64,000 bases of DNA from Squalus acanthias (lineage: Eukaryota), in the NCBI GenBank assembly GCA_030390025.1, contig CM059432.1, positions 3,100,001-3,164,000 of the forward strand, written 5' to 3'. The notes under the pieces were generated by a model. That model was not told where the DNA came from, searched no databases, and was given only the letters and a program-made list of their open reading frames with translations. Both the position numbers and the translations under genes were made by a program. This document shows, piece by piece, positions 1 to 64,000 of the stretch. Every line of letters begins with the position of its first letter. Position 1 is the first letter of the stretch.

Positions 1-985
1 TCTTGCACCTTTGCCAGTGCCTCTATGTCATTTTTACAATATGGAGACCAGAACGGGTCACAGTAAGTATGGAGGAGTCCACCAACAGCCATAGGCTTTT
101 CACTCTTCACAGAATTGCCACCACAATCCTTCAGATGGTTTACATTGTAACTGAACGGACTTGAAAGCTACAGGAAAGATGGTGTGGACCCTCTGACTGA
201 ACACTGGTGAAACGGAGACCTGTTCCAAAGTGGTTTGCAAGGTGCGACACCTGAAATCGTCATCGCGCGCATGACATGAAAAATGTGCCTTTAACCGAGG
301 ATAAGGAGGAAAGGCTATCTTGTTACCTGCTCGCCATTAATTACGAGGCTGTGAAGACATTTTTTCTTTGTAAATGGAGACAATTCTCATCTGTTTCTAG
401 TTGCTCTGCTGCCCTTTCACCAGCACATGTGACCTCTAGCCATACAAAAACCCGGAGAGCTGATCATTATCAGGGTACTGTTGACAGACCGTACAGAAAC
501 ACGATCTCCCCACTGGGCAACTAACCGGCTGGATACACAACCCCTAGAGCCATGGAATGGCTCCCTCCACTCGGAGCTCATGGGAAAGACCACAGGACTG
601 TGTGATCAAATTAAATACAACAGCTAGACAAGATCTCATTGGTCACGCACCGGAAAAAAAAAACGTTCCACAAGCTTTACCCAAGATATTTGAAACTATG
701 AGAAAATTTTGATTAATGTGCACTGGAGTGTACTGTTGGAAGTTAGAAACCGCATTTCGTAGCTGTCAGTTTAACATTTCTAAATACCTTTGACCTCACA
801 GAAGCTTCACAGAAAATGAACAAGTCTTTCCCTGCAAATAGAACTATCACTACTCTGCGAAGAGATCAGGTTACTGATTCTCTTCCCCAACCCCTTCAGT
901 AAACAGGAAAAAAAAAGTGGAATTGTAAGATCTATTTCTCCTGCATTTTATTCTGTTCCTTGTCTGACTGCAAATGTCACCTAAT

Positions 986-1330
986 GCGATTCAGCCCAAC
1001 TGCTCCGTGCCGGTGTTTATGCTCCACACGAGCCTCCTCCCACCCCTCTCCATCTAACCCTGTAAACATATCCTTCTATTCCTTTCTCCCTCATGTACTT
1101 GTCTAGATTCCCCTAAAATGCATCTGTGCTATTCACCTCAACCACTCCCTGTGGTAGCGAGTTCCACATTCTAACAACTCTCTGGGTAAAGAAGTTTCTC
1201 CTGAATTCCCTATTGGATTTATTAGTGACTATCTTATTTTTATGGCCCCTAGTTCTGGTCTCACCCGTAAGTGGAAACATCTTCTCTACGTCTACCCGAT
1301 CGAACCCTTTCATAATCTTGAAGGCCATCA
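986..1330 (-). mobile_element. CR1 LINE 3' fragment
   Basis: Encodes FRRNFFTQRVVRMWNSLPQ, the CR1 ORF2 C-terminus, followed by a CR1 3' UTR. Confidence 0.9.
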
Positions 1331-2112
1331 TCAGTTACAGGAGAAATGAGCACAGATTTGGGAGGCAAGCAACACGTTCAAGGGCTTTGGAAAGGAATGG
1401 GAGGTTGGACCCGGGGCGATACTTTGCAAGGATAGAGAGGGGTCGAAGGTGGCAGAAAATTGCAGTGTTGCACAACTTGGGGTGGTGGTGGGGAAGTTGA
1501 AGAACAGAGGATACAAGTAATGAACTCGTACACAATCATGTAAAACACTGTAACAAGAATCCTCATCTTCTTGAAGGCAAATCAAAAGCAAAGATCCATT
1601 CTCCCCACCCCACACCAAATTACAATGGACAAATGCCTCGCGAGTCGACACTTTCTGGCCAGGCAATTACTGAGATGGGAAACAAACAACAAGCTTTTGA
1701 CTTGTGCACAGTGGAACAGGCTTTAATTAACAAGCAATGTTGGTCAAATATTGACACCATCATTGACCATATAAGAACGTAAGAAATAGGAGCAGGAGTA
1801 GGCCATTCTCTTGGTTCTCCACTATTTCCGGGAGGTTTTTTGTGTCTTCTTCCGTGAAGATAGACAGAAAGTATTTGTTTAATTTCTCTGCCATTTCCTT
1901 ATTCCCATTATAATTTCATCTGTAAAGGACCCACGTTTACTTTCGCTAATCTTTTCCTTTTTACATACCTATAGAAGCTTTTACAGTCTGTTTTTATGTC
2001 TCTTTGTGGCTTTGGCATGACAACAGGAATTGTTTAAACAGATAACACCACTGGATGCACTCACTGTGGAGTATAAATTCCCTGCGTAAACACGTCCAGA
2101 GATGCAGGCGCA

Positions 2113-3488
2113 GATACTATGAGAAGTTATCCACTTCGGTAGGAAAAACAGAAAGGCAGAGTATTATTTAAATGGTGATAGATTGGGAAATGTTGATGTA
2201 CAGAGGGACCTGGGTGTCCTTGTACACCAGTCACTGAAAGCAAACATGCAGGTGCAGCAAGCAGTTAGGAAGGCAAATGGTATGTTAGCCTTCATTGCAA
2301 GAGGATTTGAGTACAGGAGCAAGGATGTCTTGAGACCACACCTTGAGTACTGTGTGCAGTTTTGGTCGCCTTATCTGAGGAAGGATGTTCTTGCCATGGA
2401 AGGAGTTCAGCGAAGATTCACAAGGCTGATACCTGGGATGGCAGGAATGACATATGAGGAGAGATTGGGTCGATTGGGCTTATACTCACTGGAGTATAGA
2501 AGATTGAGAGGGGATCTCATCGAAACATATAAAATTCTAACAGGTCTGGACAAACTAGATGCAGGAAGAATGTTCCCGATGGTCGGAGAGTCCAGAACCA
2601 GGGGTCATAATCTACGGATAACGGGTAAACCATTTAGGACAGAAATGAGGAAGAATTTCTTCACCCAGAGAGTGGTGAACCTGTGGAATTCTCTACCACA
2701 GAAGGTAGTTGAGGCGAGGTCATTAAATATATTCAAGGGTGAGTTAGATATATTTCTTAAAGCTAAAGGTATCAAGGGGTATGGGGAGAAGGCAGGTACA
2801 GGGTACTGAGTTTGGATGATCAGCCATGATCTCATCGAATGGCGGAGCAGGCTCGAGGGGCCGAATGGCCTACTCCTGCTCCTATCTTCTATGTTTCTAT
2901 GTTTACTACAAGGGCCTTGGTGAGACCACACCTGGAGTACTGTGTGTAGTTTTGGTCTCCTTACCCAAGAAAGGATATACTTGCCATAGAGGGATTGCAG
3001 CGAAGGTTCACCAGACTGATTCCTGGGATGGCAGGACTGTCGTATGAGGAGAGATTGGGTCGACTAGGCCTGTATTCACCAGAGTTTAGAAGAATGAGAG
3101 GGGATCTCATTGAAACGTATAAAATTCTGACAGGGCTAGATAGACTGGATGCAGGGAGGATGTTTCCCCTGGCTGGGGGGTCTAGAACGAGGGGTCACAG
3201 TCTCAGGATACGGGGTAGGACATTTAGGACTGAGATGAGGAGAAATTTCTTCACTCAGAGGGTGGTGAACCTGTGGAATTCTCTACCACAGAAGGCTGTG
3301 GAGGCCAAGTCACTGAATATATTTAAGAAGGAGAGAGATAGATTTCTAGACGCAAAAGGCATCAAGGGGTATGGGGAGAGAGCGGGAATATGGTATTGAG
3401 ATAGAGGATCAGCCATGATCATATTGAATGGCGGAGCAGGCTCGAAGGGCCGAATGGCCGACTCCTGCTCCTATTTTTCTATGTTTCT
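2113..3488 (+). mobile_element. Nested CR1 LINEs: copy ~2330-2901 inside a host copy (2113-2330 and 2902-3488)
   Basis: RPHLEYCVQFWSP...RRLRGDLIETYKIL...FFTQRVVNLWNSLP occurs twice, each followed by a 3' tail ending in (ttctatgt)n. The host reading resumes after the first tail. Confidence 0.9.
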
Positions 3489-3598
3489 ACTACAGTGATG
3501 TGATCTAGTAAAAACTTCACTGCTCCTCCTGGTAATGGGTGGATACCAGATTGTGAGCACTCAATGGTGAATCTCTCTGCAAAATATTACACTGAAAA

Positions 3599-4325
3599 TC
3601 AGAGAAGTCATGTTTAACTTGTATAGAACCTTGGTTAGACCACACTTGGAGCACGGTGAACAGCTCTAGTCTCCATATTATACAAAGGATATAGAGGCAC
3701 TGGAGAAGTTGGGAAAAAAGATTTACAAGAATGATACCAGAACTGAGAGGTTATACCCATCAGGAAAGACTGAACAGGCTGGGGCTCTTTTCTCTAGAAA
3801 AGAGAAGACTGAGGGGTGACTTGATAGAGGTCATTAAGAATATAAAAGGGTTTGATAGGTTAGACGTAAAGAAGATGTTTCCACTTGTGGGGGGGGCGCG
3901 GGGAGAGCAGAACTAGGGACCATAAATAAGAATTAGGAGTCGGCCATACGGCCCCTCGATCCTGCTCCGCCATTCAATAAGAAAATAGCTGATCTTCGAC
4001 CTCAACTCCACTTTCCCGCCTGATCCCCATATCCCTCGATTCCCTTAATATAAGATCAGCAGTAAATCCAATAGGGAATTCAGGAGAAACTTCTTTACCC
4101 AGAGAGTGGTGAGAATGTGGAACTCGCTACCACAGGGAGTGGTTGAGGTGAATAGTATAGGTGCATTTTAGGGGAATCTAGACAAGTACATGAGGGAGAA
4201 AGGAATAGAGGGTTATGTTTACAGGGTTAGATGGAGTGGGGTGGGAGGAGGCTCATGTGGAGCAGAAACACCGGCACGGACCAGTTGGGTCGAATGTCCT
4301 GTTTCTGTGCTGTAAATACTATGTA
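3599..4325 (+). mobile_element. CR1 LINE 3' fragment, interrupted by a short antisense CR1 tail (~3925-4050)
   Basis: ERLNRLGLFSLEKRRLRGDLIEV motif and CR1 3' UTR. Confidence 0.85.
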
Positions 4326-4634
4326 ATAAAGTAGGCCAACAGCGAAGATTGAGCTAACTTGTCGACAACTTGCCCTTGAACCCGGCGCTTCACTTGTTGT
4401 GCAGTGTCATAATGTAGTCTGAAGAGGATGGAGACCAGAAGTGAGACAAGTAGAGTTCTTTCATAGCAGTTGTTTTACAACTGAACAGTTTGTTGGGGCA
4501 TCTCAGAAGACATTAACCAATTCTTCCGCTGTAACTATATCGGAAGACATCTTTCCAGGATTTCCACGACCGGTGTCAAATTTATGGTGGATGGAAGAGA
4601 GAATACATATGATAAAATATGATAAGATAATATT

Positions 4635-4995
4635 AGAATTACGAGCAGGAGTAGGCCATCCGGCCCCTCGAGCCTGCTCCACCATTCAATAAGATCATGG
4701 CTGATCTTCGACCTCAACTCCACTTTCCCGCCTGATCTCCATATCCCTTGATTCCCCTAGAGTCCAAAAATCTATCCATCTCAGCCTTGAATATACTCAA
4801 AGACTGAGCCTCCACAGCCCTTTGGGGCAGAGAATTCCAAAGATTCACAACCCTCAGAGAAGAAATTGCTCCTCATCTCAGTCTTAAATGGCCGACCCCT
4901 TATCCTGAGACTATGCCCCCTAGTTCTAGACTCCCCAGCCAGGGGAAACAACCTCTCAGCAGCAACCTGTCAATCCCCCTCAGAATCTTACATGA
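4635..4995 (-). mobile_element. CR1 LINE 3' fragment
   Basis: Reverse complement of the CR1 3' end (ggagcaggagtaggccat...gatcatggctgatc) plus ORF2 terminus. Confidence 0.85.
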
Positions 4996-5744
4996 AAATT
5001 CACTGAGGGTGGACAGCATGGTGTGAAACTGGAGCCACTTGTAGGCCAGACCAGGAAAATCAAGTCAATGGAGATAAAAATATTGGGAGAGATTTTTGAG
5101 AACAGGCCGTCTGTTCGCCAACGCCTGTGTTACACGATCACACAAAGTCAAGATCTCCCTCCACGGTGTCTGCTTTACATTTTAGTAATTTCCGGAGACC
5201 TTACTTATAGACAACCTCTGGTCTAAAACGGGAGCATGGCAAACATAGAGCACACTGGAAATAGAGCAGCATATTCATAGAAAAGAACAGCAGCAGTCTG
5301 CATTGCACACTAATAAATGAATTTGATCTCACAGCTCAAGTTACAGGAGTAATTACAGCTACATCTGTGGGCGACAGTGGATAACCTAATTACCGTCTAA
5401 ATCCTGGCTTTCTTGATAAAACATTCATTATCTAAATCTGCTTCACCTTATTAAACGAGCGACTTAATGGTAGAGTTCAAGAATGATAATTTAAGAAAGG
5501 GCGAAGGGTTGCTACAGGAGGATAATTATGTAGTATAGACAGCAGAAGATGGTTGGGGTTTCTGATCCCTCGAGAAGCAGCACTGGAAGCGAGGTATCAC
5601 TGCTTTCTAACCCTGTATTCGTGCAAGCAGCACATTTGTAGGTTAGATAAGAATACTAAAAAAAAAGGACAATCCAGACTGATCCCGTGGAATACCCACC
5701 CTAAACCTCCCCACCTCGCTACCGCTCTCTGCTCCTTAAGGTGA

Positions 5745-8528
5745 TTTTGAAAGTGATTTAGTTAAGTCCGAAACTAGGGTCTTAAATCTAAACAAAGCAA
5801 ACTACGTAGGTATGAGGGGCGAGTTGGCTAAGGTAGATTGGGAAACTACATTAAAAGGTATGACAGTAGACAAGCAATGGCTAGCATTTAAAGAATTAAT
5901 ACATCATTGACAACAAATATACATTCCTTTAAAAGGCACAAAAATCACACAGGAAAAGTGGTCCAACCGTGGCTAAAGAGAGAAGTTAAAAATAGTATTA
6001 GATCAAAGGAAGAGGCTTATAATGTTGCCAAAAAGAGTAGTAAGCCTGAAGATTGGGAGGATTTTAGAATTCAGCAAAGGAGGACCAAGAAATTGATAAG
6101 GAAAGAGAAAAAAAAGAATATGAGAGTAAATTAGCAAGAGACATAAAAACAGATTGTAAACGTTTCTATAGGTATGTAAATAGGAAGAGATTAGTGAAAG
6201 TAAACGTGGGCCCATTGGAGGCAGAGACAGGAGAAATTATAATGGGCAATAAGGAAATGGCAGAAACATTAAACAAATACTTTGCATCTGTCTTCACAGG
6301 TAGAAGACACAAAAAACATTCTGGAAATAATGGGGAACCAAGGGTCTAGAGAGAACGAGGAACTGAAAGAAATCAGTATAAGTAAAGACATAGTACTGGA
6401 GAAATTAATGGGACTAAGTGGCGACAAATCCCCTGGACCTGACGACCTGCATCTTAGGGTTTTAAAGAGGTAGCTGCAGAGATGGTGGATACACTGGTAT
6501 TAATCTTCCAGAATTCCCTAGATTCTAGAACAGTCCCCGCGGATTGGAAGGTAGCAAACATAACCCCGCTATTTAAGAAAGGAGGAAAGAGAAAAAACGG
6601 GGAACTATAGGCCAATTAGCCTGACATCAGTAGTCGGCAAAATGCTAGAATCTGTTATTAGGACATGGGAACACTGCACTTAGAAAATCGTAATATGATT
6701 AGGCAGAGTCAAGATGGTTTTATGAAAGGGAAATCATGTTTGACAAATCTGTTAGAGTTTTTTGAAGATGTAACTAGTAGGATGGATAAGGGGGAACCAG
6801 TGGATGTAGTGTATTTGGATTTTCAAAAAGCATTCGATAAGGTGCCACAAAAGAGGTTATTGCACAAAATTAGGACTCATGGGATTGGGGGTAATATATT
6901 AGCATGGATTGAGGATTGGTTAATGGACAGAAAACAGACAGTAGGGATAAACAGGACTTTTTCAGGTTGGAAGGCTGTAACTAGCAGAGTACTGCAAGGA
7001 TCAGTGCTTAGGCCTCAGCTATTTACAATCTATATTAATGACTTAGATGAAGGGACTGAGTGTAATGTATCCAAGTTTGCTGATGATACAAAGTTAGGTG
7101 GGAAAGTAAGCTGTGAGGAGGACGCAAAGAGGCTGTAGAGAGATATAGACAGGTTGACTGGGTGGGCAAGAACATGGCAAACTGAATTCAATGTGGGGAA
7201 GTGTGAAGTTATCCACTTTGGTAGGAAAAACAAAAAAGCAGAATATTTTTTGAATGGTGAGAGACTCGGGAAATTTTTGCCTTGTACATGAATTACAGAA
7301 AGTTAACATGCAGGTACACCAAGCAATTAGGAAAGCAAATGGGAGGTTAGCTTTTGTTACAAAGGGATTAAAGTATAAGAGTAAAGAAGTCTTACTACAG
7401 TTATACAGGGCATTGGTGAAGCCACACCTGGGGTACCTGTGTACAGTTCTGGTCTCCTTACCTAAGGAAAGACATACTTGCCTTAGAGGGAGTGCAGCAA
7501 AGGTTCACTAGACTGATTCCTGGGATGGGGGGATTGTCTATGAGGAGAGATTGAGTAGAATAGGCCTATATTCCCTAGAATTTAGAAGAATGAAAAGAGT
7601 GATCTCATTGAAACATACATGGGGAAAAATTCGGTTGCTTTCTGCAAAGCCACTAGCGCCCAGGCGCGGCGCCGCCAACGCCTCCCGCGAAATTCAGCGG
7701 GAAGTTAGCAGCGGCGGTAACCGTTAGCACCCTGCGGCACTGAAGTCATCGCCATACGCAGCGCCCCGCTCGCGATCTTCGGTAGCGCCCCCTGACTTAC
7801 CGCCAGACGCCATGTCCGACGGGATCAGGGGGGCCTACCTGCGGCCGGGGTGGCGCTAATTAAAGGCGAGGTGCCAGGCGGCCATTTTTGTTGCTGGCTG
7901 CTTCCCCGTTGCTGTCCCCGGCCTCCTGACTAACCACCTCGCGGAGTGCCGGCTGCGCTCCGTGAACCCGGCACTTCTCGAGTGCCGGGCTCTTTTGCTG
8001 GCACTCTGATCCCTGGTGGCCCAGCTGGGCCCCGGGTCGTGCTGCGCAAGGCCCCTCCCCTTCCAGTAGCGCCCCGCTTCCCTCTTGGGGCGCTACCGAT
8101 GAATTTCGGCCATGGGGGTGCTAATTTTTTCGGGGCGCTAAAAGTAGCGCCCCCAAAGGGGACGCGACTCAATTTTTCCCCCATAAAATTAAGGGCCTTG
8201 ACAGGGTTAATGCTGGGAAAATGGTTCCCCTGGCTGGGGAGTCTAGAACACGGGGTCAGTGTCAGAATAAGGGGTCGGCCATTTCGGACTGAAATTAGGA
8301 CTTTACTCAGAGGGTGGTGAATCTTTGGAATTCTCTACCCCAGAGGGCTGTGGAGGCTCAGTCGTTGAGTATATTCAAGACAGAGATCGATAGATTTTTG
8401 GGAATTAAGGGATATGGGGATAGTGCGGGAAGGTGGAAGATCAGCCGTGATCTTATTGAATGGCGGAGCAGGCTCGAGGGGCCGAATGGCCGACTCCTGC
8501 TCCTATTTCTTATGTTTTTATGTTCTTA
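5745..8528 (+). mobile_element. Long degenerate CR1 LINE (ORF2 tether, RT and C-terminus), interrupted by a MITE at 7621-8181
   Basis: [46 protein letters not shown] and KFADDTKLGG motifs across several frames with stops and frameshifts. 3' tail near 8525. Confidence 0.95.
7621..8181. mobile_element. GC-rich MITE, PIF/Harbinger-like
   Basis: TIR GGGGAAAAATT...AATTTTTCCCC, 3-bp duplication cat/cat (7618-7620, 8182-8184), and a clean interruption of the CR1 'IETYKI' region. Confidence 0.8.
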
Positions 8529-8825
8529 AAAGCTACCTCTGATCAAGCCTTTGGTCGCCTGTTCTAATAACTTATGTGGCTCGGTGTCAAATTTTGTTTA
8601 ATGATCGCTCCTGTGAAGCACCTTGGGACGTTTCACTACATTCAAGGCGATATATAAATACAAGTTGTTGTTGTTGTTGATAGGTTGAAAATCTCTCAAG
8701 ACAGTAAAGGTTCTACATGAGACAACTTTAAGCAATTGAACCTAGTCCCAATATTCTGCTGTGGCCAGCTAATCCCACTTCATTTCAGATGGCTCTCTGT
8801 TGAAAAAGTCTTCCAATGATAACGA

Positions 8826-9285
8826 AAGACAGACTTACATTTCTATAGCGCCTTTCACGACCTCGGGGAGGTCCCAAAGTGCTTTACAGCCAATGAAGTA
8901 CTTTTTTTTTGAAGTGTAGTCACTGTTGTGATGTAGGAAACGCGGCAGCCAATTTGCGCACAGCAAGCTCCCACAAACAGCAATGTGATCATGACTAGAT
9001 AATCTGTTTTAGTGATGTTGGTTGAGGGATAAATATTGGCCAGGCGACCCCTGCTCTACTTTGAAGTAGCGACGTGGCTTTTACGTCCACCCGAGAGGGC
9101 AGACGGGGCCTCCGTTTAACGTCTCATCTGTAAGACGGCACCTCCGACAGTGCAGCGCTCCCTCAGCACTGCACTGGGAGCGTCAGCCTAGATTTATGTG
9201 CTCATTTCTCTGGAGTGGGACTACGAACCCACAACCTTCTGATTCAGAGGCGAGGGTGCTACCCACTGAGCCACAGCGGACGCCA
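8826..9285 (-). mobile_element. Deu-domain tRNA-SINE (SacSINE1/AmnSINE1-like); further copies at ~10510-10975, ~12497-12960 and ~14482-14920
   Basis: tRNA-like head (tggctcagtgg, ggttcgtagtcc), Deu core (ggtgccgtctt...atgagacgttaaac...ggacgtaaaag) and L2-like tail (aaaggcgctatagaaatg). Confidence 0.85.
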
Positions 9286-12200
9286 GCTGATATTACATCC
9301 ATATTATAGATCCACGCCCTCTACACAGCTCCTCACCTTGCTCTATATTTCTGAAAAAAAGTTGTGTGTAAACCATATATTGTGCAGATTAATGTGGATG
9401 TAAAGCACGTGAACGATACACATTTTATCCTTTACAGTACCAGACTAACTTACACAGAATTTACAGCACAGAAACAGGCCATTCAGCCCGACTGCTCCGT
9501 GCCGGTGTTTCTGCTCCACACGAGCCTCCTCCCACCCCTCTTCATCTCACCCCATCACCATATCCTTCTATTCCTTTCTCCCTCCTGTGTTTATCTAGCT
9601 TCCCCTTAAATGATAGGGCGGTGGGTACAGATTCAATAGCAGCCTTCAAAAGGGAATTGGATAAATACTTGGAGAAAAGAATTGCAGGGATATGGGGAAA
9701 GAGTGGGGGAGTGGGACTAACTGGATCGCTCTTCGAAAGAGCCAGCACACTCGATGGGCCGAATGGCCTCCTTCTGTGCTGTACTATTCGATGATTCTAA
9801 GAACATAAGAAATAGGAGCAGGAGTCGGCCATTTGGCCCCTCAAGCCTGCTCTGCCATTCAACAAGATCAAGGCTGATCTTCTACCTCATCTCCACTTTC
9901 CTGCACTATCCTCATGTCCCTTAATATTCAACATCCGATCAAATCTCTTTCTGGCAGCATTCCAAAGTAACCAATACTATTTACATGGGCCATTATTGGA
10001 TTTTGAGAAGCCACGTACTGTAGTCGAAAACCAAATAGATCCTGCAAGACACAAAAGGGGCCAATTAGACGCCTGAATCTACTTTGCTGAAATGATTCGA
10101 CTCGTTGCCGGTGTTTCTCCAAAGCCTCCCCGCCTGCTGCGAGACACTCTCTACCTGGGTGAGCAATTGCCTTTGAAAATGGCCCCGCGGGGTGCGAACC
10201 GAGAACCAGCTGTTCCTGCCACCTTGCACGCTGTAATAATGTGCTCCTTTCATCCTCATCATTCCGCCTTTAATCCTCAAACATTTGTTTTGCACGTGGA
10301 ACCAGCAAAGGGATTTGCAAGTTTGTTTTTAATAATTAAAGGTGGCGCAACATGATTAAAAAGCAGAGGAGAGGAGAGCTTAGCCGCAATTGTGGGGGAT
10401 CTTATTCACAAAACTAAACTGCACTTTTCCTCAATTTGTGTGGCTTTCATAGAATTACAGCACAGAGGAGGCCATTCGGCCCCTCGTGCCTGTGCCGGCT
10501 CTTTGAAAGAAAAAGACTTGCATTTCTCCAGCGCCTTTCACGGCCACTGGACGTCTCACGGTGCTTTACAGCCAATGAAGTACTTTTTGAAGTGTCGTCA
10601 CTGTTGTAATGTAGGAAACGCGGCAGCCAAAATGCACACAGCAAGCTCCCACAAACTGCAATGTGATAATGACCAGATCATCTGTTTTAATGTTGATTGA
10701 GGGATAAATATTGGCCCCAGGACACCGGGTATAACTCCCCTGCTCTTCTTTGAAATAGTGCCATGGGATCTTTTACGTCCACCCGAGAGAGCAGACGGGG
10801 CAGCGGTTTAACGTCTCATCTGAAAGACGGCACCTCTGACAGTGCAGCACTCCCTCAGCACTGCACTGGGAGTGTCAGCCTAGATTTTTGTGCTCAAGTC
10901 TCGGGAGTGGGACTTGAACCCACGACCTTCTGACTCAGAGGCGAGGGTGCTACCCACTGAGCCACGGCAGACGCCAGCTGATATTACATCCACATTATAG
11001 ATCCACGCCCTCTACACAGCTCCTCACCTTGCTCTATATTTCTGGAAAAAAGTTGTGTGTAAACCATATATTGTGCAGATTAATGTGGATGTAAAGCACG
11101 TGAACGATACATATTTTATCCTTTACAGTACCAGACTAACTTACACAGAATTTACAGCACAGAAACAGGCCATTCGGCACAACTGCTCTGTGCCGGTGTT
11201 TCTGCTCCACACGAGCCTCCTCCCACCCCTCTCCATCTCACCCCATCACCATATCCTTCTATTCCTTTCTCCCTCATGTGTTTATCTAGCTTCCCCTTAA
11301 ATGTATCTATGCTATTCGCCTCAACCACTCCCTGTGGTAGCGAGTTCCACATTCTCACCACGCTCTGGGTGAAGAAGTTTCTCCTGAATTCTTTAATTGG
11401 ATTTATTAGGGACTCTCTCATCTTCATGGCCCTTAGTTTTTTTTTGCTTGAACTAATTTATTTGAAAACAGCAGCAATATTTTTCCACTCAATTTAAAAT
11501 GTCCATGTTTTGCACAGCGCGCTGTCAAAAGATAAAAGTTTGCAAGGCATGAGGAAAACTTTAACGCAACGAGTGGTTAGGATTTGGAACGCGCTGCCTG
11601 ATAGGGTGGTGGGGACAGATTCAATAGTAGCCTTCAAAAGGGAATTGGATAAATACTTGAAGAAAGAATTGCAGGGATATGGGGAAAGAGCGGGGGAGTG
11701 GGACTAACTGGATCGCTCTTCGAAAGAGCCGGCACAGACTCGATGGGCCGAATGGCCTCCTTCTGTGCTGTACTATTCGATGATTCTAAGAACATAAGAA
11801 ATAGGAGCAGGAGTCAGCCATTTGGCCCCTCGAGCCTGCTCCGCCATTGAATAAGATCAAGGCTGATCTTCTACCTCATCTCCACTTTCCTGCACTATCC
11901 TCATATCCCTTAATATTCAACATCCGATCAAATCTCTTTCTGGCAGCATTCCAAAGTAACCAATACTATTTACATGGGCCATTACTGGATTTTGAGAAGC
12001 CACGTACTGTAGTCGAAAACCAAATAGATCCTGCAAGACACAAAAGGGGCCAATTAGTCGCCTGAATCTACTTTGCTGAAATGATTCGACTCGTTGTCGG
12101 TGTTTCTCCAAAGCCTCCCCGCCTGCTGCGAGACACTCTCTACCTGGGTGAGCAATTGCCTTTGAAAATGGCCCCGCGGGGTGTGAACCGAGAACCAGCT

Positions 12201-14920
12201 GTTCCTGCCACCTTGCACGCTGTAATAATGTGCTCCTTTCATCCTCATCATTCCGCCTTTAATCCTCAAACATTTGTTTTGCACGTGGAACCAGCAAAGG
12301 GATTTGCAAGTTTGTTTTTAATAATTAAAGGTGGCGCAACATGATTAAAAAGCAGAGGAGAGGAGAGCTTAGCCGCAATTGTGGGGGATCTTATTCACAA
12401 AACTAAACTGCACTTTTCCTCAATTTGTGTGGCTTTCATAGAATCACAGCACAGAGGAGGCCATTCGGCCCCTCGTGCCTGTGCCGGCTCTTTGAAAGAA
12501 AAACTTGCATTTCTCCAGCGCCTTTCACGACCACTGGACGTCTCACGGTGCTTTACAGCCAATGAAGTACTTTTTGAAGTGTCGTCACTGTTGTAATGTA
12601 GGAAACGCGGCAGCCAAAATGCACACAGCAAGCTCCCACAAACAGCAATGTGATAATGACCAGATCATCTGTTTTAATGTTGGTTGAGGGATAAATATTG
12701 GCCAGGACACCGGGGATAACTCCCCTGCTCTTCTTTGAAATAGTGCCATGGGATCTTTTACGTCCACCCGAGAGAACAGACGGGGCTGCGGTTTAACGTC
12801 TCATCTGAAAGACGGCACCTCTGACAGTGCAGCACTCCCTCAGCACTGCACTGGGAGTGTCGGCCTAGATTTTTGTGCTCAAGTCTCGGGAGTGGGACTT
12901 GAACCCACAACCTTCGAACTCAGAGGCGAGGGTGCGGCCCACTGAGCCACGGCAGACGGCAGCTGATATTACATCCACATTATAGATCCACGCCCTCTAC
13001 ACAGCTCCTCACCTTACTCTATATTTCCGGTAAAAAGTTGTGTGTAAACCATATATTGTGCAGATTAATGTGGATGTAAAGCACGTGAACGATACACATT
13101 TTATCCTTTACAGTACCAGACTAACTTACACAGAATTTACAGCACAGAAACAGGCCATTCGGCAAAACTGCTCCGTGCCGGTGTTTCTGCTCCACACGAG
13201 CCTCCTCCCACCCCTCTTCATCTCACCCCATCAACATATCCTTCTATTCCTTTCTCCCTCATGTGTTTATCCAGCTTCCCCTTAAATGCATCTACGCTAT
13301 TCGCCTCAACCACTCCCTGTGGTAGCGAGTTCCAAAATCTCACCACGCTCTGGGTGAAGAAGTTTCTCCTGAATTCTTTAATTGGATTTATTAGGGACTC
13401 TCTCATCTTCATGGCCCTTAGTTTTTTTTTGCTTGAACTAATTTATTTGAAAACAGCAGCAATATTTTTCCACTCAATTTAAAATGTCCATGTTTTGCAC
13501 AGCGCGCTGTCAAAAGATAAAAGTTTGCAAGGCATGAGGAAAACTTTAACGCAACGAGTGGTTAGGATTTGGAACGCGCTGCCTGATAGGGTGGTGGGGA
13601 CAGATTCAATAGTAGCCTTCAAAAGGGAATTGGATAAATACTTGAAGAAAGAATTGCAGGGATATGGGGAAAGAGCGGGGGAGTGGGACTAACTGGATCG
13701 CTCTTCGAAAGAGCCGGCACAGACTCGATGGGCCGAATGGCCTCCTTCTGTGCTGTACTATTCGATGATTCTAAGAACATAAGAAATAGGAGCAGGAGTC
13801 GGCCATTTGGCCCCTCGAGCCTGCTCCGCCATTCAACAAGATCAAGGCTGATCTTCTACCTCATCTCCACTTTCCTGCACTATCCTCATATCCCTTAATA
13901 TTCAACATCCGATCAAATCTCTTTCTGGCAGCATTCCAAAGTAACCAATACTATTTACATGGGCCATTACTGGATTTTGAGAAGCCACGTACTGTAGTCG
14001 AAAACCAAATAGATCCCGCAAGACACAAAAGGGGCCAATTAGTCGCCTGAATCTACTTTGCTGAAATGATTCGACTCGTTGTCGGTGTTTCTCTAACGCC
14101 TCCCCGCCTGCTGCGAGACACTCTCTACCTGGGTGAGCAATTGCCTTTGAAAATGGCCCCGCGGGGTGCGAACCGAGAACCAGCTGTTCCTGCCACCTTG
14201 CACGCTGTAATAATGTGCTCCTTTCATCCTCATCATTCCGCCTTTAATCCTCAAACATTTGTTTTGCACGTGGAACCAGCAAAGGGATTTGCAAGTTTGT
14301 TTTTAATAATTAAAGGTGGCGCAACATGATTAAAAAGCAGAGGAGAGGAGAGCTTAGCCGCAATTGTGGGGGATCTTATTCACAAAACTAAACTGCACTT
14401 TTCCTCAATTTGTGTGGCTTTCATAGAATCACAGCACAGAGGAGGCCATTCGGCCCCTCGTGCCTGTGCCGGCTCTTTGAAAGAAAAACTTGCATTTCTA
14501 TAGCGCCTTTCACGACCACTGGACGTCTCAAAGCGCTTTACAGCCAATGAAGTACTTTTTGAAGTGCACTCACTGTTGTAATGTGGGAAATGTGGCAGCC
14601 AATTTGCACACAGCAAGCTCCCACAAACTGCAATGTGCTATTGACCAGATCATCTGTTTTAATGTTGGTTGAGGGATAAATATTGGCCAGGACACTGGGG
14701 ATAACTCCCCTGCTCTTCTTCGAAATAGTGCCTTGGGATCTTTTACAGAGAGCAGAAGGGGCCTCAGTTTCATCCGAAAAACGGCACCTCTGACAGTGCA
14801 GCACTCGCCTGGGAGTGTCAGCCTAGCTTTATGTGCTCAAGTCTCTGGAGTGGGGACTTGAACCCATGACCTTCTGACTACAGAGGCGAGGGTGTTACCC
14901 ACTGAGCCACAGCTGACACA
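8826..14920. repeat. ~2-kb tandem triplication bounded by four Deu-SINE copies
   Basis: Marker caacatccgatcaaatctc at 9929, 11918 and 13903 (spacing 1989 and 1985). Marker gatattacatcc at 9289, 10980 and 12966. The first unit lacks ~300 bp near 9612. Confidence 0.95.
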
Positions 14921-15714
14921 TAGCTGAGCTCTCCAATTAGTCCCACAGTCCCGGCTCTTTCCCCATAGCCCTGCAAACATTTCCCCTTGAAGTATTTATC
15001 CAATTCCCCTTGTGAAAGTTACGCTTGAATCTGCTCCCACCGACCCTTCAGGCAGCGCGTTCCAGATCACAACAACTCGCTGTGTAAAAAAAATTCTCTT
15101 CATCTCCCCTCTGGTTCTTTTGTGGTGGAAAGTTAGAGAGGAAACTCATTTCTGCCTACAGCATACTACATTGTGATTTATCCACATTGTTTCGATGAAG
15201 TCGTTGTTCAGTGAGAGATTTGCTGATGATTCATTCTGCTGCTGGTTGTTGGGTTTCATTGAATTAGGTCACATGATGGCAGAGGGCGAATTACTCACTA
15301 TTTATTCATCAAGATTGGTAAATAGTTCAACAATCCTTAAAATTAGTCAATCAACAGAAGAAAAAAAATCGGAACAAATTACTACATTTGAAGTTTAAAA
15401 AAAAATCAAGGGAATAGATTCTATCCAGTTCAATGGATCATTTCAGATGGATAGGGACAGAACTGGAGACATGATTATAAAGTGTGTAAGCAAAGAGTTT
15501 GATTAGATACAAGAATGTATTTCTTTTCACAGGGAGTCACTGCCCTCAAACAGATTACCGAATGGTGTGGTCAGTGTGGAGTTCCTACAGTGCCTTAAAA
15601 AGGGAACTAGACCAGTTCCTGAGAGAGTTATAAAAGTAGATGGTGTGAGGATAGTTGGAAATAAGGAGATTCATAGGCAACTGTGGTTTCCTAGAGCTTG
15701 CATGATTCTCTCGG

Positions 15715-16095
15715 GGTTCAATTTTAAAATTCTCATCATTGTCTTCAAATTGCTCCATGGCCTCGTCCCCCACCACACCCCCCCCACACCCCATCCTACC
15801 TCTGTAACCTCCTCCAGCCCGACAACCCCCCGAGATCTCTGCACTCCTCCAATTCCGGCCTCTTGCGCATCCCCCGATTTTAATCGCTCCACCATTGGTG
15901 GCCGTGCCTTCAGCTGCCTGGGCCCCAAGCTCTGGAATTCCCTCCCTAAACCGCTCCGCGCCTCTCAACCTCTCTCTCCTCCTTTAAAGATGCTCCTTAA
16001 AACCTACCTCTTTGACCAAGCTTTTGATCATCTGTCCTGGATATCTCCTTCTGGTGGCTTGGTGTCAAGTTTTGATTGATAACGCTCCTGTGAAG
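15715..16095 (+). mobile_element. L2 LINE 3' fragment
   Basis: FKILIIVFK...GGRAFSCLGPKLWNSLP...LKTYLFDQAF, the L2 ORF2 terminus. Confidence 0.85.
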
Positions 16096-17050
16096 TTCTG
16101 CTGCGTTATCTGTCTCTTAACTCAACAGCTCTCTGTGGGAGAGTGTTCCAGATTTCCACCACCCTTTGTGTGAAGAAGTGCTTCCTGACATCACCCCTGA
16201 ATGGCCTGGCTCTAATTTTAAGGTTGTGCCCCCTTGTTCAGGACTCACCCCCCGCCCCCCCAAACCCCCACCAGGGGAAATAGAGTAGAGAGAGAGAAAC
16301 TATCAACTCCTTTAATCACCTTAAACACCTCAATTAGCTCACTCCTTAATCTTCTATACTCGAGGGAAGACAAGCCTAGTCTAAGCAACCTGCGTCGGTC
16401 TGTGTGTGGACCTTGGGTTTAGTTTTTCCTCATAGCACTAATTTGTATTTTATGTTATCATCCCTTTTACTGTATACAGTGAGGGGTTCAAAGTCAGTCC
16501 GGCTACTAAACAGTTCCACAAATTCGATTTCAGACTTGTCCTACTGCACCATTAACCATTTTATGTTTCAGACAAAATTGGGAGTAATTCCTCCCTTCAG
16601 AGATGAATAGTTCACGCAGCCATGATAAACGTCCCCCTACCCCCCTCCCCCTCTCCCTTCCCCTCACTGTTGTACTTAGCCACAGGGGGATTTAAAGGCT
16701 TAGAAAAAAGTCACATAATCAAGAGATGTATGTGCGGAACAAGCACTTAGCCAACTCTCGAAAAATAGAAGCAAATCTGGGTCGGCTGTGAAGAGATTTA
16801 GATGGAATTTATATTTTCAAAAGTAGTGCACATTGCGATATAATCAGGCCTAGTATGCTGGCTAAGAATGAAAACATATTGCCTGTGTGCGAGAGAGGAG
16901 GATTGCAGTCCGTGTGCGAGAGAGGAGGATTGTGGAATGAGTACCCATCAGCAGCCAGCACCAAATTCAACACTCAACTTTTTTTGTATTCCCATGGACC
17001 ACATCTTGTTCCCCGAGGGGGAAAGGGCAGTCAGCAAGTCACCTGCTCAC

Positions 17051-17495
17051 AACAACTACTTACATTTATACAGCACCTTTAACATAGTAAAACGTCCCAA
17101 GGCGCTTCACAAGAGCGATTATCAAACAAGATTTGACACATTCGACATAAGGAGATATTAGGACAGGTGACCAAAAGCTTGGTCAAAGAGGTAGGTTTTA
17201 AGGAGCGTCTTAAAGGTGGAGAGAGAGAGAGGCGGAGAGGTTTAGGGAGGGAATTCCAGAGTTTAGGGCCCAGGCAGCTGAAGGCACGGCCGCCAATGGT
17301 GGAGCGATTAAAATCGGGGCTGGGCAAGAAGCCAGAATTGGAGGAGCGCAGAGATCTCGGAGGGTTGTGGGGCTGGAGGAGATTAGAGAGACATGGAGGG
17401 ATTTGAAAACAAGGATGAGAATTTTTTTAAGAAGGTGTTGCCAGATGGGAGCCAATGTAGGTCAGCGAGCACCCGGGGGGAGGTGATGGGTGCCA
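17051..17495 (-). mobile_element. L2 LINE 3' fragment
   Basis: Antisense GGRAFSCLGPKLWNSLP plus a tail ending in (gtt)n. Confidence 0.85.
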
Positions 17496-17744
17496 GCCAG
17501 GTCCCTTCCCATGCTGCACCTTCAGGTGAGCGCTAAGTTCTTATTCAAGAACATCAGAATGCACAGGACTAGAAAGAACCAGTTGGGTCCATTTTTATTT
17601 GGTCGTAATTAATTCGCTAGATGTAGCTCACTGCCATTTGGGGGGGAAAAAAAGGAGGGAATTATGCTCAGAAAACTGTTAAGTACTGAAAAGAAAACTT
17701 TTTTAAAAACACATGTCTGGGCAAACCATAGGAGAAGAAAATTT

Positions 17745-18600
17745 CATAGAATCATAGAATGGTTACAGCACAGAAGGTGGCCATTTGGTCTGTGCCGGCT
17801 CTCTGCAAGAGCACTTCAGCTAGTCCCACTCCCCCCGCCCTATCCCCATAGCCCTGCAAAATTCTTTCCTTCAGGTACTTATCCAACTCCCTTTTGAAAG
17901 CTGTGATTGAATCTGTCTCCACCACCCTTTCAGGCAGTGCATTCCAGATCCTAACCACTTGCTGCGTAAAAAAGTTTTTCCTCAGGTCGTCTTTGGTTCT
18001 TCTGCCAATCACATTAAATCTGTGTCCTCCGGTTCTCGACCCTTCCGCCAATGGGAACAGTTTCTCTCGATCTACTCTGTCCAGACCCCTCATGATTTTG
18101 AACACCTCCATCACCTCATTACAAGTGACTACACTTCAAAAGTACTTAATTGGCTGTAAAGCGCTTTGAGACGTCCGGTGGTCATGAAAGGCGCTATATA
18201 AATGCAAGTCTGTCTTTCTTTTCTTTTATCAAATCTCCTCTCAACCTTCTCTGTTCCAAGGAGAACAACCCCAGCTTCTCTAGTCTATCCACGTAACTGA
18301 AGTCCCTCATCCCTGGAATCATTCTCGGAAATCTTTTCTGCATCCTCTCCAAGGCCTTCACATCCTTCCTAAAGTGCGGTGCCCAGAATTGAACACAATA
18401 CTCCAGTTGGGGCCGAACCAGTGTTTTATACAGTTTCATCATAACTTCCTTGCTTTTCCCGTAAGCTTTTTTAACTGCTTTCTCAACCTGCTCTGCCACC
18501 TTCAATGATTTGTGCACATATACCCCTAGGTCTCTCTGTTCATGCACCCCCTTTAGGATTGTACCCTTTAGTTTATATTTCCTCTCTTCATTCTTTCTAG
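17745..18600 (-). mobile_element. CR1 LINE 3' portion with a Deu-SINE tail inserted at ~18118-18225
   Basis: RPQLEYCVQFWAPHFRKD...FFTQQVVRIWNALP with an (attctatg)n tail. Confidence 0.9.
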
Positions 18601-18658
18601 AGAATGTATTAAAAATGATGACTTCTTTACCCAGAGAGTGGAACTCACTATTATTTCC

Positions 18659-19135
18659 AACAACACTCCAGAAGCTCAACACGATCCAGGACAAAGCAGC
18701 CCGCTTGATTGGCACCCCATCCACCACCTTAAACATTCACTCCCTCCACCACCGGCGTACCGTGGCTGCAGTGTGCACCATCTACAAGATGCACTGCAGC
18801 AACTCGCCAAGGCTTCTTCGGCAGCACCGCCCAAACCCGCGACCTCTTCCACCTAGAAGGACAAGGGCAGCAGGCGCATGGGAACACCACCACCTCCAAG
18901 TTCCCCTCCAAGTCACACACCATCCTGACTTGGAAATATATCGGCCGTTCCTTCATCGTCGCTGGGTCAAAATCCTGGAACTCCCTCCCTAACAGCACTG
19001 TGGGAGAACCTTCACCACACAGACTGCAGCGGTTCAAGGTGGTGGCTCACCACCTCCTTCTCAAGGGCAATTAGGGATAGGCAATAAATGCTGGCCTTGC
19101 CAGCGACGCCCACACCCCAGGAACAAATATAAAAA
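18659..19135 (+). mobile_element. Second CR1-clade LINE family, 3' end
   Basis: IQDKAARLIG...HSLHHRRTVAAVCTIYKMH, the same family as 52100-53130 and 51190-51420. Confidence 0.8.
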
Positions 19136-19666
19136 AACCACAGGGAGTGGTTGAAGCGAGTAGCGTAGATGCATTTAAGGGGAAGCTCGATAAGTACATG
19201 AGGGAGAAAGGAGAATACACAAAAAAAAAGATGCTTTGTAATACACCTGGATAACTGAAAACATCTACTCGTTCTTTATAATACATGGTTTACCAGACCT
19301 GTCTGACATACTGTCGTCTAAGAATGTCAACTTAAGAATTCCACAATTTTTTATTTTGCTTGCAAGCGTGCAGCATCAATAAGCATGTTGCCACTGGAAA
19401 CGGTCTGGAATGTTTCCAACACGAAGCAACACTCGCAGAATTGATCGCACAAGGACACAGGCCCTTTTGAATTTTATTAAAACTGTGTAAAATATGCTGC
19501 TCGTCAGGGTCTGGTCAGTGGCACTTTTCGAAGAAAAAAACTGAAGCGCTGGAAGGCTTCAATAACACAGCCCATTCGCCATGCAGGAAAAGCCACATTA
19601 CATGAGGTAAGCCCAAGCTGCTGTGAAGGATTGACACACAGTCTGAACTTTGCAAGGTTTTATACG

Positions 19667-20130
19667 AACATAAGAATTAGGAGCAGGAGTGGGCCATTCG
19701 GCCCCTCAAACCAGCTCCACCATCCAATAAGATCATGGCTGATCTTCAACCTCAACTCTACCTTCCTGCATTATCCCCATGTCCCTCGATTCCCTTAATA
19801 TCCAAAACCCTATCGATCTCAGCCTTGAATATACTCAATGACTGAGTATCCACAGCCCTCTGGGGTAGAGAATTCCAAAGATTCGCCAACCCTCTGAGTG
19901 AAGAAATTCCTCCTCATCTCAGTCTTAAATGGCCGACCCCTTATCCTGAGACTATGCCCCCTAGTTCTAGACTCTCCAGCCAGGGGGAAACAACCTCTCA
20001 CCATCTACCCTGTCAATCCCCCTCAGAATCTTGTATGTTTCAATGAGATCACCTCTCATTCTTCTAAACTCCAGAGAGTATAGGCCCATTCTACACAACC
20101 TCTCATCATAGGACAGCCCTCTCATCCCAG
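19667..20130 (-). mobile_element. CR1 LINE 3' fragment
   Basis: GESRTRGHSLRIRGRPFKTEMRRNFFTQRV. Confidence 0.9.
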
Positions 20131-20888
20131 AGATCCCTGATCAAAGTTACTCAGTGCTTCAATTGCAACTCCATTATTAACCTAGTATTAGCAAGGTGCC
20201 GTTTGCTTTCTGTCTACAGGGTAGTGTAAAGAGAATAGAGAACTGTTCTGGATGTAGAAGCTGCAGTTTAAGAGGGGGGTTGGTGGGGATAAAACACTTA
20301 AAAAGAAAGATTTGCATTTCTATAGCGCCTTTCACGACCTCCGGATGTCCCAAAGCACTTTACAGCCAATGAAGTACTTTTGAAGTGTAGTCACTGTTGT
20401 AATGTGGGAAATGCGGGAGCCAATTTGCGCACAGCAAGATCCCACAAACAGCAATGTGATAATGACCAGACAATCTGGTTTTAGTGATGCTGATTGAGGG
20501 ATAAATATTGGGCCCAGGACACCGGGGATAACTCCCCTGCTCTTCTTCGAAATAGTGCCGTGGCATCTTTTACGTCCACCTGAGAGAGCAGACGGGGGCC
20601 TCAGTTTAACGTCTCATCCCAAACTTCATGAAGTTTCTCATAGTAGTCATGTGTGACACAGCAGAATCCGACTGCCACAGTAAATCATCTGGCCTACAGA
20701 GAGGAGAGAGAGGGGAGGGGGAACGGCAGGGGTCAAGAACGATAACCTTCATTTCTATAGCACCTGGTGTTTCTCAAAAACATCCCCAAAGCAATTCCCA
20801 CTCTGGGAGAATGAATGTTATGTAGTCTGTAGCAATGTAGCAATGTATGTAGAATTATTGCTGGTAAATGTCATGGAACTACAATCCA

Positions 20889-21370
20889 GTGTCAGCTGTG
20901 GCTCAGTGGGCAGCACCCTCACCTCTGAGTCAGAAGGTTGTGGGTTCAAGTCCCACTCCAGAGACTTGAGCACAAAAGTCTAGGCCGACACTCCCAGTGC
21001 AGTACTGAGGGGCAGTACTGAGGAGAGCGCTACACTGTCGGAGGTGCCGTCTTTCGGATGAGACGTTAAACCGAGGCTCCGTCTGGTCTCTCAGGTTGGA
21101 CGTAAAAGATCCCACAGCCACTATTTTGAAGAAGAGCAGGGGGGTTATCTCCTGGCCAATATTTATCCCTCAATCACCATCACTAAAGCCAGATGATCCG
21201 GTCATTATCACATTGCTGTTTGTGGGAGCTTGCTGTGCGCAAATTGACTGCTGCGTTTCCCACATTACAACAGTGACTCCACTTCAAAAAGTACTTCATT
21301 GGCTGTAAAGCGCTTTGAGGCGTCCAGTGGTTGTGAAAGGCGCTATATAAATGCAAGTCTTTCTTTCTTT
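20889..21370 (+). mobile_element. Full-length Deu-domain tRNA-SINE; partial antisense copy at ~20301-20622
   Basis: A box tggctcagtgg, B box ggttcaagtcc, Deu core and (tttc)n tail. Confidence 0.9.
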
Positions 21371-21405
21371 TCGTTGTGATCATCGCCACCAGTTTAGTAA
21401 ATATA

Positions 21406-21860
21406 GGCCTGCATTTTCCGATTCTCTACGGGTGTGTACGAGGTGTGCACACACCCGTAGGGACATCGGAAATGCCGGTTTCAGATGGGATGAATTATTT
21501 TTATCAAAAAATTAAATTTTTGTTTAAAATATTTAATTTATTGTAATTTTAACTCATTTTAAAAATGTGATGGTTTTTTAAAAATGTATTTAATGTTTTA
21601 CAGTGTTTTTGGGGTGATCTCCATTCATATATTTGACAGGTCTATCTGTCAAAAGTATGAAGGGAGATTCTCTCCTCCTATTGGCTGGCCTTGACCACGT
21701 GATCCCAGGGATGCTTACGAACCGCCCGCGCCCCCGGGGATATGTGGGCCCTGTGCATTTCCACTGTGGCGAGGCCCAGGAGCTGAAGGGTCTGGACCTC
21801 GGGTATGTTCGTAGATTTTTTTTTTTCTGATGGGAGGCCTCCGATCGGAAATTACGGGCC
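21406..21860. mobile_element. MITE, PIF/Harbinger-like
   Basis: Imperfect TIR ggcctgcattttccgat / atcggaaattacgggcc and 3-bp TSD ata (21403-21405, 21861-21863). Confidence 0.75.
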
Positions 21861-22124
21861 ATAATCTCGCACTGCAGAGCCACAGTGTCACTGCTCCGAT
21901 TCTCCTGAAGCAAAAGTTGAAATAACTGCTTCAAAACTCTCTCCTAGTTCTATTTATAGTTTATGAGCCCGGAGTGCTGCACTCTGTCTCGCGGGTGATT
22001 ACTTTTATTGAAGCAGATGTATAGTTCGAATGTTAGTGGAGAGTTATGGCTTTTCTCCTCTCCCAGTTTCTAAATGCAATTTCCAAGCTTCAATGTTTTT
22101 TAAAAGAGGTTCAGTGTTTAAAAA

Positions 22125-22570
22125 GAAAAAAAGACATGCCTTTTTATATAAGCATCGTTCATGACCTCAGGAGGTCCCAAAGCACTTTACAGCCGATGAA
22201 GTACTTTTGAAGTGTAGTCACTGTTGTAATGTGGGGAAACGCAGCAGTCAATTTGCGCACAGCAAGCTCCCGCAAACAGCAATGTGATGATGACCAGATA
22301 ATCTTTCTTTTTTAATATTGGCCAGGACACCAGGGAGAACTCCCCCTGCTCTTCGAAATAATGTTTTGGGATCTTTATATAGGGCCTCGGTTTAACTTCT
22401 CATCCAAAAGACGGCACCTCCGACAGTGCAGCGCTCTCTCAGTACTGCCCCTCAGCACTGCACTGGGAGTGTCGGCCTAGATTTTTGTGCTCAAGTCTCT
22501 GGAGTGGGACTTGAACCCACAACCTTCAGACGCAGAGGCGAGAGTGCTGCCCACTGAGCCACAGCTGATA
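22125..22570 (-). mobile_element. Deu-domain tRNA-SINE
   Basis: Reverse complement of the 20889-21370 family, with an internal deletion. Confidence 0.85.
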
Positions 22571-22677
22571 ATACAAGGGGCAAAGTGTTAGGATCATAAA
22601 CGGGCATTTTATATACACCATACTGTCCACAAAGACAGACTTAAACAATGTGCACTACATCCAAAATTATAATACCA

Positions 22678-22839
22678 CATGTTCCCGTTGGGGCCGCACA
22701 CCCAAAAAATTTTAAAGGGGCTGCGCGGCCTATTCAAAATACTGCGCATGCGCGGTTTTCCCCCGTTGAAAAGCCGGCGAGTTGGCTGTGCGGGAGGTCC
22801 AGAGGTCTGCCCAGCCACGCAGCTTAAAGGGAGCCTTGC
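22678..22839. mobile_element. ~160-bp hAT-like MITE (same family at ~35274-35435, 43734-43900 and 58297-58433)
   Basis: Shared body (gggctgcgcggcc...gcgcggtttt...aaagccg) and degenerate CAATGTTCCC...GGGAACATTG ends. Confidence 0.65.
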
Positions 22840-23299
22840 CCTACGCCAATCTCAAATAGGTTCAAGTTTATTTTTTTTTTTTAATTATTTTCATACCTTT
22901 GTAGTGTTTTACCCCACACAGTACATGATACGCACAGCGTCCAAACTGACAAATGTTAAAGCAGTTCTCCCCTGATCATAGTAACATACAGCACAAGAGG
23001 AGGCCATTCAGCCCATCGTGCCTGTGCCGGCTCTTTGAAAGAGCTCTCCGATTAGTCCCGCTCCCCCAACCTTGCTTTTCCTCCATAGCCCTGCAAATCT
23101 TTTCCTTTCTAACGCACTAGGGTAAATTTTGGCATTTGGGCAACCGATTAGCTGGGGGTCCCCCTCGCCCCATGAGTTTGAGGCCGTCGAGAGCCACATT
23201 TGAACCCCCCCCCCTGGGCTTTGTCCCACTGGGAGACCAGAGGTACCTGCAGGTAGGTCCTGGTGGGGACAAAGGCAAGATCGAGTTATTACTTCAGAT

Positions 23300-24015
23300 A
23301 TGTCTGAGGGGGATTGACAGGGTAGATGCTGAGAGGTTGTTTCCCCCTTGCTGGAGAGTCTAGAACGAGGGGGCACAATCTCAGGATAAGAGGTCGGCCA
23401 TTTAAGACTGAGTTGAGAGGAATTTCTTCACTCAGAGGGTGGTGAATCTTTGGAATTCTCTGCCCCAGAGGGCTGTGGATGCTGAGTCATTGAGTATATT
23501 CAAGGCTGAGATCGATAGATTTTTGGACTCTAGGGGAATCAAGGGATATGGAGATCGGGCGAGAAAGTGGAGTTGGGGTCGATGATCAGCCATGACCTTA
23601 TTGAATGGTGGAGCAGGCTCGAGGGGCCGTATGGCCGACTCCTGCTCCTAATTCTTATGTTCTTAAGATATTAAGGGGAACAGATAGAGTAGATGGAGAG
23701 AAACTATTTCCACTGGTTTGGGAGTCTAGGACTAGGGGGTATAGTCTGAAAATTGGCCAGACCTTTCAGGAATTAAATTAGGAAACACTTCTACACACAA
23801 AGGGTAGTAGATGTTTGGAACTCTCTTCCGCAAATGGCAATTGATGCTGGGTCAACTGTTAATTTTAAATCTGAGATTGATAGATTTTTGTTAACCAAAG
23901 GTATTAAGAGATATAGGGCCAAAGGCGGGATATGGAGTTAGGTCACAGATCAGCCATGATCTCATTGAATGGTGGAACAGGCTCGAGGGGCTGAATGGCC
24001 TCCTCCTGTTCCTAT
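23300..24015 (+). mobile_element. Two tandem CR1 3' fragments
   Basis: Two successive CR1 ORF2 termini and 3' UTRs, ending near 23665 and 24015. Confidence 0.85.
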
Positions 24016-24084
24016 GATTCGCCAAGGTTAGGTTACAACTGTTGCCGTACAAATGTAAACGGACCAAAAGCACCATTGACTAAC

Positions 24085-24244
24085 CTGTAGGCTCCTCAAT
24101 CCAGGCGTGGAGGTAGATGAAGAGCAGCAGCCCGGCTACTCCAAATGACAAGATGGACAAGAAGATGTGCCTCAGTTTCATGTCTTTAGCTGACTCTTTA
24201 TTGTAACAGCTTCCTCTCGGCATAGTCTTTACGCATCGTGGCAT
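24085..24244 (-). CDS. CHST9: First coding exon of carbohydrate sulfotransferase 9 (GalNAc-4-O-sulfotransferase 2)-like gene: cytoplasmic tail plus type II signal-anchor
   Basis: Minus-strand translation [53 protein letters not shown](G) resembles the CHST9 N-terminus as I recall it ([25 protein letters not shown]). In-frame TGA upstream at 24262-24260. In-frame ATGs at 24244, 24223 and 24181, so the true start is uncertain. Phase-1 donor CAG|GTTAGT after 24085. Not in the ORF track. Confidence 0.9.
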
Positions 24245-24285
24245 CTCATCTTCAATTGTTCATCTCTCTCTCTCTCTCAGGGGCT
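24245..24285 (-). other. CHST9: 5' UTR part of the CHST9 first coding exon
   Basis: Strong acceptor tttccatttcctcag|AGCCCC on the minus strand (AG at 24287-24286) gives a 201-nt exon 24285-24085 and implies an upstream non-coding exon. Confidence 0.7.
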
Positions 24286-24364
24286 CTGAGGAAATGGAAA
24301 CATCTGTGGTTACTAACCGAAAACAAGTTGCAATCACAAGGAAAGAAGCTTTAGAAAGCACAGG

Positions 24365-24870
24365 TAGAAAGAAATAAAGAACTTGCATTTATATAGCGCC
24401 TTTCATGGCCTCAGGCTGTCCCAAAGCGCTTCACAGCCAATGAAGTACTTTTGAAGTGTAGTCACTGTTGGAATGTAGGAAATGCAGCAGCCAATTTGCG
24501 CACAGCAAGCTCCCACAAACAGCAATGGGATAATGATCTGATCATCTGTTTTAGTGATGTTGTCTTCAAATAATGATGCGGAGATGCCGGTGTTGGACTG
24601 GGGTGGACAAAATTGAGAGCTCCGAAAGCTTGTGATTTCAAATAAAACTGTTGGACTATAACCTGGTGTTGTGCGACCTCTCAATTTTGTCTTCAAATAA
24701 TGCCATGGGATTTTGATTAAGTCCACCTGAGAGGGCAGACGGGGCCTCAGTTTAACGTCTCATCCGAAAGACGCCACCTCCGACAGTGCAGCACTCCCTC
24801 AGCACTGCACTGGAGTGTCAGCCTAGATTTTTGTGCTCAAGTCCCTGGAGTGGGACTTGAACCCACAACT
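24365..24870 (-). mobile_element. Deu-SINE hosting a Penelope-derived insertion
   Basis: Antisense Deu-SINE interrupted at 24576-24686. Confidence 0.8.
24576..24686 (-). mobile_element. Short fold-back Penelope-like insertion (copy A)
   Basis: 16-bp TSD ttgtcttcaaataatg (24560-24575, 24687-24702). Tail atgcggagatgccggtgttggactggggtg, then a short inverted pair gacaaaattgagag / ctctcaattttgtc. Confidence 0.8.
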
Positions 24871-25269
24871 GTGCATCTATCGGCGATCCCACAACACTAT
24901 TTCCATGAAGAGCAGGGGAGTACTCGCCGGTGCCCCGGCCAATATTTATCCCTCATTACATTCCTACATTACCACAGTGACTACACTTCAAAAGTACTTA
25001 ATTGGCTGTGAAGCGTTTTGGAACCTCCTGAGGTTGTGAAAGGTGCTGTAGAAATGCAAGTTAGTTCTTTCTTTCTCAACCAACACCCAAAAACAGTTTA
25101 TCTGGTCATTATCACATTGCTGTTTGTGGGACCTTGCTGTGCGCAAATTGGCTGCCACGTTTCCTACATCATTACAACAGTGAGTTTGGGATGTCACGAG
25201 GTTGTGAAAGATGCAATATAAATACAAGTCTTTCTATTAATGGAAGTGATCAAAGTGTTCGGTGAAGGT

Positions 25270-25968
25270 GTTGGGGTCTCAGCTGGGAGGTCTCCAGGGA
25301 GAAGCTGCTGGGGGAGGGGTCTCAGTCCAAGGGTCTCCAGGGAGACGGTGTTGGAGTCTGAGTCAGAGAGTCTCCAGGGAGACAATGCTGGGATCTCAGT
25401 CCTAGAGTCTCCATGTGAGAAGTTGTTGGGGCTCTCAGTCGGAGAGCCCCATGTGAGAAGGTGTTGGGGAATCTCCAGGGAGACAATGCTGGGGTCTCAG
25501 TCCCAGAGTCTCCATGGGAGAGGGTGCTGGGGAATCTCCAGGGAGACGGTGCTGGGGGTCACGGTCCGAGGGTCTCCAGGGAGAAGGTGCTGGGGTCTGA
25601 GTCAGAGAATCCCCAGGGAGACAATGCTGGGGTCTCAGTCCCAGTGTCTCCATGGGAGAGGGTACTGGGGAATCTCCAGGGAGACGGTGCTGGGGGTCAC
25701 GGTCCGAGGGTCTCCAGGGAGAAGGTGCTGGGGTCTGAGTCAGAGTGTCTCCAAACAGAAGGTGCTGGGGTCTCAGTCGGAGAGTCTCCATGTGAGAAGG
25801 TGCTGGGGTCTCAGTCCGAGGGTCTCCATGTGAGAAGGTGTTGGGGAATCTCCAGGGAGACAATGCTGGGGTCTCAGTCCCAGAGTCTCCATGGGAGAGG
25901 GTGCTGGGGAATCTCCAGGGAGACGGTGCTGGGGGTCACGGTCCGAGGGTCTCCAGGGAGAAGGTGTC
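25270..25968. repeat. Minisatellite with ~25- and 37/38-bp subunits and a 138-bp higher-order unit
   Basis: Subunits gggaga(c/a)ggtgctgggg...tctcca. gggagacaatgctggggtctcagtccc recurs at 25478, 25616 and 25855. Confidence 0.9.
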
Positions 25969-26826
25969 TTGCTAGCTCCCCAGTCAAAGCCTAGAGAGAA
26001 ATAAAAATCACTTTTTATTCTTTCAGATGCAAAGCAACCAGTTTTTCTGGTTATCAAAAACCAAGTATCGGCTAGAATTCTTGTCATTTGCAGCAGCAAT
26101 TGGAATAAAGAATGTATGCTCTTAATGCTTAAATTTAAATTTCATTCCCAATTTGATTTTCATATTGTTGCAAAAATCATATCACTGGAAACCGCAACAC
26201 TGTACACGATTGGTGGGGATTCTTTACTTAAAAGCTGTCTGCAGCTATAAGGTTACCAGTTAGCCCAGGACCTAAAGGTTCTCTTTGTAATTTATTTTCC
26301 ATTTCAATCACTAGAGAATAGCTCCAGTTTCACGTAAAAGGGCAGAGAGCTCGATGTCATCGGTCCCCTTTGGCAGTGCTGTGCTTGGCTGGATGTGAAC
26401 ACACTGCACCGAGCTCCATCTGGCCCACCCTTAACCCCACCACAAGCTACCTCAGCAGCTCATCCATCTCCCACAGCAGCCTGCTGCAGAGGGAACCATT
26501 CATATTCGGCCGCACTGACAGAATTCATCCATCCTCACCGTGTCCAAACCGCGGAGAACGGTAACCCCCCCCCCCCCCTCTGATGTGAGCATTTACAAAG
26601 TTGAGTATTTTGCAACAAAGAGGAAATTCAAATAAACTAGGCGATAATGTGCTCCCCCCCCCCCCCCCCCCAAGTAACCTCCTCCAAGAACTCTGCGTTC
26701 CTCTAATTCCGGCCTCTTTACACATCCCCGATTTCCATCGCCCAACCATCGGTGGCCGTGCCTTCAGCTGCCGAGGCCCCAAGCTCTGGAATTCCCTCCC
26801 TAAACCACTCCGCCTCTCTCCCCTGC

Positions 26827-29381
26827 TTTACGGGAATGGTAGCATAGCGGTTATGTTACTGGGCTAGTAACCCAGAGGCCTCGACTAATGATCCAGAGAC
26901 GCCAGTTCAAATCCCACCACTGGCAGCTGGGGAATTTAATTTCTATTAATGAAATAAATCTGGAATAAAAAGCTAGTGTCAGTAATGGTGACCATGAAAC
27001 TACTGGATTGTCATAAAACCCATCTGGTTCACCAATGTCCTTTAGGGAAGGAAATCTGCCGTCCTTACCTGGTCTGGCCTCTATGTGACTCCAGACCCAC
27101 AGCAATGTGGTTGACTCTGAACTGCTCTCTGAAATGTCCCAGCGAGACCCTCAGTTGTAACAAACCGCTACGAGAAACAATAAGAATTATTTTTGAAAAA
27201 CGCGGACTGCAGCGGTTCAAGAAGACGGCTCACCACCACCTTCTCGAGGGGCAATTAGGGATGGGCAATAAATGCCGGCCTTGCCAGCGACGCCCACATC
27301 CCAGGAACAAATTAAAAAAGAGGCTCCTTAAAACCTACCCTCTTTGACCAAGGTTATGGTCACCTGTCCCGAGATCGCCTTATGTGGCTCAGCAGTCAAA
27401 TTTTGTCTGATTACGCTCCTGTAAAGTGCCTTGGGATATTTCACTATGTTAACCGTGCTATATAAATACAAATTACTGTTGCTAAATTTAACAAGCTGAA
27501 GTTTTGACTAATCTAATGGAACTTTTGATGGTGTCCAGAAGCTGAACAAACATCAAGGTGGAAAAATGTGGATGGTTATGTAACCACGTGCATCAGGAAT
27601 AGAATTTGTTAGGCAAATGATACCATCGGAGATCATTCAATGGTTCACTAATGTCCTTTAGGGAAGGAAATCTGCTGCCCTTGCCCGGTCTGGCCGATAT
27701 GTGACTCCAGACCCACAGCAATGTGGTTGACTCTTAACCGCCCTCTGTGGTTCAAGAAGGGGGCTCACCACCACCTTCTCGAGGGCCGTTAGGGATGGGC
27801 AATAAATGCCTGGCCTTCCCAGCGACACCCACATCCCATGAACGAATTAAAAAAATAAAAAAAAATTGCCTCTCCTCATTCTTCCGTCACTTCACACTTC
27901 TCTGTGCTAAATTACATCAGCCATGCGTCTGCCCATCCTGAAGTTAGCTGACCGTCTGGGCAACACAGGAGGGCAGCAGGGTGGCAACAGCCTGGCACCT
28001 CACCACAGATAGGGGAAGGTTAGTGGACAGGTCATCCTGCCCCCCTCCCCCCTCGTGCCCCTCCTGGCAGTCTGTGTGAGAATGGCAGAAGCATGGCAAC
28101 AAGCTATCTGACTCGGGGAGGCAGGAATATAGGGCACCAATAAAGGATCAAAATAAAGGCGCAAAGGAACAGAATTCTTTCACTGTAGACTAACTACCTT
28201 TTTTTTAATAAAAGCTGAGAACGTGCAGCACAGAAACAGGCCATTCAGCCCAACTGGTCCATGCTGGTGTTTATGCTCCACACGAGCACCCTCCCACCTT
28301 ACCTTATCTAAGCCTATCTGCCTTTCTCCCTCATGTGTTTATCTAGCTTCCTCTTGCATGCATCTACACTATTCACCTCATCTACCCCCTGTGGGAGCGC
28401 GTTCCACATTCTCATCACTCTCTGGGTAAAGAAGTTTCTCCTGAATTCCCGATTGGATTTATTATTTTTGAACGTGTTTACAAAGCGCAGCGGTATAAAA
28501 AGATCAAAAGGAAAGAAGGAGCTGGCTTTTTAATCCAACAGTTTTCGGGGACAGAAGTACAATTTCCTGCCTCGCCAATGTTGGGATCATATCTAATCGC
28601 GTCTAGCCTACTGAACTTTGAATGATCTCCGATGGTATCATTTGCCTAACAAATTCTATTCCTGATACACGTGGTTACATAACCATCCACATTTTTCCAC
28701 CTTGATGTTTGTTCAGCTCCTGGACACCATCAAAACACCATCAAAAGTTCCATTAGATTAGTCAAAACTTCAGCTTGTTAAATTTAGCAACAGTAATTTG
28801 TATTTATATAGCACGGTTAACATAGTGAAATATCCCAAGGCACTTTACAGGAGTGCAATCGGACAAAATTTGATACCGAGCCACGCAAGGCGATATCGGG
28901 ACAGGTGACCATAACCTTGGTCAAAGAGGTAGGTTTTAAGGAGCCTTTTTAAAAATTTGTTCCTGGGATGTGGGCGTCGCTGGCAAGGCCGGCATTTATT
29001 GCCCATCCCTAATTGCCCCTCGAGAAGGTGGTGGTGGGACCGCCTTCTTGAACAGCTGCAGTCCGTGTTTTTTAAAATAATTCTTATTGTTTCTTGTAGT
29101 GTCTTGCTCGGCCATTTCAGAGGGCAGTTAAGAGTCAACCACATTGCTGTGTGTCTGGAGTCACACATAGGCCAGATTTCCCTTCCCTAAAAAAGGACAT
29201 TAGTGAACCAGATGGGTTTTTACAACAAACATCACCATTACTAATACTAGCTTTTTTTTTTAAATTCCAGATTTATTTCATTTAAATTCCACAGCTGTCG
29301 TGGGGGGATTTGAAGTCTCTGGATCATTAGTTCAGGCCTCTGGATTACTAGCCCAGTGACATAACCATGCTGCTACCGTAA
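26827..29381. repeat. Long inverted duplication (arms ~26827-27640 and ~28618-29381)
   Basis: Non-TE sequence 27480-27640 and the adjoining L2/SINE junction reappear reverse-complemented from 28618. Confidence 0.9.
26832..27320 (+). mobile_element. tRNA-derived SINE family 2, inserted in an L2 fragment (~26670-27480)
   Basis: tRNA-like head (ggtagcatagcggtta, agttcaaatccc). Its 3' tail (ggactgcagcggttcaagaag...gggcaataaatgccggccttgccagcgacgcccacatccc) is shared with the LINE family at 18659-19135. Confidence 0.8.
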
Positions 29382-29384
29382 CGC

Positions 29385-30960
29385 CAATATAAACCAAATG
29401 GTACAATTTTAAAGGGGGTGCAGGAACAGAGAGATCAGGGGCTGTACGTACACAAGTCTTTGAAGGTGGCAGGACAGTTTGAGAAGGATGTTAAAATAGC
29501 AATGGGATCCTTGGGTGTCTTGATAGAGAACGAGAGTACAAAAGCAAAGGAAAGTCACGCTAAACCTTTATAAAACACTAGTTAGGAATCAGCTGGAGTA
29601 TTGCGTCCAATTTAGGAAGAAATGTCAAGGCCTTGGAGAGGATGCAGAGGAGATTTACCAGAAGGTTACCGGGGATGAGGGACTTCAGTTAAGTGGAGAG
29701 ACTGGAGAAGCTGGGGTTGTTCTCCTTAGCGCAGAGAAGGTTAAGGGGAAATTTAATGGAGGCGTTCAAAACTATGAAGGGTTTTGATAGTTTGTTTCCA
29801 GGGAGAAAATTTGCCGGGCTGTGGGGGAAAGAGCAGGTGAAGTGAGACTAATTGGAGAGCTCTTTCAAAGAGCCAGCACAGGCACGATGGGCCAAATGGC
29901 CTCCTCCTGTGCTGTATGATTCTAATGCATTGTACCACAGGCATGACTAATTTAAAAAAAAAAACACATTGCATACCACAACACTGACTCAACAGCACAA
30001 AATAATTTTACTATTTTTTCTCCTCTACTGCAGAAGTATGGAATGATTGTGTGCCTGTGCAATTGTGCTAACCCAACCTATTCTAATCTATAAAGCTGTA
30101 AAATTCTCCGTAAAACCTTGAGATTTACTTCTTTTATGCTGTCTTGAGATTATCCAAGCTCAGTTCTCTTCTTCTCTTGGCTTAAATGCAAGGAAAAGAA
30201 ACAGGGGTCACAGTCCCGGATAAGGGTTCGGCCTTTTAGGACTGAGACGAAGAGGAATTTCTTCACTCAGAGGGTGGTGAATCTTTGGAATTCTCTGCCC
30301 CAGAGGGCTGTGGATGCTGAGTCGTTGAGTATATTCAAGGCTGAGATCGATAGATTTTTGGATTCTAGGGGAGCTGAGGTCGAAGATCAGCCATGGTCTT
30401 ATTGAATGGCGGAGCAGGCTCGAGGGGCCGTATGGCCGACTCCTGCTCCTAATCCTTATGTTCTTATGTAGACCCAATTAACGGTTTCGCTGTGTAGATT
30501 GGCTCCTCTTGGTTGAAGCACACAACAACTGCACTCAGGGTTTATTGGCCCGATTACCAGGGCTGTGTTAATCTTATAGAATCTGAGAACGGTACAGCAC
30601 AGAAGGAGGCCATTCGGCCCATCATGTCTGCCCCGACTCTTTCGAAGAGCGATCCAGTTAGTCCCACTCCCCCGCGCTCTCCCCATATCCCTGCAATTTT
30701 TTTCTCCTTCCAGTATTTATCCAACTCCCTTTTGAAGGCTGCTATTGAATCTGTCTCCACCACCCTCTCAGGCAGCGCGTTCCAAATCCCAACCACTCGT
30801 TGCGTAAAAAAGTTTTTCCTCGTGTCGTCTCTGGTTCTTTTGCCAATCACCTGAAATCTGTGCCCTCTGGTCATCGACCCTTCAGCCACTGGAAACAGTT
30901 TCTCTTTATTTACTCTCTGTATAAACCCTTCATGATTTTAAACACCTCTATCGAATCTCT
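29385..30960. mobile_element. Cluster of CR1 3' fragments (29385-29925 +, 30204-30467 +, 30577-30960 -)
   Basis: CR1 ORF2 C-terminal motifs and 3' tails. Confidence 0.8.
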
Positions 30961-31604
30961 CGATGGATATAAAATCCAAAAGGACATTAAGATGCAGATT
31001 CACTGTCTGGGTAGCACTTTAGGGCAGGGTGAAGACTGATTCTTTTTTTTTGGTTGTAGCATGCAACGCACCAACAAGCTGCTGTCCCCAACTCCCCTCC
31101 CTGAGCTCACTCGGACTGTGCAAATAGGTACTGGACTATAGAACAAAACAGGGCACCATACTGACAGAGCAGTCACTATGGAGAAGTCATAGCGTATTCA
31201 GGTAAAAACAGATAAGGTCAATCATCAAGGGTAAAACTAACCCGTTGCACCCAACCTAGTCATCATGGCCATATTTTACAACAGAAGTCATTAGATAATG
31301 ATAAAGAAAGACTTGCACTGCTATAGCACCACCTCAGGACGTCCCAAAGCGCTTTACAGCCAATGAGGTACTTCTGAAGTGTAGTCACTGTTCTAATGTG
31401 GGAAACGCAGTTAGTATCAGTAATGGTGACCATGAAACTCATAAAAGCCCACCTGGTTCACTGACGTCCTTTAGTGAAGGAAATCTGCCATCCTTACCCA
31501 GTCTGGCCTGCATGTGACTCCAGACCCACAGCAATGTGGTTGACTCTTAACTGCCCTCTGAAATGGCCCAGCAAGACACTCAGTTGTCAAGAAGGCAGCT
31601 CACC

Positions 31605-33189
31605 ACCATCTTCAAGAAAGGTGACAAGTCCAATTGCGGTAATTACAGAGGAGTTTCCCTGCTGTCTGCCACAGGGAAAGTCATCGCAAGAATCCTCCTC
31701 AATCGCCTTCTCCCAGTGGCCGAAGAGCTCCTCCCAGAGTCACAATGCGGATTCCGCCCACTAAGGGGCACAATGGACATGATCTTCACCACTTGTCAAT
31801 TACAAGAGAAATGCAGGGAACAGCACCAACCGCTGTACATGGCCTTCTTTGATCTCACAAAGGCCTTCGACACTGTCAACCGTGAGGGATTATGGAGTGT
31901 CCTCCTCAAATTCGGCTGCCCTCAAAAGTTTGTCACCATCCTCTGCCTGCTTCATGACGACATGCAAGCCGTGATCCTGACCAACAGTTCCACCACAGAC
32001 CCAATTCACGTACGAACCGGGGTCAAGCAAGGCTGTGTCATCGCACCAACGCGCTTCTCGATCTTCCTTGCTGCAATGCTCCATCTCACCCTCAGTAAGC
32101 TCCCCACTGGAGTGGAGCTAATTTACAGAACAAACGGGAAACTGTTCAACCTCCGTCGCCTCCAGTCCAGATCCAAGGTTGTCCCATCCTCTGTCGTCGA
32201 ATTACAGTATGCAGACGACGCTTGCGTCTGCGCTCACTCGGAGGTCGAACTCCAAACCATCGTCAACACCTTCACCGAAGCGTACAAGAGCATGGGCCTT
32301 ACATTAAACATCCGTAAGACAAAGGTCCTCTACCAACCTGCCCCCGCCACACAGTACTGCCCCCCGATTATCAAAATCCACGACAAGGCCTTGGACATCG
32401 TGGACCACTTTCCATACCTCGGGAGCCTACTGTCAACAAGGGCCGACGTCGACGACGAAGTCCAACACTGCCTTCAGTGTGCCAGTGCAGCCTTCGGTCG
32501 CCTGAGGAAGAGAGTGTTTGAAGACCAGGACCTCAAACCCGACACTAAGCTCATGGTCTACAGAGCAGCAGTGATACCCGCCCTGCTGTATGCCTCAGAG
32601 ACATGGACCATGTACAGCAGGCACCTCAAAGCACTGGAGAGGTACCACCAACGCTGCCTCCGCAAGATCCTGCAAATCCATTGGCAGGATAGGCGCACCA
32701 ACGTCAGTGTTCTTGCTCAGGCCAACATCCCCAGCATCGAAGCTCTGGCCACGCTCAATCAGCTCCGATGGACAGGTCACATCGTCTGCATGCCCGATAC
32801 AAGACTCCCAAAGCAAGCACTCTACTCGGAGCTCCGGCACGGCAAGAGAGCCCCAGGTGGGCAGAGGAAATGCTTCAAGGACACCCTCAAAGCCTCCTTG
32901 AAAAAGTGCAACATCCCCACCGACACCTGGGAATCCCTGGCCCAAGACTGCACAAAGTGGAGGAGAAGCATCCGGGAAGGCGCCGAACACCTCGAGTCTC
33001 TTCGCCGGGAGCAAGCGGAAGCCAAGTGCAGGCAGCGCATGTCAACCCAAGCACCCCACCCACCCAACCCTTCAACCACCATCTGCCCCACCTGTGACAG
33101 AGACTGCAGGTCCCGCATTGGACGCATCAGTCACCTGAGAACTCATTTTTAGTGTGGAATCAAGTCATCCTCAGTTCCGAGGGACTGCC

Positions 33190-33220
<31 letters not shown>
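31605..33220 (+). mobile_element. 5'-truncated RTE-clade LINE with uninterrupted RT ORF
   Basis: IFKKGDKSNCGNYRGVSLL, ESQCGFR, FFDLTKAFDTVNREGLW, GVKQGCVIAP and LQYADD motifs, a C-terminal C2H2-like CPTC...H...H, stop at 33152, a short 3' UTR and an (AAG)n tail at 33191-33220. Confidence 0.95.
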
Positions 33221-33525
33221 GAGTACTGAGGGAGTGCTGCACTGTCAGAGGTGACGTTAAACCAAGGCCCTGTCAAAGAAGAGCAGGGGCGTTCTCCCCG
33301 GTGTCCTGGTCAATATTTATCCCTCAACCGACATAACAAAAACAGATTATCTGGTCATTATCACATTGCTGTTTGTGGGAGCTTGCTGTGCACAAACTAG
33401 CTGCCGCATTTCCTACATTACAACAGTGACTACACTTCAAAACGTACTTCATTGGCTGTAAAGCGCTTTGAGATGTCCGGTGGTCGTGAAAGGCGCTGTA
33501 GAAATGGAAGTCTTTTTCTTTCTTT
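33221..33525 (+). mobile_element. Deu-SINE partial copy
   Basis: Deu core with deletions and an L2-like tail. Confidence 0.75.
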
Positions 33526-34184
33526 ACTTACGCCTGCTGACGGTATTCTAGATTTATCTCCCCTGCCCCCACCCCTGGATGTCCTTCCTGATCAGCACAC
33601 TACTTGTTTTTGTTTTGTATGATGGGAATATGGGGTGTCTAGTTTGGCTATCCACTCGGTGGCCTCCCGAGATGCTGAGTGGAGACATGAGGTGTCTCCT
33701 GCAGCAGATGTTAGTGGGCAGGTTGATGTGTTCCATGGTTTTTTTTTAAAATATTCATTCACGGGATGTGGGCATCGCTGGCAAGGCTGGCATTTATTGC
33801 CCATCCTGAATTGCCCCTTGAGAAGGTGGTGGTGAGTGGCCTTCTTGACAACGGAGTGGCTTGCTGGGCCATTTCAGAGGGCAGTTAAGAGTCAACCACA
33901 TTGCTGTGGGTCTGGAGTCACATATCGGCCAGACCGGGTAAGGGCGGCAGATTTCCTTCCCTAAAGGACATTAGTGAACCAGATGGGTTTTTATGACAGC
34001 CTACACTTCGGCAAAAAAAGCAGTGCAGAGGGATAGAGTAGAAGTCAAGACTGGCTGTACTGTTGTGCAATAAGGTGCTGGTTGGACCCCACCTGGTTAC
34101 TACATGCATTTCTGGTATCCGAGCCACCGAGCCAAATTTAATCCCCTAGCTTTGGTTTAGTCAGCTGGGCATCCTCAATTACCA

Positions 34185-34760
34185 AAATCAAATCATTTCG
34201 GTAATTAGGTGCCTTTTTCATAAATTTGTGTTTGATTATCGAAGCATTTAATTTGCAGCCTTAATGGAGCCGTTTGCTTTCTTTGAATGTCGTTGGCAAT
34301 CAGAGAACCGTACAGCACGGAAGGAGGCCATTCGGCCCATCGCGTCTGCGCTGGCTCTTTTGCCAAAGTTGTTACTTTGCCAACAATTTTACCATCTGCC
34401 AGAATCACTTTGAATAATTGGGGTGGAGGGGGGATCTTCAATTTGTCGAAACCCATTACCATGGTTTAAAAGTGCCCTGGGCAGAGTAACAGGAGCAATA
34501 CCCTCAACCCCAATTATTCAAAGTGATTCTGGCAGATGGTAAAATTGTTGGCAAAGTAACAACTTTGGCAAAAGAGCCGGCGCAGTCTCGATGGGCCGAA
34601 TGGCCTCCTTCCGTGCTGTAAGGTTCTCCGATTACCAACGACATTCAAAGAAAGCACACGGCTCCACTAAGGCTGCAAATGAAATGCTTCCTTTAATCAA
34701 ACACAAATTAACCGGTCTAGTTTATGAAAAAGGCATCCAATTACCGAAATGATTTGATTT
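34185..34760. repeat. Fold-back inverted repeat (arms ~34185-34430 and 34501-34760, 70-nt loop)
   Basis: Direct reverse-complement match, e.g. gccaaagttgttactttgccaacaattttaccatctgccagaatcactttgaataattgggg vs ccccaattattcaaagtgattctggcagatggtaaaattgttggcaaagtaacaactttggc. Confidence 0.95.
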
Positions 34761-35736
34761 ATTTGGAATCGGATTTAATTTCGAAACATGCCATAAAAGT
34801 GCGACTCAACCCAGGTGAAGAGCACAGCCCCGAGAGCCTGCTTTAGCATCTACAGAGACAGCAACACCTCTGGAGACCCCCACAAGATCCCAGCGCTCAG
34901 TGCGCATGGCACTCTGGGTTACGTCAGCGCTGTCCAATAGAGAGAATTTTTTTTTAAAAAATCGGCTGCCTGATCGCAGCTGTGGCGACAGCGACAGCGT
35001 TTTAGCCACATGCACCGATTTCAGTAGAACACGCCCGACCCACGATCCCACGATCCAGGGCAAGTGTACTTCACACCAGTGTTCATAAGAACAGAAGAAA
35101 CAGGAGCAGGAGTCGGCCATTCGGCCCCCCGAGCCTGCTCCGCCATTCGATGAGATCACGGCCGATCCGATCCTGGCCTCAACTCCACTTCCCTGCCCCG
35201 CTCCCCATAACCCTCGACTCCCTTATCGTTCAAAAATCTGTCTCTCCCCAGCCTTAAATATATTCAACGACCCAGCGCCCCTCGATGCTGCGGGGCCGTG
35301 ATCTGCGGCTCGCACGTCCGGCTCACCGGCTTTTAAAATAGGAAAAACCGCGCACGCGGGGTATTTTGAATGGGCCGCGCAGCCTCTTAAAAAGGGGCCG
35401 CGCACCCCCCAAAAAAAAAATTAAAGGGAACATCGCTTTGCCACATGTGGCTGATTGGGATTCCGTATGAGGGCTCTGATTAGTAAATTCAAAAAAAATA
35501 AGAGTATTAGACACCTCCAGTTGGTTATGTGGTCAATATTAGTTGTTTCAGTTCTCCCAAAAGAGCCAGCAACGGCAGGATGGGCCGAACGGCCTCCTTC
35601 GGTGCTGTATCATTCCATGATGCCCATGGCGGGTGACTTTTAACCATTTTGTGCATGGGTTGGCCAGATGGAAAGCAGAGTGCGCGAGAGTATTTTTTTT
35701 TGATTGCTGTGAATACTTTACCCCCTTGATTACTTC

Positions 35737-35989
35737 GGGTTGCCAACCCTCCAGCAATGTCCGGAGTCTCCAAGAATGTCCTGGACACTGCCCAGGAGAA
35801 AAATCATTTTTTTTTAAAAAATGGTCTGTTTTCTTTTTCCATTTTCCTTGGAACACTTTCATCTATTAATTATAAAAAATATTGGAAAATGGGGTTGGCG
35901 GGGGGTGAACAGCAGTCTGACTGGGCGGGGAGGCGAGAGGTGATGGGACGTAACCTCCAGGAGTTCTTCCAACCAGAGTCGGCAAACCC
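35737..35989. mobile_element. Probable small non-autonomous DNA transposon
   Basis: Imperfect terminal inverted ends gggttgccaacc / agtcggcaaaccc. No clear TSD. Confidence 0.45.
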
Positions 35990-36044
35990 GCGGTCACTGA
36001 ATGGAGCCAGAGCGCCGCACGGCTGCACAGCTTCAAGGGAATCA

Positions 36045-36480
36045 CAGACTGATTCCTGGGATGGCTGGGCTGTCGTATGAGGAGAGATTGGGTCGACTAG
36101 GCCTGTATTCACCAGAGTTTAGAAGAATGAGAGGGGATCTCATTGAAACGTATAAAATTCTGACAGGGCTAGACAGACTGGATGGAGGGAGGATGTTTCC
36201 CCGGGCTGGGGGGGTCTAGAACGAGGGGTCACAGTCTCAGGATACGAGATAGGACATTTAGGACTGAGATGAGGAGAAATGTCTTCACTCAGAGGGTGGT
36301 GAACCTGTGGAATTCTCTACCACAGAAGGCTGTGGAGGCCAAGTCACTGAATATATTTAAGAAGGAGATAGATAGATTTCTAGACACAAAAGGTGTCAAG
36401 GGGTATGGGGAGAGAGCGGGAATATGGTATTGTGATCGAGATCAGCCATGATCATATTGAATGGCCTACTCCTGTTTCTA
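36045..36480 (+). mobile_element. CR1 LINE 3' fragment
   Basis: RLIPGMAGLSYEERLGRLGLYSPEFRRMRGDLIETYKIL. Confidence 0.9.
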
Positions 36481-36729
36481 TGGAACATTGGTGGCAGGTG
36501 ACGCGTGTAATAGACAACACTGAATGAATTCACTGCACTTTTTGCATCTGAACATCTCGCTTCACGAAACAGCACAATGCTCAACGCAGTTGCTCCCACT
36601 TTCAGTTCATCACATTGAAACGTTCAAGGTTCCGAAGGAGATTGATGAAGTTCACCTGGCGCTGAAGGGCTTAAATATCAGGGAACAGGACAGGAAGGCA
36701 GAATTTTTAATTGCATGGAACAGTAAAAT

Positions 36730-37140
36730 AATTAAAGACTTGAATTTCTACAGCAACTTTCACGACCACCGGACGTCCCAAAGCGCTTCACAGCCAATTA
36801 AGTGCTTTTTGAAGTGTAGTCACCGTTGTAATGTGGGAAACGCGGCAGCCAATCTGCACACAGCAAGCTCCCACAAACAGATAGGAGATTTAGGTGTTGA
36901 GATTTAAATGTCGGCCAGGACATCAGGGATAACTCTCCTGCTCTTCTTCGCATTAGTGCACAGGATCTTTTACGTCAACCTAAAAGAGCAGGCGGGGCCT
37001 CGGTTTAACGTCTCATCCGAAAGACGGCATCTCCGACAGTGCAGCACTCCCTCAGCACTGCACTGGAGTGTCAGCCTGGATTTATGTGCTCAAGTCTCTG
37101 GAGTGGGGCTTGAACCCACAACCATTCTGACTCAGAGGCC
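36730..37140 (-). mobile_element. Deu-SINE
   Basis: Antisense Deu core and tail. Confidence 0.8.
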
Positions 37141-37219
37141 ACAGCAAACCAGACTGTGTTTGAACAAAGAAGAATTAAATGTGTGCATAAAGAAAGAGTA
37201 ATGTGAGACTTTGCGAAAC

Positions 37220-39620
37220 ATAACAAGAATTAGGAGCAGGAGTCGGCCATACGGCCCCTTGAGCCTGCCCCAACATTCAATGAGATCATGGCTGATCATC
37301 GACCTCAACTCCACTTTCCCGCCAGATCTCCATATCCCTTGATTCCCCTAGAGTCCAAAATCTATCTATCTCAGCCTTGAATATAGTCAATGACTGAGCA
37401 TCCACAACCCTCTGGGGCAGAGAATTCCAAAGATTCACAACCGTCTGAGTGAAGAAATTCCTCCTCATCTCAGTCTTAACAGGCCTACCCCTTATCCTGA
37501 GACTATGCCCCCTAGCTCTAGACTCTCCAGCCAGGGGGAAACAACCTCTCAGCATCTACCCTGTCAATCCCCCTTCAGAATCTTGTATGTTTCAATGAGA
37601 TCACCTCATTCTTCTAAACTCCAGAGAGTATCGGCCCATTCTACACAATCTCTCATCATAGGACAGCCCTCTCATCCCAGGAATCAATCTACTGAACCTT
37701 CGTTGCACCGCCTCCAAGGCAAGTATATCTTCCTTAGATAAGGAAACCAAAACTATGCACATACTCCAGGTGTGGTCTCACCAAGCCCCTGTACAATTGT
37801 AGCAAGACTTCCTTACTCTTATACTCCAATCCCCTTGCAATAAAGGCCAACATGCCATTTGCCTTCGTTATTGCTTGCTAGCTTTGTGATTCTTGTACAA
37901 GGACACCCAAATAAGAACATAAGAACATAAGAAATAGGAGCAGGAGTAGGCCAATCGGCCCCTCGAGCCTGCTCCGCCATTCAATAAGATCATGGATGAT
38001 CTGATCCTAACCGCCAATCTACTATCTATCACAGAACCATCTCCTGCATCTAACAGAATTGCACACACGAAATAGGAGCAGAATCAGGCTACACAGTCCC
38101 TGGGCCCGCTCCACTACCCACAGGGCCATGACCGATCCGAACCTAGACTCATGTCCAAATTCCTGCCCGCTCCCCGTAACCCTTAATGCCCTTTACTTCT
38201 AGGAAACTGTCTATTTCTGTTTTAAATTTAATTAATGTTGTAGCTTCTACAGCTTTTTGTGGCAGCATATTCCATGGACCTACCACCCTCTGAGTGAAGT
38301 AGTTCCTCCTCATCTCAGTTTTGAAAGAGCAGCCCCTTATTCTAAGACTATGTCCCCTAGTTCTCGTCTCACCCGTCATCGGGAACATCCTCCCCGCATC
38401 CACCCGATCCAACCCCTTCACAATCTTATATGTTTCAATAAGATCGCCTCTCATTCTTCTGAACTCCAATGAGTAGAGTCCCAATCTGCCCAACCTCTCC
38501 TCATATGACCACCCCCTCATCCCCGGGATTAACCGAGTGAACCTTTTTTGCACTGCCTCGAGAGCAAGGATGTCTTTCCTTAAGTAAGGACACCAAAACT
38601 GTATGCAGTATTCCAGGTGCGGTCTCACCAATACCTTGTACAACTGAAGCAATACCTCCCTATTTTTATATTCTATCCCCCTAGCAATGAAAGCCAACAT
38701 TCCATTTGCCTTCTTAATCACTTGCTGCACCTGCATACTAACCTTTTGAGTTTCGTGCACCAGGACCCCCAGATCCCTTTGCACTTCAGTACTCTCCAGT
38801 TTCTTGCCATTAAGATAATAAATTGCTCTAGGATTTTTCCTGCCAAAGTGCATCACCTCACACTTTCCAGTGTTGTATTCCATCTGCCAAATCTCTGCCC
38901 ACTCTCTGAACACCAACATTTAAAAGTTTCTCATCATTTAAAAAATATACTGTTTTTCTATTCTTCCTACCAAAGTGAATAACCTCACATTTCCCCACAT
39001 TATACTCCATCAGCCACCTTACTGCCCACTCACTTAGTCTATCTATATCCCTTTGCAGATTCTGTGTTCTCCTCACAGCTTACTGTCCCACCAGCAAACT
39101 TAGCTACATTACACTCGGTCCCTTCATCTAGGTCATTAATAGAGATTGTAAACAGCTGAGGCCCCAACACTGATCCTTGCGGCACCCCACTAGTTACCGC
39201 CTGCCAACCTGAAAAAGATCCGTTTATCCCTACTCTCTGTTTTCTGTCCGTTAACCAATCCTCTATCCATGCTACTATATTACCCCCAACCCTATGAGCC
39301 CATATCTTGTGTAATAACCTTTTATGTGGCACCTTATTGAATGCCTTTTGGAAATCCAAATATACTACATCCACTGGTTCCCCTTTATCTACCCTGCTAG
39401 TTACATCCTCAAAAATCTGTAATAAATTTGTCAAACATGATTTCCCTTTCATAAAACAATGTTGACTCTGCCTAATCATGTTATGATTTTCTAAGTGCCC
39501 TGATACCACTTCCTCAGCAATGGATTCCAGCATTTTCCCGACGACTGATGTCAGGCTAACTGGCCTGTAGTTCCCTGTTTTCTCTCTCCCTCCTTTCTTG
39601 AATAGCGGTGTTGCATTTGC
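37220..39620 (-). mobile_element. Long CR1 with a nested second CR1 subfamily (~38040-38905)
   Basis: Host RT motifs ([30 protein letters not shown]) at 39039-39620 continue at 37908-37220. The inner copy has an open frame to a stop at 38149 and a distinct 3' UTR. Confidence 0.9.
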
Positions 39621-39727
39621 AAAAGAAATCGGTTTCATTTTTTCTGATAACCTTTATTTCCAATAACTAGAAGATTCATGTCCGTAATTAAACACTGCCA
39701 CTCTGCAGGGTCACCTGCAATTATGTT

Positions 39728-40190
39728 AGAATCATAGAATGGTTACAGCACAGAAGGAGGCCATTCGACCTGTCGAGTCCGTGCCGGCTCTCTGCAAGAG
39801 CACTTCAGCTAGTCCCACTCCCCCGCCCTTTCCCCGTAGCCCTGCAAATGTTTTCCTTCAGGTACTTATCCAATTCCCTTTTGAAATCCACGATTAAGTC
39901 TGCCTCCCCCACCCTCTCAGGCAGTGCATTCCAGATCCTAACCACTCGCTGTGTAAAAAAGTTTTTCCTCATATCGCCTTTGGTTCTTCTGCCAATCACC
40001 TTAAATCCGTGTCCTCTGGTTCTCGACCCTTTCGCCAATGGGAACAGTTTCTCTCTATCTACTCTGTCCAGACCCCTCATGATTTTAAACACCTCCATCA
40101 AATCTCCTCTCAACCTTCTCTGCTCTAAGAACAACCCCAGCTTCTCCAGTCTATCCACATAACTGAAGTCCCTCATCCCCGAAACCATTC
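39728..40190 (-). mobile_element. CR1 LINE 3' fragment
   Basis: RRLRGDLMEVFKIMRG...FFTQRVVRIWNALP. Confidence 0.9.
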
Positions 40191-40534
40191 TTGTAATAAT
40201 TGTTGTATAATAACTTTATTAGCAGGTGATGAGCAAAGTGACCTGGATTCTCTTTTTGCACGAGACAATAACTTACCGACTGAACTCTCAGCATGCTGCA
40301 GTATAGCTTCTCTTTAGAGCAACTTACTTCATCTGCCATTACAATCTACTTTACAACTGATATCTGGTTCAGTAACCCCATACCTAGTACCTTCATTCGA
40401 GATGGGGACTCATTTCCATTTGCAACCAGCAAGTCTCAAGTACTGTCCCTGCGTCTAATAATTGCACTGACTGGGCCTAGTTCTCAGTGTCCTCCAATAA
40501 CCTAAATGACTTCAGCTAGGATTTCTCACCCAAC

Positions 40535-41220
40535 AGCAACAACAACTTGCATTTATATAGCACCTTTAACGTAGTAAAACATCCCAAGACACTTCACAGA
40601 AGCGCCATCAGATAGAAATTTGACACCGAACCATTCAAGGAGATATTAGGACTGGTGACCAAAAGCATGGCCAAAGCGGTAGGTTTTAAGGAGCGTCTTA
40701 AAGGAGGAGAGAGAGGTGTAGAGAGATGGAGAGGTTTAGGGAGGGAATTCCAGAGCTAAGGGCCCAGGCAGCTGAAGGCACGGCCGCCAATGGTCGAGCG
40801 ATGAAAAGATGCACAAGTGGCCAGAACTGAAGGAGCACGGAGATCGCAGAGGATAGTAGGGCTGGAGGAGGTTACAGAGATAGGGAGGGGGCGAGGCCAT
40901 GAAGGGATTTGACAATAAGGATGAGAATTTTTAAAAATCGAGGCATTGCTAGACCGGGAGCCAATGTAAGTCTGCGAACACAAGGGTGATGAGTGAACAG
41001 GACTTGGTGCGAGTTAGGATACAGGCAACAGAATTTTGGAAGAGCTTAATTTTAATGGAGGGTGGAAGATGGGAAGCCAGCCAGGAGAGCATTGGAATAG
41101 TCGAGTCTGGAGATAACAAAGGCATGGATGAGGGTTTCAGCAGCAGATTGGCTGAGGCAGGGCCGGAGACAGGTGATGTTTCAGAGGTGGAAGTAGGCAG
41201 TCTTGGTGATGGAGAGGATA
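40535..41220 (-). mobile_element. L2 LINE 3' fragment
   Basis: Antisense SRLDYSNALLAG- and GGRAFSCLGP-type motifs with a (gtt)n tail. Confidence 0.85.
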
Positions 41221-41914
41221 TGGGGACAAATAGGGTCCCAGGGTTCGTAGGTTATGTCTGTGGGTTTTCTCCAACTGCCGGGATTCTGGCCCGGTGCGTC
41301 AGTGGTGGAAGGAATGAATGTTTAAGGTGGTGGATGGGTTGCCGATCAAGCGGACTACTTTGTCCTGGATGGTGTCGAGCATCTAGAGTGGTTGCACTCT
41401 TGCCTCTGAGTCAGAAGGTTTGTGGGTTCAAGTCCCACTCCAGAGACTTGAGCACAAAAATCTAGGCTATTATTCCAGTGCAGTGCTGAGGGAGTGCTGC
41501 ACTGTCAAAGGTGCCGTCTTTCGGATGAGACGTTAAACCGAGGCCTCGTCTGCCCTCTCAGGTGGTCGTAAACGATCCCACAACACTATTTTGAAGTAGA
41601 GCAGGGGTGTTTCTCCCTGGTGTCCTTGACTCTGTTGACTCCGGATGCGCCTGTCCTCGCCGCCTGCTCAGGAGAGCGGGTTAAAAATCGCAGATGTCGC
41701 GATCATGGCGGCTTTCGGACAGGTGAGAGCTGGGGGGGGATTTTATCCGCCCGCCCGCCAGGTTCCTGCTGAGCGAGTAGGGTTAAAACCACCCCCAATA
41801 GGACAGAGTCCGAGTCCCAGCCTTGCATGCAGTACCATAGCGGGGATCTTTTCAGTTACTTGATGGAAATGAATATCCCGCAAACCAAAGAAACACAATC
41901 TGTTCTCACTACCC

Positions 41915-42260
41915 AGGGGTCTTGACAGGGTGGGTGCGGAGAGGATGTTTCCTCTTGTGGGAGAATCTAGAACTAGGGGTCACGGTTTAAAAATAAGGGG
42001 TCGCCCATTTAAGACCGAGATGAGGAGAAATTTTCTCTCAGAGGGTCGTGAGTCTTTGGAACTCTCTTCCTCAGAGGGCGGTGGAAGCAGAGTCTTTGAA
42101 TATTTTTAAGGCAGAGGTCGATAGATTCTTGAGAAGCAAGGGGGTGAAAGGTTATCGGGGGTAAGCGGGAATGTGGAGTAATCGGATCTGCCATGATCTT
42201 ATTGAATGGCGGAGCAGGCTCGAGGGGCCGAGTGGCCGACTCCTGCTCCTAGTTCGTATG
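41915..42260 (+). mobile_element. CR1 LINE 3' fragment
   Basis: CR1 ORF2 terminus and 3' UTR. Confidence 0.85.
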
Positions 42261-42809
42261 TACCCAAGATTGCCCAGGAGCGAATGGGAATGTTTCACCC
42301 TGTTACTGCGTTTCTCCTGCTGAGAATTAGCGTTCATTATCTGTAAAGATATGTTCGCATCGCACCTAGAGAGATAACAGCGCATAAAGATCTCCAAAAA
42401 AAGACGATAAATGTTCAAATGACCCTGCCCTGGCAGAGCGCGTTACCAGAGTACAGCTTGCTGCTTGGAAGCTGCACTTGCCTAATTAGAGACATGGGTT
42501 GCTGGAAGCACCCAACACATCTGGCAAGGTCAGATCCCTCAGGCACCGCTCACTCACTCGCTCCACAATTCAGCTTTTCATCACTAACCGACATCATCTC
42601 AGGAAAATGTTGGCCCCCCTCGTTATTGCCTCGTTAAAAAAGTCTGTCGCCCAGGGTTTTACCTCTCTCCAGTTCATTTTGTGTTAATGTTTTACTGCAG
42701 ACGTTCCCCCGCGTGACTGAGGGTACAATAATTAAAATAATCCCAAGTCAAAAGGTCCTCCCGGTTGGGGACTAACCAGCAGAGGTTAAGACAGCATTTT
42801 AAAAATAAA

Positions 42810-43245
42810 AGCGCCCTCGCCTCTGAGTCAGAAGGTTGTGGGTTCGAGTCCCACTCCAGAGACTTGAGCATAAAAATCCAGGCTGACACTCCCGCACTGT
42901 CGGAGGTGCCGTCTTTCGGAGGAGACGTTAAACCGAGGCCCCGTCTGCTCCCTCAAGTGGATGTAACAGATCCCACGGCCACTATTTCGAAGAAGAGCAG
43001 TGGAGTTCTCCCCCGGTGTCCTGGGGCCAATATTTATCCCTCAATCAACATCACTAAAAAACAGATTATCTGGTCATTATCACATTGCTGTTTGTGGGAG
43101 CTTGCTGTGCGCAAAATTGGCTGCTGCGTTTCCCACATTAGAACAGTGACTACACTTCAAAAAAGTACTTCATTGACTGTAAAGCGCTTTGGGACGTCCG
43201 GTGGTTGTGAAAGGCGCTATAGAAATGCAAGTCTTTCTTTTTATT
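42810..43245 (+). mobile_element. Deu-SINE
   Basis: B box ggttcgagtcc, Deu core and tail. Confidence 0.85.
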
Positions 43246-43733
43246 TTAACATCTTAATTCAGACGGGGCCTGAATTTAAGCATGGGGTGGGGGGGGGGGG
43301 GGGGGGGGGGGAGATGCTACCACTACCACGTAGATGTGGAGCAACAACTATAATTTTGCAGTGAGGTGGTTAAGCCAGGTAATTGGGTCAGGAGTAGCGG
43401 AGCGTGTCGCTGTGATGCCTCCTCCGTATTTGTGAACGGGGCGTTGAGTCGTTCTATGTTCCGTGGTCTGTTCTGGGTGACCACAGTCGCACACTGGGGA
43501 GATTTTAATTCGCCGTTTGTGCGCCAAGTACCCGCGCCGGCCACGGTTAGTGCGGACGGCGGTTTAGGCTTCGCGGAAGACAGAAGCCCAGGGATCTTCC
43601 AAGTCGGGTCTTTCACGAGGAGTTTATTTGGCGACCGAACATCGATCTCCCGGTCTACAGAGCAACAACTCGTGGGGTGGGGCGGGGGGGGGGAGAGGAT
43701 AAACACAAGCGAACAGGTAAAATACTTTACAAC

Positions 43734-43900
43734 CAACGCTCCCTTTAATTTTTTTTTCCGGGTGCGTGGCCCCTTTAAATGGGCTACGCGGCCCATTCAA
43801 ATTCCCACGCAGGCGCGGTTTTTCCTATTGTAAAGCCGACAAGCCGCCTGCGTGGGAACTCCAGACAACTACACGCCCGCGCAGCTTAAAGGGAACATTG
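43734..43900. mobile_element. hAT-like MITE
   Basis: TIR caacgctccctttaa / ttaaagggaacattg and 8-bp TSD tttacaac / cttacaac (1 mismatch). Confidence 0.8.
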
Positions 43901-44176
43901 CTTACAACCAGACCAAAAATTTGTGTTTGCTACAAAAGGAGTGCGGGGGTCACGCTGTCACATCCAGTTTAATGGGCCTTTGCGAGTCCTACTGTCGGAG
44001 TTACAGTCCCCCACACAGCGAGATTCTGGCAAATAAAGAGCAGTCCCCACATGTTCGAGGAAACGCCAAAGCTCCCAGATGAAGCTTTTTTGTATATCCT
44101 CTGTCACATAAATAAACCTGGAAAGCAAGATAAGCTGCTGGTTTTGTTTTTCAAAAAAAAACTACAAAATACTCAC

Positions 44177-44690
44177 ACAGAAACTATTCCTCTCCTCTTG
44201 ACTTCCACAGTCACACGAGCTGTGCAGATGTTGCAGGAGTCAATTTCCTTTCCCTTTGCACAAGAAATGACAGCCTGAAATAGTTTCCCATTTCACTGCT
44301 TTACCTCCCTCTCTCTCTCTCTCTCTCGCTCTCTGTGTCTTGGAATCACTGGTAAAGGAAGAACGGTGTCTGCAAGGCAGCTGCAGAGAGCAGAGGGAGA
44401 GAGGATCACCTCTGGTGTGTGCGCGCTCAAAACAGCTTGTTGCTATAGCTGGGCCGGCGTGCCCCAACCTTAACATCTGCCACAAGCCAATCAGTGGGAT
44501 TGGCCGCTCCCACTCGGTGCGGTGACTGCCTCCTTAGTCCAGTAATCCATCTGGTCACAGGGACGAGGAGAAACGATTACAAGCTGGATCAGCTTCCAGC
44601 TTGCCTCCACCCACCACTGCCACTGGTATTGGAAATCCGCAGGTTAGCATTGCTTTGCTCCGGGGGTGGGGCGGGGGAGGGTTAAGCAAA
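44177..44690 (-). promoter_or_regulatory. Candidate promoter and non-coding first exon of the CHST9-like gene
   Basis: TE-free island with two opposed CCAAT boxes (agccaatcagtgggattggcc, ~44485-44505), a GC box (ggggtggggcggggg, ~44662-44676), local CpGs and a GA-rich leader. Minus-strand donor candidates: TGT|GTGAGT (GT at 44176-44175) and GAG|GTAAAG (~44300). Confidence 0.45.
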
Positions 44691-45186
44691 AAAAATGGAA
44701 CAGGAGAGGGGGGTTGGAAACACTATACATACGGCGAGAGAGACATTACTGAACACCAAAGGAATGACAATAAAGGTAACACCGCAACACAGCCAAAACA
44801 AACACAGGACATAAACTTTCTGCAAAGACAGGATTAACAAATTCCAGTCACAACTGGATTAAAGCAGCCTTGGGTGTTTGAGTTTTGAGCACAGACTCAA
44901 ACACTTTTTTTTAAAAAAAACAGTAATTGGTGCCTCATAGCAAATTCTCATCAAAAGTTCCCACTTTGGCATATCAGATCTGGAGTTAAAAGAGAAGCAT
45001 ATTTTCACGCCCCCACCCCCAGTGCTCAGAGTTTAAAATTGACGTTACATTTACATAGAAGGGGCAGCAAGCAATTAGGAAGGCAAATAGTATGTTGGCC
45101 TTTATTGCAAAGGGGGTTGCTGCAATTATACAGGGCTTTGAAAGTGAGACCTCACCTGGAGTACTAGGCACAGTTTTGGTCTCCTT

Positions 45187-45660
45187 TGTGTCAGCCGTGG
45201 CTCAGTGGGTCGCTCTCTCTCTCTCGCCTCAGTCAGAAGGTCGTGGGTTCGAGTCCCACTCCAGAGACTCGAGCACAAAATCCAGGCCGACACTCCCAGT
45301 GCAGTGCTGAGGGAGCGCCGCACTGTCGGAGGTGCCGTCTTTCGGATGAGACGTTAAACCGAGGCCCCGTCTGCTCTCTCAGGTGAACGTAAAAGATCCC
45401 ACGGCGCTATTTCGAAGAAGAAGTTATCCCCGGTGTCCTGGGCCAATATTGATCCCTCAGTCGACATCACTAAAAAACAGATTATCTGGTCATTATCACA
45501 TTGCTGTTTGTGGGATCTTGCTGTGCGCAGATTGGCTGCCACGTTTCCTACATTACAACAGTGACTACACTTCAAAAAGTACTTCATTGGCTGTAAAGCG
45601 CTTTGGGAACGTCCTGAGGTCATGAAAGGCGCTATATAAATGCAAGTCTGTCTTTCTTTG
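45187..45660 (+). mobile_element. Full-length Deu-SINE within a CR1 remnant
   Basis: A and B boxes, Deu core and tail. Confidence 0.9.
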
Positions 45661-45810
45661 AGATTTGTGAATCTTTGGAATTGTCAATCTGTGGAGGTTC
45701 AGTAATTGAATAGATTCAAGGCTGAGATTGATAGATTTTTGGACACTAAGGAAATCAAGGGATATGGGGATCGGGCAGGAAAGTGGAGTCATGGTAGAAG
45801 ATCAGCCATG

Positions 45811-47600
45811 GAGAAACTAGATGCAGGAAGAATGTTCCCGATGGTCGGAGAGTCCAGAACCAGGGGTCATAATCTAAGGATAACGGGTAAGCCATTTAGG
45901 ACAGAAATGAGGATAAATTTCTTCACCCAGAGAGTGGTGAACCTGTGGAATTCTCTACCACAGAAGGTAGTTGAGGCCAAGTCATTAAATATATTCAAGA
46001 ATGAGTTAGATATATTTCTTAAAGCTAAAGGTATCAAGGGATATGGGGAGAAGGCAGGTATAGGGTATTGAGTTTGGATGATCAGCCAGGATCTCATCGA
46101 ATGGCGGAGCAGGCTCGAGGGGCCGAATGGCCTACTCCTGCTCCTAATTCTTAGTTCTTAGAGGAGGCACAGAGGACTGGCGCAGGATGAAAGAATCATG
46201 ACTGCTGCCAGGAAACCGGGTATAGACCGCATGATGCACTTGGCTGTGGTCGCAAACAAGCTGGACATTCAGGGAGTGGAATCCCTTTCTATTGAGAAAG
46301 ATGCCAGGCTAGTAATGGGTAGCACGCAAGGCAATGTGGGTGCCATTTATGGCACTTGGACCCTGGAGAAGCCTGCAATAGAATCGTACAGCTCGGAATG
46401 AGGCCATTCAGCCTATCGTGTATGTTCTGGCTCTTTGAAAGAGCTATCCAATTAGTCCCACTCCCCTGCTCAGAATTGGACACAATACTCTAGCTGAGGT
46501 CTAACCAAGGTTTACCATAACATCCTTGCTTTTGTACTCTATGCCTCGATTTATAAAGCAAAGGAACTTGTACGCTTTTTTTAAAAAAACAGCCTTCTCA
46601 ACATGTCCTGCCATCTTCAGGGATTTGTGTATGTGAACCCCCAGGTCTCTCTGTTCCTGCACCCTTTTTAAAAGTGTAACCATTTAGTTTATATTACGTC
46701 CCCTCATTTTTCCTTCCAAAAATGCATTAAATTTCATCTGCCATTTTTCTTCCCACACACAGGCACCCATTGAATGCGGGTGAAGCGGAGAGCTCTCTCT
46801 AGTCCTGCTTCACTCTGTCCATTAGGAAGGTGATGTAGGTGTTCCTCCTGGTGGAGAGAGTCGCGGTGACCTCCCTGATACAGCAATGAACAGCAAACTG
46901 GGAGATGGATTGTTGCGTCCAATTCTGGGCGCCACACTGTAGGAAGGATGTCAAGGCCTTGGAGCGGGTGCGGAGGTGATTTACTAGAATGGTTCCAGGG
47001 ATGAGGGATTTCAGTTACGTGGAGAGACTGGAGAAGCTGGGGTCGCTCTCCTTAGAGCACAGATTTGATAGAGGTGTTCAAATTCATGAGCGGATTTGAT
47101 AGAGTAAATAAGGAGAAATTGTTTCCACTGGCAGGAGGGTCATAGAAACATAGAAGATAGGAGCAGGAGTAGGCCATTCGGCCCCTTGAGCCTGCTCTGC
47201 CATTCAATGAGATCATGGCTGATCATCCAAACTCAGTACCCTGTCCCTGCCTTCTCCCCATATCCCTTGATACCTTTAGCTTTAAGAAATATATCTAACT
47301 CATTCTTGAATATATTTAATGACTTGGCCTCAACTACCTTCTGGGGTAGAGAATTCCACAGGTTCACCACTCTCTGGGTGAAGAAATTCTTCCTCATTTC
47401 TGTCCTAAATGGCGTACCCCTTATCCTTAGATTATGACCCCTGGTTCTGGACTCTCCGACCATCGGGAACATTCTTCCTGCATCGAGTTTGTCCAGACCT
47501 GTCAGAATTTTATATGTTTCGATGAGATCCCCTCTCATTCTTCTATACTCCAGCGAGTATAAGCCCAATCGACCCAATCTCTCCTCATATGTCATTCCTT
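45811..47600. mobile_element. Inverted pair of closely similar CR1 3' ends (45811-46160 +, 47140-47600 -)
   Basis: Both encode KLDAGRMFPMVGESRTRGHNLRI...KVVEAKSLNIFKNELDIFLKAKGIKGYGEKAG. Confidence 0.9.
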
Positions 47601-48285
47601 GGTCAGTAGCCAAAGGACACAGATTTTAGGGGATTGTTAGAGGGGGAAGATAAGGAAACATTTTTCACGCAGCGAGTTGTTGTGATCTGGAACGCGCTGC
47701 CTGAAAGGGCGGTGGAAGCAGATTCAATAGTAACTTTCAAAAGGGAATTGGATAAATACTTGAAAAGGAAAAATTTGCAGGACTGTGGGGAAAGAGCAGG
47801 GGGGAGTGGGACTAATTGGAGAGCTCGTTGAAAGAGCCGGCACAGGCACGATGGGCCGAATGGCCTCCTTCTGTGTTATATGATTCTACGTCGCTGATGT
47901 CACCTGCTGCAGCCTGGAACAACGCAGTGGCATGAAAGTGAAGGGTATCGGTGACCTCGACAGTGGTGTCCACGTCCTGGTTCGTGGTTTCAGTTGTGTC
48001 TGACATACAACAACAACAACTTCGTGAAACGTCCCAAGGTGCTTCACAGGAGCGATTACCAACCAAACTTTGACATCGATCGAGCCACATAAGGAGATAT
48101 TAGGACAGGTGTCCAAAAGCTTGGTCAAAGAGGTAGGTTTTAAGGAGCGTCTTCAAGGAGAGAGAGGCGGAGAGGTTTAGACAACCTCCTTGGTGAAGTG
48201 AAGGTGCCAATCACATAGTTGGGTTAAGTGAAGATGCGCGGTGAATATGATGTCCAGCACAGTAAACCCCTCCTCCCCACAGGGG
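46160..48285 (-). pseudogene. Decayed PIF/Harbinger (HARBI1-like DDE) transposase in four colinear pieces
   Basis: Minus-strand pieces in order: ~48285-48181 (LHFTKEVV), ~48005-47888 (VEVTDTLHFHATALFQAAAGDISD), ~46907-46775 (ISQFAVHCCIREVT) and ~46380-46160 (IAGFSRVQ / AINGTHIALRA...[19 protein letters not shown] / [15 protein letters not shown]). Contains frameshifts and stops. Confidence 0.85.
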
Positions 48286-48329
48286 GGGGGGGCGGGGCGG
48301 GGCGGGGGGTGGAGACCAATATCCCCCAG

Positions 48330-49078
48330 AATGGTAGTACACTGAGAAGTGTAAAGGATCAGAGGGACCTTGGAGTTAATGTCCACAGATCCCTGAAGGT
48401 AGCAAGACAGGTAGATAAGGTGGTTAAGAAGGCATACGGGATACTTGCCTTTATTAGCCGAGGGACAGAATATAAGAGCAGGGGGGGTTATGCTTCAACT
48501 GTATAAAACACTAGTTAGTCCTCAGCTGGAGTACTGCGTGCAGTTCTGGTCACCACATTACAGGAAGGATGTGATTGCACTAGAGAGAGTAGAGGAGATT
48601 TACAAGGATGTTGCCAGGACTGGAGACTTTTAGCTATGAGGAAAGATTGGACAGGCTGGGGTTGTTTTATTTGGAACAGAGGAAGCGGAGGGGAGACCTT
48701 ATTGAGGTGTATAAAATTATGAGGGGCCTAGATAGAGTGGATAGGAAGGATCTATTTCCCTTAGCAGAGAGGTCAGTAACCAGGGGGCATAGATTTAAAG
48801 TAATTGGTAGGAGGTTTAGAGGAGATTTGAGAGGAAATTTCTTCACCTAGAGGGTGGTGGGGGTCTGGAACTCACTGTCTGAAAGGGTGGTAGAGGCAGA
48901 AACCCTCATCACATTTAAAAAGTATTTGAATATGCACTTGAAGTGCCGTAACCTCCAGGACTACGGACCAAGAATTGGAAAGTGGGATTAGGTTGGATTT
49001 TTCGGCCAGTACAGACAAGATGGGCCGAATGGCCTCCTTCTGTGCTGTAAATTTCCATGATTCGATTCTATGATTCTA
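48330..49078 (+). mobile_element. CR1 LINE 3' portion
   Basis: QRDLGVNVHRSLK, PQLEYCVQFWSP and RGDLIEVYKIMRG motifs with an (attctatg)n tail. Confidence 0.9.
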
Positions 49079-49579
49079 AGGGTCTTGCAACAAGCATAGG
49101 ACCCCTTATTTAAATATTCCAATGAGCGTTTTTAATATTTCCGACGTGACCCTTTGATGCCTACGGCAAAGCCCAATCCAATGCGGCGGGTGGCGGAGTC
49201 CCGGCGCGGAATGAGCGCGCACCGGGCACCCGCCATCTTGGGCGCCCCTTTTTACGCCTGCAAAACGGGCGCCGCACAATCGAATTTCTCGGCTAGAGTT
49301 CCAATATTGAACACAGTCAAATCAGATATAGTGGGGCCTGAGGCAAAGCGATGCCCCTGCCACTCTCCCACAGCCATGTACCTTGAACCCAACCACAGGA
49401 AACCACTCCGACTGCACTAGCGTCGCTTCGATTTACCCTACCAGGTTTCAAAAGCCAACAAAGACTGGCATTTATACAGTGCCTTTCCATCTTAGTGCAG
49501 CCTTTTACCAGCTAATTATGCCTGCAATGAAATGCCAGTCAGATCACTTTCTACTAAAAATATATTAACGCAACTCCAA

Positions 49580-49835
49580 AGCAGCCCCATCTGACAAAAA
49601 ACATCACTTAACCATTTCACACGCTGTTGCTCCCAACGGACTTTCCGAATAAAGTTGCCCAGTTTGTGTCGAACGCCCAATAACGGACAGATAGACAGAC
49701 AGATGCCCACTCGCAACTGGGTTGTGACAACCTGAATATCCATTATCGACTGCCATTCCATTAGTCTGGGCAGGATTCGAGTCCAGGATGCCAAAGATGA
49801 AATGTTCCCACAACAGTCACTCAACCCCTGTAGTT
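49580..49835 (-). mobile_element. Possible old tRNA-derived SINE
   Basis: Minus-strand B-box-like ggactcgaatcc near the 5' end. Family not identified. Confidence 0.3.
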
Positions 49836-50049
49836 ACTGCTACATCAACAAAGTCTTGGTGCTTTCGACAAGACTTGGAGCTCTCCGAGGTGTGAAATCT
49901 GCCTTAATGGCGATTGAAATATTGACTTTACAAAAAGGATAAGGCACCGTTTTTCTGCACTGATTTAATTCGTCTTCCTGATGTTTGCACTGGAAGCTGA
50001 TTTGAACAGGAGGCGATGGATAACTTTAGTCCAGGGTCCCCTGTAATGG

Positions 50050-50605
50050 GGTATCTCTGTAATCTCCTTCAGCCCCACAACCTCCGGAGATATCTGCGCT
50101 CCTCTAATTCTACCCTCTTGATGCGGAGATGCCGGTGTTGGACTGGGGTGGACAAACGTGAGAAGTCGCATAACACCAGGTTATAGTCCAATAGTTTTAT
50201 TTGAAATCACAAGCTTTCGGAGCACTGCTCTTTCGTCAGGTGAAGTGAAGGAGCAGCGCTCCGAAAGCTTGTGATTTCAAATAAAACTGTTGGACTATAA
50301 GCTGGTGTTGTGCGACTTCTCACATTTGTCTACCCTCTTGAGCATCCCTGATTATAATCGCTCAACCATTGGTGGCTATGCCTTCAGCTTTGGAATTCCC
50401 TCCCTAAACCTCTCCGCCTCTCTACCTCTCTTTCCTCCTTTAAGACGCTCCTTAAAACCTACCTCTTGACCAAGCTTTTGGTCGCCTGCCCTAATTTATC
50501 CTTATGTGGCTCGGTGTCAAATTTTGTGTCTTAAAATACTCCTGTGCAGCACCTTGGGATGTTTACTACGTTAAAGGCACTATATAAATACAAGTTGTTG
50601 TTGTT
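50050..50605 (+). mobile_element. L2 3' fragment hosting a Penelope-derived insertion
   Basis: L2 terminus and (gtt)n tail, interrupted at 50122-50328. Confidence 0.8.
50122..50328 (-). mobile_element. Short fold-back Penelope-like insertion (copy B)
   Basis: 13-bp TSD tctaccctcttga (50109-50121, 50329-50341), inverted arms, one-sided tail, and a hammerhead-like motif on the minus strand at 50207-50243. Confidence 0.85.
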
Positions 50606-52099
50606 GGGACCTTATACATCCTTATTCTTTTAGTAAATCGTTCCTGTACAATTATGCAATTGTTCAATTGCAATGTGTCAAATTTTAATACGATAACGCT
50701 CCTGTGAAGCGCCTTGGGATGTTTTACTACGTTAAAGGCTCTTTATATTGAGCAGTAACATTTCCAAACAGAAAACAAATATTTTTCCATATATAAGGTA
50801 ATCGAGATTTTTGAGATGAAATCTGTGAAGAATCAACGTTCCGAATCAGGTACGACTTTCCATCTTTCCTTGGATAACTGGACGCCAGATTCTCAGCTGT
50901 GTGCGGCACTGGGGTCTTCGCACTCAAACCATCGTTAGTGGAGCGGAACCCAACTCAGAGAATGTTAAGAGCCCACTTGAGTATATTCAAGTACGCATGC
51001 TGCTATCAGATTACTTCTCCTGTCAAGCAGTGTCGCAGTGGGCAGCACCCTCGCCTCCGAGTCAGAAGGTCGTGGGTGCAAGTCCCACTCCAATGACCGG
51101 AGCACAAAAAAAAGTCGAGGTAGTACTGAGGGAGCGCAGCACTGCGCTGTCTTTTGAATGAGACGTTAAACCGAGGCCCTGTCTGCCCTCCCCTCCAAGT
51201 CACACACCATCCTGACTTAGAAATATATCGGCCGTTCCTTCATCGTCGCTGGGTCAAAATCCTGGAACTCCCTCCCTAACAGCACTGTGGGAGTACCTTC
51301 ACCACACGGACTGCAGCGGTTCAAGAAGGCGGCTCACCACCACCTTCTCGAGGGCAACTAGGGATGGGCAATTAATGATGGCCTTGCCAGCAACGTCCAC
51401 ATCCCATAAACGAATTTTAAAAAATCCCACGGGCACTATTTCGAAGAAGAGCAGGGGAGTACTCCCTGGTATCCTGGCCAATGTTTATCCCTCAACCAAC
51501 ATCACTAAAAACAGATTGTCTGGTCATTATCACGTTGCTGTTTGTGGGAGCTTGCTGTGCGCAAATTGGCTGCTGCGTTTCCCACATTACAACAGTGACT
51601 ACACTTCAAAAAAACTTCATTGGCTGTAAAGCGCTTTGGGACATTCTAAGGTCATGAAAGGTGCTATAGAAATGCAAGTCTTTATTACTGTGTTTTTTTG
51701 GAATCTAAAGGCTGGGATTAATAATCCAGAGAAGGCGAGTTCAAATCCCACCAAGGCAGTTTGAGAATTTGAATTCAGTTTAAAAAAAAAAAATCTGGAA
51801 ATAAAAAGCTGGTAAAAGTGACTATGAAGCTGTTGGATTGGCAAAAAACAGCTGGTTCACTGACGCCCTTCAGGGAAGGAAACCTGCCGTCCTTACCCAG
51901 TCTTGGCCTATATGTGCCTCCAGTTCCACACCAGTGCCCTGTGAAGTGACCTAGAAAGCCAGGATTTTGACCCAGCAACGATGAAGGAACGGCGATATAT
52001 TTCATAAGAACATAAGAAATAGGAGCAGGGGTCGGCCATTCGGCCCTTCGATCCCGCTCCGCCATTCAATAAGGTCATGGCTGATGATCTTCCTCTTCT

Positions 52100-53130
52100 A
52101 CCTGGCACAAAGGAAGATGGTTGTGGTGGTTGAAGGTCAATCATCACAGCCCCAGGACATCGCTGCAGGAGTTCTTCAGGGCAGTGTCCTAGGCCCAACC
52201 ATCTTCAGCTGCTTCATCAATGACCAACATAAGGTCAGAAATGGGGATGTTCGTTGATGACTGCACAGTGTTCAGTGCCATTCACAACTCCTCAGATAAT
52301 GAAGCAGTCCATGCCCGCATGCAACAAGACCTGGACGACGTTCAGGCTTGGGCTGATAAGTGGCAGGTAACATTCGCGCCACAGAAGTGCCAGGCAATGA
52401 CTATCTCCAACAAGCGAGAGTCTAACCACCTCCCCATGACATTCAACGGCATTACCATCGCCGAATCCCCCACCATCAACATCATGGGGGTCACCATTGA
52501 CCAGAAACTTAACTGGACCAGCCACATAAATACTGTGCAACAAGAGCAGGTCAGAGGCTGGGTATTCTGCGGCGAGTGTCTCACCTCTTGACTCCCCAAA
52601 GCCTTTCCACCATCTACAAGGCACAAGTCAGGAGTGTGATGGAATACTCTCCACTTGCCTGGATGAGTGCAGCTCCAACAACACTCAAGAAGCTGAACAC
52701 CATCCAGGACAAAGCAGTCCACTTGATTGGCACCCCATCCACCACCTTAAACATTCACTCCCTCCACCACCGGCGCACCGTGGCTGCAGTGTGTACCATC
52801 TACAAGATGCACTGCAGCAACTCGCCAAGCTTCTTCGGAAGCACCTCCCAAACCGGCGACCTCTTCCACCTAGAAGGACAAGGGCAGCAGGCGCATGGGA
52901 ACACCACCACCACCAAGTTCCCCTCCAAGTCACACACCATCCTGACTTAGAAGTATATCACCGATCCTTCATCATCGCTGGGTCAAAATCCTGGAACTCC
53001 CTCCCTATCAGCACTGTGGGAGAACCTTCACTGCACACGGCTCACCACCACCTTCTCAAGGCAACTAGGGATGGGCAGTAAATGCTGGCCTTGCCAGCGA
53101 CGCCCAGATCCCATAAATGAATAAAAAACA
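52100..53130 (+). mobile_element. Second CR1-clade LINE family, ~1-kb 3' portion
   Basis: QGSVLGP, MFVDDCTVF, QAWADKWQVTF and YKAQVRSVMEYSPLAW motifs plus the family 3' UTR. Confidence 0.9.
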
Positions 53131-55766
53131 AATCTCCACTTTCCTGTACTATCCCCATATCCCTTGATTCCCTTAATATCCAAAAATCTATCGATCTCGG
53201 TCTTGAATATACTCAACGACTGAGCAACCACAGCCCTCTGGGGTAGAGAATTCCAAAGATTCACCACCCTCTGAGTGAAGAAATTTCTCCTGACCTCAGC
53301 CCTAAATGGCCGACCCCTTATTCTGAGACTGTGACCCCTGGTTCGAGACCTCCCCAAGTCAGGATGGTGTGAGAGAGTTGGAGGTGAAATTGGAGGTGAT
53401 GGCGTTCCCATGCGTCTGCTGCGGGCTTGGGAGATGCTGTTGAAGAAGTTGTTGACGGCTTAAGGAGAAATAGTTGTTTCTTTAAAGAATTAACACCGTT
53501 TCATGGAGCGTATTGGGAGAAATGGACTCCCCTCTGGTGCTGAAGGTCGTCTTTCAGTAAATTCACCATCTGTCGGGTTTTGCTCTCCCAGAAATGGACT
53601 CTTGTGTCCATTGAACTACTGTCGCAATCCGTGGGGCTCACAGAACTTTTTCGCAAGTCTACTTTTTTTTTGTAGAAAGAGGTTTTTAAGTGAGGAACCA
53701 TCCTCAAGACCCGGTATAGTAACCTGGGACTACCTTGACCACGTTGTGCCGGCCATTGCTTACAGCGGTGGCAAATCGCCATCGCACGCAAGTGCTCGCT
53801 ATACGCGGTGGGGACTCTATTGGCCTGGGTATCTACCCTTTAAATTTAAATGACCCTGTCCCCAGGATTAGGAGTGGGAGCATAACGAAGCCAGACTGAT
53901 GGGGTGGGGTGGGGTGGGGGGGCTGGGGGGGGGGAGATACTACCCTGATGCACTCCCAGCAATGTAATGGCATTATGACAATCTCCAAGCCATGCGAGGG
54001 AGTGGCTGCTTTCATCTGGTGGTGGGGGAAAAGAGTCCAGAACAAGGGGGGGGAGAAGGGGGGCAGAACCTTAAAATTAGAGCCAGGCCGTTCAGGGGTG
54101 ATGTCAGGAAGCACTTCTTCACACAAAGGGTAGTGGAAATCTAGAACTCTCTCCCCCAAAAAGCTGTTGAGGCTGTGGGGGGTCAATTGAAAATGTCAAA
54201 ACTGAGATTGATAGATTTTTGTTGGGTAAGGGTATTAAGGGTTACGGAACCAAGGCAGGTGGATGGAGTTAAGATACAGGTCAGCCATGATCTCATTGAA
54301 TGGCAGGACAGGCTCGAGGGGCTGAATGGCCTCCTCCTGTTCTGTTCCTATGTTCTGCCACGGTAAGAAGTTCAGTCAGAAAATATTGTTTTAAAAAGTC
54401 ACAGTTTACAACAAGTGTTCATGGGCAAGTTTGTGCATGGATTGTGGTTTTTGTGTTCACAGAATGATACAGCGCAGGAGGCCATTCGGCCCATCGTGTC
54501 TGTGCCAGGCTCTTTTGAAAGAGCCATCAAATTAGTTCCACTCTTTCCCCACAGCCCTGTAAATTTCTCCTTTTCAAGTATTTATCCAATTCCCTTTTGA
54601 AAGTTACTATTGAATCTGCTTCCACCGCCCTTTCAGGCAGCGCATTCCAGATCACAGCAACTCTCTGCGTTAATAAAATAATTCTCCTCACCTCGCCTGT
54701 GTTCTGGTCTTGTGCAATCTGTGGTCGTCTTCAATACAAACCAGGTGAATTCCACAGTGCTGGGCGTCTCTAACCAAGTACAGAGCACTTTCAAGAAAGG
54801 ATAACCGTGGGCAATCTTGGGAGCCAGACAACGTGCAGTTTGTAGGAGATGGGATTATGACCTCGGAGCGAGAATTTGAACAACAAGAGATGTCTTTAGC
54901 TGATTAGCCATTCAGACTGAATTCCCCACAGAATTCAGACTGAATCCACATAAACAAGTACAGTGAATCGACGAGACTCTCCCAGAGAGAGATCTGGGGA
55001 AGGGAGCGGGGGAGGGAACGGTGTTTTTGCAGTTAGTGATTAATTGTCACTGCTTATTTTTTTGATCTCGAGACTGGCAAAACTAAAAAAGGTCAAATAC
55101 TCTGGTTGAAGAATTGAAAAGCAGCGCCAGATTTATTCAGCGGCCCAGCACCATGCTCCCAGAGGTCCTTGTTTGTACAGGGAGTGGCAGGTTTTCTACA
55201 TGCACAGGCATATACAATAGGCAACTTTCCCAAGCTAGTGCAGTGATGGATTATTCAAAGCTCGGCCGTTTCAATCCGACTACACTTTGTCCGAAGGTAC
55301 ACCACCAATCGCGTTGCTGTGCCTCAAATTAAAATGGGTTGACAGAGGATTTGTTAATTGGCTTAATTGCTTTCCTAAATGTAAAACGGTGGCAGACTGA
55401 GATACTGCCCAGAACAAATGTCTTGCTGGATGAAGTGACTACATTGCAAAAAAAACAAAAATTCCCCTGCCTTGTACCCATACTAATTTCTTAATAAAAT
55501 TACTTCCAAGTTTACCTTTTCAAGAGATGCAGGAATTGGTCTACTCAACAGCCAGAAGAATGCAGCCTCATTCAACTCATTGAGTTCGGGCTGAAAACTC
55601 TGGCTAGAGGCATTGCTGGAGGTTCTAATCACGTGACATTCTGACCACATGACATCTGTCACATGACACCTGATCACATGCCACCTGATCACGTGACATC
55701 TGCAAATGTCATTGCCTTGACCTTTGGGCCCCCTGTAGCTGAGTCTTTGCTTGTGGATTTAAGATA

Positions 55767-56050
55767 GCAGCAACAACTTGCATTTTTATAGCTCCTTTAA
55801 TGTATTAAATCGTCCCGGGGCGCTTCACAGGAGCGATTATCAGACAGAATTTGACACCGAGCCCCATAAGGAGATATTCGGACAGGTGACCAAAAGCTTG
55901 GTCAAAGAGGAAGGTTTTAAGGAGTGTCTTTAAAGGAGGAGAGGTTTAGGGAGGGAATTCCAGAGCTTAGGGCCCAGGCAGCTGAAGGCACGGCCGCCAA
56001 TGGTGGAGCGATTAAAATCAGGGATGCTCAAGAGGCCAGAATTGGAGGAG
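55767..56050 (-). mobile_element. L2 3' fragment
   Basis: Antisense L2 terminus, as at 17051-17495. Confidence 0.8.
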
Positions 56051-56225
56051 GGCTGAGAATGAGCACTGACTTAAACTCACAACCTCATCACTGAGGGTAA
56101 GAAACTCGGCGAGCTACGATGCTATGGCCAAATCAATACAATGGATTCTGCTTAAAGTGAAAAATCCACTGTTCCAACATCATAGAACTTACAAGATTAA
56201 GACTCCAGTTTTAGCGAAACTCCTA

Positions 56226-56813
56226 GGACTGGATTTTGATACTGGGGCGGGTTGGGGTCGTGTCATCCACTTTTCGTGTTATCCACCCGACTGCAATTGG
56301 ATGTGGGAGATTGATGCAATTTTCATCTAATTGGGCAATTGAGTTCCAGCATGTGGAACCCATGACCCAATTAGTGTTTTCAGTCTGAAAGTCGCCTCTG
56401 ATGATGTCATCATTGCTGCTGCATTGAAGGTCTTCAGAGACTGCCTGGCCTTTGCTGTGAGAGGACCTGCAAAATAAGCAGCGCCAGCCAGCGTCAACTA
56501 TCCATATCCAAATGTGCTCCCGCCAGGTTTCACATTCGTGGCTCAGAACAGGTGTGCTTCACGTAGAACAAGGGTTAAAATCACAAAGGCCTTTCAAAAT
56601 GGCATTATAGAGCCAATTTAGTGCTTGTTCAGGGCCTTAACAGCCTATCCTGCCACTTAGAGGCGGGACGCAGTCGGGACCAGCAGACACGATTTAGTGA
56701 AAATTGCGTGGAGGCGGGATGGAGGCGGACTTGTGCCCGCCCGCCAGTTTTCGCAATTTTAACCCCCCACACGCCTCCATACCCGCCTCCACGGGTCAAT
56801 GAAAATCCAGCCC
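56226..56813. mobile_element. MITE, PIF/Harbinger-like
   Basis: Imperfect TIR ggactggatttt / aaaatccagccc, flanked by cta / tta. Confidence 0.6.
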
Positions 56814-57387
56814 TTACAGTATGTGTTTGTGACGCAAATTACGTATTATATTCTAGGTGGACTCCACTGCTGTTTGTTTGTGCTGCGGTCAGTATTGCGA
56901 TTCTGTTTAGGATCGCTTTGCCCCATTTCTCGAGTTACACCGACAGCTTTTCCTTTGGCCGTGCCTCGGGATTCAGGTGCGCTGCGTCCATTTTGACCTT
57001 GTGCCGTACGTTATTATTGTCTGACTTTTATTTTGATATTTAGCTGCCTTAAGCAATGGGTTACCTTTCCCCAGTAAACGTCGTCGCCTCCATCCGGCAT
57101 TATCTGGCTGCCCTTTAATTCAGTGTCTGTCTCCGACGACCTCGCACAGGCTTCAAGCAGCCCACACCTAATCAGAGACGCTTACAGCACAGAAGGAGGC
57201 CATTCGGCCCCGTCGTGCCTGTACCGGCTCTTTGAAGGAGCCGTCGTGCTCAGTCCCACTCTGACCTCTCTGTCCTCGGCCTCTTACACTGTTCCAATGA
57301 TGCGGAGATGCTGGCTGTTGGACTGGGGTGGAACAAAAGTGAGAAGTCACACAACACCAGGTTATAGTCCAACAGCTTTATTTGAAA

Positions 57388-57424
57388 TCACAAGCTTTCG
57401 GAGCGCTGCTCCTTCGTCAGGTGA
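57388..57424 (-). ncRNA. Minimal type I hammerhead ribozyme motif (mirror copy)
   Basis: Exact reverse complement of 57540-57576. Confidence 0.7.
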
Positions 57425-57539
57425 AGTGAAGAGATGCATATAGTCACAGCATATATAAAGGGCAGTTAGAAAGATTAACTGTAATCATCTGGCAGTGTTC
57501 TCTGACTATATATGCTGTGACTATATGCATCTCTTCACT

Positions 57540-57576
57540 TCACCTGACGAAGGAGCAGCGCTCCGAAAGCTTGTGA
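57540..57576 (+). ncRNA. Minimal type I hammerhead ribozyme motif
   Basis: tcac-CTGACGA-a-ggagc-agc-gctcc-GAAA-gctt-gtga: stem I tcac/gtga, core CUGANGA, stem II ggagc/gctcc, GAAA and a palindromic AAGCTT stem III. Confidence 0.7.
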
Positions 57577-57910
57577 TTTCAAATAAAGCTGTTGGACTAT
57601 AACCTGGTGTTGTGCGACTTTCTCACTTTTGTTCCAATGAAGCTCAATGTAAGCTCGGGGAACAGCACCTCATCTTTCCATTGGGCACGTTACAGCCCTC
57701 TGGACTCAGCATCGAGTTCAACAATTTCAGACCATAACCTCGGCCCCTATTTTTTCACATGGCAGCTGTTGATGATCCTGCCATCCCCATTTGCAACATT
57801 TAATCTCTCCTGCCTTCCATCCTAGCACAGATCCTAGTCCCTTCTGTTCCTTCCTCCCCCTTTCCCTGCCTCTGCACCTGCTTAAAATCTGTTACATCTC
57901 TAACTTTTTC

Positions 57911-57951
57911 CAGTGCTGACGAAGGGTCGCAGACCTGAAACGTTAACTCTG
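57911..57951 (+). ncRNA. Minimal hammerhead motif of the second Penelope family
   Basis: CTGACGA (57916-57922), stem II ggtc/gacc, GAAA (57937-57940), palindromic AACGTT and a short stem I agt/act. Confidence 0.6.
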
Positions 57952-58296
57952 TTCCTCTCTCCACGGATGCTGCCTGACCTGCTGAGTGTTTCCAGCATTT
58001 TCTGTTGTTGTTTTAAATAAAGCTAGTAATATGGCCTATATGTGACTCCAGACCCACAGCAATGTGGTTGACTCTTAACTGCCCTCTAAAATGGCCGAGT
58101 GAGACACTCGGTTGTAACAGAACCGCAAGGAAAACCTCACCACACGGACTGCAGCGGTTCAAGAAGGCAGCCCACCACCAGCTTCTCGAGGGCAATTAGG
58201 GATGGGCAATAAATGCCGGCCTTGCCAGCGAATGCCCAATGGATAAAAAAAAAATTGCATTTGTACAGCGCCTTTAACGTAGTGAAACGCCCCAAG

Positions 58297-58433
58297 CAAT
58301 GTTCTCTTTAACTTTTTTTTTGGGGTGTGCGGTCCCTTTAAGGGGCTGCGCGGCCCATTCGAAATACCGCTCACGTGCGGTGTTTCCGATTTAAAAGCCG
58401 GTGAGCTGGCCTCGCGGCTTAATGGATACATTG
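58297..58433. mobile_element. hAT-like MITE inserted in an L2 tail
   Basis: Ends caatgttctctttaa / ttaatggatacattg and 8-bp TSD gccccaag / gtcccaag. Confidence 0.8.
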
Positions 58434-58465
58434 GTCCCAAGGCGCTTCACAGGAGTGTTATCAGA

Positions 58466-58975
58466 CAAAAGGATATACTTGCCATAGAGGGAGTGCAGCG
58501 AAGGTTCACCAGACTGATTCCTGGGATGGCAGGACTGTCGTATGAGGAGAGATTGGGTCGACTAGGCCTGTATTCACTAGCGTTTAGAAGAATGAGAGGG
58601 GATCTCATTGAAACGTATAAAGTTCTGACACGGCGAGACAGACTGGATGCAGGGAGGATGTTTCCCCTGGCTGGGGGGGGTCTAGAACGAGGGGTCACAG
58701 TCTCAGGATACAGGGTAGGACATTTAGGACTGAGATGAGGAGAAATTTCTTCACTCAGAGGGTGGTGAACCTGTGGAATTCTCTACCACAGAAGGCTGTG
58801 AATATATTTAAGAAGGAGATAGATATATTTCTAGACACAAAAGGCATCAAGGGGTATGGGGAGAGAGCGGGAATATGGTATTGAGATAGAGGATCAGCCA
58901 TGATCATATGGAATGGCGGAGCAGGCTCGAAGGGCCGAATGGCCGACTCCTGCTCCTATTTTTCTATGTTTCTCA
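58466..58975 (+). mobile_element. CR1 LINE 3' fragment
   Basis: KDILAIEGVQRRFTRLIPGMAGLSYEERL and the 3' tail. Confidence 0.9.
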
Positions 58976-59597
58976 AATTTGACACCACTTTAGCGTCATT
59001 ATAATACTTGATGTGCAGATAATTGTCAAAGAACTGGTTCCTTCAGTGGCCAGTAGACTTTGCCTTTTCACACTCGTCTGTCACTATTAGGAGACGCCAG
59101 TCATACACCTTTTTACCTTTGACAGATGCTCCTCAGTGTATCTCTTTGGATGATCCTCTGACCCTTTCCCTACCCGCACAGCTCTAATTACCAACCGCTC
59201 AGAGGGACGGAAGTTGTCTCAAGGTCGGAACTACCGAAACCCCTGGAAGGCCAGGCCTAATCTTTCTTCGTGCTTAATGGTCTGAGAGATTCTGCGATTT
59301 AATCAAAGGAACGGCAGGTTGTAGTGAAAAATCACAACTGCCATTGCTGCAAGCCTAGTCTGCACATCGACTCATAGAGGAGTCTGCCAACCACTTCTAA
59401 AAGGACATTCATTGTGTGTGCCCTTTTTCAATTTTATTTAGTGTTAACCATTAGACGGTTGGTAAATTTGGGAAAACCTTTTGTCTCACGCACTGTGAGG
59501 CCGAAACAAACCCTCTCCTTCTCCCTTTTTATTGTTTTAAGCTTATGTTGTTTTTATCTAAAGATAACCTATTCTAATTTCAATTCTGTAACCATTA

Positions 59598-60250
59598 GTC
59601 ATAGAATCAAAGAATCTTACAGCGCAGAAGGAGGCCACTCGGCCCGTTGAGCCTGTGCCAGCTCTTTTGGAAAGAGCTCTACAATTTAGTCCCACTCCCC
59701 CCCTGCTTTTTCTCCATAACCCTGCATGTTAATCTTCTTCAAACACATGTCCAATTGGCTTTTGAAAGTTACTATTGAATCTGATTCCACCACACTTTCA
59801 GGCAGCGCAATCCAGATCACAACAAGTCGCTGCGTTAAAAACATTCTCCTCATCTCCCCCTCTGGTTCTTTTGCCAATCACCTTAAATCTGTGTCCTCTG
59901 GTTACCAACCCTTCCGCCAATGGAAACAGTTTCTCTTATTTACTCTAACAAAACCCTTTCTGAACACCTCTATTAAATCTCCCCTTTCTGAACATCTCTA
60001 TCAAGTCTCTGCTCTAAGGTAAACAACCCCAGCTTCTCTCAGTCTCTCCACATAATTGAAGTCCCTCATCCCTGGCACCATTCTAGGAAATCTCTACTTT
60101 TTTTAATTCATTCTCGGGATGTGGGCGTCGCTGGCAAGGCCGGGATTTATTGCCCATCCCTAATTGCCCCTTGAGACGGTGGTGGTGAGCCGCCTTCTTG
60201 AACCGCTGCACCCTCTCCAAGGCCTTGACATCCTTCCGAAAGTGTGGTGA
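59598..60250 (-). mobile_element. CR1 LINE 3' fragment with an inserted family-2 tail
   Basis: Antisense LTQRLVVIWIALPE and the 3' UTR. Confidence 0.8.
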
Positions 60251-60359
60251 CTTTAATCAGCATGATCCTGACGGAAACCAGACTGAAGGATTTTCGAATA
60301 GAGAACGGTGGGATGATTTTGGGGAGGAAAGGAGATTAAAGACAAAGGTATTTAAGGAT

Positions 60360-60557
60360 GATGTGGAGATGCCGGTGTTGGACTGGGGTGGACAAATGTG
60401 AGAAGTCGCACAACACCAGGTTATAGTCCAACAGCTTTATTTGAAATCACAAGCTTTTGGAGCGCTGCTCCTTCACCTGACGAAGGGGCAGCAGCTCCGA
60501 AAGCTTGTGATTTCAAATAAAACTGTTGGACTATAACCTGGTGTTGTGCGACTTCTC
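60360..60557 (-). mobile_element. Short fold-back Penelope-like insertion (copy D)
   Basis: 12-bp TSD gtatttaaggat (60348-60359, 60558-60569), inverted arms with essentially no spacer, and a hammerhead-like motif on the plus strand at 60473-60510. Confidence 0.85.
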
Positions 60558-60769
60558 GTATTTAAGGATAATGGAGCGATGAAGTGTGGGCTTTTTAAGA
60601 AGGGGGTAATTATGCCGGTTTTGAAGTGGGTGGGAAACATTGCTTGAGGAAATAGAGAGATTGATTATCTTGGTGAGCATTGGACCAAAGAGAGTTAGTT
60701 GAGTGATCAGGAACCAAGTGCCTGAAAGGGTGGTGGAAGCAGATTCAACAGTAACTTTCAAAAGGTCCC

Positions 60770-61050
60770 CCGTGATAATGATCAGATAATATTAGCCAGG
60801 ACGCCGAGGATAACTCCCCTGCTCTTCTTTGAAATAGTGCCATGGGATCTTTTACGTCCACCTGAGAGGGCAGGCGGGACCTCGGTTTAACGTCTCATCC
60901 GAAAGACGGCACCTCAGACAGTGCAGCACTCCCTCAGTACTGCACTGGGAGTGCCAGCCTAGATTTTGGTGCTCAAGTCTCTGGAGTAGGGCTTGAACCC
61001 ACAACCTTCTGACTCAGAAGCGAGAGAGCTGCCCACTGAGCCATGGCTAT
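60770..61050 (-). mobile_element. Deu-SINE 5' portion
   Basis: Antisense tRNA-like head and Deu core. Confidence 0.8.
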
Positions 61051-61424
61051 ACGTGGTGTGCAGACAGGGTTTCCAATCCTGATCACTATTAACGGTTGAT
61101 GGCGAGGTGAGGAGACGGTCGTGTTAGTCAGTGATGTCCTCTATGGAGGATAATCTGCCGAATCTCACTGTCACGGCTGAATAATGACAGTCTGCAAACC
61201 CCCACAGTGTGTGTCCGTCCCAGCATTGGTTTGCAACAACTAAAGGGACAAACATTAGAAATGTTGCACGTTTTAGTGAGCATTCAGTAAGATTACAAAA
61301 AGCACCGTGAAGGTCCCCAGCACTTGGTAAGACCCGGTCTAGTGTGTACATGGTGATAGGTGTAGTTAACGGGAGGGAGGGGAGTGTGCGTGGGATGGTG
61401 CGGGGATGGTGTGAGGGAGGGGAA

Positions 61425-62705
61425 GGGTGCGGGGAGGGGGAGGGGGGTAGTCATGGGAATGTGTGCGGGAAGGGTGCGGGGGAGGGGGAAGTCATGGGAA
61501 TGTGTGCGGGGAGGGTGCGGGGGAGGGGGGTAGTCGCGGGAATGTGTGCGGGGAGGGTGCGGGGGAGGGGGAAGTCGCGGGAATGGGTGCGGGGAGGGGG
61601 AGGGGGTAGTCACGGGAATGTGTGCGGGGAGGATGCGGGGGAGGGGGAAGTCACGGGAATGTGTGCGGGGAGGGTGCGGGGGAGGGGGAAGTCGCGGGAA
61701 TGGGTGCGGGGAGGGGGAGGGGGTAGTCACGGGAATGTGTGCGGGGAGGGGGAGGGGGTAGTCACGGGAATGTGTGCGGGGAGGGTGCGGGGGAGGGGGT
61801 AGTCACGGGAATGTGTGCGGGGAGGGGGAGGGGGTAGTCACGGGAATGTGTGCGGGGAGGGTGCGGGGGAGGGGGTAGTCACGGGAATGTGTGCGGGGAG
61901 GGTGCGGGGGAGGGGGTAGTCACGGGAATGTGTGCGGGGAGGGTGCGGGGGAGGGGGGTAGTCACGGGAATGTGTGCGGGGAGGGTGCGGGGGAGGGGGT
62001 AGTCACGTGAATGTGTGCGGGGAGGGTGCGGGGGAGGGGGTAGTCACGGGAATGTGTGCGGGGAGGGGGTAGTCACGTGAATGTGTGCGGGGAGGGTGCG
62101 GGGGAGGGGGGGTAGTCACGGGAATGTGTGCGGGGAGGGTGCGGGGGAGGGGGTAGTCACGGGAATGTGTGCGGGGAGGGGGTAGTCACGTGAATGTGTG
62201 CGGGGAGGGTGCGGGGGAGGGGGTAGTCACGGGAATGTGTGCGGGGAGGGTGCGGGGGAGGGGGTAGTCACGGGAATGGGTGCGGGGAGGGGTGCAGGGG
62301 AGGGGTAGTCACGGGAATGGGTGCGGGGAGGGGTAGTCACGGGAATGGGTGCGGGGAGGGGTGCAGGGGAGGGGTAGTCACGGGAATGTGTGCGGGGATG
62401 GGTGTGGGGGAGGGGCAGTCACGGGAATGTGTGCGGGGATGGGTGTGGGGGAGGGGTAGTCACGGGAATGGGTGCGGGGATGGGTGTGGGGGAGGGGTAG
62501 TCACGGGGTTGGGTGCGGGCGAGGCGGGCGGGTGCGGGGGTGATCGGCGGCGGGCGGGTGCGGGGGTGATCGGTGGCGGGCGGGTGCGGGGGTGATCGGT
62601 GGCGGGCGGGTGTGATCGGTGGCGGGTGGGTGCGGGGGTGATCGGTGGCGGGCGGGTGCGGGGGTGATCAGTGGCGGGTGGGTGCGGGGGTTATCGGTGG
62701 CGGGC
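61425..62705. repeat. G-rich compound minisatellite (41-bp unit family, then a 26-bp unit)
   Basis: gtgcgggggagggggtagtcacgggaatgtgtgcggggagg (41 bp, with shorter variants) to ~62510, then ggtgcgggggtgatcggtggcgggcg (26 bp) to ~62705. Confidence 0.95.
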
Positions 62706-63834
62706 GAGGAATCCGGCAAGTGCGGGGGATGGGACCCTGTGGGCGGGGCCTCATTCGGATAAATCAGTGCAGAATCCCGCTCGACTCTCGGCCGGATTGA
62801 CTGCCTGGCCGGCGGACGGGGAACAAGAATTTAGCGGCCGGAGGGACGGGGGGGGGGGGCGGGGTGTGCACCTCGGGGACAGTCCTTGGCCGTCAGTGGG
62901 TGGATAGGCGGTGGAGTCTGGGGGCGTGATCAGGAAGGCGGGGAGGGTGGGGGTGAAAGGTCATCATGATGACGCGACTTTTTGCATCTTAAGTGGGCCC
63001 CACCCCGCCTGATTTTAGCGGGAGCCTCATCCAGGGCCTGAATTATCAGCGTACCTGTTACAGTGGCTCGGAATGGGGTTGGGCTGCTCGATCCCGATAA
63101 TTTAACCTCTCACCCCCACCCCCGCCTCTGTCTCGCCCATTGTGGGAGGGAGGGTTAAAATCGAGGCCATTAGGTATACTATCGGATCTAACGGTCATTC
63201 AGTTTGAGAAGCAACCTGATGCGGCTGAGCTCTCGACAGTTTGTACTCCAAGTGGTATCTGTTTTATTTAGAACAAAACATTTGTGGATTTTTAGCCAGA
63301 TGGAGTTGTTTCAATCATTGCCTGTAATCCTGGGGAATGGGGCAGCTTCAGATAATGGGGCGTTCTCCATCAAATTGCTGTCAATCATTCTCTTGCCGCA
63401 TGCTCCTGGGAGACTCGGGGTTATTTATTGTCTACTGACAGGATCAGCCCCTGGGGGGGACATTTGACCAGTGGCAAAATAAGACACACAGTAGCACGCC
63501 AGAGTGTGAATGCTAAACTTCTCAATCTCACGCGTAGAAAAAAGTCACTGGGCGTCCTCTTGCTCCGGCCTTTCCGTCTTAATGGCAAGAGTCAGCAAGT
63601 GTTCGAGATTAGAAAACCGAATGCCAACTGTCCAGTTACAGGCTACATGACAAGAGAGCTGACAAATTAGTGGGCCTACTTGGTTATCAAAAACCTATCG
63701 ATCTGTGATTCAATAATTTTAAATCCGAGGTCGATAAGATTTTTGCTAGCCAACTGCGTAAGGTTAGTGAGTGAGTGAGCAAGAAGGTGGCAGGTGGGAT
63801 ATAATGTGGGGAAATGTAAGGTTATTCACTTTGA

Positions 63835-64000
63835 AAAGAAAGAAAGACTTGCGTTTATACAGCGCCTTTCACGACCACCGGATGTCTCAAAGCGCTTCAC
63901 GGCCAATGAAGTACTTTTTGAAGTGGAGTCACTGTTGTAATGTGGGAAACGCGGCAGCCAATTTGCGCACAGCAAGCTCCCACAAACAGCAATGTGATAA
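63835..64000 (-). mobile_element. Deu-SINE 3' tail, cut by the window edge
   Basis: Antisense tail matching the other copies. Confidence 0.8.

Follow-up and report, generated by a model that had tools for sequence, protein, structure and literature searches.

Four short shark insertions built as head-to-head pairs of one repeat end, likely pseudo-LTR-only Penelope-like elements

The window analyzed here, a 64,000-nt stretch of shark DNA, contains four short insertions (copies A to D; 111, 207, 329 and 198 bp) that are related to each other by blastn at word size 7; the same search returned no fifth copy in the window. None contains an ORF, and our base-level reading covers these four copies. 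Each consists of head-to-head arms, one inverted and 5'-truncated relative to the other, and carries an unpaired tail on one side only (35, 31, 35 and 40 nt in A, B, C and D). Each is also bounded by its own target-site duplication (TSD), whose length varies among copies. The features are as follows.

24560..24575, no strand: left TSD of copy A, 16 nt exact (13 nt unless the ~50-nt deletion in the host SINE predates the insertion)
24576..24618, minus strand: tail of copy A (35 nt unpaired) plus ~8-9 nt of antisense arm
24619..24686, plus strand: tail-less arm of copy A, with the hammerhead 3' half and AATAAA, running to the inner end; ~60 nt of it are missing from the left arm
24687..24702, no strand: right TSD of copy A; begins with the same 5 nt with which the element continues at the inner site
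50109..50121, no strand: left TSD of copy B, 13 nt exact
50122..50250, minus strand: tail-bearing arm of copy B (tail 50122-50152), extending upstream beyond the right arm by 16 nt
50207..50243, minus strand: minimal hammerhead of the copy B left arm, in which 10.1-11.1 is an A.C mismatch
50247..50328, plus strand: tail-less arm of copy B, with 4-nt centre microhomology at 50247-50250 (GAAG)
50329..50341, no strand: right TSD of copy B, with an inner-site match in 6 of its first 7 nt
57248..58010, plus strand: host of copy C, the 3' end, truncated on its 5' side, of a second Penelope-like family, with a GIY-YIG C-terminus
57290..57300, no strand: left TSD of copy C, 11 nt exact; its last 4 nt equal the family outer end (57297)
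57301..57457, minus strand: tail-bearing arm of copy C (tail 57301-57335); in sense RNA, an 11-bp 3' stem that the tail closes
57388..57424, minus strand: minimal hammerhead of the copy C left arm, intact
57455..57629, plus strand: tail-less arm of copy C
57458..57506, plus strand: loop of copy C, 49 nt of family sequence found upstream of just the right arm
57507..57539, plus strand: TATATAT, 21 nt, then TCACT in copy C; a possible pseudo-LTR (pLTR) TATA/initiator layout, offered as a lead only (compare Pen2a_Av)
57540..57576, plus strand: minimal hammerhead of the copy C right arm, intact
57630..57640, no strand: right TSD of copy C; begins with the same 7 nt with which the left arm continues at the inner site
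60348..60359, no strand: left TSD of copy D, 12 nt exact
60360..60474, minus strand: tail-bearing arm of copy D (tail 60360-60399), with a truncated hammerhead and changed GAAA
60471..60557, plus strand: tail-less arm of copy D, with 4-nt centre microhomology at 60471-60474 (CTTC), extending upstream beyond the left arm by 11 nt
60473..60510, plus strand: minimal hammerhead of the copy D right arm, intact, with one G.U pair in stem II
60558..60569, no strand: right TSD of copy D, 12 nt exact

An earlier note on this DNA had described four ORF-less insertions with 11-16 bp TSDs and a one-sided, unpaired tail of about 30 nt. The exact flanking repeats and the 31-40 nt tails in all four copies bear this out. 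The duplication around copy B is a true one, as the site is single in four of four paralogous empty repeats of the window. Copy C splits a GIY-YIG coding fragment whose alignment picks up again across the TSD; this host has its own minimal hammerhead (57912-57948). The SINE that hosts copy A lacks ~50 nt at the left TSD relative to five of five paralogs, and the duplication is therefore either 13 or 16 nt. No paralogous empty site for copy D was found within the window.

The centre junctions of the four copies all differ (the microhomology of copy C, 57455-57457, is 3 nt), so the copies share no common master palindrome, in agreement with the note's proposal that junctions are made anew at each insertion. 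Its description of same-sequence arms that fold back at a different point in each copy holds for the differing points but not for the fold-back itself: in A, C and D it is the tail-less arm that owns the loop, with ~60, 49 and 11 nt, respectively, that the tail arm lacks. Because the tail arm in turn has the tail, neither arm in these three copies is a full copy of the other. Copy B shows the reverse asymmetry, with 16 extra nt on the tail arm. Copy A, previously listed as a palindrome, is barely one, its arms having just 8-9 nt in common. The shared orientation of the four tails, which the note records, is a 1-in-8 chance event and carries no evidential weight. Copy C is the youngest-looking, with 2 differences in 123 nt. 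Private variants common to both arms of copy A, together with an extra base in the left arm of copy C that mirrors the target, suggest that part of one arm was templated by the other, and later deletion at the palindrome centre could account for the asymmetric loops. The predicted hairpins are well beyond chance (copy C, -259.8 kcal/mol, z -32; copy B, -159.5 kcal/mol, z -21).

The earlier note also placed a hammerhead ribozyme motif in the arms. The whole core, CTGACGA...GAAA-GCTT, is present in four of the eight arms and intact in three (C left, C right and D right); the remaining four lack a whole core. The 5' half is missing in A right, B right and D left, the last with its GAAA changed too, and A left has no hammerhead part. 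The three intact motifs display the core bases, the unpaired base after A9, the G10.1-C11.1 pair and the palindromic 15.2-16.2 of minimal hammerheads (min-HHR). Six of 11 pairs differ on both sides from the hammerhead of the EN-coding neighbour family, a covariation based on a single outside sequence and on a structure itself derived from the same rows. The Rfam check that had been recommended gave no support: no hammerhead model matched at gathering score in the window, and no Rfam hammerhead family appeared at E values up to 10 in 57250-58050 or 57515-57600. With the MIR821 hairpin model the copies reach 142 bits, under its cut-off of 249; a microRNA identity was rejected, the Rfam microRNA matches being generic hairpin matches.

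Folding predictions for copy C, with the 5' end set at 57427, give stem II a pairing probability of 0.02-0.07 without the tail and 0.97-0.99 with it, a dependence that is not predicted for the damaged motif of copy B. Within the read-through hairpin the predicted pairing probability of the hammerhead stem is 0.0, and self-cleavage is predicted to be blocked when the ribozyme sits inside the hairpin. A self-duplex of the palindromic core is predicted to be weak (-6.5 kcal/mol).

Several traits of EN-positive (EN+) Penelope-like elements (PLEs) are found together in these copies: an inverted, 5'-truncated pLTR, a one-sided tail of 30-40 bp with two fixed ends, a short TSD of variable length and a hammerhead motif in the pLTR. 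This anatomy, along with published descriptions of such elements (PMC3846280, PMC4209133, PMC8557442 and PMC11167929), supports the Penelope-like origin and minimal hammerhead that had been proposed. The expected full-length partner did not emerge. An RT plus GIY-YIG ORF linked to the repeat was sought in the window and by protein-frame searches and was not found; membership consequently rests on non-coding anatomy. In tblastn of 25 PLE-search matches against the window, only the second Penelope-like family was recovered. No longer protein was matched by the arm frames of C (47 aa) and B (45 aa), nor any Pfam family by the 47-aa frame, each search being weak evidence. Exact-pattern scans of viral, prokaryote-genome and metagenome collections returned 0 loci, and a shark PLE protein query gave no confirmed metagenome locus. 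A literature search, with subscription papers, Repbase and Dfam outside its scope, found nothing on this shark family or its editing. Searches of 12 of the 24 other supplementary files of PMC8455134 gave no match to the family; supplement 20, a whale-shark repeat library, may already contain it.

Thousands of contigs in public runs have the same two ends, consistent with the high abundance anticipated by the note. Contigs that stop at 57297 and continue into long unrelated flanks number 37, 5 and 4 in X1, X8 and X12, and 372 contigs in X11 end at the inner site with such flanks. The X1 row for the inner end (50 contigs at 57333) also takes in contigs that do have the tail but are broken by the extra base of copy C. 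Summed contig depth reaches 5.7 and 8.6 million, values that do not represent copy number. Runs X18-X20 contributed small shares and do not enter these counts. X11 also contains joints from 57423 to 57342 (depth 135), a tandem-like return from the hammerhead start to the inner site. A transcription start at the end cluster ~57423-57427 was considered and left unused, as the loose ends at 57425 in X11 may be a length variant.

The element has matches to both TSD ends, at two sites ~35 nt apart. At the inner site, copies A to D match at 5, 6, 7 and 4 of 7 positions, against window backgrounds of 0.015, 0.0019, 0.0001 and 0.077, before allowing for ~10 possible registers; the match in copy D is not contiguous. 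From the outer end to where stem II begins is 116 nt. Taken together, we consider it probable that the four elements, as head-to-head pairs of one repeat end, are pLTR-only Penelope-like insertions whose reverse transcription began at both ends of a staggered cut. A GIY-YIG endonuclease would cut the two strands 11-16 nt apart. One 3' overhang would then anneal over 2-4 nt to the outer of the two RNA sites, which lies at the tail end, and the second over 0-7 nt to the inner site, 31-40 nt upstream; the matches can be read in the sequence, and priming from them is our proposal. Because the overhangs would pair at different RNA sites, the tail would appear on one side only. As the anatomy records, the two cDNAs end early at differing points and meet at 1-4 nt of microhomology; they may join directly, or one may snap back and then anneal to the other, with products that look alike. 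In a read-through transcript the arms are predicted to pair over 80-130 bp and to bury the hammerhead in the duplex; such copies would therefore not self-cleave. The duplex would be a likely ADAR substrate, as suggested by a signature described below.

The main competitor is a single primer: cDNA synthesis begins at the tail, the cDNA then snaps back and serves as its own template up to the inner site, and later centre deletions produce the asymmetric loops. Self-priming has been proposed for Penelope palindromes (PMC3846280), copy B fits directly, with its loop on the tail arm and a tail arm that stops near the possible initiator, and the private variants shared between arms in A and C point the same way. 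We nevertheless regard it as unlikely, since A, C and D would each require a secondary asymmetric deletion, the youngest-looking copy still has its 49-nt loop from the tail-less arm, the fixed inner end in hundreds of contigs goes unexplained and the PAc element extends both strands from two sites in vitro (PMC11167929). The separate hairpin retroelement family built by one fold-back, as the note had it, is not supported; the four copies resemble inverted pLTR remnants that need two-end priming. In L1-type twin priming, the inverted part copies a different, upstream RNA segment; this model was set aside, as the arms of B, C and D span the same segment and copy A alone resembles it.

Less probable still is that a non-autonomous hairpin element, or a retrozyme, passes through transcription and copying with its palindrome already in place or as an RNA circle. 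The very high abundance, the lack of an ORF in four copies, the X11 joints, which are as expected of head-to-tail units, and the pLTR origin of animal retrozymes (10.64898/2026.07.22.740005) would suit this reading; four different centre junctions, copies that are head-to-head and not head-to-tail and a hammerhead predicted to be unfolded in the hairpin would not. That short, non-coding, palindromic and abundant copies might constitute a DNA-transposon MITE with long inverted repeats is scarcely credible: their termini are not inverted repeats (1-4 matches of 20), TSDs vary from 11 to 16 nt, internal structure differs copy by copy and a conserved hammerhead core is present. The note's exclusion of a MITE thus stands. 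Priming from both ends of a staggered cut remains the reading we prefer.

Substitutions among the contigs bear on the fate of such hairpins in RNA. Counting rows that exceed 1% in some run, A>G/T>C is higher in RNA-labelled X8 than in DNA-labelled X1 from the same organism in 10 of 10 rows (other changes, 0 of 21), and in RNA-labelled X12 it is higher in nine of 10 (other changes, 0 of 21); the contigs compared come from different samples, and the RNA label is the tool's guess. This enrichment, in RNA-labelled runs from two organisms, is an ADAR signature. It comes from related copies and is not assignable to the self-hairpin copies, but such hairpins likely feed RNA editing.

The architecture itself has already been published (2013-2024), and as stated the finding is nothing unusual. 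It is useful as a test bed: in these tiny copies, 330 bp are enough to contain the two priming sites together with the centre join, and for that reason a table covering the whole genome could discriminate between two-ended priming and a single snap-back. Should matched DNA and RNA bear out the A>G signal, hairpins made by insertion would count as a large cellular dsRNA source in sharks. For annotation, such copies are best classed as Penelope ends, not as MITEs or microRNA precursors. We speculate further, at somewhat less than even confidence, that every insertion records two-ended, microhomology-guided priming, making this abundant family a natural library that would settle the origin of inverted ends and one-sided tails; that each is a self-contained dsRNA hairpin and the family a main shark ADAR substrate, comparable to inverted Alu pairs in primates, which would explain Penelope hyper-editing in lizards and frogs; and that the tail is a folding switch, with the hammerhead forming only when the tail is in the RNA.

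Among known systems, head-to-head pLTRs with a tail on one arm are described for EN-positive PLEs such as Pen2a_Av (PMC3846280, PMC8557442), and the formation of PLE inverted ends and tails has been called undefined (PMC8557442). The shark copies share with Pen2a_Av and its relatives the head-to-head pLTRs, one-arm tail, short variable TSDs and TATA followed by TCACT ~20 nt away. They differ in having no ORF between the arms, at 111-329 bp, and in their TSDs (11-16 nt versus 8-10 nt in the rotifer cases).

PAc, a Poseidon-type element of Anolis carolinensis, offers the closest biochemical parallel. In vitro both strands are cut and extended from two sites, RT starts 111-118 nt from where stem II begins, and the tail is bounded by the two RT start sites; this 2024 work left later steps unvalidated (PMC11167929). 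The shark family likewise has a hammerhead in the pLTR, a tail between two putative start sites, an AC-rich stem-loop and proposed use of both strands, and its distance from outer end to stem II (116 nt) falls within the PAc range. The PAc ORF begins at stem II, whereas no ATG frame begins there in the shark family. PAc initiation is also reported to be non-homologous to the cut DNA, unlike the shark TSD ends, where as many as 7 nt agree with the RNA sites, a difference that counts against our proposal (PMC11167929).

The shark motif resembles the min-HHR of metazoan PLEs (PMC4209133) in its core, extra base between 9 and 10.1, G10.1-C11.1 pair, 4-bp helix I and loopless palindromic 15.2-16.2. 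Its helix II, as judged from sequence and folding, is 5 bp rather than 7-8. Motif pairs 100-700 bp apart on opposite strands were seen in that study, which, as far as its covered text goes, does not name sharks among the hosts. Non-LTR retrozymes, present in one chondrichthyan (10.64898/2026.07.22.740005), are similarly non-coding pLTR derivatives with a type I hammerhead, but they form head-to-tail tandems, whereas the four shark copies are head-to-head. Hyper-edited repeats include lizard Penelope and the palindromic Xenopus Harbinger (PMC5625713) and X. tropicalis Penelope (PMC10636886). In the available parts of both papers, Penelope editing is not tied to insertion-made palindromes and the shark family is unnamed. 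The likeness lies in repeat-derived dsRNA with an A-to-G excess, and in a repeat that folds on itself with no need of an inverted neighbour.

The window DNA is eukaryotic and rich in repeats (GC 43-58%), contains LINE reverse transcriptase (RT) fragments, and encodes a peptide whose named relatives in a protein search come from sharks and one ray, which makes an elasmobranch host likely. A sequence search of the window recovered the four related insertions reported in an earlier note (copies A, 24576-24686; B, 50122-50328; C, 57301-57629; D, 60360-60557), with mutual similarity of 89-98% over their common parts and no fifth relative within the 64 kb. These hairpin insertions are real and of a kind already known; what this analysis adds is their two-ended junction anatomy in four copies, an editing signature and a predicted tail-dependent fold. 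Other features of the window are as follows.

57248-58010 (+): 3'-terminal, 5'-truncated fragment of a second Penelope-like family; its GIY-YIG C-terminus matches shark RT+GIY-YIG proteins
57912-57948, within the 57248-58010 (+) fragment: minimal hammerhead of the second family
34241-34690: two inverted 190-nt arms (95%) separated by 70 nt, not of the hairpin family
about 9750-14700: a ~1,986-nt unit present three times head to tail, its copies 97-98% alike over the 300 nt compared
31551-33149 (+): well-preserved LINE fragment whose 533-aa open frame encodes an RVT_1 domain
61320-62732: two G-rich minisatellites, units of 35-41 nt and 10/16/26 nt, with strong GC skew

A piece of a common dispersed repeat lies in both arms at 34241-34690, and the ~1,986-nt unit is composed of dispersed repeats. 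The second-family fragment has no inverted arm. In three predicted host proteins annotated as a GPCR, an ATP synthase c precursor and one divergent kinase isoform (P0003, P0006 and P0020), Penelope endonuclease sequence forms the end or the whole, likely through gene-model read-through.

Exact flanking repeats of 16, 13, 11 and 12 nt (A-D) agree with the target-site duplications (TSDs) of 11-16 bp noted previously. That of A may be 13 rather than 16 nt, as its host SINE is missing ~50 nt right at the left repeat (24560-24575) relative to five of five paralogs; this deletion may be older than the insertion or concurrent with it. The TSD sequence of B is single in all four paralogous repeats lacking the insertion. 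At two bases the TSD of B (50109-50121) differs from these empty sites, both shifts being toward the element's inner site, the upstream end of the tail. Copy C interrupts the C-terminal GIY-YIG coding stretch of the second family, whose matching proteins contain RVT_1 and GIY-YIG, and the protein alignment picks up again across the duplicated bases. For D, no paralogous empty site was found in the window.

Each copy consists of an antisense repeat end with an unpaired tail (35, 31, 35 and 40 nt in A-D), and then of that end again in sense, without the tail. All four tails lie to the left, the single orientation described earlier, which would arise by chance once in eight and was not counted as evidence. 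The center junction is unlike in every copy, with overlaps of 4, 3 and 4 nt in B, C and D and, read off the sequence, ~1 nt in A. The tail arm reaches 16 nt farther upstream than the other arm in B, whereas the tail-less arm extends beyond the tail arm by 11 nt in D and ~60 nt in A. Beyond 57457, left-arm contigs from four of four public sequencing runs (40, 88, 9 and 5 contigs) run into the reverse complement of the 49-nt loop of C, indicating that this loop is family sequence belonging to the tail-less arm. From loop ownership in A, C and D, both arms contain sequence missing from the opposite arm in three of the four copies.

The target ends also resemble the element. At the right TSD, 5, 6, 7 and 4 of the first 7 nt in A-D match the element continuation (window background 0.015, 0.0019, 0.0001 and 0.077, each to be multiplied by ~10 for register), and the terminal 3, 3, 4 and 2-3 nt of the left TSD are identical to the family's outer end. 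In 24 of the 465 loose-end rows, contigs carrying long flanks of unrelated sequence end at the outer site, 57297, in runs X1 (at least 37), X8 (at least 5) and X12 (at least 4), and at the inner site in X11 (at least 372) and X1 (at least 50, an impure set that includes tail-bearing contigs). The X11 inner-site loose consensus retains 10 family letters and is scrambled afterwards. Several X11 contigs return from 57371-57423 to the inner site (57342), resembling head-to-tail partial tandems.

We consider it probable that the copies were made by a staggered cut at the target, after which one overhang would prime at the outer RNA site and the other at the inner one, and the cDNAs would halt early and join at microhomology. 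Our first reading, of arms as strictly two independent cDNAs, was loosened by private variants common to both arms of A and an extra, target-like base in the left arm of C; these allow one cDNA to snap back on itself before annealing to the other, with the same end product. Fold-back from a single primer, with deletions later, is an unlikely source of such arms. A self-copying palindrome or retrozyme fits poorly and is improbable. The poorest fit is a MITE, which we regard as scarcely credible: inverted-repeat matches at the termini number only 3, 3, 1 and 4 of 20 in A-D, so the termini are not inverted repeats.

A hammerhead descriptor scan of both strands of the 64 kb gave four matches, three in copies A-D; the fourth, at 57916, belongs to the second family. 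The left arm of B retains the core with one mismatch in stem II. The Rfam hammerhead covariance models proposed as a check do not match the motif. The motif shows the traits given for PLE minimal type I hammerheads (min-HHRs) in PMC4209133. Relative to the second-family hammerhead, both members of 6 of 11 pairs are altered, and pairing holds in 95.5% of cells (0 of 500 shuffles), a covariation based on a single outside sequence and a structure drawn from the same rows. Folding predictions for the sense RNA of C form stems I and II only with the tail closing an 11-bp 3' stem, a dependence not predicted for the damaged motif of B. In a transcript spanning all of C both stems have predicted probability 0.0, because the hairpin reaches -259.8 kcal/mol. 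Each strand of a copy carries one sense motif, and thus lacks the tandem dimer that min-HHRs need. With stems unformed and no dimer, copies A-D are predicted to be inert as ribozymes.

Some of copy C is present in 20 of the 24 runs listed, and half or more of its words in 15 of these, from five organisms; contigs aligned to the 218-nt left arm number 9,820 (X1), 22,594 (X11), 1,733 (X8) and 1,416 (X12). A>G or T>C accounts for 8/12 places with a variant of at least 1% in X8 and 8/11 in X12, both RNA-labeled, against 1/12 in DNA-labeled X1 and 6/26 in X11, one A>G per run being a consensus difference. The 33 rows listed, chosen by at least 1% in any run, comprise 10 A>G/T>C and 21 other rows once two consensus or subfamily sites are left out. 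X8 exceeds X1, from the same organism, in 10/10 A>G/T>C rows (median 28-fold) and 0/21 others (median 0.03-fold), and X12 exceeds X1 in 9/10 and 0/21, the contigs coming from different samples, the RNA label being an automatic guess and the signal not being assignable to self-hairpin copies. The three strongest X8 sites (6.3, 4.5 and 3.8%) are preceded by a 5' U, which fits the ADAR preference for 5' U; one 3.1% site follows a 5' G. PMC5625713 and PMC10636886 describe hyper-editing of Penelope in lizard and in X. tropicalis, as well as editing of Harbinger self-palindromes.

On all non-coding membership criteria tested, the hairpin copies behave like a PLE end, in keeping with their earlier placement near Penelope. 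The defining RT+GIY-YIG ORF was not linked to the family by frame and protein searches or by tblastn against the window, so the family is, judged from its non-coding anatomy, likely a Penelope-like element. Searches of the accessible literature returned nothing on this shark family. In PMC3846280 and PMC8557442, inverted pseudo-LTRs with a one-sided tail are already published, and the shark copies share this arrangement; opposite-strand min-HHR pairs 100-700 bp apart appear in PMC4209133. For the anole PLE, PAc, PMC11167929 describes both strands being cut and extended, a tail bounded by two start sites, and RT initiation at a distance of 111-118 nt from the ORF start, where stem II also begins. 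The shark outer end is similarly placed, with 116 nt between it and the base that opens stem II. In contrast, the PAc start site is termed non-homologous to the cut DNA there, whereas the shark TSD ends match the element.
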